The translations under genes were made by a program, and so were the position numbers. A DNA stretch of 64,000 bases, taken from positions 248,001 through 312,000 of the forward strand of contig OZ237739.1 of assembly GCA_965178125.1 (NCBI GenBank), given 5' to 3'. Below, piece after piece: positions 1 to 64,000 of the stretch. Below the pieces are notes generated by a model, which saw only the letters and a list, made by a program, of their open reading frames with translations, did no database searches and was not told where the DNA came from. How positions within the stretch are numbered: the stretch's first letter is position 1; each line of letters starts with the position of its first letter. The stretch comes from Bilabrum cf. latius. Taxonomy: Eukaryota.

Positions 1-3000
1 TTGATGACAATGTAAATGACTATCGCCCCGACAGCCATGCTACCCAGAGAGACACTCGCAAGCGTTGCAGTAGACCACATCGTGCTGTTGGAGTCTGTAC
101 TCTCCTATTCACCACCGGAGGGTCCGCCGCCGTTCGAGACAGTAGCACCCTGCCGAGATGGCTTCCTGCCGCCGTTCAACGCCCAAGCCGTTTCGCTTGC
201 GCGGCGGGTCCCGGGCTCAGGACCGGGCGATTTCACCGGGGGCGGTGGAAGGGCATCACCCTTTGGCAGCGACGAGTCGAAATCAATGGTGGGCTGGGGT
301 TCTCGCTCCCAGGCCGGAATCCCCTTGCCATCCTTGTCATCCTTGTCATGAAGGCTGCTCTGGTCTCGCTCCTCGACTGGATCTGCTGCAAGCACCTGCG
401 CTCCCGCCCCTCCATCGTGTGCCAGATTGCGCTGCCAGTCAAGCAAAGCGTACTGTGAAGTGCCCGTTGACACCACCACCAGCCCGATCCTGAACTGGCT
501 AGACCGCGGCCACGGGGTCGCGCCGCCCTACTCCGGCCTGGGTCCGCACACCTGCAGCATCCAGTCCATGGGCTCGTCGTGCGTGAGCCTGTAAGGGAAC
601 GCCAAGGACGCGTTGGCCGGCCTCGCTGTCACGCGATAGTCCATAGGAACCTCGATGCTCTCGGTGTTGATGCCGTCAGCGAACCACTGCGGCTCCTGGC
701 CCGCGGGCCGATCCGCCAGCAACACGGCGAGGGCCACGTGCTGGATCAGCAGGGGCATGCCCTCGCGCTTGTTGGTGATCGGGAAGAACGCCCGCCAGCA
801 TGCGTCGTCCTCGTCCTCTGCATCGACGCCGTCCACGTCCTCGCCGTCCTCTAGCGAAGCAGGCGAGTCGTCGCCGCCCGGAGACTTGCCAGCATGCTCC
901 TACGCTTGCAGGTTGACAATGGGCCATTCCTGCCTCAGGCTGGGCATCGTGTCTAGCTGCTGCACGTGCACGCTAAGCTTCTCGTTCCCCACAGCAACCT
1001 CTGGCATGACGGCCTGAAAGTGCATCGTGACGCTCTCAACCTCGCTCAGGATTGAAGAGCTCAGCAGTAGCTGCACCGCACTGTCTCCTGCCTTGGTGGG
1101 CTCAAAGGCGAACGGGCCAATTAGCTTTGTCTGGCTCTGGGCCAGCCTCTGGCGGGTAGATAGCACGACGGGGACCGTGCTGCCGTAGCGATTGCTCTGC
1201 GACTGCCGCCACCACTGCAGCTTGACGCTGTTGCGGCGCTCAGCCGGGATTGCCGAGGTCTCGTTCACGCCCGTCCCATCCGACAGGAAGCCCCGATCTG
1301 CCGTTCGGAACGCCTCTTCGCCCGCACCATGAGCGACTGCAGAGAAGCGGAGGCCTACAGAGATTCCTAGCCCAGCATCACTCAGCGCACTCACCCGAGA
1401 CCCGTTATTGCGCAAGGCCCAACCGGCCATGTATGCAGCGGGCACGCCGTGACCCCCGCAGCGCGATTCGAGCGTCTCGCACGACAGGGCAGTGGACGAC
1501 ATCATCGAGTAGCAGTTGGAGAGCACCTCGTCGTTGATGAACTGGGCCATCGCGTGGTTTGGCTCCCCCTCGCACTCGGGGCAGCGGTCTCCGGCGGCGC
1601 TCCGCAGGAAAGCCACGTCGATCCGTTCCTCTTCCTGCTTGCCGACCTGCTCGAAATGCTCCCACAAGGCGACCTCCCCAGGCACGTCTGCCATCCACTC
1701 CCCCAGGAAACCGAGACCTAGGACACCCTGCAGCTGGTACAGCCAGGACTCCCGGGCGCGCATGGAGGCCTCGAGCGCAAGCCGCTCGGCATTCGATCTG
1801 AGCACAGCGCAGATGTGCATCGCATCCGCGCACACGGAGGGCCCCGCCGCGGCATGGCTGCTCCTGTGTGTGTCCAGCTCGTGGGCAATGCAGGCCTTGG
1901 TGGCGGCATCGAAGCTGCGGACAAGCGCTCTTTGGTTGCGGTTGATCTGGACCTGGTCGTCGAGGTTAGAACGGTGCAGGTTCGCGCTCGTGATCCTGTT
2001 GGTGCCATCGCAGGTGGTGGCGTGCCCGACCTGCCTGGGAGAGATGGTGCCGTTGCCGTAGTAGGACGCCAGGCCCTCTAGCGAGACTCCCTCCGCCTGC
2101 AACTTGGATGCCTCCAGCTGGGGGTCCAGCGGCTGGGCACACAGTGCCCTGCACCTCATCCTCACCTCGGGCATGTACGCTGGGTCCCAGCACTGCTCGG
2201 TGACCACCGTGGCAGACGCTGCGGGAGCGTGGATGGTGTAGGCCGAGGAGCTGTCCCGCGATCGGATCGTGTTGGCAAAAGGGCCTGCGAGAGGAGTAGA
2301 CACGACGTTCTCGATTCCGAAGCGCATCTCTGGGCCCGTGACAAGGTCGTCGTCCGGAGATGCGAAGCTGCTGCGGAAGTATGCATCCGCGAGGGATGAT
2401 GGCAGGAACCTGCGCAATTCCGACTGCCCAACGGAATGCCCTCGGCTGGTCCACGCTGCCTGGCTCCCGATTCTGCCTGACACGGCCCTGTACTCTGGCC
2501 TGGGCCTGGCTCCCTGCAGTGTGACATCGACGATGATCTCGCGGCCGAACGGGTTGCGGACAGGCAGCATTGCCACCGCCCCCTCGCCCACGTAGGTTGG
2601 CGGCATCATCAAGTGCACGCCGCCCTGCTGCAGCTGCACCGAGGCAGGCAGCAGGAACTTCTGCACGTCAGCCAGCGAGCTGAACCTGAACCTGTCCGCC
2701 ACCACCGCGGCAGTCATGACGTCCGCGATCGCAAACCGCACGGCTTGCCTCGCCACGAAAGTCGCCAGATCGAAGCCCAGCTCGGCATCCGACCGCGCCG
2801 CAATCGCGCTCATCCTCGCCTGCACGTGCGCGTCGTTGTATGACGTGCTCGGTCCGCATTCGGAGGGCAGATCCGCAACGTTGGCTGAGAGGCCGGCCAG
2901 AGTGCGGTTCTCCATCATGAGCCCGCGGCCCATTTCGATCGGAATGAAACGCACGAACGAAGGCGCAAAGAATGGCTGCAGCACGTCAATGGGCTGCACG

Positions 3001-6000
3001 TCACCGCCAGCAAAGCCAGCGACAAGCGTGCTGCGGCTCCAGTCGCCAGTCGGAATCTCCTTCTACTAGGCTTCGTCTGCTGTGTCTGATCTGTCTGTCT
3101 CATTCGAGGTCGTGGGTCGCGAAAGCAGCACGGCTTGCGGGTGCACGTCGAGGGTCTCGCTGGGGTCGACGCACTCGCGCTCTGCGAGCCGCATCCCGCG
3201 CCCCAGCTGGCAGCGAGGCACCGTCTTGATGACACCAGATGGGATGCCGCTGGAAGGCCCCGGCAGCTGAGCGATCGAGAACCGGTGCTCCTCCTTGCCC
3301 TAGGCGTCCACAGTGGCCTCGGGCTCGACCCCTAGCACACCGATCGGTCTGCCGTCCCGAATCCTGGCCTAGATCTCCTTCCAGGACATCGGCCCGCCGT
3401 GGGGGTTCTCCACGCCGGAGTCAGGCCCCAGTGCATCCCACCGCAAGGCGCCGGAGGACTTTCCCCTGGGCGCAGCCACGAACATGGGAGCGTCAGGACT
3501 CGCAGCGATGGATCGGACGAAGGACAGCTTGGCGCCGCGCGCCAGGAACGGCGCGGGAGGCAGCACCACGGCCCTGCCTCTCTTCCGACTCGCGTCGCCC
3601 CACTGTGATCCAAGCAGAGCGACGAGCGAGTCATCGCAGCCCAGTCCCTCGGTGGGGCCGCTCCCTCGCGACGTGTCCTCTGTGCCCAGCATCGTCTCCA
3701 CCTGCAACTGCGCGCCGGCTCCCAGCGTCATCCGGGCCTGCACCACCAGCGAGCCGGCTGCACCTGCCAGGTTCTCGGCGATGGCGGTCGTCGCCGCCCC
3801 TGGTTCCATCTTGAGCTGGATTCCGACTGCCTGCGTCCCATAGTCCGAGAGCAGCAGCAGGGCGTCGGCCGCTCTGAGCCTAACTGAGGCACCCAGGGCC
3901 GGAGGGGCCGTGACTGCGACCGACAGCAAGACGGTGCCGCCAGGAGGCACCACCGCCTGCACCGGGGAGGTTGCCGGCGCCACAGTCCCAGTCCCCTGGA
4001 TGATCACGCGAGGCAGCCCGCCCACCCCGTGCGCATCCTCCCAGTCGGCTCCCTTGCGGCCCTTGCTTGCCCTGGCCTTGCGCCTGGAGCCCCTGCCCCT
4101 GCTGCGTGCCTGTGATGCGTCTTCGCCCTCATCGACGTCCAGCTGCTCCGCGCTTTCAGACGCGCAGAGGGCGCGGTGAGCCGCGGTCCTGCCGCCCAGA
4201 CCTACCTGGGTGGAGCGCCCCACTCTGAGGCGCTTGCCGCACATGAGCTCCAGGTGCACGCTGTCCACGGCGAGATAGGGCGGCTGGATGGAGCCATCCG
4301 GGTTCAGTGGCAGGTCCAGGCTGCCCATGGCCACCACGGTTGCCCTCGGTTGCCGCACCCGGACCATGCTCGCGTTGACCGACAGCAGGCCAGCGAGGTC
4401 TGCACGCACGGACACACCCAGCAGGCGGTGGGGTACCGGATCCGGGTTCCTGATCTGCAGCTCGACCACCCGAGTCGTCGCCTCGGAGAGCTTCCCAAAA
4501 TCTACCCAGGCCGGGGGGCGCTTTGGCAGCGGGAGATTTGCCACGTTCAGCAGCGGCCTCGGCTCCGTGGGCCGTCCAGTGGCTGGGTCTCGCCAGCTGG
4601 GGTCTGGCTTGCGGTACGGAGGCGGGACCTCCTCGGGGTCACCCGCGCTCTCCTGCGCGGCCGTCAGATTCCCACCGCCACCCTCTCCACCAATCCCGTC
4701 TATCTGCGCCTGAACTCCGAGGGGCAGCTCGATGCTGGCTGCCTCGAGCATCCTTGCGCCCAGCAGCTCGTCGTAGCTGGCGTAGCCCGGCTGGCCCAGA
4801 ACTTCCTGCAGCCACTCCTCACTGTCCCTGCCAGGGGCGTACGCCTACGCCACGTCGGTCTCATTGCCGGCCCAGAAGGGATCCAGCTCCGTGGTAAGGT
4901 TGGTGAGTCCGACGAGGGTATCGCAGTCCACGATGGGGGGCAGGCCCTGTTGCCTACGCAGGCGCCTGATCCTGCCCTTGAGGTGCGGCGGGATGACCTG
5001 CTTGCAGGAGTACCCCACATCATCCACGATGTCTAGGCTGCCACTGGCCAGCTCAGCCGCGGCGCTCGTTGCGTGAGCTCTCGTGGGAATCTTGACGGCC
5101 AGCCAGAAGAGGTGGCACCGGTTCCTGTTCTCTGCTCCCGTGCCCGCGGGCTGCCCATCGGGCCCGTGGGGACAGGCCGCCTGCTCGCTGGAGAGGTCGA
5201 ACCGGCCGCACGTGGGCAGTGCCTTGGGCGCCATCAGCTCGAAATCGTGGATCGGCTCCGAGTGAGCCGCAGCGTATACCCCCATGGCTTGCATGGTGGT
5301 GTGCCTGCTCATCGACAGCGTCGCATCGGCAGCCACAAACAGGCTGGGAGCGCCACCGAGGGCAGTCTACGCGGTCGTTTGGTCCGCGATGTCTTCCTTG
5401 GTTGTGTTGTTGAAGTGCAGCGGAGGGTGTGCCGACGCCACGAGGTGCATGTTGACGTTGACCGAGTCGTGCCCCCTGACGGCGGTGCGCATCGCGCTAG
5501 CCCAGTCGAAGTGGCAGCGGGGCACCACGTCCAGCCCTCCCTGCGCGGTCTGCACGGTGACGTGGAGTGACGTCACGTTCGTCATCAGCAGCAGCTCGGT
5601 GCGCTCCGGGGCGGCCTGCGAGGGGTCGCGCGCGATGGCGCTTAGCACCGCGGAGTCCACCGCCGCCATGGCGCTCCGGTACCCCTGGTCGTCGTCCTCC
5701 AGCAGCACGTGCCTCTCCTTTGCCGTACCCTCCTCCAGCGCGTCCGGAGTGGCCACCGCACGCGCGAGGCACAGGAGCCCGTGGACCGTGCGCAGGGCCT
5801 GGGCTCGCTGCCTGGCGTGGGCATTGGACGTATCGGTGCAGCCGGGCCCCGTGCACACCACGGCGCGAAGAAACGGATCCGCGATGCGCCGCGCATCTGC
5901 GGGATCCGCCAGGCTGAACAGGGCGCCGTTGGGCCAGCTTCCCGCAGGGATTCCGTCCGGCCTGCTCGGCGGCGCGAAGGCGTCCCTCGCGAGGTGGGCC

Positions 6001-9000
6001 CATCCCGGGTGTGCCGCGTCCTCCGAGGCAATGGGCATGCCCTCGTCGTCGAACGGGCCCCCGTCCTGCCGCCTCCTCGCGGTGGCCACCGCGTCCCAGG
6101 GGCACCGGAGCTCGTCCAAGCTGCCCGGCGTGATCATGCGCGTGAGGTTTCCGATGAGCCATCGCACGGACCGCTCCCGCGGCCCCCTCCACTTCCTTGC
6201 GCCAGGCAGGTCCTTGTGCTGCACGGCCGACGCGTTGTACCTCCCCTCCTCCTCAACGGCCGGCGGGCGCCCCAGCACCTGCTCGATCCCGTGATCGGGA
6301 TCGATGGTCGCGGTCACACCAGCTGGAGGTGCCTCCGGGCTGCACACGCCCGAGCTCGACAGCATCTTGCCGACCACCACGCTGGTGGCGAGCTTCCTGG
6401 TCGTCCTGTCCATGGCTCCGGCGGTGCGGTTGCCCTCCGCAATCTCCTCCAGCTTCTTGTACTCTGGCGACTTGGACGTGATGGGGACGCCCTTGCGCGT
6501 GCGGACCTTGCTGCGCTTCGAGGCCACGAGGGCGGCCGCAGAGCCGGCTAGCACGGCGTCCAGCTCTGCCGACGGCACGGACGTCTGAAGCCGGAGCGCC
6601 GCCTCGCAGATGTCGTACCGGAACAGCCCGTCGTGCAGCCCCTAGGTGCTCCTCGGCGGCCTGGGGACCAGCAGATCCGACAGGCCCGCCCGCATCAGCC
6701 GCCTCGCTACCTCGGCCTCGAGACGTGTGCCGTACCGCTAGGAGTGCCCCTGCGGCTGCAGCGACTGCAGAGCCCCAGAGTCCATGTCCACGCCGATGGG
6801 GAAGGGCCCGTCGATGGGGTCACCGGGGCTGGCGATGCCGGCGCTGAACTCCAGGTTGTCCGAGTCGAGCGACTTGGTCCCCGCGGGAGTCCCGCCGCCG
6901 GCGCTGGCGGAGGAGGAGGAGGGCACACCATCGAAGGGGCCTATGGCCGACCCTGGCGGGATCCCAGTGGACCCGTGGAGGTAGATCTCCGCCTCTGCTG
7001 CGTCTAGCACGGCCTTTCGCAACTCCTCGGGGGCGCTTCCCTCCGCCGTGGCGGTCAGCAGGGACCTGAGGTACTCGGGCTGGAGGGCCGCCGCCCTCAC
7101 CTGGATGGGGGTCCCCCCGCTCCCAGTGACAATGGTCCGCATGCCGGCCTCGGGCCCGTAGGTCAGAGGCGTCCAGTCCGCTGTCTTAGAGCCCAGCTGC
7201 GAATTGCCGATCGCCTAGCCCTAGACCTCCGAAGGGTCCACAGTCGTCGAGAAGTCACCCCGAGGCCCATCCCAGGGGTCCGTATCGCTGTCCACCAGCT
7301 TCTCCCACACGCGCTGGTCGCCGCCCTGCCGCATAGCCTCCTCCTGCGGGGTGGCCTCCGATCCCAGGTACCCGTCACCCGAGTCCTGCAGCGCCAGCAG
7401 TGCATGCCTGCCCGCTCGCTTTTCCTATGGACCCTGTCCGAACCCGGCGGGCAGCAGTCCCGCCGAGAGCGCGATGCTCTCCGCCGTTGTCAGCAGACGG
7501 TCCAGCGCGTAGTTGAGCAGCTGCACGGAGGCCCGTGCCGAGGCATTGGACGCAGACAGGCCCTCGTGCTCCAGCAGCTGGCCCTCCACCGTGGCCTGCC
7601 CGGTGGTGGATGACTTGAACCCCCTGGCCTTGCGCTGCCGCTCCTGCTCGTTGGACCTGCGAGAGCCTCGGGTGGCACGGCGCAGCGCGGGGGCGCGGAA
7701 CACCGCGGCCGCCCGTTGCACCACCCCGAGGATCTTTGCGCTCGCAGCCAGAGCGTGGGCTCCGTGCCGCACCCTCCCCCCTGCCACCGCCGGCTGCACG
7801 GGACCCTGGTCCACCAGGGGGCAGTAGAACAACCCCGCGCCCTTCGTCCCGTGGACCCACAGGGGCGCTGGTCCGCTTTGGGAGGAAGCCCCCGCCACTG
7901 CGCCTGCCTTGCCCAGGCACGCCCGTCTGGGGTTGTACTCGGGAGAGATCGGCTGGTGCACGGGCTGCGCGCCGGGCTTGGCTAGCACGGCCAGGTGAAT
8001 CGGATCCCAAGCGTCCCCGGGGTGAGCGACCGACTGCTCGGGGGCTCGCTGCACGACCACGCGGGGGTCCAGAGCAAATGCGCCGTACAGCTGCACGGGG
8101 ACGGGGAGGAGGTTTCGCAGTAGGATGGGCCGCGCCACGCCCGTGGCCCACGCCGAGGACTGCCAGCCCCCGGCGTCAGCCCAGCTCCTGTACTCTTCGA
8201 TCCCGATGGGGTTCGGCCTTCTGCCCGGATTCTTTTTCATCTGCAGGGCCTGTCGCACGTGAAGAGGGTGCGCGCTCTCAGGCGCAGGACCCTTGCCGCC
8301 AAATGCCATGCTTGCCATCGCGAGGTCCACTCCGTGGGAGCCGAGCGCGGGGTGGGACACACCAACCGCCAGCGCACGTTTGGCGCCCGACTCGCTGCCA
8401 CCCTGCACGGAGCTCGCCCACGACGGCATCTTGCTAGCAGACGACCAGTGGGACACCGTCTCGGCCACCGAAGGCGTCCCGCTTCCCTTGGACGGCCACG
8501 CGCGCACGAGGCTCCCGATCTGCGTGGATCGGGTCACCCCGCCCAAGCCACCGAACCCCTCTACGTCCGCGCACTGCCTCCACATGGCAGCCTCCACTGC
8601 GCTCAGTGAGTTCCTGGACTCCTTGCCCAGCTCGGTGGCAGCGAACCAGTCCGGCCTGCCGTGCGCCTGAGCCGCCATCACGAGGGCTCGGCGACGGAGG
8701 CTCGTGGCCCGCATGTGTAGAGAACGGGACGGCAGCGCCACTCCGTGCCTGACGAGCGCCCCGAGGGCGTGCTACTGCCGCTCCAGCGCGCACCGGCTGA
8801 TGCCGAACCACTAGATGCCAACCCCCGCTCGCAACGTGTGCGCGAGAAACCTGGCCTGCACAAAATCTGAGTCGCTGCCGCCGACCATGGCCGTCGCTCT
8901 TTCAAGCGCTACGTTCATTTGGGCGGGAGGCAGCTCGTCCGCCTTTGCGCTCGATACCGCTTCGTGCACCGGGGAGCAGGCATCCAGGCTCTGGACGAGC

Positions 9001-11897
9001 TCCTCGTGGCTGGCTGTGCACTCCATGGCGGTGCCCGACCCCGTGCCCGTGGAGCTGCTCTTCTTGTTCTTCTTATTCTTTGCTCCTTTCGACTGCTGAT
9101 AGTCATCCGGTCTCATCGCGACCTAGCCCGCCTGGTCGGCACCTGAAGGCAGCACGAAGACAAGGTCTGCCGTTCGAACTGCAACCGCTCCGCGCAGGAC
9201 CTTGCCGGTGAGCCGCACCTGAGCTTTTTCCCTGGAGGCCTGTGTGTGGTTCGATGTCACGTGCACGCGCGCCCGGAACTCCACCGCGAGCGCCAGCCTC
9301 TCCGTGGCCTCGTGGGCGTCTCCGTGGCGCAGGTGCTGCGTGCCCACCCCGATGACGGGGCTGAGTCCTCCCGCGGCGTTCCAGCTCCAGCCCGAAGTGC
9401 CACTTTCCTCGGATTTGCCGTCGCCGCGCTCCTCCGTGGCAGCCACTGGCACGGCGGGCTTCTTCCTAAAGTCGGAGGGACGCATCAGGAACCGCACCGA
9501 GGGCGAGCCGTCCGACGCGCCCCCGTCGCGCGGCAGGGCACCGAAGCCGTCCTGCAGCTGCGCCCTGGCGTGCAGCAGCGCCATTGCCTCCGCATGCACG
9601 GCAGAGTGCACCAGCTGAGAGGCCAGCACGGTCGCCACGCCGTCGCCGTCGGCCCACGAGGAGGGCGCGATGGTCTTGGGGGGCAGGGCCCCACCCACGA
9701 TGAGGTGGCTCGGAGTCGAGTCCAGTCCCGTGAGCCGCACGGGCGATGCGCCCCTGTTGGCGATTGCCATCCTCGCGCTCAGCACGTCGATCACCGGCTG
9801 CGCCGACCCGTCCAGGATCCCCCTCGGCGATGTGAATTTCCAAGGGAGGGAGACGCGGTTCCCCTGCAGCGCCATGGCCACCGTCTCGCCGTGAGACTCG
9901 CCCGGGGGTGTGCTGCCGGCGAGGCCGTCGCCATCCGGGTCGGTGGCGCGTACGTACTCGTCATCAAGGCTTGCCACTCTGGCCACCCCGAGAGAGGCCC
10001 CCGGAACGACCGCCTCCCTCCCGCCCAGATCCCAAGGGTCCATCGAGGCTGCTTCCTCCGTGGTGAGCTCTGACTCGACCGCCCACTCAGGCCGGGGCTT
10101 GATGTGACCAGAGCCGCTCGGCAAGGACGCGGGCGCAGGCGCTGGCTGGGGCGCCGCGAGCATGCTGTCTTCGTCCATCGGCAATGGAGTGTTCCAGTCG
10201 TCAGCCAAGACCGACCAGGCGGCTGCCTCGCTGGAGGGCTGAGCGCTGCCGCGTCGACTGGCAGCCCTCTTCTTTCCCTTGCCCTTCTTCTTTCCCTTGC
10301 CCTTCTTCTTTCCCTTGCCCTTCTTCTTTCCCTTGCCTCCTTTCGCGAGTGTTCCGCTGGGTTTTCCCTCCGGCTGCACTGGTGCCGCGCCCTGCCTACC
10401 ACTCACCATGTCAGCGTACCTGGCGCGGCGGGGCCACATGGCTCGGTGCATCGAATCAGTGAGATTGCCAGGGGGGCCGTGCGGTCCAGGTCGCATGTAC
10501 TACAGCAGGCTGCATGTTGCCGGCGTTGGTGGCATCACAGACGCGGCGCCCACACGCACCAGGCCTTTGATCCCAGCCAGCGGGTCCTGGGCCGCGTGCT
10601 CGGACGGCCCCGCGCCGCCCCCCCTCTCCACCGGCTCGCCATCGATTCCTACCTCTCGAGAGGAAGGAATCGGCACGGTCTTGTCGCTGCCCTCCTCATA
10701 CCATCCTACTTTAGACACTCCGCAAAGCTGGGGCAGGTACATGGCCCGCGCTGCCTCGAACATCGACCGGTCGTCGATGATGTAGCCCAGGTCCCACGAC
10801 TGCGGAGTCACGTCCAGCCCTCCTCGGGCCACCCGCAGCTGCACAGGGACCACCATGTCGTCCTTGCTCGTAGCCACGTGGACAAACCCGGAGTACATGC
10901 CCGGCGTGCTGCTTCGAAAGTGCAGCCGGGCCACCTTTGCGCTGCTGTGAGGCCCAATGATCCATCGCATGCCGTCTGCAGCGGCAGCCGCGCTGTCCAA
11001 CGCCAGCTCCGGGTCGGCTCCTGCGTGCTGCCCACCGGCGACTTTAACGTTTCCGCCCTATTGACTGCTGGTTGGCACTTTAGGTGCCCGTATGGCGAGG
11101 AAAGGCTCCGTGCTGAATATCTCCTTCACCCTCAGAGGCGTCTTGTGGGGGTTGTACAGGGTGAGCGCGGGGGAGAAGAGGGACCCAGCTGGCAGGGTGA
11201 CCCCGCTCAGTGCCTTAAGACGGTACTAGGAGTGTGTCCCGCTCCCGCCCACGCGCACAGTCACCACGCCCTGGCTGGTCTCCACGTACACGGTGTCATT
11301 GATCGGACCAGTCGCGTGCGGTACCACGATCACGTTCACGAGACCGGGCTCTGCCAGCGTGGCCTGGTCTCTCTATATGGATGGGAACACGGATGGCGTG
11401 CTGGCCCAGGTGCTGATGAGCTTGACGGGGGCAGGTGGTCCGTCCGTTTGACCGACACTGGGCCCGTCGGATCCTCCTCGCGCTGCCCGGGTCGCAGCCT
11501 AGCCGGAGCTCGCCGTGGGCGGTGAGACGGCGATTTCAACCGATTTGACGCTCGCAATGCACAGCTACCTGCGCCCAAACCCAAGCAAGCGCGGCTGGGC
11601 CTTGATCCACGACGGGGCCCGCTGCAGCGTCGCCGCGACGGCCGCGGATGGACGGCCCTTGAGAGGACCGAACTCCTCTTCCTGAATGCGAAGACTTCCG
11701 GCCGAGTCCTTGGCGCTCCAACCTGGCGCATCTACTGCTGTGGTTGTATCTACCAGCGGTGGTGGCCGCGGCTCTGGCCTGCCGGTGCTTGCTAGGCTGC
11801 CGGGTTGGCTCTGTCTGCCGTGCATCTGCGACCTCCCTCTTTGCAACGCCGCAGCAAATGAAGTGATCAAAGCCAGCATGCCCAGTATACGGGCCAT
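1..11897 (-). CDS. Very large TMEM131-like membrane protein, ~3960+ aa with TAG=Gln, running off the left edge of the window
   Basis: Twelve track ORFs (105-479 through 11565-11897) lie in one minus frame, and every junction I checked is a TAG. N-terminal signal peptide (MARILGMLALITSFAAA). TMEM131-like segments YRLKALSG..LYNPHKTPLRVKEIFS and WIIGPHSSAKVARLHF..GFVHVATSKDDMVVPVQLRV. A hydrophobic helix lies near positions 1-60. Not every gap was checked. Confidence 0.7.
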
Positions 11898-12412
11898 ATC
11901 TGGACCCCTAGGGGAGATCCTGCGGCCGGAGAAAAAGCATGCAGAAGGCGAACAATAAGGCTAGAACGGTGCCAACGACAAAGTCATAGGCAAAGCTTTG
12001 GCCCTAAAGGAGATGCTTAATGTGAATAATACTCCTTTTAGGGATACAGAGTAGTTAAGTATCACTCGCGTTCGAATCCGCATCACTATGAGCAGTGACA
12101 AACTCAAACCGCCGAGATAGCTCCTTTGCAGATCCCCACATGGAGCGGTACAACGAGGATATCGACCCAAATAGAACAATAAATCAGATACGGGGCAAAT
12201 GCAAAGCATCGGAACTCACCAGGGCTTGAAAATGCGCGGTACAGTCATGTACAACTGGAGGTATCCGCACGCTACAAACGCCGCGAAAGCAACCGACAAC
12301 AAATCAGCACATAGTTGTGGTGTTGAAAAGGTCCGCGGGTTCTGCTCCAAGCTGGTCGGTAGGAAGCCTATATCAGCTCGATTTGGGGCTGTTTGGCGAC
12401 CTTACCAAAGCA

Positions 12413-14528
12413 ATGGCGAGCCAATCGAATGCCGGGTAGTCCAGCGGCCACAGTCGCGTACTCAGCGCCTAGTCAGTGCTGTGCTTGCTATCCGCCTTCG
12501 TGGTTGGCTTCTTGATTGTAGGTACTGGCCGTTTTCATCTATATCACATGCAAGAGACCTCGGCGGCAGGAACTGGTAGCGCGATATCGGGCCACAAGCT
12601 CCGGGCGCTGGTCAATAGTCGCAGCTCCGTCCCTGTGTCTGCGGAGAGGAAGCAGCAAACCATTCTGGCTGAAGTCGAAGCGGCCAAGGCAGCTGCACTG
12701 GCGAGTCTGCCAAAGTGTCATGGCGTGGGAGAGACCAGGAGCCAATGCCCGGCGTGCCCCGAATCTGTGGCGGTTGCAGCACCGGCACCAGCGGCCGCGG
12801 CGGCTCCGCGGACCGTTGCCTCGGGCTCCTGCCCCGTCATCCCAGCAGCAGAGACGCTTGGTGGCCTCGTTGCGTATAGCGCCAAGCAGAACCCGAAGCA
12901 GCTTACGGATGCTAAGCCTCCCACCGCACCGAGGGGCGCCCAGGAGGCCGACGGCCCCACGATCCAGCTGCTATCCTACATCGGCCCCTTCGGAGCCTAG
13001 CTCGGGGAACAGTGGTGGACCCCCAACAAGCCTTGGCCGCACTACTGCCCCGTCAACTGCAGACGGGTCAGCGACAGAGGCAGCATCAGCGTGGCTGACG
13101 CAGTCATGTTCCACGGGCCCGGGCTATCCAGGGGTGCCATGCCATCCAGGGGCAAGCAGGGACAGCTGTTCGTCATGACAGGGCAGGAATCGGCGGGGTA
13201 CTACCCATCGATGGGTGCAGACAGCGAGGTTTACAAGGAAATAGACGTGACGCAGTGCTACCAGACTGCCATACGCAAGCCGGACAGGTTCAGGCGGTTC
13301 GTGCCAGGGGACCAGCCGGCGGGGGAGCGAGAGCACAAGACTCTCTACCACCAGCAGTTCTCAAAATGGGCCAACCCGGGGGGATACTGGTCCAATTTCG
13401 AGTACGGCAGCTTCGCGCACAGGCGGCCGCAGATGTACAAGAAGGGCGGGTTCGCCGTGTGGATGCACAACAAGTGAGAGAGAAAGGGAATCGGTGCCTC
13501 AGGCGCTGCACGCTACTATTGATGCATGTTGTTTTCTGCAGATGCTCGCCTTCTTTCGATGAGTGCATTATCGCGCGCGTTACTTGCGCTTGCATCCCCT
13601 TGTGATGCCCTCTGCTCCCTCAATCCTCGTTCGCAGCTGCAACGCCAACAGTCGCCGAGAGCAGGTGGTCAAGCACCTCATGCCCAAGATGCCCATTGAC
13701 AGCCCGGGCAAGTGCATCCACAACCGCGATTTCCCCAACAGCATGAACACAAAGGACCCGACCACCGTTGTGGCGGGCTTCAAGTTCTACCTATCGCTCG
13801 AGAACGTCTTTGACGACCCTGACTGGGTGTCGAGCACGTACTTTCGGGTACTGGACGCCGGCTCCATTCCCGTGTACATGGGAGCTCCAAACATACAAAA
13901 GTATTCGCCGCAGCCGGGTTACGTCATCAACATGTACGATTTCGAGACGCCGGACCACCTTGTGGACTACCTCATGTACCTGGACGCGAACGACACGGCC
14001 TACTACGAGAAGCTGCAATGGAAGGAGGAGGGCCCTTCATCCGATTTCGTAGAGTTCATGCGGCTGGCGGACCTGCACTCCGACTGCAGGCTGTGCACGC
14101 TCATCGCGCTAGAGAGACGGGACGAGTTCCCCAGGCCTGCCCAGGTGAGGCTGGACGCCTTCGCCTCGGACTTTAACCGGTGGAATTACTTGAACCGCAA
14201 GCTTGACGCCTAGGCGGATAAAGGCACCGGCTCTGTCCTGTCGGGCGACCTTCGGCACGACCTGAGGCCATAGGCCTGGAAAGATGCCCTCACGAAGGGG
14301 GGCGCAGGGGGATACCCGCCTTATTCCAAGACCAAGAGGAGCGATGCAGGGGTCTGGAGGTAGTACGTGCAGCATCAGAAGAAGAGAATAGCGGGCGGCG
14401 AGAAGCGCGTGGTGCTGGGCGACTGGGCCGACGCGATGCTCAAGCTGGACCAGGAGGGCAAGAGGCCCTTGCCGCCGGCGTGGGTCAGGGGGGCCCTCTC
14501 GGCTGCTGCTGCTGCGGATGGGGGGTGA
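12413..14528 (+). CDS. Alpha-1,3-fucosyltransferase (GT10), type II membrane protein, with one intron at 13474-13636
   Basis: N-terminal TM segment; CPVNC..ADAVMFH; QES. A GT..AG intron joins WMHN|NCNANSRRE. The segment FKFYLSLEN..DWVSSTYFRVLDAGSIPVYMGAPN matches the GT10 motif. Several in-frame TAGs; ends at TGA. Confidence 0.85.
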
Positions 14529-14864
14529 TGGGGGATCCATTGGGGTTGGTAAAGGGCATGGAAGGGATCTGCAAGGCACTGGTAGCTTGTCCATTAGAAC
14601 TCTCCACCATACTTGGCGGGATGACTGTGGTGGCGTCTGCGGACACCGGCGGGGACCTGAGCCTCGGATCTCCGGCTGCCCGCTGCTGCCAAGTGAAAGG
14701 AAGCTTGCCGCTTGCCGCTTGCGATTGCAGGCGGGAGAAGGGGGTTGAGGTGGATATGGTGGATGAGCAAATTCATCAAACGCGTTACAGAAATTTCAAT
14801 GGCCGTGGTGGATGCCTCGCAGCAGAAGCAGCACCGAGAGCCATCTCCTGCCACCTTCGCAAAA

Positions 14865-15066
14865 GCCTCTCCCGATCGCTCGACGGCAATGCCCCAGCCC
14901 CTTCATCGGCCCAATGCCTCTCCCGGTCGCTCGACGGCAATGCCCCAGCCCCTTCATCGGCCCAATGCCTCTCCCGGTCGCTCGACGGCAATGCCCCAGC
15001 CCCTTCATCGGCCCAATGCCTCTCCCGGTCGCTCGACGGCAATGCCCCAGCCCCTGCATCGGCCCA
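14865..15066. repeat. 51-bp tandem repeat, about 4 copies, downstream of the TLC gene
   Basis: Unit gcctctcccggtcgctcgacggcaatgccccagccccttcatcggcccaat is repeated head-to-tail with no spacers. Confidence 0.95.
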
Positions 15067-15084
15067 GGCCCAGGTGTCCCCCCG

Positions 15085-16154
15085 TCAGCTGCCTCTCTGG
15101 TCGTCCTTCCCCTTGGACGGCTTGGAGGACCCCATCACCGCTTCCACCTTGGGGGTCACTGGGATCTGCGCCTCAGCGATCTCGTCCTGGCCCAGGATCC
15201 CGGCGACCATCTGGTACATCCACAGCCCGTTGAGGAAGCAGAAGAACAGGTTGAGCACGAAGATGGCGCAGCAGACCACCACAGAGTGGGCCCCGCCGCT
15301 GAGGATGGTGTTGGCCAGGCCATACAGAAACAGCAGCGAGGAAGGGTACCCAAACACGATCCTCGACAAAGCGAAAGCAACGGCAAACGCTATTGAGAGA
15401 GCCTTGCCGACAGGCGGCTCCGGGACGCGGTCCGATTTTGACTCCCCCTGGGCCTTGGCGCGCTTGGGATTCCATCCGATCGACCCGAAGTATATTTTCC
15501 TGCCGTGCAAGAACGGCGTGCTGCTCTCGAATACAATCACGGCAGTAGCGAACCAGTGGCAGAAGCCACCGGGCTTCATACCTGCAACGAACACAAACAG
15601 GGCGCTGGCACCGTGCAGAATGTACAGGATGCCGTAATCGTCCTTCACACAAATAACAAGGTCCCATACAAAGAAAGCTGCTGTCCATATCATCAGTATC
15701 TCGGATCGCGGGTCTTTCTCGTAGAAGTTGGTCATGAGTGACGGCGTGCAGGTTGCAAGAATGTACATTGAGACAGGTACCGCTGTCAGCGCAAAGAGTG
15801 TTGCGACTAGACGAACTGCCATGTCGTCATACATTTTGGATTCTATCTTCGGGAGGTCTGCCTCGCTGAGCTTTTGCCGCGGTCGAAGCCGGCTGACGAT
15901 GAAATTCTTGTGCAGGTCAGTTCCTCGCTTGATCAGGGTCGGGACCACGATCACTCTGATCAACAGATGCGTTGCAAAGTACGCCAGGACCGCACCGAAA
16001 AATTCTTTCCGGTGCGTCCATACTGGACTGATATAGTCGATCAGCTCGCTAACAATATCTGCAAACGTCACAAACGCAATCAATAGACTAAAATCGATGA
16101 GCTCCGAATGATAAATTATCAAATCTGTACGGTTTACTACACAAACTCACTCAT
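15085..16154 (-). CDS. TLC-domain (TRAM/LAG1/CLN8, TLCD4-like) multi-pass membrane protein; probable short 5' intron at ~16059-16150
   Basis: Motifs FFVWDL, ILHG, ESSTPFLH, AFALSRIVF and LNGLWMYQM. The start is inferred from ATG A|gtgagt...ttgcag|. Confidence 0.75.
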
Positions 16155-16328
16155 AATGTCTGTCGGAAATGCTTTTCACGGCAATATCTGTTTCTTGGTT
16201 CCGCTCTGGTCAAAGCGCGGCGCCTTCAAATCCGGAGCAAATATTATTGAGAACGAGGAGCTTTCAGGGCCTATCTACACTACCGATTCATACTTCTCGC
16301 TGAGAACGACACAACTATCGTAATTTTT

Positions 16329-17231
16329 ATGGCAGGGGTGGCAGATCCGGAGGCTGGTGAATGTGCAGCCGAAAAGCTGAAGAATTACCCCAGAACGCCG
16401 CATTTGCCGTACTCTCCGGGTCGCACCAGCGATGATAAATCGCTCACAAACGCGGATGCAGAGAAGTTTTTCGTGGGCAAGAAAATCGTGGTAACGGAGA
16501 AAATGGACGGTGGTAACGCTTGCGTTAGGAACGGCAAAGTGTACGCTCGTTCGCATTCTCATCCTGCGACACACGCAAGTTTCAGCTCTTTGAAGACATT
16601 AGCAGCTAGTTGGTCCTACCTGTACGAGCCTGAGGGGTCTGATCTACGGGATTGCTGGATTTTCGGAGAGAATCTGGAAGCAGTCCACTCGATAGAGTAC
16701 GACGCGCTGCCCGCACACTTTATGCTGTTTGCAGTTGCTGGGCCAGACGGCAAATGGTGGTCCTGGCGTCGCGTGGAGGCCGTTGCAAAGGAACTAGGTG
16801 TGCCGACCCCACGCGTCATATTCCGCGACCGTCTTGAATCGGGCAAGCAGCTTGAGGACCTCATTATGGAGCACCGCATCAAGCCCTCCTGCGCCGCGCT
16901 GGTGTCGCCCGAGACGGAGGCAACGGCGGCGGGCCCGGTCCTCCCCGAGGGCTTTGTGGTTCGATTGTCCGGCTCATTTCCCGTGTCCGACTTTGGCCAG
17001 TCCGTGGCCAAGTTCGTGGCGGCCGGGCACGTGCAGACTGGGGCCGACTGGAGGCGCACCTGGAAGAAGGCCAAGGTCGTGGAGGATGTCGGTGCCGGTG
17101 TAGACGCAGGCATTGATGAGGACGGAGAGCGCAAACTACAGGCAAAGGCTGGGTGTATCGCAGACATAGACGTAGACGGGAGTTGTGATGCGGACGCTGC
17201 ATCCAAGGTGTCCGCCGAGCTGTCAACATGA
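16329..17231 (+). CDS. RNA ligase family nucleotidyltransferase
   Basis: YPRTPHLPYSPG..DD, motif I VTEKMDGGN, IFGENL..HSIEY, F.LFAV and EGFVVR. Confidence 0.8.
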   Translation: MAGVADPEAGECAAEKLKNYPRTPHLPYSPGRTSDDKSLTNADAEKFFVGKKIVVTEKMDGGNACVRNGKVYARSHSHPATHASFSSLKTLAASWSYLYEPEGSDLRDCWIFGENLEAVHSIEYDALPAHFMLFAVAGPDGKWWSWRRVEAVAKELGVPTPRVIFRDRLESGKQLEDLIMEHRIKPSCAALVSPETEATAAGPVLPEGFVVRLSGSFPVSDFGQSVAKFVAAGHVQTGADWRRTWKKAKVVEDVGAGVDAGIDEDGERKLQAKAGCIADIDVDGSCDADAASKVSAELST

Positions 17232-17336
17232 TTGCTTCAATCACTGACTGGAAGTATACGAATTTTGTGGATTTATCATAGCAAGCCTTCATCTTTCAAT
17301 ATTTTATCTCACCATGGTAAGGTTAATAGACTGTGT

Positions 17337-18312
17337 TCACGAAACAACGCATTTCTTCTTTTTGCCGCCGCCACCGCCAGAGTTCCCTGCCTTTCGCGCT
17401 TGGGTTTCTAGATTCCGCTGTTCAGCTTCTCGCTAGGCTTGCAACTCAGCAGCCTTTGCCTGAAGTTCCTCCCGCTGCTTCTCCTTCGCAGCTCGTTCTG
17501 CGTCCAGCTTTTTCTTTCTCGCGGCCTCCTATTTTGCTTGCTCGGCTGCCTCTGCCTCGGCCTTCTTCTGCTGCTCGATCCTGTCTGCCTCCCGCAGCAG
17601 CGACTCGGCCTCTGTATCCGCCCCAGTGCACAGACCGTCCCTCACCTGCGCGTCCAGCTGACCCATCACCCGGGTCTCTTCTACGGCATCAGAGAGTAGC
17701 ATCGCGCCGGCTGCAGCTGCATCCACGCCCACCCGACACGCGCCTGCGGCCTCCTCCACGCTGCACAGCATCAACGCCTGGCAAGCAGACTGACGGACCG
17801 TCTCCCCTGCTCCAGCCCCGCCTCCCATTGCCCCAGCTGAGTCAGCCCCCCCCTTCTCTCCCCCATGGTGACTGGCCCGCAGCTCAGCCAGCCGAGCCTC
17901 AGGGGCCTCCACACCCACGCGCTGGATGGACCCCTGCACAGCTGCAGCTGCATCGGTCGCGCACTTGCCCGCGGCTTCCTGTGCCTTGGCTTTGACAGCA
18001 ACTGATGCATTGGACCGGTGCTTGGTGGCAAACGATTGGAACTGCTGACCGAGCTCCCGCTTGGCCTCAAAGGACTTCGCCTCCCCTGCCCCCCCCTGCA
18101 AATCCTCAAACTCCTTGGTGGCATCCAGCACATACTGCTGCTGTACCTCGCCCCAGATCACACGGCCGGCCTGCATCACTGCCTGCTGCGCATCTTCCCT
18201 CTTCCGCTGCAACGCCCCTTGAAGCCCCTCCCTCACCCGCTCCACGCTCGCTGTCAGCGCCTCCTTGCACTCGTCACACCCCAGGGCCTCCTCCCTGTTT
18301 AGCGTGCTGGGT
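17337..18312 (-). pseudogene. 3' part of the GBP-like GTPase gene disrupted by the virophage; coiled coil ending in polybasic + CaaX (KKKKCVVS*)
   Basis: Removing the element and one TSD copy gives the in-frame join ...LAGMGP|STLNREEALGCDECKEALTASVERVRE... Reading through TAGs reaches TGA at 17337-17339. Confidence 0.85.
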
Positions 18313-18368
18313 TCTCGCAGTCCATATGAAACCCGTAGTATACTACGGGTTTCATATGGACTGCGAGA
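18313..18368. repeat. Perfect 56-bp terminal palindrome (left)
   Basis: tctcgcagtccatatgaaacccgtagta|tactacgggtttcatatggactgcgaga. Confidence 0.98.
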
Positions 18369-18615
18369 GTAGAGTATAGGGGATTTTACTTTTGTTAAAA
18401 GTAATTACTTTCCATGAATTGTACAAGAGTCGAAATTTCTGACTGGGTTATTCTGTACGTGCAGAGATGGATCGGGAGAGAGTGTTGCTGGGCGCGAACA
18501 GATTCTCCTGCGAGTTGCTGTGGATTCCGCAATTCCTTAATGGATATAATTTACTTCTCTAGGGGTTTCAAACGGGCGAGGGGCGGTCGCGGAGCGCACG
18601 TGCGGAGCGCGTGGT
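18313..18615 (+). repeat. Left terminal inverted repeat (~303 bp)
   Basis: Reverse complement of 51825-52127; near-identical in the outer part, with several differences in the inner ~80 bp. Confidence 0.95.
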
Positions 18616-18635
18616 GTAAGATATTGTTCAGTATA

Positions 18636-18910
18636 TTTAAAAGAGTTCCACATTTTGTGTCTCAGTTTTTTACTTGGTTTAGTACGGATTTAATACAGAT
18701 GTTCCATGTTCCACATTTTTTTCACACTCTCTCTCAATATTTCATTTTTGACATTTCTCTGAAAATTTCGTTTCGAAATTATCTGTGGTTACAAAAAAAA
18801 CATGGAAACATGGAACATTTCTTTTAATCTCTTTTAAATTATGGAACAAAACATAGAACAAACTTAGAACAATCAAATAAAAAATCTTAGAACAAACACA
18901 CAAATTATAA
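18636..18910 (+). repeat. Subterminal diverged inverted repeat, partner of ~49870-50135
   Basis: aaagagttccacattttgtgtctca...ttacttggtttagtacggatttaatac...catggaaacatggaacatttcttttaat is mirrored at 49870-50135. Confidence 0.85.
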
Positions 18911-18939
18911 CTCTATAAAATATATAAGGTAATGGTTAT

Positions 18940-19461
18940 ATGGATCAAACCCTAAACCCCACACAACTAACTCATCTTGCCAATCGTTTCAGCATACCCA
19001 ATTTCAATTGGATACAATACAAAGATATCTTACATCATGGTTTACCCCAAGGCGATTTCGTACTTTTTTACCCTCAAGAACAATATGGCAACACCATCAG
19101 CGGTCACTACACCTGTGTTATTCAAACTCCCAATGTTATCTATTTCTACGATCCTTATGGCGAACTTCCTGATACACACAAAGTAAACCTTTCTGGTGCA
19201 CAAAAACAAATCCTCTACGATCGCAAACTCAACCACCAAAACCTCACCAAGTTACTCTGGCAAACTGGTAAGTTAGTTGATTATTCCCACTACCCACACC
19301 AACAATACTCCGATGATATCGCAACATGTGGTCGACACTGCGTCTTACGCCTTGCCAATCGCTAGATGAGCAATGATCAATACCACAAGTACCTAAAATA
19401 CCTTAGCAAACTAAACAATCAACCCAATCTAGATAAACTAGTGTTTCAAATAACTCAGTAA
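18940..19461 (+). CDS. Virophage maturation cysteine protease
   Basis: GHYT, YFYDPYG and HQQ...TCGRHC give the H-D-Q-C catalytic set. TAG at 19363 is read through to TAA. Confidence 0.88.
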
Positions 19462-19484
19462 TTATTATCACTGGTAGTAATTAT

Positions 19485-20396
19485 ATGGCAAAAAGTCACG
19501 TAATTGATTACCAATACGTAAACCTATAGTAGTTCAACCAAGGCAAAACCGATCTTGAAACCAATCTTGAACAAACACGACAATCAACCTTCCTCAAACC
19601 CAACAAAGGATACCTGTTTGGCATTGTTAGATGGTTTATTAGCAACGGTGTTGCCTTACCCGTTTTCCAAGCACCACTCAATCCACTTTCAATCAGTGTT
19701 GAACCCAATTCTGGCACTGCCGAAATAATTGATCTTACCTTTTCCGAGGATCTGTACTACAACATGCAGGATCTCGTCGCCGAACTCAATGCCTCAATCA
19801 AAGTTGCATGTGATAATCTATCCATTGGTACAGGTGATCAACCATCAGTTAGTTTCGACGGTAAACTATTTTCCATCAACTCCAATACCGCCTTTCGTTC
19901 CGCCAATCGTCTTGGATTCAACCCCAGATTAACCCGAATGTTACACACTTTTCGTTTTGAATCAGGCAGCGGCAATCCATCCGATAGTTGGAACTGGCTA
20001 CTACTAGAAAATGATCTCGAAACACAATTCACCGATTCACTCGAAAATATCGATCCTGTTGCCCGTATCCTTATCAAAGCACGGGGTTTACCCATTAATC
20101 AAGAACTAACACCTTTACCACTCAACTCACAAGGCAAAATCTCCGATAAAAGCGAAAGTATTGTTACCGATTTTAAAGTGGTTATGACCAACGGATCTCC
20201 TTATAGATCTTTCTTATATAATGCTAGTAGCACTCCACGATGGACTCAAATGCTGGATGTATCTGGTAGTACTAAAAACTTAACCTTTGAATTATACTGG
20301 TTAGATTATAGAGGTGTTGAAACAAGAATAAGTTTACCCAGCGAATCAGCCGCCGATATCAAGGGTTTGTTTAAGGAAATTAGCGAATTCACTTGA
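19485..20396 (+). CDS. Minor capsid protein (penton)
   Basis: N-terminus YVNLQQFN...EQTRQSTFLKP..YLFGIVRWFI...LPVF and C-terminus LTFELYWLDYRG...ADIKGLF fit the virophage penton pattern. Lies directly upstream of the MCP. Confidence 0.75.
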
Positions 20397-20421
20397 TTTT
20401 TTTTTCTACAACCTAGTTATA

Positions 20422-22143
20422 ATGAGTGAAATTAACTCTAATCTCCCTTTAGAAATTGGAATCAGCAAAAGCTACCAATTTACTGCCCCCTCTCAACTTA
20501 AGTACCAAAGTCAAGCCGATGCACGTAATGCGGTTTATGAGGATCACCCATCAACCAAACCACTTTCAAACACTGGTTGGAGCTACCGTTGGCAGTTTGA
20601 TCCTGCTGATGGATTGCTTGGTATCCCCGATATGGAATTCTAGAACCTTAGTTTCTTACTAACTCTCAATGGTGGTGGCAATCTTGTCCCCGATGACCTT
20701 AAAAACAACCTTGGTATCGCCACCTTCGGCGAATCATCAGTTGTTGAGAGAATCGATTTCAATCAAGCAGGACAAAATATCCAAACCGAGCCATCCAAAA
20801 TGCGATACATCTGGGCTGGTATGAACTCCATTGAAGTCAACTCCCTTATCACCAATGGTCCTGAACCTGATACCAGTTCAAAATATGTACCTCTGGCACA
20901 AAGCAATGTGCTTCGGGATGGTTTTAACTCCACCTCAAACACCAACACTCGCGGTTTAGGCTTACGTTACAATGCCACTCTGGAGGCTGTAGATGCCGCC
21001 ACCGTTAGATTTACTATTCCCAGTTTAATTTGCCGTCTACCCTCCGATGCTTTTGATTTCAAATCAGAGTACCCAAAACCATGCAATAGCATGGATCAAT
21101 GGAATCTTGAACTAAAACTTAATAACGTTGCCGCCAGCCTTGTTCGTTCTGGTCTTGACGACTTAAGAGTTGCATTAGAAGGAGGAACTGTAAATATGCG
21201 TCTACACACTAAGAACGCTGCACTCCAAGTTCCTCTCAGCACCAATTACGCCTACCCATGGGAAAAAACAATTCCTCATGAATTTCAGGGTAATACTGCT
21301 TTACTTGCTAATAGCGAAACCGTTGTCAGTATTCCCATCATCAGAGAAGACGTTGTTCCCGATATGTTTGTTCCTCATGTTGTGGTCAATCGTGGTGCTG
21401 ATGATTATGGTCCTGATATAACTCTACCTATTACTCACATAAGTTGCACCGTCGGCAATAAATTCAAACTTCTTGATGATCACAGCACTCGCGATCTTTA
21501 CGATTTAGCCGTTTCAAATGGCTACGTTGGTAGTTATGCCCAGTTTGCTGGTTTACTACTCAACCCCGCTGAAAGTACCCTTGCCAATTAGGTACTCGCC
21601 AATTGGAGCATCTTACCTTTACGCCCCAGTTAGATGCCACTAGATGCCGAATTAATGAGTGGTGTCAAGAAAGAGTTTAGACTCACCAGCCTACAACTCA
21701 CCATTGCCAACCGCACAGCCAATGCAATCGCAGCCGGCGATTACACCATCCAAATCCCTTTCATGTATGGCGGATACATTGAATTTAAAAATGGACGCAT
21801 TCAAGCCAAAGAGGTTGTTATTCCAGTAGCCAAAACACTCACCAGCGCTCCTGTGGTCTATCTTGAGGATGACAGCGAACATGCTATTCAAGGCGGACGC
21901 GGTGGACGCGGTTGGAAGAAATTCAAGAACTTCGTCAAGAAAGCTACACCATTTGTCCAAAAAGCCAGCAAATTTGTACGCAACCTACCAGGTGTAAACA
22001 AGGTCGCTGGTGATAGTACCGCTCTAGGACAGGTTATGAAAATGGCTGGTGCTGGTGTAAACCATGTTGGCGGTGGGGTTTAGATGGTTGGAGGTCAAGT
22101 GATGAGTTCAAGCTAGGCAGATGCAATGGGAGGTTCTTACTAA
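20422..22143 (+). CDS. Major capsid protein (double jelly roll), 573 aa
   Basis: Three track ORFs fuse in frame via TAG. Virophage-sized, with a basic Gly-rich C-terminal tail (GGRGGRGWKKFKNFVKK...GAGV..GGG). Follows the penton gene. Confidence 0.8.
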
Positions 22144-22188
22144 TTAATAAATCCATTCTAAATTATATATCTCACTATGTAATATAGA

Positions 22189-23616
22189 ATGTTTGCTGGA
22201 AAGCGAAAAAAAGCCCGTAATTTAAACGAAGTCAGATAGTTGCAACACCTAGTCAAAGCCTCTGGGCAAGCCTATCAATCACCCAATGCCCGAACCACAA
22301 TAATCTCCAAACAAGGAAAATGGATGTATGTTCCCAGTTTAAGCGATAACAAACGAGCCGTCTATCGTAACGATAAAAATCAATATATTGTTGCTTTTCG
22401 AGGCACAGTTGTCAGCGATCCTGAGGATCTATTAGACGATGCTCGAATCATTAAAAACACACTTCCCAATGGAAATAGATTTCAACGAGAGAAAAAAAAG
22501 GTTGAGGAAATCAAACAACTTAGCAATGGACAAGTTGTGCTTACTGGACACTCATTAGGAGGTGCTTTAGCCAATTAGATTGGATAGCAATTAGGAATCG
22601 AAAGTGTGGGTTGGAATGCTGGAACAGCCCCTACCGCTCGAAACTTAGTTGGCAACACCATTCGACGATTTGCCACCCAAGGCAAAACCAAAAGTTACAA
22701 CGTTAGTAGCGATCCTATTTCTCTTGGAAATCCTTTTAGCAAACGCATCAATCGCAAAGCTGGTCTAGATCCACACAGTCTTGGAAACTTTGTAATTCAA
22801 GGCGGTAAAGCACAAACTGATCCCATTATTCGCAAATTCAACTTGTTTAACTTTGCTAAACCACTACTCAAAGTTGCCAATCTTTTAGAATTAGATAATA
22901 CCTCCAAACAATCCGTGATTGAACTTAAAGGTTCGCAAACCAATCCCGTTATTTCCTTGTACGCTAGTGATTACGATTTCTTTCAACAACTAACACAAAA
23001 AGATATTCCAATGTTTGTACCACACTTAATCCATCTAGTAGAATTATTGAGTTCCAAAAGTTCTCCCCTTCGACCAGTGGAACTTAAACTAGGTGGCAAA
23101 CACTACAAACCCACAGTCAAAAATCTAAAACAGTTAGAACCCAGAATACAATCTATTATCAGCAAAGACCCTTTTGCCAAACTAGATTTAATCATGTTTG
23201 ATGGCAAATACTACCAAGAAATCACTGTGGTTTACCTATTCGAACCTCTTGCCAATCCCAAGGAAATCCAAACCCAACTACTAAACGATAGTCGGGAATA
23301 TCGCAAACAAGGAATGCGGTACAAAGCAAGTAAACGAGTGATTCAATCCAATAAAGGTACTCTCAAACAACGCCGAGCTGCCCTTAAAACACTCGAAAAT
23401 CCTAAACTTGCACAAATCAATCACACCGCCAACCATTTAGAGGCGTTCTTACGTTTTCCAAACGCAAAGCGTACCTCGCTTCAATGGATAAAACAAGATT
23501 TATCCAATGTACTCACTTCTAAACAACAAGCAGAGGTTAGCAAGTTACTCAATAAAGGAACTAAAGCAAACGTTAAACAAGTTATGGATTTATTAAAGCA
23601 ATGGAAATTAAGATAA
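22189..23616 (+). CDS. Class-3 lipase (alpha/beta hydrolase) fused to a putative Pol-beta-type nucleotidyltransferase, 475 aa
   Basis: IVAFRGT..DL.DD, GHSLGG, DPIS and H.L..F in the N-half. KGS......YASDYDF and KLDLI in the C-half. One frame via TAG, ending at TAA. Confidence 0.7.
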
Positions 23617-23642
23617 GAAAATAATATAGATTACAATAATAT

Positions 23643-23885
23643 ATGGATATCGATCTTCGAAAGATTAGCCTTAAACGCCTACACGAACTTGTTAAACTCA
23701 AGAAACAACAACTCAAGTAGAGACCCAAATAGAAACTCAGCAACTATAACCTGTTTGTAAAAGAAATGTACCCCGTTATGCGCAAAAAGGACCCCGAGCG
23801 ATACAAGAACGTCGGCAATTTTACCAAAGATGCTAGTTCCCACTCGTGGTTTGCCCAGTGGAAAAAAGAAAAGAAAATTGAATAA
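23643..23885 (+). CDS. Small basic HMG-box/YABBY-like DNA-binding protein (80 aa)
   Basis: KLSNYNLFVKEMYPVMRKKDP...WFAQWKKEK; two in-frame TAGs, so absent from the ORF track. Confidence 0.6.
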
Positions 23886-23999
23886 TCCTCTGGATACTTA
23901 CACAGACGAGTGTGATTTTACAATTAATTCCGTATTAAACTATTTGGTTTTAATACAGAAATAAATTAATTTAAAGATTCAAGATTCAGGATTCAGGAT

Positions 24000-25133
24000 T
24001 CAATTACTACAATACAACATGACCTCATTTGGAAAGACCCTCTTGTTTGCCATGGCTTCTCGCTTTGGTAGTCGTGCATGTTGTACCTTTTGAAAGAAAG
24101 TCTTTAATCTCTCTATTCGCCTCAATAACTCATCTAAATCTGGAGCATAGTTAACATGATAGGCTACTACCATCTTTTTCAATCCACTAAAATCACATTG
24201 ATCCAAGATCGGCAATTCTGCTCCCTCTATATCCATCTTAACACAATCACAACCCTCGATTGCCTCTTTAAAACTAATGGCTGGCACAATCACCCGTTTT
24301 CTTCCTCTCACCTTTCTTAAGGTGGTATGATTCCACTCTGATTTTGCTAGATACAAAGGGATTTCTCGGGTCTCACTATCCGCCACCACCGCTTGGTTAA
24401 AACAATTATCGGGGGTTACAGAATTCTAAACCAATATATTATAATTACCCTCATCTGGTTCATAACTCTTGATTGCTATTCCATGCATCTAACATCTGGC
24501 TGTAAATGCACCAATATTTGCTCCGATATCACACCACTTCTCCCCTTTCTCCTACTTGAAAAACTGTGTATATTCCATCTTTTTTCCTAACAATTCCTTA
24601 ATCACCTTGCTATCAGTAGTTTGCGGTCTCTCTACCAAATGATGATGATGATTATAAAAAACCAAACTGTATCTAGTACCTGTGAACGGTGCTGTCCAAT
24701 GCTCCTAACTGTGACCATAAAAGTAAAACGGTTTCCGATTAATATCGATTTGCTATTGAGTTCCATCCTAGTTTTTTACCACTAACTCTCCTCCTTTGTA
24801 ATTTCCAAAAGCCACAATCATGGTTATACCTTTGTTTAGGCTATCTGTATGAGGGGCACACAAAAAGTTTTTGTTGACGGTTATATTGCTGAAACGCAAA
24901 TTAGGATCAATCTAGCGCCCCAACTTCACCAGCATTTGATGAATCTCGGGATTCTTAACCATAACAGTACTTGGTTGCCAAGATTTATCTTTAGAAAACA
25001 TTTTCTAGACCAATCCAAAGTTACAAGTTGGTATACTTTTCTTTCCACCTGAAATCTTACGTCTTGTTTTTCCAACTGAAAAGGTAGGAAACTTCCACTG
25101 TTCTAAAGCATTAAATACGCTATCGTAATTCAT
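24000..25133 (-). CDS. TET/JBP-like 2OG-Fe(II) dioxygenase fused to an FkbM-family methyltransferase, 377 aa
   Basis: N-half: [47 protein letters not shown] (HxD...H...RxS). C-half: [14 protein letters not shown] and VKMDIEGAE. Continuous frame via TAG. Confidence 0.8.
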
Positions 25134-25172
25134 CTTAATCTTACGTGGCAAATTAAATCTAAGCTAATATAT

Positions 25173-25847
25173 ATGAACGCCAAAAACCAATTATGGTTGC
25201 ACGTTTTGTCTGTTGCTCAACAAACCTATCCTCACGATAAAGTTGCCCGTGACAAATACCTTGAATTAATGCGTAAAGAATTACGAATAGAACCCGATCT
25301 TGAACCCGAACCAGAACCCGAACCAGAACCAGTTCTTGAACCTGATAGCGATTCAGATGAACCAGAGCCTGAACCAGAGCCAGAACCTGAACCTGAACCA
25401 GAATCTAGACCTGCCACTCCACCATCTGCACCTAAACCCGAACCTGTTCCAAAACCTGAACCTAAACCTGCCATTCCACCATCTGGTGTGGATTTAAGCC
25501 CACCTAAATTACAACGAGAGCGATAGGTTTCTTTTGTAATTCCAGGTTTCGGTGATCCCGAACCTGAACCCGAACCCGAACCCGAACCTGAACCATTTAA
25601 AGTCGAAGTGGTTGATAGTGATAAACCCGAATTTCGATGGATGGTACAAGAGCAGGAAAACGGTGAATGGATCTATTTTGGTGATAAAGGTGCTCTGACT
25701 GCCAAAGAAATGGTGGATCGTAAAATGTGCAGTTGGAGACGTGCTTATTCCCGAGTCCATAGATATCTTAAACAACACCGTCCGGTGTCTGATGGATCTC
25801 TCGATCGATGGAAATGGGAGCAAAAATACTACTTAGCACAAAACTAA
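25173..25847 (+). CDS. Hypothetical protein with (EP)n low-complexity tracts
   Basis: Two track ORFs fuse in frame via TAG at 25524; ends at TAA. Confidence 0.7.
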
Positions 25848-25902
25848 AAACTAAATTGTTACTATTAGTTAATTGTATAATTAAATAACAGTAATTATCA
25901 AC

Positions 25903-26433
25903 TTAAGAACTCTAAGGAAGAACCAAATAGTTGAAAGCATAATCCTCATTACCTGCTGCGTTACCGGATAGATGGACTGTAAACTCATCAGTTCCTGCAA
26001 CCACTTTCAAAAACTCAGTTGCCCCTCCTGTTGGTTCAGTAGTTGTAGTAATATGAACATGATCACCTGCAACCACACCTGGGGCTGAAAAGGTCTAGGT
26101 TGCCAATGATGAACCACCAGTCCAACTGCCTGATCCATGGGCTTTAACTGCATTAGTGGAATTAACTGTGCCATTCAGATCAATATTACAATTCTCGCCA
26201 TCATTGCTAAACAATAATCTCATTCCAGCGGATAGTGCGTTTTTACCAAATCTAAGCTCATCTGCTTCTGAAAGGATGTAAGGTACTCCTATTGAGCCCT
26301 CAAATATAATACTTGAGTTGCCAACTAATACATCGCTTGGACCTAAAACTGGATTTAAGCGTAAAGTCTTTGCTCCCATTCTTGGGGCATAAAGGTTATT
26401 GGTATTTCTTGGGTCGGTCAGTATATCTGCCAT
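25903..26433 (-). CDS. Hypothetical beta-rich protein, possibly a virion fibre or spike component
   Basis: 176 aa via TAG; Gly/Thr-rich C-terminus TFSAPGVVAGDHVHIT...FTVHLSG...FNYLVL. The function is a guess. Confidence 0.5.
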
Positions 26434-26492
26434 TATACTCTAAACCAGAAAATATTCCACCAATTCTTATTTTTTTTCTTATCTAGAGTATA

Positions 26493-27125
26493 ATGGAGGC
26501 AAGTCCTTTCTCACTTTCAGTCGGAACTTTTGTTCTAACTGCCCTTTACTATGCTGGCAAAATGATCTTAAGGAGTCTGCCTTAGAGATCAGTAGACCAG
26601 CGAAAGAAACGAGTTCTGGTAATGCCCAGAAAATGCTATAAAACCAGATTATGCCAAAGTGTTGAATCTAAAGACAAGAATCTACGATTAGTCGATCTTG
26701 ATGAAACAATCAAAGCCCTTGTGATTGGTGATGCTAAAGAGCAAATGAAATTGGCTTGGGGGGAGCAGCACCTTGATAAGAATGTTGCTCTAAGTATGAG
26801 ACGAAAGTACGTACTAGATGCAATTGAACTAACTAAAAAGGAATGGTTCACAAATTCCGACAGATAGCAAATCTACGTTTGCAGTGATGTTGAATTAGCT
26901 TTTGAAGTGTTCAAACATGATAGTATTTGTATTGCTGTACCAAGTCGCAAGTGCTCAAATGCTATTTTCGACTCATTGTCCGATCAAGATCGGGAACAAT
27001 ACTTAGATTCCCGCAAAGATTTCTCGCCTTATGAAAATAGCAATGCTATTACTTTCAACGGCTACGATGAACTAGAGCAAAAGGTTATTGCCATGTACCC
27101 CAAACTAAGATCCAAACTACATTGA
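26493..27125 (+). CDS. Hypothetical protein with an N-terminal hydrophobic segment
   Basis: Track ORFs 26622 and 26907 fuse via TAG; upstream ATG at 26493; ends at TGA. Confidence 0.6.
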
Positions 27126-27175
27126 ATACTCTAGAACTCTAGAACTCTAGAAATAAAATTACTACTATTTCATAT

Positions 27176-27550
27176 ATGTATCAAAATGATATAGTAATAA
27201 TAAAGAAAAGTCCTATCGCTGGTTACGGAGTATTTGCATCTAGAGATATCGCTCAAGGAACACCCATTGCTTATTTCTTTGGTATTGAAATGAGCACTGC
27301 TGATATTCGACTCAAATATGGCAACTTTAGATTCTGTTTAAGGAGACCATTCCGCAAATGGATCTGTTCCCGTGAATTGCCCCACGTTATTAACTTTGTA
27401 AATGGCTCGGGGTTTGGTAAGAGTGCCGATATGCAACCCAATGTTATAATCAAAGAACGATGGCTATTGCCAACTCGTGATATTAAACAAGGCGAAGAAC
27501 TATTGCTAAAATATCCAAGAGGGTACTTTCGTGACGTCAAATTGGAGTAA
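27176..27550 (+). CDS. Minimal SET-domain lysine methyltransferase (vSET-like)
   Basis: IKKSPIAGYGVFASRDI..G, FVN..PNV and RDIKQGEELLLKY...YF. Confidence 0.85.
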   Translation: MYQNDIVIIKKSPIAGYGVFASRDIAQGTPIAYFFGIEMSTADIRLKYGNFRFCLRRPFRKWICSRELPHVINFVNGSGFGKSADMQPNVIIKERWLLPTRDIKQGEELLLKYPRGYFRDVKLE

Positions 27551-28109
27551 TCTTGATTTTCACTTTGATCTTTGGTTTGGATTGCTATTCAAGCCATTGC
27601 TGGTGTTTTAGAGAGCGGCGGTGTTCTGCTAAACTGCCACGAGTAACAACTGCTCCACATTCACATGTTATTTTCTAACGCTTTCGTTCATTGATTTCCC
27701 CCTTGTTGTTTGCACGATATTGTTTACACTGCTTTAAGTGTTTATCACGATTTATTTGATAATATTGTTTCTTGTAATCTTGATCAGATTTCGCTATAAT
27801 TCCAGATGGAATACGCCCATTAATACAAGGGTTGTTTTTGATCCAATGGGCTTCATGTAATTCCAATTCTTGTCGAGTTGAGCAAGGATACGTTTCAACT
27901 AACTGTATTGCAACTTTGTCTAAACCACGTTCTAACAATCTAAATGAGGAGATGTTGTAAAAGTTGCCCCGCTACCACCGATTAAAATCATCTTTGTGTT
28001 CTTTTAACCTCTATTTCAATGTTCGCGTTGTACTACCATAATATGGCAATAATACTGGGCTTTCAGTTGAATAAATCATATAAATTTTTCCTTTTGAGTA
28101 ATCTGGCAT
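27537..28109 (-). CDS. GIY-YIG endonuclease with a C-terminal zinc finger (copy 1)
   Basis: GKIYMIYS...YYGST..LKQRL..H...EL...EA.WI...CIN; C-terminal TCECG...H....H. Confidence 0.85.
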
Positions 28110-28142
28110 TAGATTTTCAAATGAAAATCAATTTCAAGTTTC

Positions 28143-29153
28143 TCAGAATAAAAAGCACTTGCTTTGAGTGACAGCGTATCTATTAATCTTATCTATGTAC
28201 ACCCATCGACTAGATTTAAACTAATCCTCTAAAAGATGCATCTGTTTCTTGTTTAAACTCAAATATTTATCCATTAGGAAGTTACGGTCTCTCTCGGGAG
28301 TCTATCTGTAAATAATATAACTCTAACACTCTCGATGCAACAAACGGGTTTTCCTGTAATCACTGGGAGAGTGCGTAACCCATATTACACTCGCTCCATG
28401 GGATCTTCCTTTAACAAGTAAGTGTTCCGCTAAAAACATGGCTCTTGATTCTAGTTCACCCTCGATATCATCAAACATCAACACACTTGGACGTTCTAGC
28501 AATTTATGCAATCCCGGTGTGAAAGCATATTTACCACCTCTTTTCATGGCAACTTTCATTCTATCCAAGGCTTTCTCACCCTCAATCCTTTGTTCTGGAT
28601 CCATGCCTTTCTTTGTATGTTTAAACTCAATTACTGCATCTCGATATAATCTTGCTGAATCGTCTGGAACAACCAGTTCATGAATCGGGACTTCTATCAT
28701 TCCTAATTCTTTGAATCGAGATTCCTAGGGTTTTCCGTTTACTACTACAATCTACAAGTTTGGATTTAAGTTTCTCATTGTTTGCAATATCTCAATTCCA
28801 AGAGTAGTCTTGCCACTTCCAGCCATTCCAAAGTTGTAAATACAACAACGAGGACTCTCTTTAGTCATCAAGGGGATGATCTTTCCACTCTAGTTTTTAA
28901 ATTTGTAGATTTTAAAACCCCTATCTCGTAACTCCTCCCAGTGCTTTGGTTGATTCTTGACGATTCTAGCCTTGCGTTCGCCGATCTTGTACCTTAGGTA
29001 AGCCTAATCTACTGTTTCTTCTTCTGAGTCTTCAGAATCGCTGTCGCTTACGTTTTCATAAACTTTCGGCATGAAATAAATCACCTTTCCATCTCCGTAA
29101 AGTGAATATGCTATTGGATTACTGTTTTCCTATCTCATGGTACTTAAACTCAT
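28143..29153 (-). CDS. Packaging ATPase (A32/FtsK-HerA family), 336 aa
   Basis: MSLS..PIA N-terminus, Walker A GMAGSGKTT, Walker B VLMFDDIE, GRSHGASVIWVTH, TRLLHREC and SRWV. Confidence 0.9.
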
Positions 29154-29195
29154 ATATATAGACGTACATGAGAAATTATTTCTTGCCAAGTATAT

Positions 29196-30623
29196 ATGAG
29201 TAGTAATATCTCTACACAAGAACAAGAGCGATTGATGCTCCTTAAACTATTACAACAAAGTATCGCTGGTTCTGCAGGAATCGAGTAGGAACGAATCGGT
29301 GAATTACAGCAAGATATCTAGGATCGCGTACAAGCCTTTAAACGTGCCGAGCGAACTAAGAAGTTACGCCAAGCAGGTTTCCTAAATTAGGAGGAAATGC
29401 GTGATGATCGCCGGGCAAAAGCCAGAATCAGTACTTTAATGACTCAATTAGAGCGAGAGGATGATGAAAATATGGATTCCATGATAAATATTGCCGCCAA
29501 AATTGTTGAAACCCTTGGAATGCACGATATTGTTGATCCCAAATACATCGAGTCCCTAAATCGACGAGTTGACAAATTAAAACCAAACCGTATAGGTGCT
29601 TTAGCCCAAGTTGCCTACGATGAAGCCATGGAATCTGCCAGTCAAGCTTTACTCAAGAAAGTTCAAGATCCCGATCTCAGACGCCGAGGAACACAAAGCA
29701 GTGCAACTGGTGGTCCTTCATCATCTATCAATCCCATTGATCTGGATGATGGTATCGGACCGGCTAGCGGTGCTGGACAAGGCGGCGATGGCGGAGATGA
29801 TGTTGGTAAAGATGGAGGTGGAGATGATGATGATGATGATAGTGCAGATGATGATACCCAATATGTTGATGGAGCAAGCTTTTTCTCAAATAGCAACACC
29901 CTACAGTCTAAAGCACCAACAGAATCCTCTAATCGTTAGGGCATATACAGACCAAGTATTGCATCACCTACCAAAGCTCTTAGGGCAAAATCCAGGATTC
30001 CAATCAAACCAAAACGGAAAATTAAAGTATCCGCTAAAGCACGTGCTAGTGCCGAACAAGGCAGCGCCGAAGGCAAAGCAGCTGCTCAAGGTGCTAGCGA
30101 GAGCGCAAGTGGTTCTGCAAGTGGTGCAAGTGGTGCAAGTGGTTCTAGTGAAGGTGCAAGTGGTGCTGCAAGTGGTTCTGCAAGTGGTGAGGTTAAAGGC
30201 AGAGGTGCTAAGCAACCAAGCAAGAAAAACTCCAGCAAACCCGATTCCATCCAGAAACGTGCCATGCAACTCGCTGGTGCTAAACGCCGTGCATACGTGA
30301 ACGCCACACAAGGCGAAGCTTTACGAGATGCGTATAATGTAATTAAAGGAGGCAAACCTTAGTTTCCTGTTGCTCAAGATAAACAAGCAAGTAATTTGAA
30401 AGGCGGAGGCTTACTGCAAGAGGTTGGTAAACTAGCTTTTGATGGTTTAGTAGCTGGACCTTTACGCAAAGTAATTGGTGATAAGGGATTAAAAGCAGTT
30501 GCTCCAAAAGCACACAGGAGAATCAATGCTAATGAACGTCGTGCTGGCAAGCAAGGTTAGAAAGCATAGGATGAGCAATTACTATTAGATCGATTAAGAC
30601 GTCGAAGACGTGCTAATGGATGA
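29196..30623 (+). CDS. Hypothetical 475-aa protein (coiled coil, acidic and Ser/Gly/Ala tracts, basic C-terminus); possible core protein
   Basis: One frame via several TAGs to TGA. Contains KGG motifs reminiscent of virion-protease cleavage sites (inference). Confidence 0.55.
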
Positions 30624-30660
30624 GTTATGTTAAAAATAATAATATATAGAGAAATCATAT

Positions 30661-31071
30661 ATGTCAGATATTAATGGCGAACAATGTCGTATTTGGAGGT
30701 ATAAAGGTAGACTCCATAGAGTTGGCGGTCCAGCAATTGAATTTGTCAACGGTAGAAAGGAATGGTGGTCTCACGGAATACGCCACCGAGCAGATGGTCC
30801 TGCTATTATCAACCCTGATGGCTCTGAGTATTGGTATAAGGAAGGAAAACGCCATAGAAAAGACGGACCTGCATCCACAGATTCAGAAGGTACTAAAATA
30901 TGGTACTGGCATGACGTACGCCATAGAAAAGATGGACCAGCGTGTATTTATCCCAATGGAGCCCAAGTCTGGATGTTCAAAGGAAAACGCCATAGGGAAG
31001 ATGGACCAGCGTGTATTGGGGCTGATGGTCGAAAGGAATGGTATATTCATGGAGAAGAACAAGATGTCTAA
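30661..31071 (+). CDS. HRxDGPA-repeat (MORN-variant-like) protein
   Basis: Five repeats of G.RHR.DGPA.I..DG...W. Confidence 0.85.
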   Translation: MSDINGEQCRIWRYKGRLHRVGGPAIEFVNGRKEWWSHGIRHRADGPAIINPDGSEYWYKEGKRHRKDGPASTDSEGTKIWYWHDVRHRKDGPACIYPNGAQVWMFKGKRHREDGPACIGADGRKEWYIHGEEQDV

Positions 31072-31209
31072 AAATATTTCTGAGAATTCCCTATTAATAT
31101 CAATTAAATTAATACGGAATTATTCGCAAAATCACAGTTGTCTGTGTACTTATATAGAGAGAAATTTATTTTTAAAATACCAGTGGGAATTTATCTATGA
31201 TAATATATA

Positions 31210-32415
31210 ATGAATAGTATCACAGATAAATAGCGAAAAATACTCAACCACTTGTACTACGATAAAAAGAGTTTTCTTGGACGGGATCGCTTTTGGAAAC
31301 TTGCTTTGGATTTCGGTGTAGATCTACCACGACGAACCGTCTACTCTTGGCTGAGTAATCAAGAGGTGTATCAAATGCAAAAACCAACACGCCAAGCCAA
31401 AAGTATTAAATCTACTCGATCCAAAGCACCATTCAACAAACTACAAATAGATCTAGTTGATATGAGTAGTAGCACAACAGCAAGAGGAGCAAATTGGTTA
31501 CTAACTGCGATTGATGCCTATACCCGAAAAGCATACGCTTTGCCAATGAAAAATAAAAATGAAAAGACTGTTCTTGATAGTTTAGATCTTTTGCTGGATG
31601 AACTACCCAAATTACCCAAATCCATCTAGAGCGATAACGGTTCAGAGTTTATCAACAAGAAATTTAAAGCCCGTTTAAAATCCTTGAAAATTAAACAGAT
31701 TTTGAGTACTGCAGGAAAGCCTTAGACCAATGGACTCGTTGAAAGATTCAATGGCACGCTCAAAAGATTTATTAAAAGCGATTTACTGAGCACAGGCGAA
31801 AATGATTGGGATGTTAACTTGCCATTATATCTCAAAGCATACAATTCCACTCCACAAACTACCACGGGTAAAGCACCTGATAAATTGGTTGAGGAATGGA
31901 AACAATCAAATATGAAAGAGGCTCCTGAAATCAAACAAGCATCCAAGCAAGATTTGGCAACCCAGCAATTCAAGATTGGCGATCAGGTACGAATTAAATT
32001 AGTCTAGAACCAAAACTAGAAACGTGCGGAAAATTGGTCCAAGGATTTATACCAGGTTGCCGAGGTGTTTAAGCCACGATAGCCTTGGAGTCCTTTCCAG
32101 TATCAAGTTAAGGATAGCCAGGGAGGCTTACTTAAAACCAAGTATGGCAACGAGGATTTGCAACAAATCAATGCGGTGGAAAACAAGAGTAAATTAGCGG
32201 AGCGATTTGAACTTAGTAGCATTACACGTCCCAGTGTCCGAGATGGCGAATAGGGATACATTGTTAGATACAAAGGATACTCTAAACCGGAATGGAATAG
32301 CCTGAAAAATTTGGAATTGGATGTACCAAAAATGGTACGGCTATTTGATAAGCGACACAATGTGGTTTGGAAAAAAGACAAGAAAGACAAATGGACTTTC
32401 TCATGGAAAAAATAA
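31210..32415 (+). CDS. Retroviral-type (rve, DDE) integrase with C-terminal SH3-like and chromodomain-like regions, Polinton/mavirus type
   Basis: LQIDLVDM, LTAIDAYTR, IQSDNGSEF, PQTNGLVERFNGTLK, YNSTP.TTTG.AP, FKIGDQVRI and YIVRYKGYS..EW. The conserved Q residues are encoded by TAG. Confidence 0.93.
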
Positions 32416-32501
32416 CAGTTAAATTTCATTGATCATATTATATGAGTTATGAATAGTATTTGAAGTATAAAAACACACGTATTAGCACGTTGCCATAGTA
32501 C

Positions 32502-33512
32502 ATGAGTTATCTTAAAAGTATATATGATGATGATTTATATAGAATCATTAACAGCACACCAAAGTTAAAAGTTGGAACCGATTGTAGTGGCATAGATGCA
32601 CCAATTCATTCCTTAAAAATCATGAATATACCTTTTCAATATGAATTTGCATCAGATATAGATAAATCAGCTAAAGCCAGTATTAAATGCAACCACCAAC
32701 CGCGCATATTTTATGATAATATAATGACACGTGATCATTCAAAATTACCCAAACTAGATTTATATTGTGCCGGATTTCCATGCCAATCATTTTCAACATT
32801 GGGTAAACGTCAGGGATTTGACGATAATAAAAACAGAGGAACTGTGTTTTTTCACTGTTACGAAACCATAAAACAAACTCAACCACAAATGTTTATTCTA
32901 GAAAACGTTAAAGGACTGTTAAGCCATGATAAAGGCAAAACTTTTAAAACAATCATGGATCATCTTTCAGCATTAAAAGGATATTTCATTCATCACTAGG
33001 TTTACAATACACTGGATTATGGATTGCCGCAATCCAGAGATCGCGTTTACATAGTGGGTACAAAAGGATCATTTGTGCCGCCCGAGCCCATAAAATTACC
33101 CATAGGAATTAAGGAAATACTTGAACAAAATGTTAATGATCCATATTATTTTCAAATCACCCCACACAAGAAACAATTAATCAAAGATTCTTTGTCCAAT
33201 GGTTTGATTGATAACATCAAGAATGATTGGGTAATGAATTTGAATGTATCATCATACAAAAGAACAGGTGCTTAGCTGGGAATATCACCATGTTTACTTG
33301 CTGGAGGTGGTGGTAATTGCACATTTTTTATTACATCACTCATGCGCAAACTAACACCCCTAGAATATCTAAGATTGCAGGGATTTCCTCCAGATTTTAA
33401 AATTTGCGTTAGTAGAGCACAGACATATAAACAGGTTGGAAATGCAATGTCGGTTAATGTGGTGTGTTTTATTCTAAAAAGCATGCTGATGGGATTGAAA
33501 GGGGGAAAATGA
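32502..33512 (+). CDS. C5 cytosine DNA methyltransferase (full-length HhaI-like)
   Basis: Motif I DCSGI, motif IV GFPCQSFS, motif VI ENVKGL, motif VIII PQSRDRVYIVG, motif IX LRLQGFP and motif X YKQVGNAM. Confidence 0.92.
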
Positions 33513-33547
33513 CGCGCTGTTAAAAGAACTGGATATCATTTATGCAT

Positions 33548-33600
33548 TAAATCATTTACATAAAAAATGATTTAAGGCTAATTTACATTAATTAGAATAT
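33548..33600 (+). promoter_or_regulatory. Conserved upstream dyad AAATCATTT-N~8-AAATGATTTAAG followed by an AT-rich TATA element; putative viral promoter, with further copies at 35318-35370, 35953-36000, 36513-36566, 36871-36925, 37446-37503 and 40990-41027
   Basis: The same motif lies about 25-35 bp before the ATG of successive accessory genes and is oriented with the gene. Confidence 0.65.
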
Positions 33601-33924
33601 ATGGAATACAGTCAACTCCTTCCTTTTAAAATCATGTTTGATAAGAAATCCGATCGATTATTGCTTGGATGTGTGGAATTTCCAATCGAAGAAATAGAAA
33701 GAATAGAACTATCTCGCATTAGCAAAAATGCCATCGATTTCCACCTGCCTTTACTTAAAAAAGAACTCGAGCTAATGGATATTGATCCTAATCACTCTGA
33801 TCTAAAATACAAAGCAGTTAAGCCTAACACTGGTGGTCCATCCCTTTATCAATCACTCAATACCGAAAACAAAATTAAAGTGATAAACCAAATCTTAGAT
33901 ACATTAAATCTAATTTCTACTTAA
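33601..33924 (+). CDS. Hypothetical protein
   Basis: ATG-to-TAA ORF of 107 aa, preceded by the recurrent upstream motif. Confidence 0.6.
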   Translation: MEYSQLLPFKIMFDKKSDRLLLGCVEFPIEEIERIELSRISKNAIDFHLPLLKKELELMDIDPNHSDLKYKAVKPNTGGPSLYQSLNTENKIKVINQILDTLNLIST

Positions 33925-34085
33925 AGAAATATCTCAATATACTTTGTGCGATGAATCTTAAAAGCGTTTCCTCCTTGTCATTCGAAATTTGAATTAGTTT
34001 TCATCGTACTAGTATAGGAAATACCATGGAAATACCTGTTTGTTAATCCATTGATTCTAAGTATTTACTCATTAAATTCACCAAT

Positions 34086-34156
34086 TGGATTATGTTGTAA
34101 CGGTAGCATACTAGCCTCATAAGCTAGAGATTCAGGTTCGATTCCTGATAATCCAA
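34086..34156 (+). tRNA. tRNA-Met (CAT)
   Basis: Acceptor tggatta/taatcca, D-loop aacggta, anticodon stem ctagc/gctag with loop ctCATaa, and T-arm tcagg-ttcgatt-cctga. Confidence 0.85.
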
Positions 34157-34162
34157 ATCCAA

Positions 34163-34275
34163 AGAAAACTAACAGCAATTAATTTGCGTTCCACTCTGCA
34201 AATCTCGGTTCGATTCCGAGGTGATACCTAGTATCACTAGTCACAGCAGCGAGCAATGTTTTCTGCAAAAACATC
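34163..34275 (+). ncRNA. Permuted tRNA-like structured RNA (T-arm, closed 7-bp acceptor-like stem, D-like arm)
   Basis: ctcgg-ttcgatt-ccgag (34204-34220) is immediately followed by gtgatac-cta-gtatcac (34221-34237) and then ta-gtcacagcagcgagca. Outer pairing agaaaac(34163)/gttttct(34258). Confidence 0.5.
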
Positions 34276-34317
34276 ATTTGTTTCTGGGTTTCCTATTGTA
34301 AGAAACTCAAACTCAAA

Positions 34318-34914
34318 TTAACTAGCATTTTGTGTATTTCTTTTCACGAACACTGGTTTAATTTTACCTTTAACACCATTTTTGTACCATGTTTGTGTTC
34401 CATGAAAATTAATAACTGCTGGACCATCATCTCTGTGAAGTTTGCCATTTATGAACCATTTTTTAGATACATTACCTTGATGATTTATAGTTTCTGCTGG
34501 TAGATCACCGTCTCTGTGACGTTTACCATTTTTGTACCATGTTTTAGTTGTACGATGCAGTAGTATCCATTTTTCAATAACTGCTGGACCATTTTCTCTG
34601 TGAAGTTTGCCATACTTATGCCACATCGTTGTGTCACGCCATATCGTGTTATTCCACCTAATTGATGGCAAATCATCAATTGAATGTAACTTCCCCCTTA
34701 ATATAAATATATAATTTGAACTCCAATGCAATCTTACAGATTGGCTATCAGTTCTTAGAATTGGTTGAGTTGCTGAATTAACTTGTCTACAAACTGGACA
34801 CTTGGTTGTATCCAAAGAATTATGGCACTCATTACAAAACGTGCCATCTTTACAACATCCATTATGAACATATTTCCAATCATTTATATCCTATAAACAA
34901 ATACAACATTGCAT
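34318..34914 (-). CDS. RING-finger protein with HRxDGPA repeats
   Basis: MQCCICLQ...CC...FCNEC...KCPVCRQ followed by LHRENGPA/LHRDDGPA repeats. The RING part is hidden from the track by a TAG. Confidence 0.75.
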
Positions 34915-34936
34915 TATAATTAATGTTTGTATTTTT

Positions 34937-35317
34937 TTATACTGATTCTTGTTGTCTTGGTGCTGTTGATCCAATAGTTATTATGTTTGGTTGATTTGGA
35001 ACATTTGTCATCGGTCTTGGTCCTGAGGATTCTAATTGTTGAAGTCGTTCTTTCAACAACTCAATTTCTGGTCGTATTTCTTCATTAATAGCACGAACAC
35101 TAAACATTGACTACATAATGCTCATACAAATATATAAATATGAAAAAAAACCAAATATTCCAATACCTACCTTTACTGTCGTTGTGTATTCATCTTGTCC
35201 ATAAAAATACATGAACAAACTTATGGCTGTTATAGCCGATAATCCTGTACATATTTCACTGTGACATCCATATACTTTTTTTATTTTTATTTCTATTTCT
35301 GATTCTGATGTTCTCAT
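34937..35317 (-). CDS. Small two-TM membrane protein
   Basis: Two hydrophobic stretches followed by a short coiled coil; TAG at 35111 is read through. Confidence 0.6.
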
Positions 35318-35382
35318 ATATTATAATCTATCATTTTAATCTTAAATCATTTATTTAAAAAATGATTTATTATTAATTCCAA

Positions 35383-35952
35383 TCATTCGCCAATTATGCA
35401 TTTGTATTTGTCGTAAATTTCTCGCCAAGTGATTCTACAATCTTGTCGAACACTATAGCGTGGGTGATTGCTAGTTCTCAATTGTTTTTTTAGTATAAAT
35501 ATGTACAGAATGGCTAGATAATCACTACCATCAATTGATGGTCCTTCTCGCATCTTACAAATATGCACTCGTTCTGTTTGTGTATTAATGTATATTGCTT
35601 CTAATTGGTCAATATATATATTAAAATCATTTTGGTATAACATTTCATCTGCCTTTCGTTGTAACTCCTCACGCATCCATTCACTATATCCCACTCTATC
35701 TACAAACTCCTTAGTTAAATTTATCTGCGTTGACGCATTATTGGTTTGATTCCGCTACAGAACTGGTTGTGGTTGTGGTTGTGGTTCAGGTTCAGGTTCA
35801 ATCCACGGCTATCTGCAAGTCGGGCATTTTTCCTGCGGTGGCATAGTTTCCATACAACTATTACAAATAGTGCCTTCTCCACAACACCCTTTATGGTAAT
35901 ACCTATGATCCGTTATCTCATTCAAACAAATACAACATTTTAAATTGTTCAT
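35383..35952 (-). CDS. RING-finger protein
   Basis: MNNLKCCICLNE...HKGCC...ICNSC...KCPTCR; the same RING variant as 34318-34914. Confidence 0.75.
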
Positions 35953-36005
35953 ATATTATTGTATAACATTTTAATCTTAAATCATTTACCAATGAAATGA
36001 TATAT

Positions 36006-36512
36006 TTATAATCCCTTTAATTTCTTCATCATTCTTACTATGCCATTCCCAGGATCTCTTGCAAATTTCTAGCGTTTTGAATGTACCTCGAAAAAGTGAT
36101 CAGTATCTGCCACTGATCGTATAAACTTTCCAAATGTTTTGAATTGGTCGCTGTAATCATCTACTTTATCGTGCCACTAGCATTCTAAATCTTCTTCTAC
36201 ACATCTATCATATTCATCCTCACTCATTTCTGGTAACGGTGTTATACAACTATACTCTGGTTTCTCAATCCAGGGCTTTATGTAACTTTTGTCTTGATCA
36301 ATATACTCTTTCAGTGTTTCTAGTTGCTCTGAAAATATCTTTAGTTTTCGGCACGATATCTTTCTTCCGTCATTCGCATATCCATGCCATCCAACTCCAC
36401 CACATTCATCCATGAATATTGTGATCAAAGTTTCATACACAGTGTCTCTCAAATACATTCCTTTCATCTTTGTACCTGTTTTGTTTTCATAAATCGTTAT
36501 ATTGTATCCCAT
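36006..36512 (-). CDS. Hypothetical protein
   Basis: 168 aa via TAG, ending at TAA; recurrent upstream motif present. Confidence 0.6.
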
Positions 36513-36567
36513 ATATAACTATATAACATTTTAATCTTAAATCATTTACCAATGAAATGATTTAAGA

Positions 36568-36870
36568 TTAATTAGATTTAATTGGCACAAACACGTTTTG
36601 TTTATGTAAAGGCAACCAATCGATTGCTTTGGGTAAGCTTGCTAAATACTTGGGTCGCTATTCAACCTTGTAATTAGTGATTGAATGAGGGTATTTGCCC
36701 AATTTAAGTTGGTTTAAAATTAATCGAGATACGGGATGTTGGTTTAGCACATCTGGATACTGTTGCTCTAGCAATTCCATAGCCTTATTGATATTGTAAA
36801 CCAAATATGTATGCTAATCGCCTTGCAAATCCGTTACTGTTAAAATTATGTTATGAGTTCCTTTCGCCAT
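36568..36870 (-). CDS. Hypothetical 100-aa protein, paralogue of 41028-41318
   Basis: YLVYNINKAMELLEQQYPDV...LNQLKLGKY; recurrent upstream motif present. Confidence 0.55.
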
Positions 36871-36935
36871 TATATATATAATAAATCAAATTAATCTTAA
36901 ATGATTTACTTTTAAAATGATATCCAGTTGTTCAG

Positions 36936-37445
36936 TCATGATCCCCAATTAACGTACCAGTATCCATTTCTAGGAGACAATCCTTCAAAATACTGATGAT
37001 GGATATCAACACCACCAAACCATTTGGATTGCAATCTAGCCTCTTGTTCGAGTTCCAGAATACAATCGAGTAAGTAACGTGTGGTAAATCCGCCTTCCTT
37101 ATTGCTATCGAATGATTTTAGGGTATCGAATGATTTAAGCCTGATCTATTTTTCAGGATAGACAATTTTATCAAGTAAATCATCTGGATAAGGGAGGAGT
37201 TTACTCTCATATTTATTTTCAAGAGTTGTAACATGAACCAACAATGGTGACCAATGGATTCCAGTTGGTACAGTACCTTCATCAACACGTTCGTTGTATA
37301 GAGTGCCGATGCGATGAACTGCTGATTTATCGATTTCAAATATCAGATTAGCAGAAACAGCTTCTAGCAAACAATTTTTGTTTTGAATAGTTAATCGTGT
37401 ATCGAAATCCTCTGGAATTGATTCATCGGAGTCGCTTCTTTCCAT
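36936..37445 (-). CDS. Hypothetical protein ending HHQYFEGL...WGS* (a pattern I associate with large-DNA-virus hypotheticals)
   Basis: 169 aa via TAG; GFTTRYLLDCI...GGVDIHHQYFEGL...VNWGS. Confidence 0.55.
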
Positions 37446-37525
37446 ATATATATTATAATAAACAAATTAATCTTAAATGATTTCTTTTTTAAATGATATC
37501 CAGTTTAAAAAGCCATGAGCCATAA

Positions 37526-37768
37526 CTATGAATAGTTATTTAAATTTAGTTTCCTTATTTCAATTCCTCTAACTACCTTTGTAATTTTACCTTCATATCT
37601 GGCTCTGAGAACTTGATATCCTTGCTTTACTAGGAATTTACGTAGTTTCATTGGTGAGATTTGCATCTCTTGTTTAAACCTCTCTCGCACCTCGCTCCAA
37701 ATTAGAACGGATGATAACGAGGGTTGAAAGTATTTGTTGAATGTATCTAACTGTTGTTTGTCTGTCAT
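37526..37768 (-). CDS. Stand-alone copy of the helicase C-terminal (winged-helix-like) domain; true end may extend past the TAG
   Basis: SSVLIWSEVRE..ISPMKLRKFL..VLRARYEGKITKVVRGIEIR aligns with the helicase segment SSVLSWNEIRE..ISPQALRKFL..ILRTSYKGKTLKIVKGVELR. Confidence 0.7.
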   Translation of the reverse strand: MTDKQQLDTFNKYFQPSLSSVLIWSEVRERFKQEMQISPMKLRKFLVKQGYQVLRARYEGKITKVVRGIEIRKLNLNNYS

Positions 37769-37795
37769 TTAAAAACAACATCAGATGATTTCATT

Positions 37796-38068
37796 TTCAT
37801 TTATTTGGTTATGATCAGAAAAAAATGAAAAATGTTCAGAATAATCGCAAAATGTCAAAAAACTGAGATTTTGAGATTAGCGCTACTCAAAAAAAAAATT
37901 AAAAAAAAAAATACTCCTAAGAGCAGTTTGAAATCCAGACCAAATATTCCTATCATAAAACTCTAATTTCCTATCATAAAACTCTAATTTCCTATCATAA
38001 TTCCTATCATAAATTTTATTCGTAACCAAATATTCTTATCATAAATCTTATCATAACCAAATAAAAAT
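37796..38068 (+). repeat. Internal inverted repeat (left arm) with TATCATAA iterons
   Basis: Reverse complement of 40701-40973; the outer ~165 bp appear identical. Confidence 0.92.
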
Positions 38069-38071
38069 AAA

Positions 38072-40621
38072 TTAAATTTGACATTGTTCGCTATCATCAT
38101 CAGTAAAACTATCAGGAAAGAGCTTCTGGTACTAACTAAGTGAGAGTTCGGAACTCTGTATTTCTTCATCTTGTGGTTCGGATTGATCCCGTAACTCAAC
38201 TCCTTTGACTATTTTAAGGGTTTTACCTTTGTAAGAGGTTCTAAGAATAGAGCACTTTTGTTTTTCTAGGAATTTACGGAGTGCCTATGGAGAGATTTTA
38301 ATGTATTGATCAAATACTTCCCGTATTTCGTTCCAAGACAAGACGGATGATTCATCTCTGTGAAAGCATTTTTTAAACACTTCAAATCGAGTAGAGGGTT
38401 TAGAATCAACCTCAATTATCGATTTAGAAAAGGATTCTGGTCGAGGATATTTACGTGCCGGAATGGGTTTGTAAGCGTGTAACAAACACCATAAGAACGC
38501 AATATAGATTTCAGGCTATCTAATTTTTTCTCTTAGATCTGTGATGCAATCCTCCTATCCAACCACATCCGGATCTTTCTTGCTGAATTTCTTTGGAAAA
38601 ATAACAGGCAAACAAGTTTGAAAGGCATCGTATGGATTGGCTTTTGGATAAGAGTTAAACAGCATGAAAAAGGTGCAGTTGTTTTTCATTGATTGTTCGT
38701 TTTCAAACATTCTACGAGTCTAGAAAACATCACCGCCACTTGCAACCACACTCTTAATTACCTCACCATCCAAGGTAATGGTTGAATTGGATTTTTTGGC
38801 AATCCCTGCTTCATTGGTAAAACACAATCTACCAGTATTTATCTTGCTCGTAACAGCAAATCTGTTTCGTTGGGCAACATCACTGTTGGAAACATCAGAG
38901 CAAATAGGAGGAACTGAATCCCTTGCATAGTTTCCAATGGCACACTTGATGATATCCATAAAAGTACCTTTACCACAATCGCGCTCACCAACCCAGCAGG
39001 AAAAATATTTATCTTCAACATGTCCGGCAAGAGCTCGTGCTAAAATAAATAAGTTGTAATCAACCTCATCTTGGGTTTCGAAGGCGTTAAAAATGGTTTT
39101 CTTGAGGTACTGGATTGATTGGTAGTTATCCTTTTCAATATTTAGTTGTTTAAATGCATCTATAGGAGCAGGGTATCCAGTGTTACATAGTGTAAATCGG
39201 TTTTCAAACTCCTCGAATTTTTGAGTGGCGAAATTCCATACTTTATCGGTAAAAAACAGTAATCCTTTGGTGGATTGATTGATCTGATCGATAAATTCAA
39301 CATCATTGACAATTAATGAGGTATCTCCCAGAATGGTGGCAACAATGTTTTTGGCGTTCGTGTTGTTGGCTGAGTAAGGTTTGTTGTTACGAGTTAAGCG
39401 TAGGGTTTGAACCATATTAAAAAGAGGGTGAAATTTATTGAATTTGCTGTAGTGCTGGTAGAGATGTGTGGATTTATCGAGACAATAGATAGATGATTCG
39501 GTAATTACGACTTGATTCTTGTAGATTTTCCAAAACACTTCGGATGCCTCTAAATCGCTATCCACTTCAGATCCTTCTAATAACTCGGGGGAATCATCAC
39601 TGATTTCGGTTTGTAGTTTTTCTACGATTTCTCGAACCATAGTGCCATCGATTGGTTTAACGGTTAATTTGAGTTTAAAACCAGTAATTTTGGTAATGTG
39701 CTATTCGATTTCAGGAATAATTGATTCGATTAGTTTATGATTCATGCTATCAACAAACACACCATCGAATTGGAAATCCGCAACATCGAGATTATATTTG
39801 CGTTTTAAGAAATCGGCAATCACAAGTGTGATTTTGTGTTCAATGTGTTGCATCACAATGCTAAACTTGCTCACATCCTATCTATTTTGTTGAATGGATT
39901 TATCAGAACAATGAACAATTTTCCAAGTATCACCCATGTGCTGTTTAACCGCCTTGGCAAGGGTTTCAAACTCGGAAGCCGCTTCCTAAATTCTATTGTA
40001 TGCCCATCGGCTATTTTTTTTGAGATCGGCAACTCCACCAAATCCAAGTTTTCTAAGGGTTTTTTCCAGTGAACCTTTATAACAAACAGTAAATACGAAA
40101 GTTTTGCATTGATCCTTGGTTAGTTTGTGTTCATCCATGAATGGTTGAAAGATGGCTTTGCGATTCTTAACAATGTACTCAATGCCTTTAGGAACAACTC
40201 CATTCATTAAAACGGGATACAATTGGAAAGCAAACTCGATGTGTGCATTGGCAATATCGAGATCGGTGTACAGGTTTTCAAACAAATAGTGCCGAATGCC
40301 ACGAATGATTTGAACAGGAGTTATCACTTTTTTGGAGACCAGTCTGCCGAAGTTGTTTTTAACATGGAAAGTAAGAGGAATCGAACTATCTTTTGATCCC
40401 GAAAGCCACTAGTTACATGCGTTAGCAACCATAGTTGTTTGTGCTTGAACATCCTATTGTTTGGTTGAGGTGTGAATGATTTTGGGCATGATAAACTTGA
40501 GGTACTTTTTAACTAGTTCGACCTTTTCCATTGGAAATTTCATCTTGGTTTTTACTTTGAATCCTGTAGTTTCGCAAGGCACTAATTGTTTTAACATCAA
40601 ATCAGATTGGATCGTATTCAT
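38072..40621 (-). CDS. TVpol (PolA-derived primase-polymerase) fused to an SF3/D5-like helicase, 849 aa
   Basis: FGRLVS, YTDLDIANAH and FQFDGVFV in the TVpol part. Walker A GERDCGKGT, LCFTNE, IKSVVASGGD and FNSYP in the helicase part. Continuous frame via TAG. Confidence 0.85.
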
Positions 40622-40700
40622 TTATATTATAATCATAGAAATTGTTTTAATTCATTTTTATAAAATCGAATATAGAATGTAGAATCAATTCTGGTTACAT

Positions 40701-40973
40701 TATTTTATTTGGTTATGATAAGATTTATGATAGGATTATTTGGTAGTAAGTAATTTTTATGATCAGAATTATGATAGGAAATTAGAGTTTTATGATAGGA
40801 AATACTTGGTTTATGATAGGAATATTTGGTCTGGATTTCAAACTGCTCTTAGGAGTATTTTTTTTTTTAATTTTTTTTTTGAGTAGCGCTAATCTCAAAA
40901 TCTCAGTTTTTTGACATTTTGCGATTATTCTGAACATTTTTCATTTTTTTCTGATCATAACCAAATAAATGAA
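40701..40973 (-). repeat. Internal inverted repeat (right arm)
   Basis: Mirror of 37796-38068. Confidence 0.92.
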
Positions 40974-41027
40974 TCATCATCGAATTTCGGAAAATGATTT
41001 AAACATTTTTTGATATTATATAGTAAG

Positions 41028-41318
41028 ATGGTAAATCATAATTTTAAGTTGAGTATAAAGGGGGATCAATACATAGTTCGAAATGCTCAGATGGGGGTTG
41101 AGTTGATTAAGGAAAAGTATCCTGAGTTAAAAATTAGTGTAGCAACTCTAAAATCAATTAAATAGGGTAAATACTATAAAAATAGTTCACTGCATAAGAT
41201 TTACAAAGTGGATAAGCTAGAAGAGGGGGAATACTTTCCAATTCGCAAACCAATGAAATGGGTATCAATGGATGAATACAAAAGCCTTTTATCCAAGATG
41301 ATTATGCATACTACATAA
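41028..41318 (+). CDS. Hypothetical 96-aa protein, paralogue of 36568-36870
   Basis: YIVRNAQMGVELIKEKYPEL...LKSIKQGKY. Confidence 0.55.
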
Positions 41319-41365
41319 TCGATTTTTTAGAAACGATTTAAGGATGGTAGTCTATAGTAGGTTAT

Positions 41366-41527
41366 ATGCCAATAGAGTAGATAGCCTTGTTTGATAAGAA
41401 AACTACCAAAGGAAAGTTAAACACCGAATAGATAACCTTCTTGAACCAGTGGTGGGCTGAGACTAGTGCTCCCAAAGCGATCCGTACCGAGATCAAGAGA
41501 TTATGCAAGAAGTTTGGGCTAAGATAA
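41366..41527 (+). CDS. Small hypothetical protein (53 aa)
   Basis: ATG-to-TAA with two TAGs; upstream aaacgatttaag variant of the motif. Confidence 0.4.
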
Positions 41528-41628
41528 TGAAAACAGGATTTTCTCTGTGTGAGTATCTAGCCAGATATTATTTTGCATTTAATCCGTATCAATTTAGTAC
41601 GGGATTAAAGGTAAAAAATGGAATTATT

Positions 41629-42375
41629 TTAAGAATTCACTAAATCGATAACAGTTTTCATTAGGGTTTCGGTTAAATCGGGGGGTATAGAAAAGAGGAT
41701 CTCAGTGGTAGATTGAGTGTGCATTTGAGTAATCTACCGCATCAGGTTCCACATAACTTTTTGAGATCGGTATCCTTTGGATGGTCCAGATGCGATTGAG
41801 TAATGGTGTTTTAGGTTACCTTTGTTGGTGATGGATGAGTGTTGGCAATGGTCGTTTTTGTTGCAAACTTTGAGATGAAGTTGATCGATCAAAGCCTGAT
41901 TGCCCCAGAATCTAGTTTTCTTTGAGTACACATAGCCGTACATACAGTATGTGGCATCAACAAAAGGTATGCCACGAATTACATCGCGGTTTTTAAGCTC
42001 ACCAGTCTAGGGGTTCTCTATTAGAAAGCATTTGGGTTTGTAAAAATCAATTATATGCAACACTCGTTGTATGATCTTATCTGATTCCTATCTTTGGGCT
42101 TCGAGTTTGCTTTTATCTCTGAGCATGTGCTTTCCTTGTGAGTAAAAGGTACACGGCGGAGATGCCCAAAGAAAGTCGAAGCATCCAACAGGGAATGCTT
42201 GTTTGTAATCCCATTGCATAATATCAGTGCAGATAGTTGGGTTGTATTTTTGTTCAATATCTAGTGATACTATTTCTACTTTATCACCAAGTAGTTTATG
42301 CAATGCTTTGCTGATTGACTTCGTCCCGCAAAACAGCTCCAATATTTTTAGTTTTGGTTGATCTTTAAGATTCAT
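41629..42375 (-). CDS. Short viral-type C5 cytosine DNA methyltransferase, 248 aa
   Basis: ILELFCGT, SLDI, WASPPCT, IENPQTG, YCMYG..YSKKTRFW and IPP.L. Confidence 0.85.
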
Positions 42376-42421
42376 CTATAGTCAGTCCAAAGATAAAAAT
42401 GATTTACTTTTTGAATTTGTA

Positions 42422-42834
42422 ATGCCAGATTATTCAAAAGGAAAAATTTATATGATTTACAGTACCGAATCACCAGTACTATTGCCATACTATGGCAGTA
42501 CCGTCAAGACATTAAACAGGAGATTGAATGGGCACAAAGATCACTTTAAACAATGGCAACACGGCAAGACGAACAACTACTCCTCATTCAAGTTGTTAGA
42601 ACGTGGATTTGATAAAGTAGCGATCAAATTGGTAGAAAATTACCCGTGTTCAACAAAACAGGAACTCCTACTGCGTGAAGCATACTACATTAAAAACAAT
42701 CCTTGCATAAATTAGTGTACTCCATCGGGTATTATTGCACATACATAGAAAGAATGGCGCAGACAATATACCAAACAATACCATCAACTCAATAGCGATA
42801 AGATTGCTGAATAGAAAAAAAGGTATAATCAACT
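42422..42834 (+). pseudogene. GIY-YIG endonuclease copy 2, 5' part (interrupted by Ngaro)
   Basis: N-terminus nearly identical to 27537-28109; rejoins 49495 in frame (CAA CT|C AAT AGC). Confidence 0.88.
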
Positions 42835-43296
42835 TGATGCCAGAGTGTACGCGCAACCTAGTCTCGTTAACAATCAGACATGGCAAGACCTGACAAAGCT
42901 GTGCCTGTGCGCTACCCTTGACCGGACTGACCGGGGCTGGGAAGAGCACGTGCACTACTCCGCCGAGGAGGAGGGGGTTGGGAGGGTGGGCAAAAATTAC
43001 CCAATCTCCGCCCCTCTCCTGAACACAGAGAGGGTATGCGCGTCATCGCAAGCAATCCGTTGGCTTGGTCGCACCTTCCCGGTCGCAACCGCCATCGGAA
43101 CGCAACGAGACGTTCACGCGCTCCCACTCTGGCATCAACACCGAACCCCATCCGGCGTTAGGATCATGATGCCAGAGTGTACGCGCAACCTAGTCTCGTT
43201 AACAATCAGACATGGCAAGACCTGACAAAGCTGTGCCTGTGCGCTACCCTTGACCGGACTGACCGGGGCTGGGAAGAGCACGTGCACTACTCCGCC
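42835..43296 (-). repeat. Ngaro 3' split direct repeat block B1-A2-(26-bp spacer)-B2
   Basis: Identical copies visible directly; the internal junction ggatca|tgatgcc reproduces the two element ends. Confidence 0.95.
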
Positions 43297-43336
43297 AAAT
43301 CTTACCGCCATGTCTTGTACGCTGCGGCTGTGTGGC

Positions 43337-44395
43337 TCACTCCAAGTTCAGCCGCAGCGCGCTGGCCAGCACCCACACTGGCCTGTTCAAATCGAGGCTC
43401 CTGCCGCCGAGCTCCAGAGGAGGCAAGCCTTCCCTGACGCCCCGCAAGTACACCTCGCATGCAGATGCCGACTTCCATCTGCCGAATCGCCTAATGACCT
43501 CGAAGGCGACCCCAGCACGGTCCAAACACATCACTGCCGCGATGCGGATGGAATGTCCGTGCACCGCTCCTGCAACTTCTCGTGAGCAGAAGCTGCGGAG
43601 CGCCCGTACGACCTGCGCCTTGACGATCGGCTTCGTGTTCGCCACGAAGACTGGCCCTGACGTGGGGCAGCTGAGCGCCAGCTACCGGGCGTAGTCTTCG
43701 TCTGCGCCTGCAGTTGGGGCGTGGCTCGCTGCTGCCCACGCCACGAAGGCTCGCACGCCGCAGAACCTGCTGCCTGTGACTGCCCATCGTCCGGCTCTGC
43801 AATGGACTGCGATGGGCTCTGCGGCTTGGATGGAGAACTTGGCTGGACCGTCGGCTTTGTGGAGGCCCAGGCGGATGGCAACACCATGGATGCGTCCGTC
43901 TCGCGTGATGAACTGCACTTGCTGCCATTGGAGGCCGGCTTGTCGTCTGGACGCACCGACGAGCTCTCCCAGCCGGAGGCCCCCACAGAAGCAGAGACAG
44001 ACAGCTGCCCGAGCAGCCTACTCTGTTGTGCTGCAACCGGCTGTCGAGAAACACCGTCGGATTGCGCGGAGTGGGGCTGAAGATCGACGCAACGGGTGCG
44101 CCGATGGCGATGCTTTGTGGTAGTACCGGAGGATGCTGTCGAGCTAGCTTGACCGTGGGACGCCGCACGCTCCTGTGGACTCGATGACGACTCGCTAGGC
44201 ATTTCTGGTGTATGTAGCGATGGTGCCGCCACTGAGAGGCGAACATTCCCCTAAGAAGACTGCAAATCTCGAGAGCGCTGCATTGAGCCTGAACGCGAAG
44301 AGTCTGCGAGCTGCTGGAAGATGCCCGTCCATGAAGCTGCGGTCGATGTCGTACCACGTGAGGAAGTTGTCGAAGTGCCCCCACGCCGTGCGCAA
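43337..44395 (-). CDS. Ngaro tyrosine recombinase (start uncertain; -1 frame relative to pol)
   Basis: GLRLGEL, HKAD, HGHSIRI and FGRWKS..CEVYLR; four track fragments join via TAG. Confidence 0.85.
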
Positions 44396-47300
44396 CCCAC
44401 TGAGTCCAGAGTGGCCACCAGCGTGAAATGGTCGTGCTTGTACAAGGTCCTCCAGATCGGCGTGGGACAGTCGACCTGATACACCGCGTCCAGGTGCGTG
44501 TATGCCTCCTGTGAGCCGCGGCTCAAAGCGTCCGCAACGATGTTGTCCTCGCCAGGAATGTGTTTCACGTGAATCTGCACATCTTGCGTTGTCTGCAGTA
44601 CGAAGATAGGGCGAAGTAAGGCTGCCATGATGTGGCTCTTGGGTCTGCCGTAGCGTATCAGCTACACGGAAGCATCATTATCACACCACAAACGCACCAC
44701 ACGTCCACGCAGGTGCTGTCGCCAATGCGCCAGTGCCAACAAACATGTTGCAAGTTCTGCCGCCGCTACATCCTTCGCCTCTAGGCGATGCGGCCAAGTG
44801 CCGTGGATGCCGGTGTGCGATGTGATGTTTCCGTCCGTGTCGTGGAGAAGTAGCTCGGCGCCGTAGCCTGTCACCGACGCATCAGTGCGAATGATGGGAC
44901 AGTCAATGGTGCCCCGCATCGGAAAACTGCGCCCGCCTTTGCGCTGGATAGCCACCTGGAATCCCTCGAGGATTTCCCCAACTGTGAAGCCACCCTTGGA
45001 CACGAAGGAGGTGGGGACCCACACCTCACCTGGTCGTGACCGGCTGGCCTACTTGTGAAGGGCCCAGCCCTTGGCGTCATACAGGGGACGTAGAGCACCG
45101 CGCATACCATAAAGTGCGCCCGACAGGAAGGACAACTTGCCGACCAAGGTCTCAAAGCTAGACAGCAGCATCCCCTTCGTCGTGAGTGCCTCGTGCAGTC
45201 TGCGCAGGACGTCGGTGGCCTTGTCCTTAGGGCACCGCACCTCGTGTTTGATCAAGTCGTAGGTGAGGCCCAAGTACTCGAACACCGGGGCTGGGGCCCC
45301 TTGCTTCAATGCTTTCGAGATGCTGACGGGGAAGTTTGTGGAGTCCAGCTGCCCCATGGCTCGAATTGCCCATGCATCGACTTCGTGATCTCCGCCGAGG
45401 CAGGCAAAGTCATCTACAAACACCTCATTTTCGACCTACCAATGGCGGGACTAGTCTTGGGCCGTCTTGACCTGTCCCGTTGTCGTGCTAGCGGCAGGCG
45501 GGGTGGACGTTGCTGACGAGTTCGCCTGGGGCGCCTGGTCCGTCGTGCTGGATTGGGCGTTGGCGTGCTGCTGCTGCCGGCGTCGTTGCTTCTGCTTGTG
45601 TCTCCGTCCGGGTCGCATGGCCCTGCCAATGGACTGCTCCTCGAGGGCTTGGGCCAAAGCCGAACTGATCGTAGTTGCGAACGCGGGAGATGATGAGCTG
45701 CCCATAGAGAGCCTGAAGTCTTGCACGATGCGCCCGTCGGGCAGCTTGATCAGGTTGTATTGGAGATCCTCCACTGCCACCGGCAGGACCCGAAAGTACG
45801 AGGAAATGTCGACGACGTATCCGCTGGCACGCTTGGGGCAGGATCGAACTGCTGCGGCTGCCGAGCGCAGCACGTCCATGCTGCTCGTCTGCTGCACAGG
45901 CGTGGCTGCACTGTAGTCGATGGCCTTGTTCAGACCGGTACGCTGGCCGTTCACCTTGAGTGAGGAGTCCTGAAGGAACCGTAGCTTTGTCGAGTCCTTC
46001 TTGGGGATCACCAGCGGCCGGGCCCGGGCTGTGTCGAAATCTTTGGGTGACACGAAGTCACGCTCGCCAGCCCGCATGGAGCGCCCGATCTCGCAGGCGA
46101 TCTCCCACTTTTCTTCCGGAGACAGCTTACGGTCCTTGTAGTCTAGATCGTGCTCTTTGGGCACCTCGTCCACGATGGCTAGGGGGCAACCATAGTTCAG
46201 TGCTGCCAGTACACGCTCGACTCGTGGGAGGGCTTTGAACTCGGCAAGGGACGGGGCCTTCCTCGGTGTGCGGCCGCCAAACAGAACCTCCCGCCGAGTC
46301 CGCAGTGTTGCAGTCTAGCGAGGCACCTTGTCGAAGTACTTGCGTGGCGTGAATGCCAGCGGGTCTTCGTGAACCTTCAGGTGGATCCGCTCACGGTCCC
46401 ACGTCGCAGCTGGAGCCTCCACGAATTCGCCGGGACAGTCTCTGGTACGCTGGTGATCGTCCTTTCGCTGGATGAAGTCCTCTACGGAGGGTGCTGTCGT
46501 CCCTGCCCACTCATGGCTTGGATCCGGAGCTGGATATGCCCAGTCAACGAATGCTGGAGAGATGTCCGTCCTACCTGGCAGCCTCGTGGATGACGCCGTG
46601 GGCGGCCGCTGCGGTCGCTTAGGGCGCGCTAGGGCCACCAGGACTGGGTGAAGCGCGGGCGTTGACGTGACAGGTGGTGTGGAAGCAGCACACGCGTCCG
46701 ATGTGGTGGTAGTCTGCGTACGCCCCTGCGGCAGTGTTGGTGTTGGAGTGCTGGGCTGGCTCTGACGTGACGTACCTCGTGGGGGAGGGTCAGGTGAAGG
46801 CTCCTTGGACTTCCTGGTGGAACCCCCGTCCTGCCGGTCCGCACGCTGGTGCTGGCCACCTTGCTGGCCTGCACCGCCACGTCCACGGCCTCGACGGTGT
46901 CGACCTCCGCCACGATCGGTACTGGGCTGGTCGCTGTCGCCCCCACTGCGCCTGGAGCCTCCACTGCCCCCGCCTCCACTGCCCCGGCCTCCACTGCCCC
47001 CGCGGGGGTCGAAGTGACGGGACAGTGCTGCTCGACGGGACGGCGCCTGCATGTCAGCCTGGACTCCCTGTAGCAGTCCGCGCACGAGGCCAGGTTCGCC
47101 TGATCTGCATGCCTCAGTGGCCCACGGATGCAGCAATTGTAGGAGACGCATGCAGTCGCCAGAAGAGCACGAAGGAATCTCATTCCCAACAAGGTCACGA
47201 ATCTCAACGTCACAGCGTTCGCCTGTATGGCGCCAAGCATGGGAGGAGAGCATCTCAAAGGCTGAACTTCCGCGTGGTATCACACACACAGCGGCAAACA

Positions 47301-49290
47301 CCACCTCTAGTCGGGACGCCGATGCAGATGATGCCCCGGAAGCACTAACCAAACGAAGAAAATCATTGCGAACCTGCCCCAGGGTTTTCCAATCGGGCAC
47401 TAGTGATGCTGGACACGACCACGAGCTGCTGCCCTGCGGCAACCAGGACGGCAAGGACGCCGCCGAATGCACGCAAGCAGCGCGCACGAGCACACAGCCT
47501 AAAGCAAAGGAAATAGCCGAGTAAATAGTGCATAGTAACTCGCTAGATGGCACCTACTTTTCTCGTCCGCCTGCAGCAGACGACTCCGAGTTGGACGCAT
47601 CGAACTTCCCAAAACTAGCATTGCTCATCGGCAGAGCTGCATGAAGCCGGCTCGTGAACGAGAAAATAGCCGATTCAATCTTGGCTCTCGTCACGGCCTG
47701 ACCAAACAGAGCACGGGCCAGTTCTGCAGCGAAATCGCGGCCGCTAGCGTCCAAATGAAGCGCGTCAGCCTAGCAAAACCGCGGCATGAACGCGGATTGG
47801 CGAAAGATCGAGGTCAACGTTGCCAAGAAATCATCAGAAAACCAATTCTGCATTCGAATTGCAGCGATTGAAGGTGCAGAGGCCTCACGCTACAAAATCT
47901 CCACTGGTTGCGAGCGAACGGCCGCGGAGTCCACTGCCGTGCCTGCGCCCGGTGAAACTGGGTCAATTGAAGACGCAGGCTGCGGTGAGGCAGAAGATGA
48001 CACAGGAGGTTCACGGGGTGGCTGAGGAGCGGGTGTAGCGTCGACCGGTGGCGGGGATGAGTGCATCGAGGCTGCCAGTCGGTGCGAGAAGTACCATTGT
48101 AATTCCACGTGGGCGGAGAGGCGCGACAGCAGCTCTTCCTGGCGCAGAGTCGGAATGCTGTGCCACAGCGCAAACAGGCGTAGATGCAGAATTGTCGCTG
48201 GGTCGGCCGTTCCCCGCAGCGTCGTGGAGTGCAACACTGCCCGTTGGAGATCCCCAGGAAGGCGGCCCCAGACCGCGTCAAGCTAGCGGCTGGTGCCCGG
48301 AGTCACGCCGGGGGAGTCGTAAGCCGGAGACACACGAGGAAGAAGAAGCTGAGGGCCTGCCGGGCCCGTTGACCGTGATGCTGCACTGCTGAGCGCCTCC
48401 GCGAGCACTGTCGGATCGCCGAAGTCCCGAGTGCCTGGTCTACCGGGGATCATGCTCGAGGCAGGTGGAGGTTGGTGCCGCGGGGGTGAAGACGTTGAGA
48501 AGTTGGGCTGGGCGCTGCGCTGGGTATCTGCTGCTGTCCCCGGGGGCCCGCGGTTCGGGGACGCGTGCAGGTGGGCCCGCCCGCCGCGCGCGAGCGGGGC
48601 CTGCCGCGTCGTCGAAGAGCCTGGCCGCGCCCGCAAGGGCGAAATTCCGCGGCCTGTCCTGGTGGCACTCTACGCCGTTCGGTCGCGTCCAGGTGAAGCA
48701 TGGATGGCGGCGCCGAAGTCGAGGCGTCCTGGTGGCCGATGCCGTCCGCTAAGAGGAGCTGTCCGCCGGCCCGTCGGTAGTGAACTCAGGGACCATGGAG
48801 ACTCGATTGAAGAAGGAGCCTCTGGAGATTGCTGAACATGATGAAGACGTACTTGTCCTGCGAGTCGCTCAGGCTGTTGCCGTCGAGGGGAGCTCGGCGA
48901 TGCCGGCAGAAGCAGCCGTGCACCGAGAGTCGTTAGCGTCCCATTTGACACGAACTTGGCGAGAGCGGTGCTCTTGACAGCATTAATGGACCGTGATGCC
49001 GTGAAGGACTGCTTTGATGAGTACCTGTCGAGCAAATAGCACAGGAACCCCGCATCGTGTGCACGTTGAAGATCAAGATCTCGAGGCGCCATGGTGTCGC
49101 GCTGCACGTTGAGACGAGCAATGAAATCCGAGAACACAGCATCATTCATACCATATCGAGTAGCTAAATCGGCCAACGTGACCGCAGGTTGGCCTACCGC
49201 GCGAGCGAACACTGCAGCTGCGGCGATCACCCTGGCGCTTCCAGGTGCCCGCGCCGCCGGGTCGATCCGATGGCTACCGGCGCCGTTCAT
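43531..49290 (-). CDS. Ngaro Gag-like/RT/RNase H polyprotein, one frame of 1919 codons with TAG=Gln
   Basis: All gaps between the track fragments were checked and contain only TAG. RT: VVDISSYF, LSMGSSSSP, FVDD. RNase H: TDAS..GYG, AEL, CDN, HIPG..N..AD.LSR. Confidence 0.85.
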
Positions 49291-49318
49291 GTTAAATGAA
49301 CGGAGCAGGAACTTTCTT

Positions 49319-49494
49319 CAAAAATTACCCAATCTCCGCCCCTCTCCTGAACACAGAGAGGGTATGCGCGTCATCGCAAGCAATCCGTTGGCTTGGTCGC
49401 ACCTTCCCGGTCGCAACCGCCATCGGAACGCAACGAGACGTTCACGCGCTCCCACTCTGGCATCAACACCGAACCCCATCCGGCGTTAGGATCA
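49319..49494 (-). repeat. Ngaro 5' A1 repeat
   Basis: Identical to 42991-43166. Confidence 0.95.
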
Positions 49495-49768
49495 CAATAG
49501 CGACAAGATTTCCGAATAGAAAAAACGATACCGCCAAGCCAACCGCGATCAAATTCTAGAGCAGAAAAAATAGTACCGCAAAACCAATCGCGATAAGATT
49601 AACGAGCGACAGCGCGAGAAGATCACTTGCGAATGTGGAGCTGTTGTTTGTCGTACTAACATAGTAAGACATCGCCGATCCCAACAACACCAGCAACAGC
49701 TCGAACAGCAATCCAAAGCAAAACCCAAAATCAAAATCAAAATCAGAATCTGTACCAAGAGCGAGTAA
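49495..49768 (+). pseudogene. GIY-YIG endonuclease copy 2, 3' part
   Basis: NSDKISEQKKRY...KITCECGAVVCR..H....H...KIKIKI, matching the C-terminus of copy 1. Confidence 0.85.
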
Positions 49769-49869
49769 ATTGGTAGGGATTTAATCGTAAATCACGCATT
49801 CTCTGTGTAAGTACATAGAGAATATCTAAGCTTTGTATTGCTCTCTAGTAATCCAATATATTTAGTATA

Positions 49870-50135
49870 TTATAAGTGTGTTCTCAGTTTTTTTGAGTTG
49901 TTCTAAGTTTGTTCTAAGTTATGTTCCATAATTTAAAAGAAATTAAAAGAAATGTTCCATGTTTCCATGTTTTTTCTGACAACCACAGATATTATGATAA
50001 TTTTGAAAATGGAGAGAAATGTGAAATGAAATATTGAGAGAGATTGTGAAAAAAACATGGAACACAGAACATCCGTATTAAATCCGTACTAAACCAAGTA
50101 AAAAGTGAGACACAAAATGTGGAACTCTTTTAAAT
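49870..50135 (-). repeat. Subterminal diverged inverted repeat, partner of 18636-18910
   Basis: Reverse-complement similarity, for example gtattaaatccgtactaaaccaagtaaaaa and gagacacaaaatgtggaactctttt. Confidence 0.85.
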
Positions 50136-51362
50136 TTCAAGTAAATCCATGATTGCTTTGTATTGATCTCTAGATAACCCTTTGTAATTGATTTGTAGGT
50201 TGTACAACCCATCTTGTTTAGATAAGAGAACCGAAGGTTCAGGTGGAGTAGGTTTGTTAGGAGATTGAGTTTTCATTTTTTCATCGCTTTCAATCTCGAT
50301 CACAGGTAGAGTGGATTGTTTGTTATGTTTAGGTTTAATAGGCTTAAGTATAGGTTCAGGCGATTTTATTTCCACTATAGGTAGTGAGATCTGCTTGGAT
50401 TTGATCTTGATCTTGGGTTTAGGTTTAGGTGATTTCAATCCCAGTACAGGTAGATCGCATCCATCTAGATGCTCCTATTCCTCACTGGTTCTGTACTCTT
50501 GGTAGTAGGTTTTCTGGGTTTTCTTAGAATGCCCCATGGCACTGCACAGTGCCTTGCGTTCCTCAATGGATAGACCACGTGCCATTTGACTGCTCCAGAT
50601 TTTGCGGATATTTTGGGGTGAAACGTAGCACTCCAACCATTTCAGGCTGTAAGGTTTAACCAATCGACTGGTGAAATTCTTTGCACCGCTATTCCACAAG
50701 GGCGTATCATCGGATAGTAGACTGGCAATCTCCACCACTCGATCGTTGATGGGCATATCTCGCTCCTAGGATGTGCCAATGACCACCCCCTTGTCGCTGC
50801 CCACCACCAGCACCTTGCGATCGAGATCGATTCGATTGGGGAAAGATGGATCTGTGCTGATAACTAATTGGCACAGAGCAGATGGTCTGATTGGAGATAT
50901 GTAGTAGAGTATGGTTAGAAACAAGAGTGCCACCTGCTCGGGCTGCTTGAGCCCAGTGGCATCCACAGCACCTAACCGCTCTTGAGCCTGCTAAAGGGTG
51001 AGAGGCAGATCCTTTTTGGGTTGCTCTTCGCGATCTGATTGAAACTTGAGCGCCCATTCGCCTTTGGTTTTGCATAGCAGGTGAAAGCGCTCGCTCTGGC
51101 AGCCTTGGCATCCGAGGTAGGCTGTTAGGTGGTGCAGGGCGTAGTAGCATCGCATCGAAGCATAGGTGCTGTTGAGTTGTTTCATGGCGGTATCAATTTG
51201 TTCTTGGGATAGAGGGGCGTCCTGGTTGCATCCAATCTTTTGGAGTAGGGCGCGGAGAACGGTGTTGCACTCGCGATGGTAGTTGCCCAAGGTTTTGGGA
51301 TTGTGGTACTGTGTGGCTAACCATGCCTTGATTTCTTGTACTAGTGTATTAGTAGAACTCAT
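50130..51362 (-). CDS. Virophage tyrosine recombinase / possible telomere-resolvase-like protein, 410 aa
   Basis: Four track ORFs join in one frame via TAG. Catalytic pattern PIRP (R), SDKG (K), NIRKIWS (R) and MGHSKKTQKTYY (H, Y). Confidence 0.75.
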
Positions 51363-51824
51363 ATACTATAATAATGGTAGAAAAAAGGTTTCAATTTTAT
51401 GAAATGTAAAAATGTTAAGGTTGCAGATTGCACTTGTAGTTGTGAGAAATTTGCGAGGGGTATCACTCGTTAAGGAAAGAGGTTAGAGAGCAGGGCGCAA
51501 CACAATAGGTGGATAGTATAGTAAATGATATAATGGTTTGGGTAGAAGTTTAATTGTAGCTCTTAATCGGCAAGGAGAGGCACGAGGAAATGGTGAGGCA
51601 CCTCCGATCTACAAAGGAAAGTGCTCCGGTCTACATAGGAACGGAGCAATGCCTCACGGTTGATGCCTCACGACCAATTCAGGGGCGAATGGATCAAAGC
51701 ATTAGATCCTTGAACATTATACACATGTGTAAGAGATCAAACCATACTAGTGCTGAGCAGGAAAGGGAGGGCATGGCGGAAAGATCATAAATCAGGGGTG
51801 CAAAGAGAGGTATCGAGGACCTGA

Positions 51825-52127
51825 ACCACGCGCTGCGCACGTGCGCTCCGCGACCGCCCCTCGCCCCGCTTGAAACCCCTAGGAAAGAAATAATATCCAT
51901 TTAGGAATTGCGGAATCCACAGCAACTCGCAGGAGAATCTGTTCGCGCCCAGCAACACTCTCTCCCGATCCATCTCTGCACGTACAGAATAACCCAGTCA
52001 GAAATTTCGACTCTTGTACAATTCATGGAAAGTAATTACTTTTAACAAAAGTAAAATCCCCTATACTCTACTCTCGCAGTCCATATGAAACCCGTAGTAT
52101 ACTACGGGTTTCATATGGACTGCGAGA
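51825..52127 (-). repeat. Right terminal inverted repeat, ending in the same perfect 56-bp palindrome (52072-52127)
   Basis: Reverse complement of 18313-18615. Confidence 0.95.
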
Positions 52128-53496
52128 TGGGTCCCATTCCGGCCAGGAAGGCCCCCTGCAGCAGGGCCTCGGCGGCTGATGCACCCCTTGCTGCAGCGGC
52201 AGGGCACCCTGCCAGAGCACCAGGCTGGCCAAGCACGTCCTCCACGCAGCGCGCCATGGCCTGCACGCCCGCTTGCAGTGCACGCTGGTTGTATTCCTCT
52301 AGCATACCCGTCAGCTTGGTACCCCGCTGGTCGCACTGCTCGATGGCCACCGGCATGTATCGGGCCAGTGCACCGGCCTGCATGGGCACCCCTCCGTGCA
52401 TGACCCTGACGGTCTCATCTTGTAGCCGGGGCAGGAGCACGCGGTCAAGCATTGACTCCAGGCATCGCGCGAAGGCAGCTCGAGTGGCCCGGGCTGCCTC
52501 GGGGTGGGCATCGGCGGAGCCATCCGTGGGTGCGAGCTCGACGGCGGGCAGCAGCTCCACGCTGCCGGACTCGAACACGCGGCGGAAGACCGCCATCTCA
52601 TCATCAGCATCCTCATCTTTGCTTTCCTCATCGATGGTTTTGCTTTCCTCATGCGGGTGCGTGCCTGCGCCGCCCCGCGCAGCACCTGCTGCCTCCTGCC
52701 CATGCACCGCCTCGAAGATCTCGCTCTCATGCAGAGCTTTCTCCTCTGCGCGGGTAGCTGGATCGGTGCTAGCACCTGCTCGAAGCACCACCAGATGTCC
52801 TAGCTTAGGACGTACTGCATCAGCATCATCTGCGGCCCCTTTTGCGGCTTCTTTCGGAGGTGCGCCCCAGAAGTACTCCACCTGCTCCGCAGCTTGGATG
52901 ACCATCTTGCGGGTAGCTCGCTTTACTGGCACCTTGAAGCCAACGTGCATGATGTTCACACACCCTGCAGTCATCAGGCGCGCAGGCAGTGCCATGCGCT
53001 GGTCGTAGTCTCCGCCCCGGTCGCCTTGTCCCTCTGTGTCCACGACCATCACCACCAGGTCAGACTTGCGGTCGAACGCGCCAGCAGGGACGCGAACCAG
53101 GCAAGCGTCGCTTCCCTCAGTGCATGGGTCCGTCTTGTGTCCCACAAGGAAGCAAGATGGTACTTCCTTGTCACTGACCCTGCATCGGTTCCAGCCAGGC
53201 GCGGGCATTTCCTTGACGACGGGACAAAGCTGCACTTTGTCCTACAGGTCAGAGCCGGAGTCGGAGCGAGCCACGCCATTGAGCACCCAGCGCACGATCG
53301 AGTTCATTAGAGTGCTCTTCCCGATACGTGCTGGTCCTTGCACACATACAATGCACACCTGTGTCTCACCTGGGACCGCCTCGAGCGCCTTGACGATGCC
53401 ACCCTCGCAGGACTCGAACCGGAGCTCAGGGCCGGGCTTGCGGCGAGTCCACTGTGCGGCTGCCAGATTAATCAGCATCTTGGAGTCTGTTTGCAT
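52128..53496 (-). pseudogene. 5' part (GTPase domain) of the GBP/atlastin-like gene interrupted by the virophage; start approximate
   Basis: G1 GPARIGKSTLMN, G2 PCTEG, G3 VDTEGQGD; continues in frame at 18312. Confidence 0.82.
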
Positions 53497-53848
53497 GGCT
53501 TGGGAGCTTGTTGGACCTTTGAGATGTAGTTTGAGTGTGTGTTGCTGCACTCAGCACCCAGCTACCCACTAGACTAGCCACTGGCAAATGCTATACCGGA
53601 AGTGGAATTCCGGATCCGGATTGCCATATCCGTGGCCGAACCCGTGGCACCAAACAATCACACAACCACCTGCCATTCAGTCAACAAAGAGGGTCCGATC
53701 GCCATGGGAGAAGCCGCAGCAGTAAGTCTATAAACTTAATTGTAGCGATATCGTGCTACAAGTGATTGAATTTGTCGATTTCTAGAATTTCGACGGGATT
53801 GTCCGGGTGACCGAAAAAGTATGTCCACCTTGCTGTCCACGTGACCTT

Positions 53849-56284
53849 ATGCTAACGCAGGCAGCTTTAACTTCTGTACGGCTGGGTACTGTGCCTCTGT
53901 ATGGAATCAACCTGGAGTCACGCAAGTTTGAGGCCACGCAGCCCGAGAGGCTCCGAGCTACTTTACGATTGGGTAGCACGCGAGCCTTGTCCGTGATCAC
54001 CATCGTGGTGCATGGCGATGCTAGGACCGGAAAGAGCATGATGCTGAACCACGTCGTGAAATCCATTCTGCTTCGGGCTTTCGGGAGCTTGGACGCTGTT
54101 CGGCTGCAGCAGCTGCATCCAGACGTGCCCCCTGTCCGCATCGGCGAGTGCCCGGCGTCCGGCGAGCAAGTGCCGCTTGCGTTCGAAGTCGGGCACGGCG
54201 CCAGACCATGCACGAAAGGTGGCAAAGGATGCTTCATTCACCTCCCGCGAGGCGCGCTCGGTCGATCAGAGGAATGCGTTGTCGCCGTCATCGACTCTGA
54301 GGGCACCGGGGACTAGGACGAGGCGCACGACGCGAAGGTCATCCTGCCTGGGCTGGCCCTGTGCAGCCGCGGCGTGTTCATGGCCAACATGAAGAACCCG
54401 CCCATGAAGAGCAAAGTCCTCGATACCATCAAGCAGATCCTGGATGCCGCACTTATCGTGGGCAGGGGCCGCAGGATGGACCAGCAAGCAGCTGGTGCTG
54501 CCGGAACTGCGGCACAAGGGGGGGCCGCAGCGGGTGACCGTGCCGCAGCCAGCAACGATCGGTCCACCTTTGTGCTTGTGGCTCGTGATATGTCGCTAGA
54601 GCCCACACAGACGATCGAGGAGGCGGAAGAGGCCCTCATGAGGCCAGAGCACGAGGACCTCTTCGGGGGTCACGAAGCCGATGCAGCCAAGCAGAGGAAC
54701 CGAGCCAGGTCCATGATCCGTGAGACGTTCGCGCAGTGCAAGCAGGCGCGTATTCCTCCTCCAAGCGTGGCTGGTCTGCGTCCCGGCCAGGAGTACCCCA
54801 AGGACTTCTCTGCCGCCCTCGATGCCATCGGTGCCATGGTGGGTCGCAACGTGATCCCGGTTCTGCAGGACGAGACACCAAGGTGCCTGCTGGGCAATCC
54901 TGACATGCCTTGCGATACGCAGCACTACGGCGCAGTGATGGCTGCAGTGGTACAGCAGGCCAACGATGCCACGGACGCACTCCGCCCCATGGGCATCCTC
55001 GAGACCATGAAGGCACAGGCAGGGGCAGCGGCGGCCAAGCAGCTGTGCGAGGCTGTCGAGCGAGCGCTCGTGGCACTCAACGGACCTGTCCGCATGGACT
55101 GCACGGCATCGCCGGGGACAGCAACCCACGCCATGGCTGCTCTGCAGGACCGTGCAGTGCAGGTGGCTCTCGAGACCATGCGGGCGTCCTATCGATTGGC
55201 CTCGGAGGAGGACGCGCGAGCTCTGGTGACTGCAGATGGTGGTGATGTGGCCGAGTCAATCCACAACTTGAAAGAGGCGATGCTCAGCAAAGCCCGGGAC
55301 AGGCAGACACTGTTGCTGCAGTCTGTGTGCACGATTCTGCGTGGGGAGGCAGACAACGCAAGGCATCACCAGCTAATGCAGCTGGAGCTCAAGCTGCAGG
55401 AGACCATGAGCAACACCGACGGAGAAGATGCGAGCGATCCTGATGCCGTGATTACGTCTCGAAAGATGCGGGTGGTCCATCTGGAGGAGCTGCAAGAAGA
55501 GCTACGCGGTGTCACGATTGCGAGGGAGGTGGCAAGGGGGACGCATGCCGTGTGCGTGCAGCTGCTGGCAGATGCCGAGGGCCAGCTCCGTGGAGTTGCA
55601 GGCGATAATGGTCATGCAGCTGCTTGCAGTAATACCTTCACAATGGTACGGCACCAGGCCTGCTAGTAGCTGTGCAGCGTGGCACTGGATGGGGCTGCGG
55701 TCCACGAGGCTGATGCTGGCGCAGGGGCAGACGCAGCAGCTGGCGGTGCTGCAGCCGGTGGCGCTGCTGAGGCCGCTGCGGGTGGCTTTGCCAGTGCTGT
55801 GCCGAGCCTGTAGCCCATGGTTCAGATGCTGCTGGCCATGGACTGTCTCTCCGTTGACGGGGATGGAACAGTGCAGGCCGATCCCGCCGACGTGTCCGGC
55901 ATCCTGACCAAGGTGGTGGACGAGAACGAGGGCATCGACGCAGTCTGCGAGCACGCAGAGTCTGACATGGATCGATTCATGAGGCAGCTGAGCACGCAGG
56001 TCACCGCGGCGAAGCGCAGCGTAGCGGATGCCGAGCACTTCAAGGACAACAGAGAGAGGCTTGAGCAGAGCATCCGTCAGCAGCAGGAGGATGCAGCACA
56101 GTTTCAGCGGGAGCACGAAAGGCGCATGCAGGAGTCCAAAGAGGCTTACGACAAGATGCAGGCCGAAATGGCGAAACAGGACAGGGAGTTCCAGCAGTAC
56201 CGGCAACGCATGCATGCGGAAATTGCGGCACTTCGAGCAGCAGCCAACAAGAAGAAGAAGAAGCCTTGGTGGCGACGCTGGTGA
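53849..56284 (+). CDS. GBP/atlastin-like large GTPase with a coiled-coil C-terminus and basic/aromatic tail (KKKKKPWWRRW)
   Basis: G1 GDARTGKS, PCTKG, G3 IDSEGTGD and LVARD; three track ORFs join via TAG. Confidence 0.82.
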
Positions 56285-56492
56285 CTAGTGCTTACTCCTC
56301 TACAGTCAATACCTTCGCATGGAGAGGGAGATCAGCCGGCTCCGGGCCGAGGCGGCAAGCAGGAGAGGTGGCAGAAGGTGCATCATCTCTTAAGCATACA
56401 AGAAAAGCGTCTAAAAGTAATAGATCCACCGTTAAGTGCATGCAAGGTCTGAACAGCCGATCCTACGTCGAACACGGTCCGCTGAATTCATC

Positions 56493-59400
56493 TCAATCAG
56501 CCTCTTCACCCTCTCCCTCATCCTCCTCCTTGACAGCATACAGGTCAATCTCGCCCGATTCTCCCGCTTCCAGCGTGTCAAACCCCACGGACGTCGTCCC
56601 AAAGCCCCGCAGCGCCCCACCGCGCACCCGCACGTCCGTCGACTCCACCGCGCTGTCCTGCGACCCGGACAGCCTGCTGTCGATCGTGGTGGACGGTCTC
56701 GTCAGCGCGTTCCGCTGCCTCTCTAGCCGCTCAGCCAGGCTGCGCACGGGAGCCGCACCTCCCTACCCTGGGGACCCGAGGCCAGCCAGGCCCTACGCCC
56801 CATCAGCGTCCTGCATCACCGCATCTGCGATCCTGTCTCCCTCTCCGTCGCTATCCTCGTCGTCCCCTGACGACGACATGCTAGACCCGCTGTTCGAGGC
56901 ATCCCCAGACCTCCTCCTGTTCCGCTTGCTGCCCCCGCTGCCGCGCCCTGCTAGCCCCCCGTGCTTGATGGCGTGGTCGTCCTGCACCATGAACCCATCG
57001 TCCTGCAGGCCTTCCACCGTCAGGTTGTGCACGTCTCTCGGGCTCTAAGCAGACAGGTTGCTGCTCTGCCTCATACCCGACGGCGTTTCGTTGCTACCCC
57101 CGAGCCCGAGGTCTTCGAGACCCACGCCGTCCTGGCTCTGGCTCTCGCCTGTGCCACCGCTGCTCGGTTCTGGCACGGGCTCGATCTCCTCCTCGTCCTC
57201 GCTGGGGACGTAGTCCGACAGCCTCATCTAATCGAAGTACCCCACGTCCATGTCGTCCTCTATGTCGGGCACGAAGGGACCATCCTCCGCGAAGAGAGTC
57301 TCCCAGTTGACGCCGTTCTTCCGGAAGAATGGATGCGACATGATGTCGTGGTAGCCTCTCTCCACCCCGCCGTGACCCAGCCTCTTCCTGCGATTCACCT
57401 GCAGCAGCTTCTGTATCAGGTCGACTGCCTCGGGCGAGCACCCGTGCCTCCTCGGCCACAGGATTCGGCCCCTGGCGATGTTCTAGAAGGTGAGCATCTT
57501 TGACTAGGGGTTTTTGAACGGCTGGTACCCAAACAGGAGCTCGAAGACGATCACCCCGAGGCTCCAAAGGTCGACCTCGTACGAATGCGCCATCCGCCTC
57601 GACAGCACTTCGGGGGCGATGTAGTTGGTGGTACCGATGGGGCTGTATCTCAGCTGCCTCGCCCCGAGCCCGTGCCCCGCAGGCCGGGCAGAGGCAGGTC
57701 CCATCGTGGGCGCCTCCTCGTACGCAGTGGCCTCGTCCTCGCGCCGCAGGGCCCTCCAACCGGCGGACTATCCTTCTATCCCAAGCCTCGCCCTCGCCCT
57801 GGCGGCTCTGTCAACACTGGAGGCGGCTGTTCCCCCTTGCGTGTCCACGGGCTCTGCATGGTCGCCGGGGGACGGGGCGGAGCTCTGCGTGTTGGCCTAG
57901 CTGTCTGGGGGAGTCTCCTCGGTGGGAGTGCGAGCCGCATGCGAATCCTTGCTCGTGTTGGAACCCTCGGGGGTCCGCTCGCTCCGACTGGTAACGGTGC
58001 GCGCTGCAGAGGGCTCGCCTAGGCGGTCGCCCTCCGCATCGTTACCGCCAGCACCGGCGCCTGTGTCCAAGTCGGAATCCTTGGCCACCTGCTTCACGTA
58101 GTCGTCCAGGGCTGATTGCGCCAGCTCCACCAGCCCAGCATCTCCGCCGCGTGCAGGCAGAGAGTGCGCCCTCCGGCGCCCGCCAGACGCAGCTCCGAAG
58201 CCTCCGCCCTAGCCGATTGCAGCAAACCCAGCCCCGGGACCCGCAGCCTCAACCGCCTTGCCTGACTCAGCCCCGCCGGCAGGGTCCTTACCCTGCTCCC
58301 CGTCCCGCCCTAGCGACGTAAACTTCCTAGGCATTGAGGCCCGCAGGGCGTCAACGGTGCTTGCTCTAGGCAGCACCTTCGGCCGCCTGCTCCCCGCCAC
58401 TGCCTGCCAACGCTGCACGCTGGACATGGACATATTTCTAACGCCATCATCAATCCCAGAACTGCTCCTGCTGCGGCTGCGGGAGCCTTCTGAAGTGCCC
58501 AGGGGCGCAGAGGCTCTAGCAGCACCAGCCCGCCCCATGCGACTCGATGGTAGAGCCTAAGCCCCGGTGGGAGCTGGGGCGGCAGCTGTCGCCTGGAGGG
58601 CCGCACCCGGCCTCCGAGCATGCGCGGGAGACAAGCTGGGCAGTGCTGCGCCGTCGTCCCGACCAGCAACCTGTGCCTGACCGCTAGTGCCCGCATCGTG
58701 CACAAACACAGCATCGTCTGCCGGACTCTCCTCGATGCTCGAAAACACCTCCCGCACCTCTGGGGTCGGGTCGGCGTGCCTGCTCAGAGTACCCAGCTGG
58801 CCCGGCTGCTTGAATGCGAGGCGCCTCCCGTCCCCCCTGGGGCCCTTCTGCAGGCCGGGGCCCATCGGTCCAAGGAGCCCGCCCTCTGGCATGCCTATGT
58901 CAACCTCCGATTCGTTGCTGGAGCTGCCCACTGAGCCCCCGCTGCCGTCCCTGTCGTGGATCTGCACGCTCGGTTTGACACCCATCAGATTCCTGATCGC
59001 AAGCACGCGGTTCGGCCTTGGAGATGTCGTCTGGCCGCGCGAGGAGGCCTAGCTGTCGCCCCCGGGCTGCACCCTTGCAATCAGGCCGCGCGAGCCGAGG
59101 CTGATGGACGGGAGCGCACCGGTTGCAAGCAGCCCGCGGGATGGCGAGTCGCCATCGCCAGCCTCGGCCAGGAGCCCGCCGCCCGTGCGAGTGAGGAGGA
59201 GGCCGCTTCCGGACCCAGCTCTCACCCTCGGCGCGCTCGTGGCTCGCTCCAGGCCACTGCGACTGGCCCCGGCCAGCACCCCAAGGTCACCCCCGCTCTC
59301 CTCCCTGTCGCGCCCGGATGTGGCCCTTGGTCTGGCAGCACTTGCAGCAGCGCCAGCGCCAGCGCGGCCCTCGCGAGGACTGGCTTCTTTCTTCCTGCTC

Positions 59401-61659
59401 TTGGATCGCGGTGGAGACCTCGCGCGAGCCAGCTTGCTCTTTGTCATGGGCGGAGGCTCGTCATCGCTGTGCTCGGGCGGGGAAGCGGCAGCGGCGTCAG
59501 GGACCGCGTTGGGTCGTCCAGCAGCACGAGCGGCTGCGACACCCCCTGCATCGGCCTCAGAGCCGCTGGATCCGCCCAGCTCATGCTCCAGCTCGCGCGC
59601 TTCTATCTTGCCCTTGTTGATGCGCGCCCATCGCATACTTGCGGGGGCATCTGCGCCGGGCAGGGGCCGGACATCAGGCGGGTGGTGGTGCACCCTGTCC
59701 CCCGCCGACTCTAGGAAATCGGCGGCCAGGCCAAAGTCGGCTATCTTGAGGTGTCCCCTGGGTCCAATCAGGAGGTTCTCCGGTTTCAGGTCACGGTGCA
59801 CGATGCCCATCCGGTGAAGGTGCCTGAGCCCCAGCACGATCTGCGCCACGAAGCTCGCTGCCTTGGGCTCCTCCATGGCCCCCACCCCATCCAGCAAAGA
59901 GAACAGGTCGCCTCCGGGCACGAACTCCATGACCATCACGATGGTATTGGAGGACCGGAAGAAGCGGTGCTGCCTCACCACGAAAGGGTTGCCATCGGCA
60001 GCGGCCATGGTGAGCAGCCGCTGCTCGGTTAGCACTCGTTGCAGCATCTTTTGCTTCTGCACCTCCCTGATAGCCATCACTTTCAATGCCATCACCTGCC
60101 CGTCCGATCTGCTCCTGGCCAGGACCAGCTTGCCCAGTCCGCCCCTGGAGAATGGCTTCAGCACCTGCACTCCCTGCAGCAGACGGCCCATGCGCCGCCC
60201 CGTCCGTCGCCTCCTCGGCCTCTTGGCAGTAGCCTAGTCAGCGCCTGCTGCAGTGCCCTTGGCCTTGCCCTTGCCCCCCGCTTTCCTCTCGTCCCTCTTC
60301 TCTCTCTTTTCACGCCTCTTCTCGCGACTCAGCTTGCTCTTGCCCTTACCTTTGCCCTTGCCCTTGTTCTGGTCGGTTGTCTTGGATTTGGAGCGGCCGT
60401 TCCGGCGGCTGTCCGACGTGCCGCCCTCTTCTGAATCCCGGGCAAAATGCCGGAGCTCCTGCCTACACAGCCGGACCAGCCGATCAGCCAGCCGCAGCAG
60501 GACGGCAAGGACTTCGCACGGCTCGCTCGCTCCTCCTCCTCCACCTCCTCTTCCTGCTTGCCGTCCTGCGCCAGAGGTCGCAGCTCCCCCGCCCGGGGGC
60601 ACCTCTCCCTGGTTCCCGCCCATCTTGCTCCCCGTGCTGCTGGTACCCACTATTTCATCGTGCCTGGAGTCTGTTGTTTTGGGGCGGCTGCCTGTGCCGC
60701 TGCCGCTGCTCGCTTCGTCCTACTCCAGGTTCTTGAGCGCATCTGCGGCCAGAAGCAGGTGCTTCCGCTGGGCGAGCAGCCAATTTCGGATGCGTCTTGC
60801 ATTTTGAAGCAATCCACGGACTCTCCATTCCAGCTGTAGCGCTGACGGGGCCGTGTCGGCTAAGGGAACGGTTTGCAGCCCTGCGAGGCTCATCAGGCTC
60901 GAGCCGGCGGAATCGACACCGAGGGCCCCAGCCTCCATGCGCTGGAAACCGCGCGATTTTACCTAAGTTCCAGGCACAAGGGACATTGTTTCGGCCTGTC
61001 CTGCGGCCGCGAAGCTGCTGGACGCCTCTGTGTAGTTTCGGCGTTTCGTCGGCAGCACGCGAATGAGCGCACCATTCCGGCCCAGGATTCCTTCCAGCCA
61101 AGGCGACTTGACCTGAATTTGGAGCTAGCAGCATTGAGCTAACACAAGACTGCGATATAATTGGGAAATTGAGTCGGGGGTCGCGGGTAACGCGGAGAGG
61201 GTCCGTGGAGCGCACGTGTGCTGCATAGTCTCACCCCATGCACCCTGCCGCTATTCGCCGACCAGTTGCTGCTGCCGTAAAATAATCAAAACCTAGGACA
61301 GCCTCTGAAAGGGCAGATGGTCCGACCCCTTTGTCGGCTAGACGACCAAGCTGAGAGAGCAGCCGGAGCGGCCCGTCGAGGCGACCCTTTCCTTCTGCGG
61401 ATATTCTCTGTAGTACCGTTGATTCTGGGCCTCCGACACAAAGAATACTGCTAACTCCTGGTGTCAAGCGCGCAAATCGAAACAGATACATCAGCGGCGT
61501 CTGAATGGGAGGCATGGTCCTCAAATCCACGACCGGTCGGCCGACGACTGCTCCGTCCTGAGGCTGCGAATTTCCCCTTGAAGCTGAACCATTGGGCCGG
61601 CAATGATCTTCGTACTTTGATTCGCCAGGTTGCTGCACGGTGCTGGCGCCGCAACCCAT
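56493..61659 (-). CDS. Greatwall/MASTL/Rim15-type AGC kinase with a long insert between subdomains VII and VIII; myristoylation-like MGCGAS start; probable intron near 61155-61240
   Basis: [34 protein letters not shown] and DFGL, then about 700 codons of insert before [20 protein letters not shown] and PFVP...YFD. Confidence 0.8.
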
Positions 61660-61823
61660 ACTGTTCGGGGCTGCAACTCAACAGACAGATGGGCCAGTCC
61701 ATCGGTGCTGGAGCCCCAGCCACGGATAGCGAACCTTGGAAAGAAGTTCGTTCTGGTTCGTTGGATGGATTCGGATTTGCAAACACCGATGAAGAAATGA
61801 AGGGCACAACCTTGCGCCTTGCA

Positions 61824-62486
61824 ATGAATGATGCTATCGCTGGGTCAACCGACTCAAGCAAGATTGCTCTTCCTCTTCTGACGCTCGCTGGATTTGTTGG
61901 TGGCCTTTGGGCTGGATGGGCGGTGGCAAGGCGAGCGGGGACAAGCAGCAGCAGGCGAATGCCAGAAGGCAATGATGTTGAGTAGAAGTTGTGCCCGATC
62001 GATGATGTTGATAGTGCTGAAGAATCATCTGATGAAGAAGAGGGCGAAGACAGCCAGAAGTCTGGCGAGAAGGGGGCACCGAGGGGCAGACGGGATCGGC
62101 TCAGGAAAGGAGAGCTGAAGATGGTCCTGTTGGTTCGTCAAGACCTGAAAATGTCCCCAGGAAAGGTTGCGGCGCAGTGTAGTCACGCGAGCCTGGGTGC
62201 CTACCGGCATGCGATGCGAAGCCCGAGGACGGCAAGGCACGTGGAGGCATGGATCCGCCGCGGGCAGGCCAAGATTGTCTTGAAGGTGAAGAACAAGAAG
62301 AAGATGGACGCCGTCAAGAAGGAACTGGACGAGGCGGGCCACCCGACGTATGTGGTGGAGGACGCGGGCAGGACCGAGGTGGAGCCTGGGAGCGAGACGG
62401 TGATGGCGGTGGGGCCAGCCTTCGTTGACGAGCTCGACAAGATCACGGGCAGGGACGGGAGCCACAAGCTGTCCCTGTTCCGATGA
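61824..62486 (+). CDS. PTH2: Peptidyl-tRNA hydrolase 2 with an N-terminal membrane anchor (start approximate)
   Basis: KMVLLVRQDLKMSPGKVAAQCSHA, GQAKIVLK, DAGRTEV.PGS.TV.AVGP; the TM segment joins via TAG at 61983. Confidence 0.9.
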
Positions 62487-62658
62487 TAAAACAGTCGCTG
62501 AGATTTTGACTTTTAGCGACGTGTATGGGAAATGCCAGATGCCAGGGCGGCAGATGCCAGGGCGGCAGAAGTAGGTGGGGCCGGGGGCCGCGGGCCGGTC
62601 ACTGGGCCAAGCACTGAGCATGCACACGTTTTAAATCTATGCGTCTTCGTGCAAGTCC

Positions 62659-63878
62659 TTATCCTACGGCCTACTAGGCACACACACCCACAGGCACCGC
62701 CGACACACTCACCCCCACCCCCACCATGCACGCACACGCCAGCACGAGCAGCAGGAGTACCCCGACCCCAAGGAGGCATACCACTGGCACCTCCACAACT
62801 GCCTATTCCTCATTTCCTTTCCTGCCGAAGCACGAGGCTGACCAAAACCAAGACGGGGGCGGGCGAGCAACGAGCACTTGCTCCGGCTGCAACGGCTCCG
62901 TGACCGGCAGACCCACGCTGGACTTGGTGCCAAAGGCCGGCCTGCCCCCACCTGCTTGCAGCCTGAGGGGGCGTTCCCTGCGGCGCTGCAGCTCGTGAAA
63001 TAAATCCCTGCACATGGGCAGCGATAGCTTGGGCCCTGCCGTGCGGAAGAAATCGGACAGGTCCGCGGGCCCCGGGGTCATCGTCGACTCGGATCTGTTC
63101 GTTCCATCCCCCGATGTAGGCTGCCTCCGGGACCGGCTCCGGCTTCGATTGCTTGTTTTCTAGCCACCAGATGGGGATGGCTGCTATGAGTCGGTCGATC
63201 GGCCTCTCTTCAAGTTGGGCCCTCTGCCGCCGCCCCTACTAGTACTCTCCTGCGAGTGCTCGGCCGCTGGCGGCAACCGAACGAGCGCATGGCCTGGCAC
63301 CGGAGCCATGCCGCAGTCTTGCTCGTACTCTAATGCCTACACGCACATTTCAAGCTTGTCTATCTGTTTTACTAGGGTTGCCTCCGGCGTCGCGCCGGCA
63401 TCGTACTGCGAGGGTTGCGGTGTGACGCCCCGGGCCACGATGGCACAATGCAGAGTATACCTCCAAAGATATCCGGTACAATGCTTCGGCTTGTACTCAC
63501 CTCTTCCCATAGCTCGATAAGCTCTGCAGCGAAATCAGATCCTGATGCGCCCTTAACGGACTTTGCAATCCTCTCTACAGCACTCAGCTCAATCTTGTGT
63601 TTGTCGCTGCCCTTGATGTTGTCAGATGGGGTTATGTCGCCACAGATCGCTTCGGCTATATCATGAACTAGAGCCATCTTCACGCACCGCTCAACATGCA
63701 CAGCTGGATCCAACTGGGGAGCAATAAATGCTATCATTACTGCCATGCGCCAAGAATGGTCCGCAACGGATTCAATCCGGGCTGGGACACGCCTATCTAC
63801 CCATCCTTGCCGCAACACAGTCTTTAAACCCCCAAGGAGCTGGATAAAATCAACGGCACATTCGATTTTGGCTTGCAT
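62659..63878 (-). CDS. HDDC2: HD-domain 5'-deoxynucleotidase (HDDC2-like); intron at 63406-63500; 3' end uncertain
   Basis: LK...RQGW, ESVADHSWRM, ALVHDIAEAICGDITP, ELWEE|YDAG.TPEA..VKQIDKLEMCVQALEYE and LSDFF. Confidence 0.85.
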
Positions 63879-64000
63879 CGCACGATTGATATGATTTGGG
63901 GAAATGGTAAACTTGGGTTCCGGTTTGACTCACCCACTGGCGTGCACATCACTGAAGCCTGTGCCTCTTTCGGGCCGGCGGAGCCTCCTCCTCCGCGGCA

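Follow-up and report, generated by a model that had tools for sequence, protein, structure and literature searches.

The question at this locus, a window of 64,000 nucleotides from Bilabrum cf. latius, is which stop codons still end proteins, and whether the answer is the same for the cellular genes, the integrated virus, and the retrotransposon that it contains. Under NCBI table 11, the longest open reading frame (ORF) in the 64-kb window is 699 aa. Treating TAA as sense lengthens nothing, the longest ORF staying at 699 aa, and treating TGA as sense yields a longest ORF of 1016 aa; once TAG is treated as sense, ORFs of 4069, 1919, 1648, 849, and 843 aa appear. We favor, with a probability of about 0.88, the reading that host, virophage, and retrotransposon share a code in which UAG specifies glutamine (Gln) and UAA and UGA are stops. 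An earlier sequence-only reading of the same DNA had made this claim, and ORF structure, frame counts, gene ends, residue identity with its log-odds, and transcripts agree with it.

The longest ORF, a TMEM131-like host gene (3-12209, minus strand; 4069 codons, 3' end open; Ig_TMEM131_2 domain at residues 329-445), contains 24 TAG, 0 TAA, and 0 TGA in its 4068-codon coding frame, and each of the five off-frames contains 3-9 TAA and 20-80 TGA. The pooled coding frames of the 21 virophage ORFs (6829 codons, terminal stops excluded) hold 80 TAG, 0 TAA, and 0 TGA, against 102-255 TAA and 106-264 TGA in the off-frames; TAG is about as frequent in coding frames as outside them, and TAA and TGA are absent there. 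Four host or retrotransposon ORFs give TAG/TAA/TGA counts of 24/0/0, 11/0/0, 15/0/0, and 5/0/0. All per-ORF TAG counts are upper bounds, because the 5' parts of some ORFs are intron or UTR—for example, residues 1-105 of the kinase ORF, around the intron at 61150-61234, and residue 11 of the ORF at 53753-56284, which falls inside the intron at 53722-53860. The overall pattern of stop codons and ORFs is far beyond chance. That UAA and UGA remain stops, as had been proposed, is also borne out by the ORF ends: among the 21 ORFs of the virophage, TAA is the stop of 12 and TGA that of nine, and TGA terminates eight of nine host ORFs, a TAA end being firmly shown for no host gene in the window. The virophage prefers CAA (244 codons) over CAG (57) for Gln, yet its in-frame TAA count is 0 where that of TAG is 80, which argues that TAA is not a sense codon in it.

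It could be supposed that in-frame TAG reflects damage or artefact, whether in decaying pseudogenes, through assembly errors, or in codons corrected in the mRNA by editing or splicing, and PMC10120064 and PMC8547959 do describe premature stops from assembly errors as frequent in endogenous viral elements. Such processes are difficult to reconcile with virophage interruptions that are TAG in all 80 cases, with ORFs of up to 4069 codons free of frameshifts, or with host housekeeping genes that are likewise affected. Independent runs, moreover, agree with the window at 0 differences, and the TAG codons are still there in spliced contigs. An artefactual origin is thus already contradicted, and its probability is next to nil.

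The integrated virus (18313-52127) is a mavirus-like virophage, interrupted by a TAG-using tyrosine-recombinase retrotransposon. Its own sequence amounts to ~25.5 kb with 37% GC, in flanking host DNA of 65-67% GC, and is bounded by outer terminal inverted repeats (TIRs; 18313-18615 and 51825-52127, 303 nt, 95% complementary) and by a target duplication, the 5-bp direct repeat TGGGT, at both flanks. Virophage ORFs follow one another closely along the element, only tens of bases apart. The major capsid protein (MCP) gene (20422-22143, plus strand, 5 TAG) encodes a virophage-type double jelly-roll protein, with matches to PF22031 MCP_V20_C (E 7.8e-11), PDB 6g45 (E 1.9e-10), and Sputnik V20 3j26 (E 5e-6). 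A candidate for the packaging ATPase is the ORF at 28143-29225, in which a Walker A motif is present but AAA matches are weak (E 0.009-0.25). IMG/VR contained no close relative of the virophage capsid or ATPase, and the ORFs at 18940-19461 and 19485-20396, at the positions expected for the cysteine protease and the penton protein, gave no significant family match. Further along are an rve-type integrase gene (31210-32415, plus strand; PF00665 E 2.8e-16; 7 TAG), a HhaI-like C5 DNA methyltransferase (DNMT) gene (32442-33512, plus strand, 4 TAG) whose closest relative found is on a giant-virus MAG contig (L124; 51% identity), and a small C5 DNMT gene (41629-42375, minus strand, 3 TAG). Two paralogous GIY-YIG endonuclease genes are also present, one at 27537-28109 (minus strand, 4 TAG) and one whose 5' part (42422-42834, plus strand) is cut by the retrotransposon, the frame resuming past 49494. 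The only tRNA gene in the window, with anticodon CAU (Met type; 34086-34156, plus strand), lies inside the virophage and is not a UAG reader. Inside the right TIR is a 1.7-kb insert (50136-51824, minus strand) with a 410-aa ORF (50130-51362, 3 TAG); it is missing from a contig of run X2, in which 50135 is joined to 51825.

The retrotransposon inserted in the virophage (42835-49494, minus strand, 61% GC) is probably of the Ngaro/DIRS type, in which a tyrosine recombinase takes the place of a DDE integrase beside reverse transcriptase and RNase H. Its split direct repeats follow the arrangement A1 ... B1 A2 B2, with one pair of 176 nt (49319-49494 and 42991-43166) and one of 130 nt (43167-43296 and 42835-42964), both 100% identical. 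An RT-RNase H ORF (43531-49290) contains 11 TAG and a recombinase ORF (43337-44395) contains 4. The RNase H matches RVT_3 (E 1.5e-4), the RT motifs were picked out by eye only, and the recombinase match to Phage_integrase (E 6.1e-5, 23.3 bits) is below the cut-off of 27.1; a PDB search returned no match.

The identity of the amino acid at UAG can be approached through conserved alignment columns. The sequence-only reading had placed TAG at conserved Gln positions in the integrase (31627 and 31723), HDDC2 (63337), a kinase (57483), and a DNMT, and the codons are all where it put them. The HDDC2 codon (63337-63339, minus strand) is opposite a Gln of human HDDC2, the kinase codon (57483-57485, residue 1319) opposite a Gln of human Greatwall, and the small DNMT codon (42007-42009, residue 123) in a column with Gln in 81 of 111 homologues. 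At kinase residues 1312 and 1319, Gln is the commonest residue among 12 homologues. The two integrase columns differ: the column of 31723-31725 (residue 172) has Gln in 103 of 145 homologues, and in the Ty3 and PFV integrases as well, whereas that of 31627-31629 (residue 140) has Arg in 88 and Gln in 30 of 145. Both quoted examples of TAG aligned with CAA or CAG between the GIY-YIG paralogues are real but selected; among seven alignable TAG codons three are opposite Gln and the others opposite Arg, Glu, Gly, and Asp. In the HhaI-like DNMT all four TAG fall at variable columns, where relatives have Lys, Thr, or Met. The majority of TAG codons in fact lie in variable columns, and some are opposite other residues.

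Codon inference, one of the checks suggested earlier, was run as a Codetta-like log-odds summed over nine columns, the calibrated columns coming from two virophage genes only. Gln scores +4.57 nats and all other residues are negative, the next being Ala (-4.75) and Arg (-4.77); in control draws of nine columns each for 31 sense codons, the true residue was named in 3054 of 3100 (99%). Host-gene support for Gln amounts to about three columns. Single columns can be found that would suit a sense codon for a different residue, such as Leu, Glu, Lys, or Tyr: Leu at integrase residue 8 (78 of 119), Arg at residue 140, a predominance of Lys at residues 266 and 291, Glu at small DNMT residue 96 (44 of 120), and Asp in both solved virophage capsids at MCP residue 404. 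A DNMT TAG at residue 186 is opposite Lys. UAG also stands for Leu in a rhizarian and some ciliates (PMC5304391 and PMC11687900). The best score of any such residue, however, is strongly negative where that of Gln is positive, and the four most conserved TAG columns all have Gln, so that a different residue at UAG is highly improbable. The tests thus support UAG as a sense codon for Gln, and UAA and UGA as the stops, in the host, the virophage, and the retrotransposon. The small DNMT adds to this. The TAG at residue 214 of this protein corresponds to Gln in the closest full-length relative, with a conserved tail beyond, and the called proteins of three other relatives halt exactly before this position; in these three diverged relatives, too, the codon seems to be TAG.

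Transcript evidence comes from three GT..AG introns—63406-63500 (95 nt, minus strand, in HDDC2), 61150-61234 (85 nt, minus strand), and 53722-53860 (139 nt, plus strand)—that contigs of runs X6, X7, and X8 lack, the 85-nt intron being removed in all three runs and the 139-nt intron in X6 and X8. A contig of run X2 (56200-64000) retains two of them, and the intron at 53722-53860 is not bridged by any X2 piece. The precise loss of these introns suggests that X6-X8 are RNA runs. X6 record 12 corresponds to 56467-61149 joined to 61235-61680, across the kinase gene, and X6 record 14 to the HDDC2 exons, each with 0 differences. Since spliced contigs keep TAG unchanged, the codon is neither spliced out nor edited, the two forms of removal that the sequence-only reading had named as a way for its claim to fail.

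The positions of TAG within these proteins also bear on how it must be read. The Greatwall-like AGC kinase gene (56493-61149, minus strand, with its TGA end at 56493-56495) has 15 in-frame TAG in its ORF, and its kinase domain is split by a ~690-residue insert, with five TAG between the lobes and three in the C-lobe and tail. In the HDDC2 gene (62659-63878, minus strand; exon 1 63501-63878, exon 2 from 63405 downwards), TAG at 63184-63186 and 63160-63162 are upstream of a conserved C-terminal block, and a conserved chromodomain-like C-terminal block lies downstream of the last TAG of the integrase. Read-through would therefore be needed for the function of all three proteins.

It is conceivable that UAG is context-dependent, read as Gln within genes and serving as terminator near some 3' ends, or that some stops arise as UAA by polyadenylation after U. 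Blastocystis is reported to complete stops in this way, and codons that serve as both stop and sense occur in Blastocrithidia and in ciliates, the codes of Condylostoma and the karyorelicts being of this type. X6 record 14 ends at 62805, the T of an in-frame HDDC2 TAG (62803-62805), and the stretch of 48 codons that leads on to the TAA at 62659-62661 is GT-rich and looks non-coding. HDDC2 may end either at this TAG or at the TAA, and the contig end is compatible with some termination at TAG or close to it. But this is one case only, and contig ends cannot show the end of an RNA; the kinase contig extends 26 nt beyond its TGA, and the contigs of two other genes extend 133 nt beyond theirs. In virophage ORFs, TAG is spread evenly (19, 18, 12, 13, and 18 by fifths) and is not enriched near the ends (six within the final 20 codons versus 4.9 expected), and so gives no sign of ending virophage genes. 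Context-dependent UAG is, on balance, unlikely, and a uniform assignment to Gln is preferred.

With UAG as Gln, the source cell would be a single-celled, GC-rich eukaryote that has introns and ends its cytoplasmic translation at UAA and UGA alone. The code would be that of NCBI table 15, used by the host genes, the virophage, and the retrotransposon. UAG would be decoded by a tRNA-Gln(CUA), whose anticodon pairs with UAG and not with UAA, in company with an eRF1 that had lost recognition of UAG and kept that of UAA and UGA. No tRNA-Gln(CUA) or eRF1 gene was found in the 64-kb window; we therefore infer this mechanism from the known basis of comparable codes (section 9, PMC5304391), where the eRF1 of Iotanema is reported to have a T32G change in the GTS motif. 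The identification of the element as a virophage implies a giant-virus helper. Correct virophage expression would be expected only in cells with UAG as Gln, and the helper would then have to tolerate this code. The sequence-only reading also envisaged that the virus is long co-adapted, that its helper giant virus should be code-compatible, and that the code may act as a host-range barrier, and all three ideas are plausible; long use of the code gains partial support from the presence of TAG in every one of the 21 virophage ORFs, from its share of the presumed virophage Gln codons (80 of 381), and from the TAG apparently shared by three DNMT relatives.

The genome described here is GC-rich (60-70%), unlike those of the ciliates in which UAG alone is read as Gln, ciliate genomes being typically AT-rich. 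These ciliates, Hartmannula sinica and Trochilia petrani (PMC11687900), and Iotanema spirale of the Fornicata (PMC5304391) resemble the present case in reading UAG as Gln while UAA and UGA still terminate, and in having UAG at conserved Gln positions, so that the code itself is not new. Both papers agree with the earlier statement that UAG-only reassignment is rare. Unlike in Iotanema and the two ciliates, however, a virophage and a retrotransposon share the code here; no virophage with a UAG-only Gln code turned up in our literature search. The element resembles the endogenous mavirus-like elements (EMALEs) of Cafeteria burkhardae (PMC8547959, PMC10945749) in being an AT-rich virophage with TIRs, an rve integrase, and a mavirus-type capsid in a host of ~70% GC, and those EMALEs that carry Ngaro elements in its GC-rich retrotransposon insertion with terminal A/B repeats. 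The nuclear genome of Cafeteria was annotated under the standard code, and this recovered 82-84% of BUSCOs (PMC6972860), whereas the present virophage is unreadable without UAG as Gln. Another precedent is Streblomastix strix, whose endogenous polinton-like viruses use the host code of TAA and TAG as Gln, a usage taken in PMC10120064 as a sign of long association; both cases have integrated DNA virus genes in the host's variant code, but here the reassigned codon is UAG only and the virus a virophage. Lastly, for some giant-virus MAGs the best annotation is obtained with an alternative code (PMC13524828), and these are likewise eukaryotic viruses with a single reassigned stop codon. Those are viral genomes by themselves, whereas the present window is cellular DNA with a virophage in it.

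Within the window, TAG behaves as any sense triplet and TAA and TGA are strictly excluded in frame, as is evident from frame-specific stop counts, which are independent of ORF calling. The 4068-codon ORF carries 24 TAG, no TAA and no TGA in its coding frame, compared with 11-32 TAG, 3-9 TAA and 20-80 TGA in its five other frames. The coding frames of the retrotransposon ORF, the kinase ORF and an 843-codon ORF contain 11, 15 and 5 TAG, respectively, and neither TAA nor TGA. For the 21 virophage ORFs, pooled over 6829 codons, the coding-frame counts are 80 TAG, 0 TAA and 0 TGA, against 102-255 TAA and 106-264 TGA in the non-coding frames. The longest ORF measures 699 aa under translation table 11, the same 699 aa with TAA read as sense, and 1016 aa with TGA read as sense; with TAG as sense, the longest ORFs reach 4069, 1919, 1648, 849, and 843 aa. 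Termination at TAA or TGA, noted in the sequence-only reading, was borne out by the virophage ORFs (12 TAA and 9 TGA, n = 21) and by the host ORFs, eight of nine of which end in TGA. A code in which both UAR codons specify glutamine was considered and rejected: virophage glutamine codons favor CAA over CAG (244 vs. 57), so TAA should exceed TAG if it too encoded glutamine, yet 80 TAG and 0 TAA occur in frame. An 84-aa protein from a 27-kb contig in a public protein collection (P0094) is identical to residues 56-139 of the virophage integrase (31210-32415, plus strand) and ends at its first internal TAG, indicating that standard-code gene calling on this DNA cut genes at TAG. Since standard callers truncate genes in this way, a standard-code annotation of this genome would be badly fragmented.

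The residue specified by TAG can be approached through conserved columns. TAG was translated as X, so that homologue searches were blind to residue identity, and at the most conserved TAG columns the facing residue is glutamine each time. Integrase residue 172, within a P-x-T-N-G motif, is glutamine in Ty3 and foamy-virus integrases and in 103 of 145 homologues (145 of the best 150 representatives, leaving out P0094 and four sequences of more than 700 aa). Residue 123 of the small DNA methyltransferase (DNMT; 41629-42375, minus strand) is glutamine in 81 of 111 aligned homologues among the matches listed (120 of 261 found, all 120 used). Kinase residue 1319 lies opposite glutamine in human Greatwall and glutamate in PKA, and among the 12 homologues found glutamine leads both at this residue (7 of 21 aligned segments) and at 1312 (5 of 21). 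In HDDC2 (62659-63878, minus strand), exon 1 encodes a clear HD_3 domain (E 2.3e-30), and a TAG falls opposite glutamine of human HDDC2 in a weak local match of exon 2 alone (E 0.31).

Other TAG columns hold other residues: arginine at integrase residue 140 (88 of 145, with glutamine in 30 of 145), leucine at integrase residue 8 (78 of 119, the best match's alignment beginning at residue 11), mostly lysine at integrase residues 266 and 291, and glutamate at small DNMT residue 96 (44 of 120 among the matches listed). Residues 186 and 278 of the large, HhaI-like DNMT (32442-33512, plus strand) face lysine and threonine or methionine, respectively; at residue 404 of the capsid protein (20422-22143, plus strand) both solved capsids have aspartate, at residue 390 alanine or valine; and kinase residue 1404 is opposite alanine or aspartate. 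All of these columns are variable. The proposal that TAG faces glutamine codons between the two GIY-YIG paralogues (27537-28109, and a second starting at 42422) held at three of seven alignable positions and failed at the other four.

Residue identity was also scored as log-odds over nine of the ten TAG columns of the integrase and small DNMT, the tenth falling short of the required depth of 20 aligned residues. Glutamine scored +4.57 nats, and all other residues were negative, the best being alanine (-4.75) and arginine (-4.77). In 3054 of 3100 control draws of nine-column sets for 31 sense codons, the same procedure identified the residue correctly, and with all columns it was correct for 46 of 48 codons. 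Within the integrase alignment, glutamine makes up 16.9% of homologue residues facing TAG, 21.7% of those facing glutamine codons of the query, and 4.8% overall. At the residue-214 TAG of the small DNMT, glutamine followed by the conserved tail is present in P0163, the nearest relative of full length (75% identity), and the called proteins of three other relatives (67-79% identity) stop exactly before this column, as would be expected if they shared the TAG and standard-code gene calling had been applied to them.

Host DNA on either side of the virophage is 60-70% GC in the composition profile of the window, and it is eukaryotic. Three short GT..AG introns are exactly absent from contigs of the public sequencing runs X6, X7, and X8, and the host ORFs encode ordinary cellular domains. 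The introns, at 61150-61234 and 63406-63500 on the minus strand and 53722-53860 on the plus strand, are absent from the contigs of these three runs as a set. In run X2, one contig extends unspliced over 56200-64000 and so retains both minus-strand introns; no X2 piece bridges 53722-53860. The domains comprise TMEM131-like Ig, fucosyltransferase, TLC, RNA ligase, a Greatwall-like AGC kinase, PTH2, and the HDDC2-type HD protein. Given the precise removal of all three introns, two of them retained in the X2 contig, X6-X8 are treated as cDNA-derived, although their RNA nature is a guess and no run is on record as RNA.

Several TAG codons lie between, or ahead of, conserved parts of single proteins. 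Five separate the N-lobe (to residue 573) from the C-lobe (from residue 1266) of one kinase domain, and three more fall within the C-lobe and AGC tail. Two lie between the conserved HDDC2 core and a conserved C-terminal block, and the integrase has a conserved C-terminal block downstream of its last TAG. An X6 contig (record 12) joins 56467-61149 to 61235-61680 without a single difference, its end lying 26 nt beyond the kinase TGA; another (record 14) covers both HDDC2 exons, likewise with 0 differences. Neither splicing nor editing, the two ways in which the sequence-only reading had allowed that TAG might vanish from mRNA, removes these codons, as the spliced X6 contigs keep them with 0 differences. 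The kinase gene (56493-61149, minus strand) also contains a short low-complexity, Lys/Gly-rich coding repeat at 60254-60366, where many contigs have joints and loose ends in all four runs; this stretch is likely a repeat common to other loci.

One HDDC2 TAG might be read differently. The last base of record 14 is 62805, precisely the T of the in-frame TAG at 62803-62805 (minus strand), and the next 48 codons, up to the TAA at 62659-61, form a GT-rich stretch of non-coding appearance. It is conceivable that TAG terminates in this 3' region, or that a U followed by polyadenylation makes a UAA there. The contig end could, however, be a matter of chance, as contig ends are no proof of an RNA end, and TAG in the virophage is spread evenly over ORF fifths (19, 18, 12, 13, and 18), with 6 in the last 20 codons where 4.9 are expected; we consider termination at this TAG, or a UAA made by polyadenylation, improbable. 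Reading of UAG as glutamine, with UAA and UGA as stops, is supported by the ORFs, the frame counts, the conserved columns, and the transcript-like contigs, and the TAG codons singled out in the sequence-only reading were all located where it had placed them.

An integrated virophage (18313-52127) makes up the AT-rich block and is bounded by terminal inverted repeats (TIRs) at 18313-18615 and 51825-52127 (303 nt, 95% complementary) and by an identical TGGGT at both flanks. In the composition profile it appears as a low-GC block (33-45%) at about 18.3-42.8 kb and a second AT-rich patch at 50-52 kb. Its capsid gene matches the C-terminal domain of Sputnik V20 (PF22031, E 7.8e-11) and two virophage capsid structures in the PDB, 6g45 (E 1.9e-10) and 3j26; a representative library contains 223 homologues of its rve integrase (E <= 1e-30). 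Further genes encode a DUF5906-type primase-helicase, two C5 DNA methyltransferases, two GIY-YIG paralogues, and a putative Walker-A ATPase. Single-protein scans of IMG/VR recovered no relatives of the capsid, ATPase, primase-helicase, or 2OG-oxygenase/methyltransferase, and one relative of the large DNMT. The closest relative found for this HhaI-like enzyme (51% identity over 330 residues) lies at 1001-1996 of a contig piece labeled as a giant-virus MAG (L124); the three ORFs of this 3-kb piece, too small to show its code, contain no in-frame TAG. A word-based homologue search with the ATPase returned nothing at E <= 1e-5, PDB searches with the small DNMT and the oxygenase/methyltransferase gave no matches, and the integrase had no relative in the phage collection. 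Integrase profile scans recovered 43 loci in IMG/VR and 80 in metagenomes. The latter are mostly short contigs with the match confined to the integrase core, and when 22 virophage proteins were compared by tblastn with the 43 IMG/VR loci, few matches arose besides the integrase, mostly at variable columns.

The virophage also carries a Met-type tRNA gene with anticodon CAU (34086-34156, plus strand; Rfam tRNA, 63.7 bits), and the tRNAs of one clade of metagenomic virophages are reported to be mostly tRNA-Met(CAT) (PMC6905037). At about 34190-34225 there follows a T-arm-like fragment for which no tool predicts a tRNA. AT-rich intergenic repeats of 59-74 nt with a small internal palindrome recur in 4-5 copies between short genes at 33519-37505 and may be virophage promoter or terminator elements. 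The primase-helicase gene (38072-40621) lies between the two arms of an inverted repeat (37796-38066 and 40703-40973; 271 nt, 94% complementary).

A 6.66-kb, 61% GC retrotransposon (42835-49494, minus strand) interrupts the virophage and splits the second GIY-YIG paralogue, whose reading frame picks up again after 49494. Two direct-repeat pairs, each 100% identical, in split-repeat order, an RT/RNase H ORF (RVT_3, E 1.5e-4), and a tyrosine-recombinase ORF that overlaps it (PF00589, E 6.1e-5, under the curated cut-off) together mark it as a predicted Ngaro/DIRS-like element; a PDB search with its polyprotein found no matches. Between runs, 286 differences occur in the retrotransposon; of those listed, 30 are within its ORF and none of these touches a TAG codon. 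Its depth is very high in the transcript-like runs generally; in X6, for example, summed contig depth, which is not an expression measure, is about 2100-3600 over 44001-49494 and about 50-70 over host genes. Several distinct loose contig ends at 49494 are consistent with many retrotransposon copies at different sites. At the right end of the virophage, a 1.7-kb insert in the TIR (50136-51824) encodes a 410-aa ORF with three TAG and no significant family match. It is polymorphic between copies or strains, as an X2 contig joins 50135 directly to 51825. Zero cover of 50004-51337 in X6-X8 is uninformative on expression.

Without the UAG = Gln code, none of the 21 virophage ORFs and neither of the retrotransposon ORFs would stay open, and TAG, at 80 of 381 presumed virophage glutamine codons (about a fifth), exceeds CAG; this share argues for long residence of the virophage in that code. 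Because a virophage parasitizes a giant virus, its 80 in-frame UAG codons point to a giant virus replicating in a UAG = Gln cell. It is reasonable to infer, as the sequence-only reading did, that the helper would be code-compatible and that the code may act as a host-range barrier. We hold a broader possibility tentatively, at a probability of roughly 0.3: that this is an unreported eukaryotic lineage with the rare UAG-only-to-Gln code; that, as its virophage looks intact and uses this code throughout, host, giant virus, and virophage would all operate under it; that the organism or its relatives would be the kind of missing cellular host implied by giant-virus genomes with TAG = Gln (PMC13524828); and that the code would confine these viruses to such hosts.

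While UAG is read as glutamine here, we infer the way of decoding. A UAG reader blind to UAA would be a tRNA with anticodon CUA, most simply derived from tRNA-Gln(CUG), and eRF1 would have to spare UAG and still recognize UAA and UGA; in Iotanema, T32G in the eRF1 GTS motif was proposed for this (PMC5304391). The 64-kb window contains neither a tRNA-Gln(CUA) nor an eRF1 gene, and its sole tRNA, the virophage CAU gene, does not read UAG; beyond it, a relaxed ARAGORN run produced only implausible calls with huge introns. As another independent, GC-rich case, this genome offers a test bed for the separation of UAG from UAA by eRF1 and tRNA-Gln(CUA), a concrete organism in which to seek a UAG = Gln giant virus, and a system for asking whether a code change limits the host range of viruses and mobile elements.

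Reassignment of UAG apart from UAA was long held to be absent from nuclear codes and is known from only a few lineages (PMC5304391; PMC11687900). Glutamine at UAG with UAA and UGA as stops is there attributed to Iotanema spirale (PMC5304391) and to Hartmannula sinica and Trochilia petrani (PMC11687900); the code itself is thus already known, and rare. A literature search of main texts found no UAG = Gln virophage and no flagellate with that code, whether Cafeteria-like or heterotrophic in general, and as far as that search goes this is the first recoded virophage found, its code change being of known type. Giant-virus isolates so far all come from standard-code hosts according to PMC13524828, which also describes better annotation of some giant-virus MAGs under variant codes; the present case suggests where TAG = Gln giant viruses might replicate. 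In overall arrangement, the window resembles the EMALE-plus-Ngaro pattern described for Cafeteria burkhardae (PMC8547959; PMC10945749), but that species differs in being annotated with the standard nuclear code (PMC6972860). The one precedent found for integrated viral elements that use the variant code of their host is that of the polinton-like elements of Streblomastix strix, where UAR encodes glutamine (PMC10120064).

What the first reader, a model, noticed from the sequence alone, without database searches (positions are those of the whole stretch)
18313..52127. Apparently intact endogenous virophage that is recoded (TAG=Gln) and has an unusual module combination
Seen: TIRs, a 5-bp TSD and complete morphogenesis genes (protease, penton, MCP, ATPase), all open only if TAG is a sense codon. 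Established: mavirus/EMALEs pair an rve integrase with a protein-primed PolB, whereas Sputnik pairs TVpol-helicase with a tyrosine recombinase. This element has rve integrase, TVpol-SF3 helicase and a tyrosine recombinase together, with no recognisable PolB. Inference: a distinct integrating virophage lineage adapted to a host with a non-standard code. Standard-code gene calling would discard it as a degraded relic. Apart from one Ngaro-hit GIY-YIG copy, I found no broken genes, so it may be reactivatable.
Basis: partly seen in the sequence, partly recalled or inferred. Interest (0 to 1): 0.92.

Follow-up and report, generated by a model that had tools for sequence, protein, structure and literature searches.

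The report
Integrated virophage that reads TAG as glutamine
A complete-looking virophage (a small virus that parasitises giant viruses) sits inside a gene of a GC-rich protist; like its host it uses the stop codon TAG as an amino-acid codon, but its set of replication and integration genes is already known from Cafeteria virophages.

Summary
Window 18313-52127 is a 33.8-kb AT-rich insert with 303-nt terminal inverted repeats and a 5-bp duplication (TGGGT). It interrupts a host coding frame that reads through once the insert is removed.

Capsid and penton proteins match the solved mavirus and Sputnik proteins, so it is a virophage, not a polinton-like virus.

Its 25 genes hold 79 in-frame TAG codons, and none ends in TAG. 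The flanking host frames and a nested Ngaro retrotransposon read TAG as sense too. One TAG falls on the conserved Gln of retroviral-type integrases, which supports Gln.

An rve integrase, a predicted tyrosine recombinase and a long primase-helicase, with no protein-primed PolB, is the published layout of "mid-GC" EMALE types 5-8 of Cafeteria burkhardae. Halocafeteria virophages show it as well.

- The tyrosine recombinase has only weak fold support.
- The TVpol domain has no support from any tool.
- "No broken genes" is slightly overstated, because two gene relics exist.

What looks new is a virophage lineage with a TAG-recoded genome, which implies a code-compatible giant virus. Whether the element can reactivate is untested.

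The parts
18308..18312 (.). Left copy of the 5-bp target-site duplication (TGGGT)
18313..18615 (+). Left terminal inverted repeat (303 nt). Its outermost 56 nt (18313-18368) are a perfect palindrome.
   Evidence: I1, D12; first 225 nt identical to the right end
18635..18882 (+). Inner part of the left terminal repeat. It matches 49888-50135 in inverted orientation.
   Evidence: I3, I5, I8
18940..19461 (+). Putative cysteine protease (173 aa, 1 TAG)
   Evidence: No hit in Pfam, PHROGs, NCBIfam or PDB. The assignment rests on an H..D..Q..C pattern seen by eye and on its position directly before the penton and capsid genes.
19485..20396 (+). Penton (minor capsid) protein (303 aa, 2 TAG)
   Evidence: mavirus minor capsid protein 6g41, E 8e-23; Sputnik minor virion protein 3j26_N, E 2.2e-4
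20422..22143 (+). Major capsid protein (573 aa, 5 TAG)
   Evidence: PF22031 MCP_V20_C, E 1.7e-11 (44.3 bits, cut-off 27); mavirus MCP 6g45, E 2.2e-10; Sputnik V20 3j26_A, E 7e-6.
22189..23616 (+). Lipase-like protein (475 aa)
   Evidence: Lipase_3, E 3.2e-4 (21 bits, below the cut-off of 22). SA1320 family, E 5.9e-9 (below cut-off).
24000..25133 (-). TET/JBP-like dioxygenase fused to an FkbM methyltransferase (377 aa, 8 TAG)
   Evidence: Methyltransf_21, E 2.4e-9; Tet_JBP, E 2.9e-6 (below cut-off)
27176..27550 (+). SET-domain protein (124 aa)
   Evidence: PF00856, E 3.7e-6 (27.7 bits, cut-off 22.4)
27537..28109 (-). GIY-YIG nuclease, intact copy (190 aa)
   Evidence: PF01541, E 1.1e-6
28143..29153 (-). 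Packaging ATPase, FtsK/HerA-like (336 aa, 8 TAG)
   Evidence: phrog_2666 terminase large subunit, E 3.5e-6. HerA 0.0039 and VirB4 0.015, both below cut-off. No Pfam family above cut-off.
31210..32415 (+). rve (DDE) integrase (401 aa, 7 TAG)
   Evidence: PF00665, E 1.4e-16. Ty3 and PFV integrases. The D, D and E positions align, and the TAG at residue 172 falls on the conserved Gln.
32442..33512 (+). C5 cytosine DNA methyltransferase (356 aa)
   Evidence: PF00145, E 4.5e-63. M.HhaI, E 3e-38.
34085..34157 (+). tRNA gene inside the element, anticodon CAT (Met)
   Evidence: ARAGORN; Rfam tRNA, 63.7 bits
37796..38066 (.). Left arm of a 271-nt inverted repeat that brackets the helicase gene. It carries repeated TCCTATCATAA-like units.
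   Evidence: I2, I11, I13
38072..40621 (-). Primase-helicase-type replication protein (849 aa, 10 TAG). The C-terminal half is SF3/D5-like; the N-terminal 345 aa are unassigned.
   Evidence: DUF5906, E 2.7e-6; phrog_1156 DNA primase, E 1e-12 over residues 508-823. N-terminus: no hit; model pLDDT 38.7.
40703..40973 (.). Right arm of the 271-nt inverted repeat around the helicase gene
   Evidence: I2
41629..42375 (-). Second C5 DNA methyltransferase-like gene (248 aa)
   Evidence: PF00145, E 3.4e-9
42422..42834 (+). 5' part of the second GIY-YIG copy, cut by the Ngaro. It resumes at 49495-49768.
   Evidence: with 42835-49494 taken out the frame is open for 228 codons.
42835..49494 (-). Nested Ngaro-type retrotransposon (6660 bp, GC 61%), also read with TAG as sense (11 TAG in the 1919-codon frame)
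   Evidence: split direct repeats D3 and D5, in the order A1-[ORFs]-B1-A2-B2. RVT_3 RNase H, E 8.5e-6; Phage_integrase, E 6.2e-5 (below cut-off); a contig of run X4 joins 42834 to 49495.
50130..51362 (-). Predicted tyrosine recombinase (410 aa, 3 TAG), lying between the inner and outer parts of the right terminal repeat
   Evidence: No sequence hit; 21 of the first 22 listed Foldseek rows are tyrosine recombinases or integrases, but best E is 0.02 and TM at most 0.27, from a model of pLDDT 44. An R..K..R..H..Y pattern is seen by eye.
51825..52127 (-). Right terminal inverted repeat, with the terminal 56-nt palindrome at 52072-52127
52128..52132 (.). Right copy of the target-site duplication (TGGGT)

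Best explanation
**What it is.** This is a virophage genome of 27.2 kb, plus a nested 6.66-kb Ngaro retrotransposon. It is of the mavirus/EMALE kind and is integrated into a protein-coding exon of a GC-rich, intron-poor protist.

**How it got there (inferred).** The 5-bp duplication and the intact DDE triad point to its own rve integrase as the enzyme that inserted it.

**How it replicates (inferred).** Replication would rest on the 849-aa primase-helicase-type protein rather than on a protein-primed PolB.

**How it is read.** Host, retrotransposon and virophage all read TAG as a sense codon, most probably Gln. The virophage is therefore tied to the translation system of this host lineage. Standard-code gene callers break its genes into pieces.

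**Shown here:** the anatomy, the capsid and penton homology, the rve integrase, the SF3 helicase, TAG as sense, and the insertion into an open host frame.

**Inferred:** Gln as the meaning of TAG (one conserved site in the virophage and one in a host kinase), the tyrosine recombinase, dependence on a giant virus, and present-day activity.
For: **Ends and insertion:**

**Virophage identity**
- Capsid: PF22031, E 1.7e-11; mavirus 6g45, E 2.2e-10; Sputnik V20, E 7e-6.
- Penton: mavirus 6g41, E 8e-23.

**Other genes**
- rve integrase: E 1.4e-16. D, D and E align to PFV and Ty3 integrases.
- Helicase.
- ATPase.
- No PolB family was hit in any of the 31 element reading frames sent to Pfam. The largest is 849 aa.

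**TAG is a sense codon**
- The 25 virophage genes hold 79 in-frame TAG, and 0 of 26 genes end in TAG.
- Coding rises from 2225 to 7595 aa with TAG as sense. The TAA and TGA controls give 4216 and 3542 aa.
- Host frames hold 24, 18 and 5 TAG with no TAA or TGA, over 4071, 1656 and 852 codons.

**TAG most likely means Gln**
- rve residue 172 aligns to the conserved Gln in 5 of 5 alignments shown.
- A host kinase site aligns to Gln in 3 of 5 alignments shown; the other two show Ala and Glu.

**Signs of real, co-regulated genes**
- TATA(0-2 nt)ATG stands at 14 of 26 gene starts, against 2.7% of all 972 ATGs in the element.
- TCTA lies within 70 nt upstream of 15 of 26 genes, against 30% of random 70-nt windows.

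**Other copies**
- The left 5 kb, junction included in the query, is held at 0.83-0.99 of sampled words by 6 runs from 2 studies.
- An Ngaro-free form is bridged by a contig in run X4.
Against: - No tRNA with anticodon CUA and no release factor could be examined, because no whole genome is held. Gln therefore rests on few sites.
- At the other TAG sites that could be aligned to distant homologues, the partner is not Gln: K and T in M.HhaI, T or H at rve residue 140, and A and D in mavirus MCP.
- The 13 of 18 Gln matches in close relatives may be circular, since those full-length gene calls may themselves read TAG as Gln.
- The protease and the recombinase have no sequence support.
- The N-terminal domain of the replication protein is unassigned.
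- Similarity to mavirus is distant, and no phylogeny could be built.
- The right junction and any empty allele were not seen directly in reads. Run X10 gave no usable cover.
Confidence: 0.85

Rival explanations
1. The element is structurally complete but is a dead or silenced passenger. The 6.66-kb Ngaro makes it oversized for its capsid, and it cannot be reactivated from this copy.
For: - The Ngaro raises the length from 27,155 to 33,815 bp and splits one GIY-YIG gene.
- Two gene relics show past rearrangement.
- The inner 78 nt of the terminal repeats have diverged.
Against: - All core genes are open.
- The outermost 225 nt of both ends are identical.
- The duplication and the host frame are undecayed.
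- A second, intact GIY-YIG copy exists.
- An Ngaro-free form exists in run X4.
- Hackl 2021 reports Ngaro insertions in about one in four EMALEs.
Confidence: 0.35
2. TAG is a sense codon but does not mean Gln (for example Glu, Tyr, Leu or Lys), or it is ambiguous between sense and stop.
For: - Most TAG sites aligned to distant homologues fall on variable positions: K and T in M.HhaI, T or H in integrases, E in yeast PKA.
- No tRNA or release factor could be inspected.
Against: - The rve residue 172 site aligns to an invariant Gln in 5 of 5 alignments shown.
- The kinase site aligns to Gln in 3 of 5.
- TAG never ends any of the 26 genes.
Confidence: 0.08
3. It is a polinton-like virus or a Polinton/Maverick transposon, not a virophage.
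For: It shares the double jelly-roll capsid, ATPase and rve integrase layout, and terminal repeats with a short duplication.
Against: - The capsid hits the virophage-specific Pfam family.
- The only capsid proteins among its PDB matches (E up to 1) are those of mavirus and Sputnik.
- The penton matches mavirus at 8e-23.
- There is no PolB.
Confidence: 0.04
4. The junctions are an assembly artefact that joins free virophage DNA to host contigs.
For: No read-level view of the two junctions was obtained. Contigs stop near the terminal palindrome (records ending at 52101).
Against: - The same 5 bp stands on both sides, and the host frame is continuous for 797 codons after excision.
- The 5-kb query spanning the left junction is held almost completely by 6 runs from 2 studies.
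Confidence: 0.03

Closest known systems
Mid-GC endogenous mavirus-like elements (EMALE types 5-8) of Cafeteria burkhardae (Hackl et al. 2021, PMC8547959; passages read)
   Same: - Integrated virophage in a roughly 60-70% GC host, with terminal inverted repeats and 3-5 bp duplications.
- rve integrase plus a predicted tyrosine recombinase plus a long primase/helicase ORF, and no pPolB.
- A GC-rich Ngaro of about 6 kb inserted in the element.
- The capsid gene is preceded by the penton gene.
   Different: - Genes are readable only with TAG as sense.
- GC is 37.9%, which is the range of the low-GC EMALEs, not 47-53%.
- At 27 kb it carries many extra genes: two C5 methyltransferases, a TET/JBP-FkbM fusion, SET, RING and MORN-like proteins, and a tRNA.
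- No EMALE sequence could be compared directly, and the paper's supplementary tables were closed.
Mavirus (Cafeteria virophage; solved capsid proteins 6g45 and 6g41)
   Same: Capsid and penton homology, rve integrase, terminal repeats, 5-6 bp duplication, protease-penton-capsid gene order.
   Different: - Mavirus has a protein-primed PolB and uses the standard code.
- Similarity is distant (capsid E 2.2e-10).
Sputnik virophage
   Same: Capsid C-terminal domain family (PF22031). Primase-helicase-type replication protein and a tyrosine recombinase, instead of PolB and rve (recalled, not from a call).
   Different: Sputnik has no rve integrase and uses the standard code. The capsid match is weaker than to mavirus (7e-6).
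Endogenous virophages of Halocafeteria seosinensis (Haro et al. 2026 preprint; abstract and passages read)
   Same: [quoted passage not shown] They are invaded by host transposons.
   Different: Those are invaded by MULE and LINE elements, not Ngaro. The text has no mention of a changed code (0 occurrences of 'genetic code', 'TAG' or 'stop codon').
Endogenous viral capsid genes of Streblomastix strix that use the host's TAA/TAG=Gln code (Bellas et al. 2023, PMC10120064; passages read)
   Same: An integrated virus of the wider Polinton/virophage supergroup that shares its host's reassigned stop codons.
   Different: Those belong to a polinton-like 'Metamonada' capsid group, both TAA and TAG are reassigned, and no complete virophage genome is described in the passages read.

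Membership tests
Virophages (Maveriviricetes / Lavidaviridae in the wide sense) | Virophage-type double jelly-roll major capsid protein | tested here: met
   PF22031, E 1.7e-11, above cut-off; mavirus and Sputnik MCP in PDB
Virophages (Maveriviricetes / Lavidaviridae in the wide sense) | Penton (minor capsid) protein | tested here: met
   mavirus 6g41, E 8e-23; Sputnik 3j26_N, E 2.2e-4
Virophages (Maveriviricetes / Lavidaviridae in the wide sense) | FtsK/HerA-type packaging ATPase | tested here: inconclusive
   phrog_2666, E 3.5e-6; HerA and VirB4 below cut-off; no Pfam family above cut-off
Virophages (Maveriviricetes / Lavidaviridae in the wide sense) | Cysteine maturation protease | tested here: inconclusive
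   No hit in four libraries. Only a motif seen by eye and synteny.
Virophages (Maveriviricetes / Lavidaviridae in the wide sense) | Replication depends on a co-infecting giant virus | not testable with these tools
   Only indirect: TCTA and TATA-ATG motifs upstream of genes
Mid-GC EMALE-type integrated virophage | Terminal inverted repeats and a short target-site duplication in host DNA | tested here: met
Mid-GC EMALE-type integrated virophage | rve integrase | tested here: met
Mid-GC EMALE-type integrated virophage | Tyrosine recombinase in addition to rve | tested here: inconclusive
   No sequence hit. Weak, consistent Foldseek signal from a model of pLDDT 44.
Mid-GC EMALE-type integrated virophage | Long primase/helicase ORF, no pPolB | tested here: met
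   849-aa ORF with an SF3 helicase half; no PolB family in any ORF scanned
Mid-GC EMALE-type integrated virophage | GC content 47-53%, and sequence relatedness to EMALE05-08 | tested here: not met
   GC is 37.9%. Relatedness could not be tested because no EMALE sequences were at hand.
Mavirus / Polinton type (rve + protein-primed PolB) | [quoted passage not shown] | tested here: not met
Sputnik-type replication protein (TVpol + SF3 helicase) | N-terminal TVpol polymerase domain | tested here: inconclusive
   No hit. Atlas lead DNA_pol_A only 0.77. Model pLDDT 38.7 with meaningless fold matches.
Nuclear code with TAG = Gln (NCBI table 15 type) | TAG in frame inside conserved genes and never used as a terminator; TAA and TGA remain stops | tested here: met
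Nuclear code with TAG = Gln (NCBI table 15 type) | TAG aligns with conserved Gln | tested here: met
   rve residue 172, 5 of 5 alignments; host kinase, 3 of 5. Other sites are uninformative.
Nuclear code with TAG = Gln (NCBI table 15 type) | tRNA-Gln with anticodon CUA and an altered eRF1 | not testable with these tools
   No genome is held. The only tRNA in the window has anticodon CAT.
Ngaro retrotransposon (nested element) | Split direct repeats A1-[ORFs]-B1-A2-B2 | tested here: met
   (D3 176 nt, D5 130 nt)
Ngaro retrotransposon (nested element) | RT/RNase H and tyrosine recombinase ORFs | tested here: inconclusive
   RNase H (RVT_3), E 8.5e-6, above cut-off. Phage_integrase, E 6.2e-5, below cut-off. 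No Pfam RT hit.

The most novel reading that the evidence does not exclude
This may be the first described virophage lineage whose whole genome is written in a TAG=Gln code. Relatives that also carry in-frame TAG occur in several metagenomes.

That would imply an undiscovered giant virus that replicates in TAG-recoded protists and is itself code-compatible.

The element's perfect 56-nt terminal palindromes, and its helicase gene bracketed by 271-nt repeats with iteron-like units, may mark a hairpin-primed or origin-dependent replication mode. That would differ from the protein-primed mode of mavirus.
Probability: 0.3. Interest if true: 0.8.

Novelty: new variant of a known kind. Interest (0 to 1): 0.6.

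Why it matters
- **Hidden by gene callers.** Virophage surveys call genes with the standard code. A lineage with about one TAG per 90 codons is cut into fragments and reads as decayed, as the truncated database relatives show.
- **A marker of host range.** A virophage is translated by the cell but, as established for the known cultured virophages, transcribed and replicated in a giant virus factory. A recoded virophage therefore predicts a giant virus that tolerates TAG as sense, and it marks a barrier to moving between hosts.
- **A wider spread of a known layout.** The rve + recombinase + primase-helicase layout with Ngaro superparasitism, known from Cafeteria, extends to a host with a different genetic code.

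Tried and rejected
**No relatives with DNA**
- No whole genome is held for the window.
- Scans for related loci found nothing: viral contigs with the capsid protein and with the helicase alignment, metagenome contigs with the capsid alignment, and a back-translated capsid pattern in both collections.
- tblastn against the phage collection gave no match for the ATPase, the helicase N-terminus or the recombinase.

**Unassigned proteins**
- The recombinase found only close or truncated relatives among 1.84 billion representatives. It had no Pfam, PHROGs, NCBIfam or PDB hit, also as a profile.
- AlphaFold models were poor: pLDDT 44.1 for the recombinase and 38.7 for the helicase N-terminus.
- Foldseek on the helicase N-terminus returned ribosomal proteins, taken as noise.
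- The atlas look-alike search on relative P0004 gave only leads: D5_N 0.86 and DNA_pol_A 0.77.
- A chromodomain at the integrase C-terminus, suspected by eye, had no Pfam support.

**Genetic code**
- The TAG sites of the C5 methyltransferase fall on variable positions.
- The Gln residues in full-length relatives are not independent evidence, because fragments of the same proteins stop exactly before them.

**Reads and runs**
- No RNA holder is listed.
- Run X10 gave no usable cover, so no empty allele was seen.
- The joint 50135 to 51825 is the left end of the element laid on the right end, not a recombinase-free form. The letters between the two sides are the reverse complement of 18616-18634.

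**Earlier findings and literature**
- The search of earlier findings returned nothing.
- Literature searches found no paper on a virophage with a reassigned TAG.
- The supplementary tables of Hackl 2021 (terminal repeats, duplications, gene content per EMALE) were closed. They may bear on how unusual the terminal palindrome and the gene content are.

Full report
**1. Is it there?**

The window has a 58-70% GC background. It is interrupted from about 18.3 to 52.1 kb by 33-46% GC sequence, with a 56-61% GC island at 42.8-49.5 kb.

The repeat search gives inverted arms at 18313-18615 and 51825-52127, 303 nt long and 95% complementary. An alignment of the two ends shows the first 225 nt identical. 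The outermost 56 nt of each end are a perfect palindrome; the same 56-mer appears both as a direct and as an inverted repeat (D12).

TGGGT stands immediately outside both ends. When the element and one TGGGT are removed in silico, the minus strand reads as one open frame of 797 codons, 472 before and 325 after the junction. The element therefore sits in a host exon. The upstream part of that frame has a weak GBP-type GTPase hit (E 0.013, below cut-off).

**2. The genetic code.**

With the standard code, 18313-42834 has 9 frames of 150 aa or more, 2225 aa in total. With TAG as sense it has 26 frames and 7595 aa, which is about 93% coding. The controls with TAA or TGA as sense give 4216 and 3542 aa.

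The 25 virophage genes hold 79 in-frame TAG, against 48 CAG and 259 CAA. All 26 genes, Ngaro included, end in TAA (16) or TGA (10).

The host flanks behave the same way:
- A frame of 4071 or more codons (TMEM131-like) has 24 TAG and no TAA or TGA.
- A 1656-codon kinase frame has 18 TAG.
- An 852-codon frame has 5 TAG.

The evidence for Gln is as follows:
- The TAG at residue 172 of the rve integrase aligns with the conserved Gln of the Ty3 and PFV integrases in 5 of 5 alignments shown.
- A TAG in the host kinase C-lobe aligns with Gln of PDK1 in 3 of 5. The other two show Ala (a PDK1 sequence differing at this site) and Glu in yeast PKA.
- Other alignable TAG sites are on variable positions.

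Close relatives from metagenomes show Gln at 13 of 18 of the window's TAG sites. This is not independent evidence. Five truncated database proteins (P0002, P0006, P0019, P0021, P0022) stop exactly before a Gln of the full-length forms, three of them at the window's own TAG sites. The relatives therefore also carry in-frame TAG, and the full-length calls may simply read it as Gln.

No tRNA with anticodon CUA could be sought, because no genome is held.

**3. What the element is.**

Core virion genes:
- The 573-aa protein hits the virophage capsid family PF22031 (E 1.7e-11), the solved mavirus capsid (6g45, E 2.2e-10) and Sputnik V20 (E 7e-6).
- The 303-aa protein upstream hits the mavirus penton at 8e-23 and the Sputnik minor virion protein.
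- The 336-aa protein with a Walker A motif hits a membrane-phage type packaging ATPase family (phrog_2666, E 3.5e-6).
- The 173-aa protein before the penton has no hit in any library. It is called a protease only from an H..D..Q..C pattern seen by eye and from the protease-penton-capsid order known from mavirus.

Integration and replication genes:
- An rve integrase is clear (E 1.4e-16), with D, D and E aligned to PFV and Ty3.
- The 849-aa protein has an SF3/D5-type helicase half (DUF5906, E 2.7e-6; phrog_1156, E 1e-12 over residues 508-823).
- No frame sent to Pfam hits a PolB family.

Accessory genes include:
- two C5 DNA methyltransferases,
- a TET/JBP-FkbM fusion,
- a SET-domain protein,
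- two GIY-YIG nucleases,
- RING and MORN-like repeat proteins,
- a lipase-like protein.

**4. The two disputed domains.**

The 410-aa protein at 50130-51362 found only near-identical or truncated relatives among 1.84 billion representatives. It had no family or PDB match, even as a profile.

Its AlphaFold model is poor (pLDDT 44.1). Even so, 21 of the first 22 listed Foldseek rows are tyrosine recombinases or integrases (XerA, Cre, Tn1549, Brujita, integron integrase), with best E 0.02, probability up to 0.87 and TM at most 0.27.

By eye the protein has R159, K183, R253, H278 and Y287, with spacing like XerD. The XerD spacing is recalled, not tested. I rate 'tyrosine recombinase' as likely (about 0.7) but not shown.

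The N-terminal 345 aa of the 849-aa protein gave nothing. Its model has pLDDT 38.7 and the fold matches are noise. The atlas gave only leads on the relative P0004. 'TVpol' is therefore unverified.

**5. Nested and rearranged parts.**

- *Ngaro.* 42835-49494 is a 6660-bp, 61% GC element with split direct repeats in the Ngaro order. It has an RNase H hit above cut-off and a recombinase hit below cut-off. It splits the second GIY-YIG gene; without it that frame is open for 228 codons. A contig of run X4 joins 42834 directly to 49495, so an Ngaro-free form exists as DNA.
- *Helicase gene.* It is bracketed by 271-nt inverted repeats (94%) that carry repeated TCCTATCATAA-like units. Next to it lies a 66-aa relic that is 50% identical to the helicase C-terminus (37553-37750). 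A 55-aa orf100-like relic lies at 41037-41174. This looks like replacement of the replication module.
- *Recombinase gene.* The left end continues past the 303-nt repeat into about 250 nt that match 49888-50135 on the right. The recombinase gene (50136-51824) therefore sits between the outer and inner parts of the right terminal repeat.

**6. Signs of co-regulated genes.**

TATA followed within 0-2 nt by ATG stands at 14 of 26 gene starts, against 2.7% of all 972 ATGs in the element. TCTA occurs within 70 nt upstream of 15 of 26 genes, against 30% of random 70-nt windows.

That TCTA is the late-promoter core of mimivirids, used by mavirus and Sputnik, is recalled knowledge, not a result here.

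Six small genes at 33.6-37.4 kb share a roughly 45-nt upstream module with a 9-bp hairpin.

**7. How it most likely works.**

*Shown:* a virophage genome inserted with a 5-bp duplication into an open host gene, and readable only in the host's code.

*Inferred:*
- The rve integrase made this insertion. DDE integrases make short duplications; tyrosine recombinases do not.
- The recombinase, if real, serves another target, as proposed for EMALEs and Sputnik (Hackl 2021).
- Replication uses the primase-helicase protein together with the terminal palindromes or the repeats around its gene.
- Expression awaits a giant virus.

None of these inferred steps was tested.

**8. Comparison with what is known.**

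That holds only for the low-GC EMALEs. In passages read, Hackl et al. 2021 state that:
- mid-GC EMALEs (types 5-8) lack pPolB and have a longer primase/helicase ORF;
- all of them encode a predicted tyrosine recombinase besides rve-INT;
- duplications are mostly 3-5 bp;
- about one in four elements carries a GC-rich Ngaro of about 6 kb.

Haro et al. 2026 report the rve + Yrec pairing and D5 primase-helicases in Halocafeteria virophages. The module combination is therefore known.

Code-matched endogenous viruses also have a precedent. Bellas et al. 2023 note that capsid genes of a polinton-like group in Streblomastix strix use its TAA/TAG=Gln code.

Four literature searches found no virophage with a reassigned TAG.

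**9. Verdict.**

The element is a new variant of a known kind: an EMALE-like virophage written in a TAG=Gln code.

The left 5 kb is held almost completely by six runs from two studies under two organism labels. A run under a third organism label holds a related terminal repeat, 275 nt with 15 differences and 3 gaps.

Interest is moderate to high for the recoding and what it implies about a compatible giant virus, and low for the module combination.

Noticed in passing
window 34085-34157 (+): A tRNA gene with anticodon CAT (Met) lies inside the virophage (Rfam 63.7 bits). It is not a TAG-reading tRNA. A T-arm-like remnant follows near 34200-34230 but scored as nothing.
   Followed up: partly
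window 18313-18368 and 52072-52127: The outermost 56 nt of both ends are a perfect palindrome, so each end could fold into a 28-bp hairpin. 'Hairpin' and 'palindrom' do not occur in the main text of Hackl 2021.
   Followed up: partly
window 37796-38066 and 40703-40973: 271-nt inverted repeats (94%) bracket the helicase gene alone. They carry at least six TCCTATCATAA-like units per arm. This could be an origin or the ends of a cassette.
   Followed up: partly
window 37553-37750 (-) and 41037-41174 (+): Two gene relics: a 66-aa fragment 50% identical to the helicase C-terminus, and a 55-aa fragment 35% identical to orf100.
   Followed up: partly
window 50136-51824: The predicted recombinase gene lies between the outer 303-nt and the inner ~250-nt parts of the right terminal repeat. 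On the left end the two parts are separated by only 19 nt.
   Followed up: partly
window 33520-37505: Six small genes share a roughly 45-nt upstream module with a 9-bp hairpin (AAATCATTT / AAATGATTT) followed by TAAGATTAA. This is a second promoter or terminator class beside the TATA-ATG and TCTA motifs.
   Followed up: partly
window 24000-25133, 27176-27550, 32442-33512, 41629-42375: The virophage carries a set of DNA- and chromatin-modifying genes: two C5 cytosine methyltransferases, a TET/JBP-like dioxygenase fused to an FkbM methyltransferase, and a SET-domain protein.
   Followed up: no
window 52133-53550 (-) and 53726-56281 (+): The disrupted host gene and its divergently oriented neighbour look like paralogues, with similar P-loop regions seen by eye. 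Only the first has a weak GBP-family hit (E 0.013).
   Followed up: no
window 3-12215 (-) and 56496-61463 (-): Host genes are very long uninterrupted frames. One has 4071 or more codons and a TMEM131 Ig-like domain. The other is a kinase whose catalytic domain is split by an insert of about 650 residues. Both are full of in-frame TAG.
   Followed up: partly
run X7 (organism C) laid on window 51826-52101 and 42834-43502: A run under a different organism label holds a related terminal repeat (275 nt, 15 differences, 3 gaps) and related Ngaro repeats. Relatives of both elements therefore occur elsewhere.
   Followed up: no
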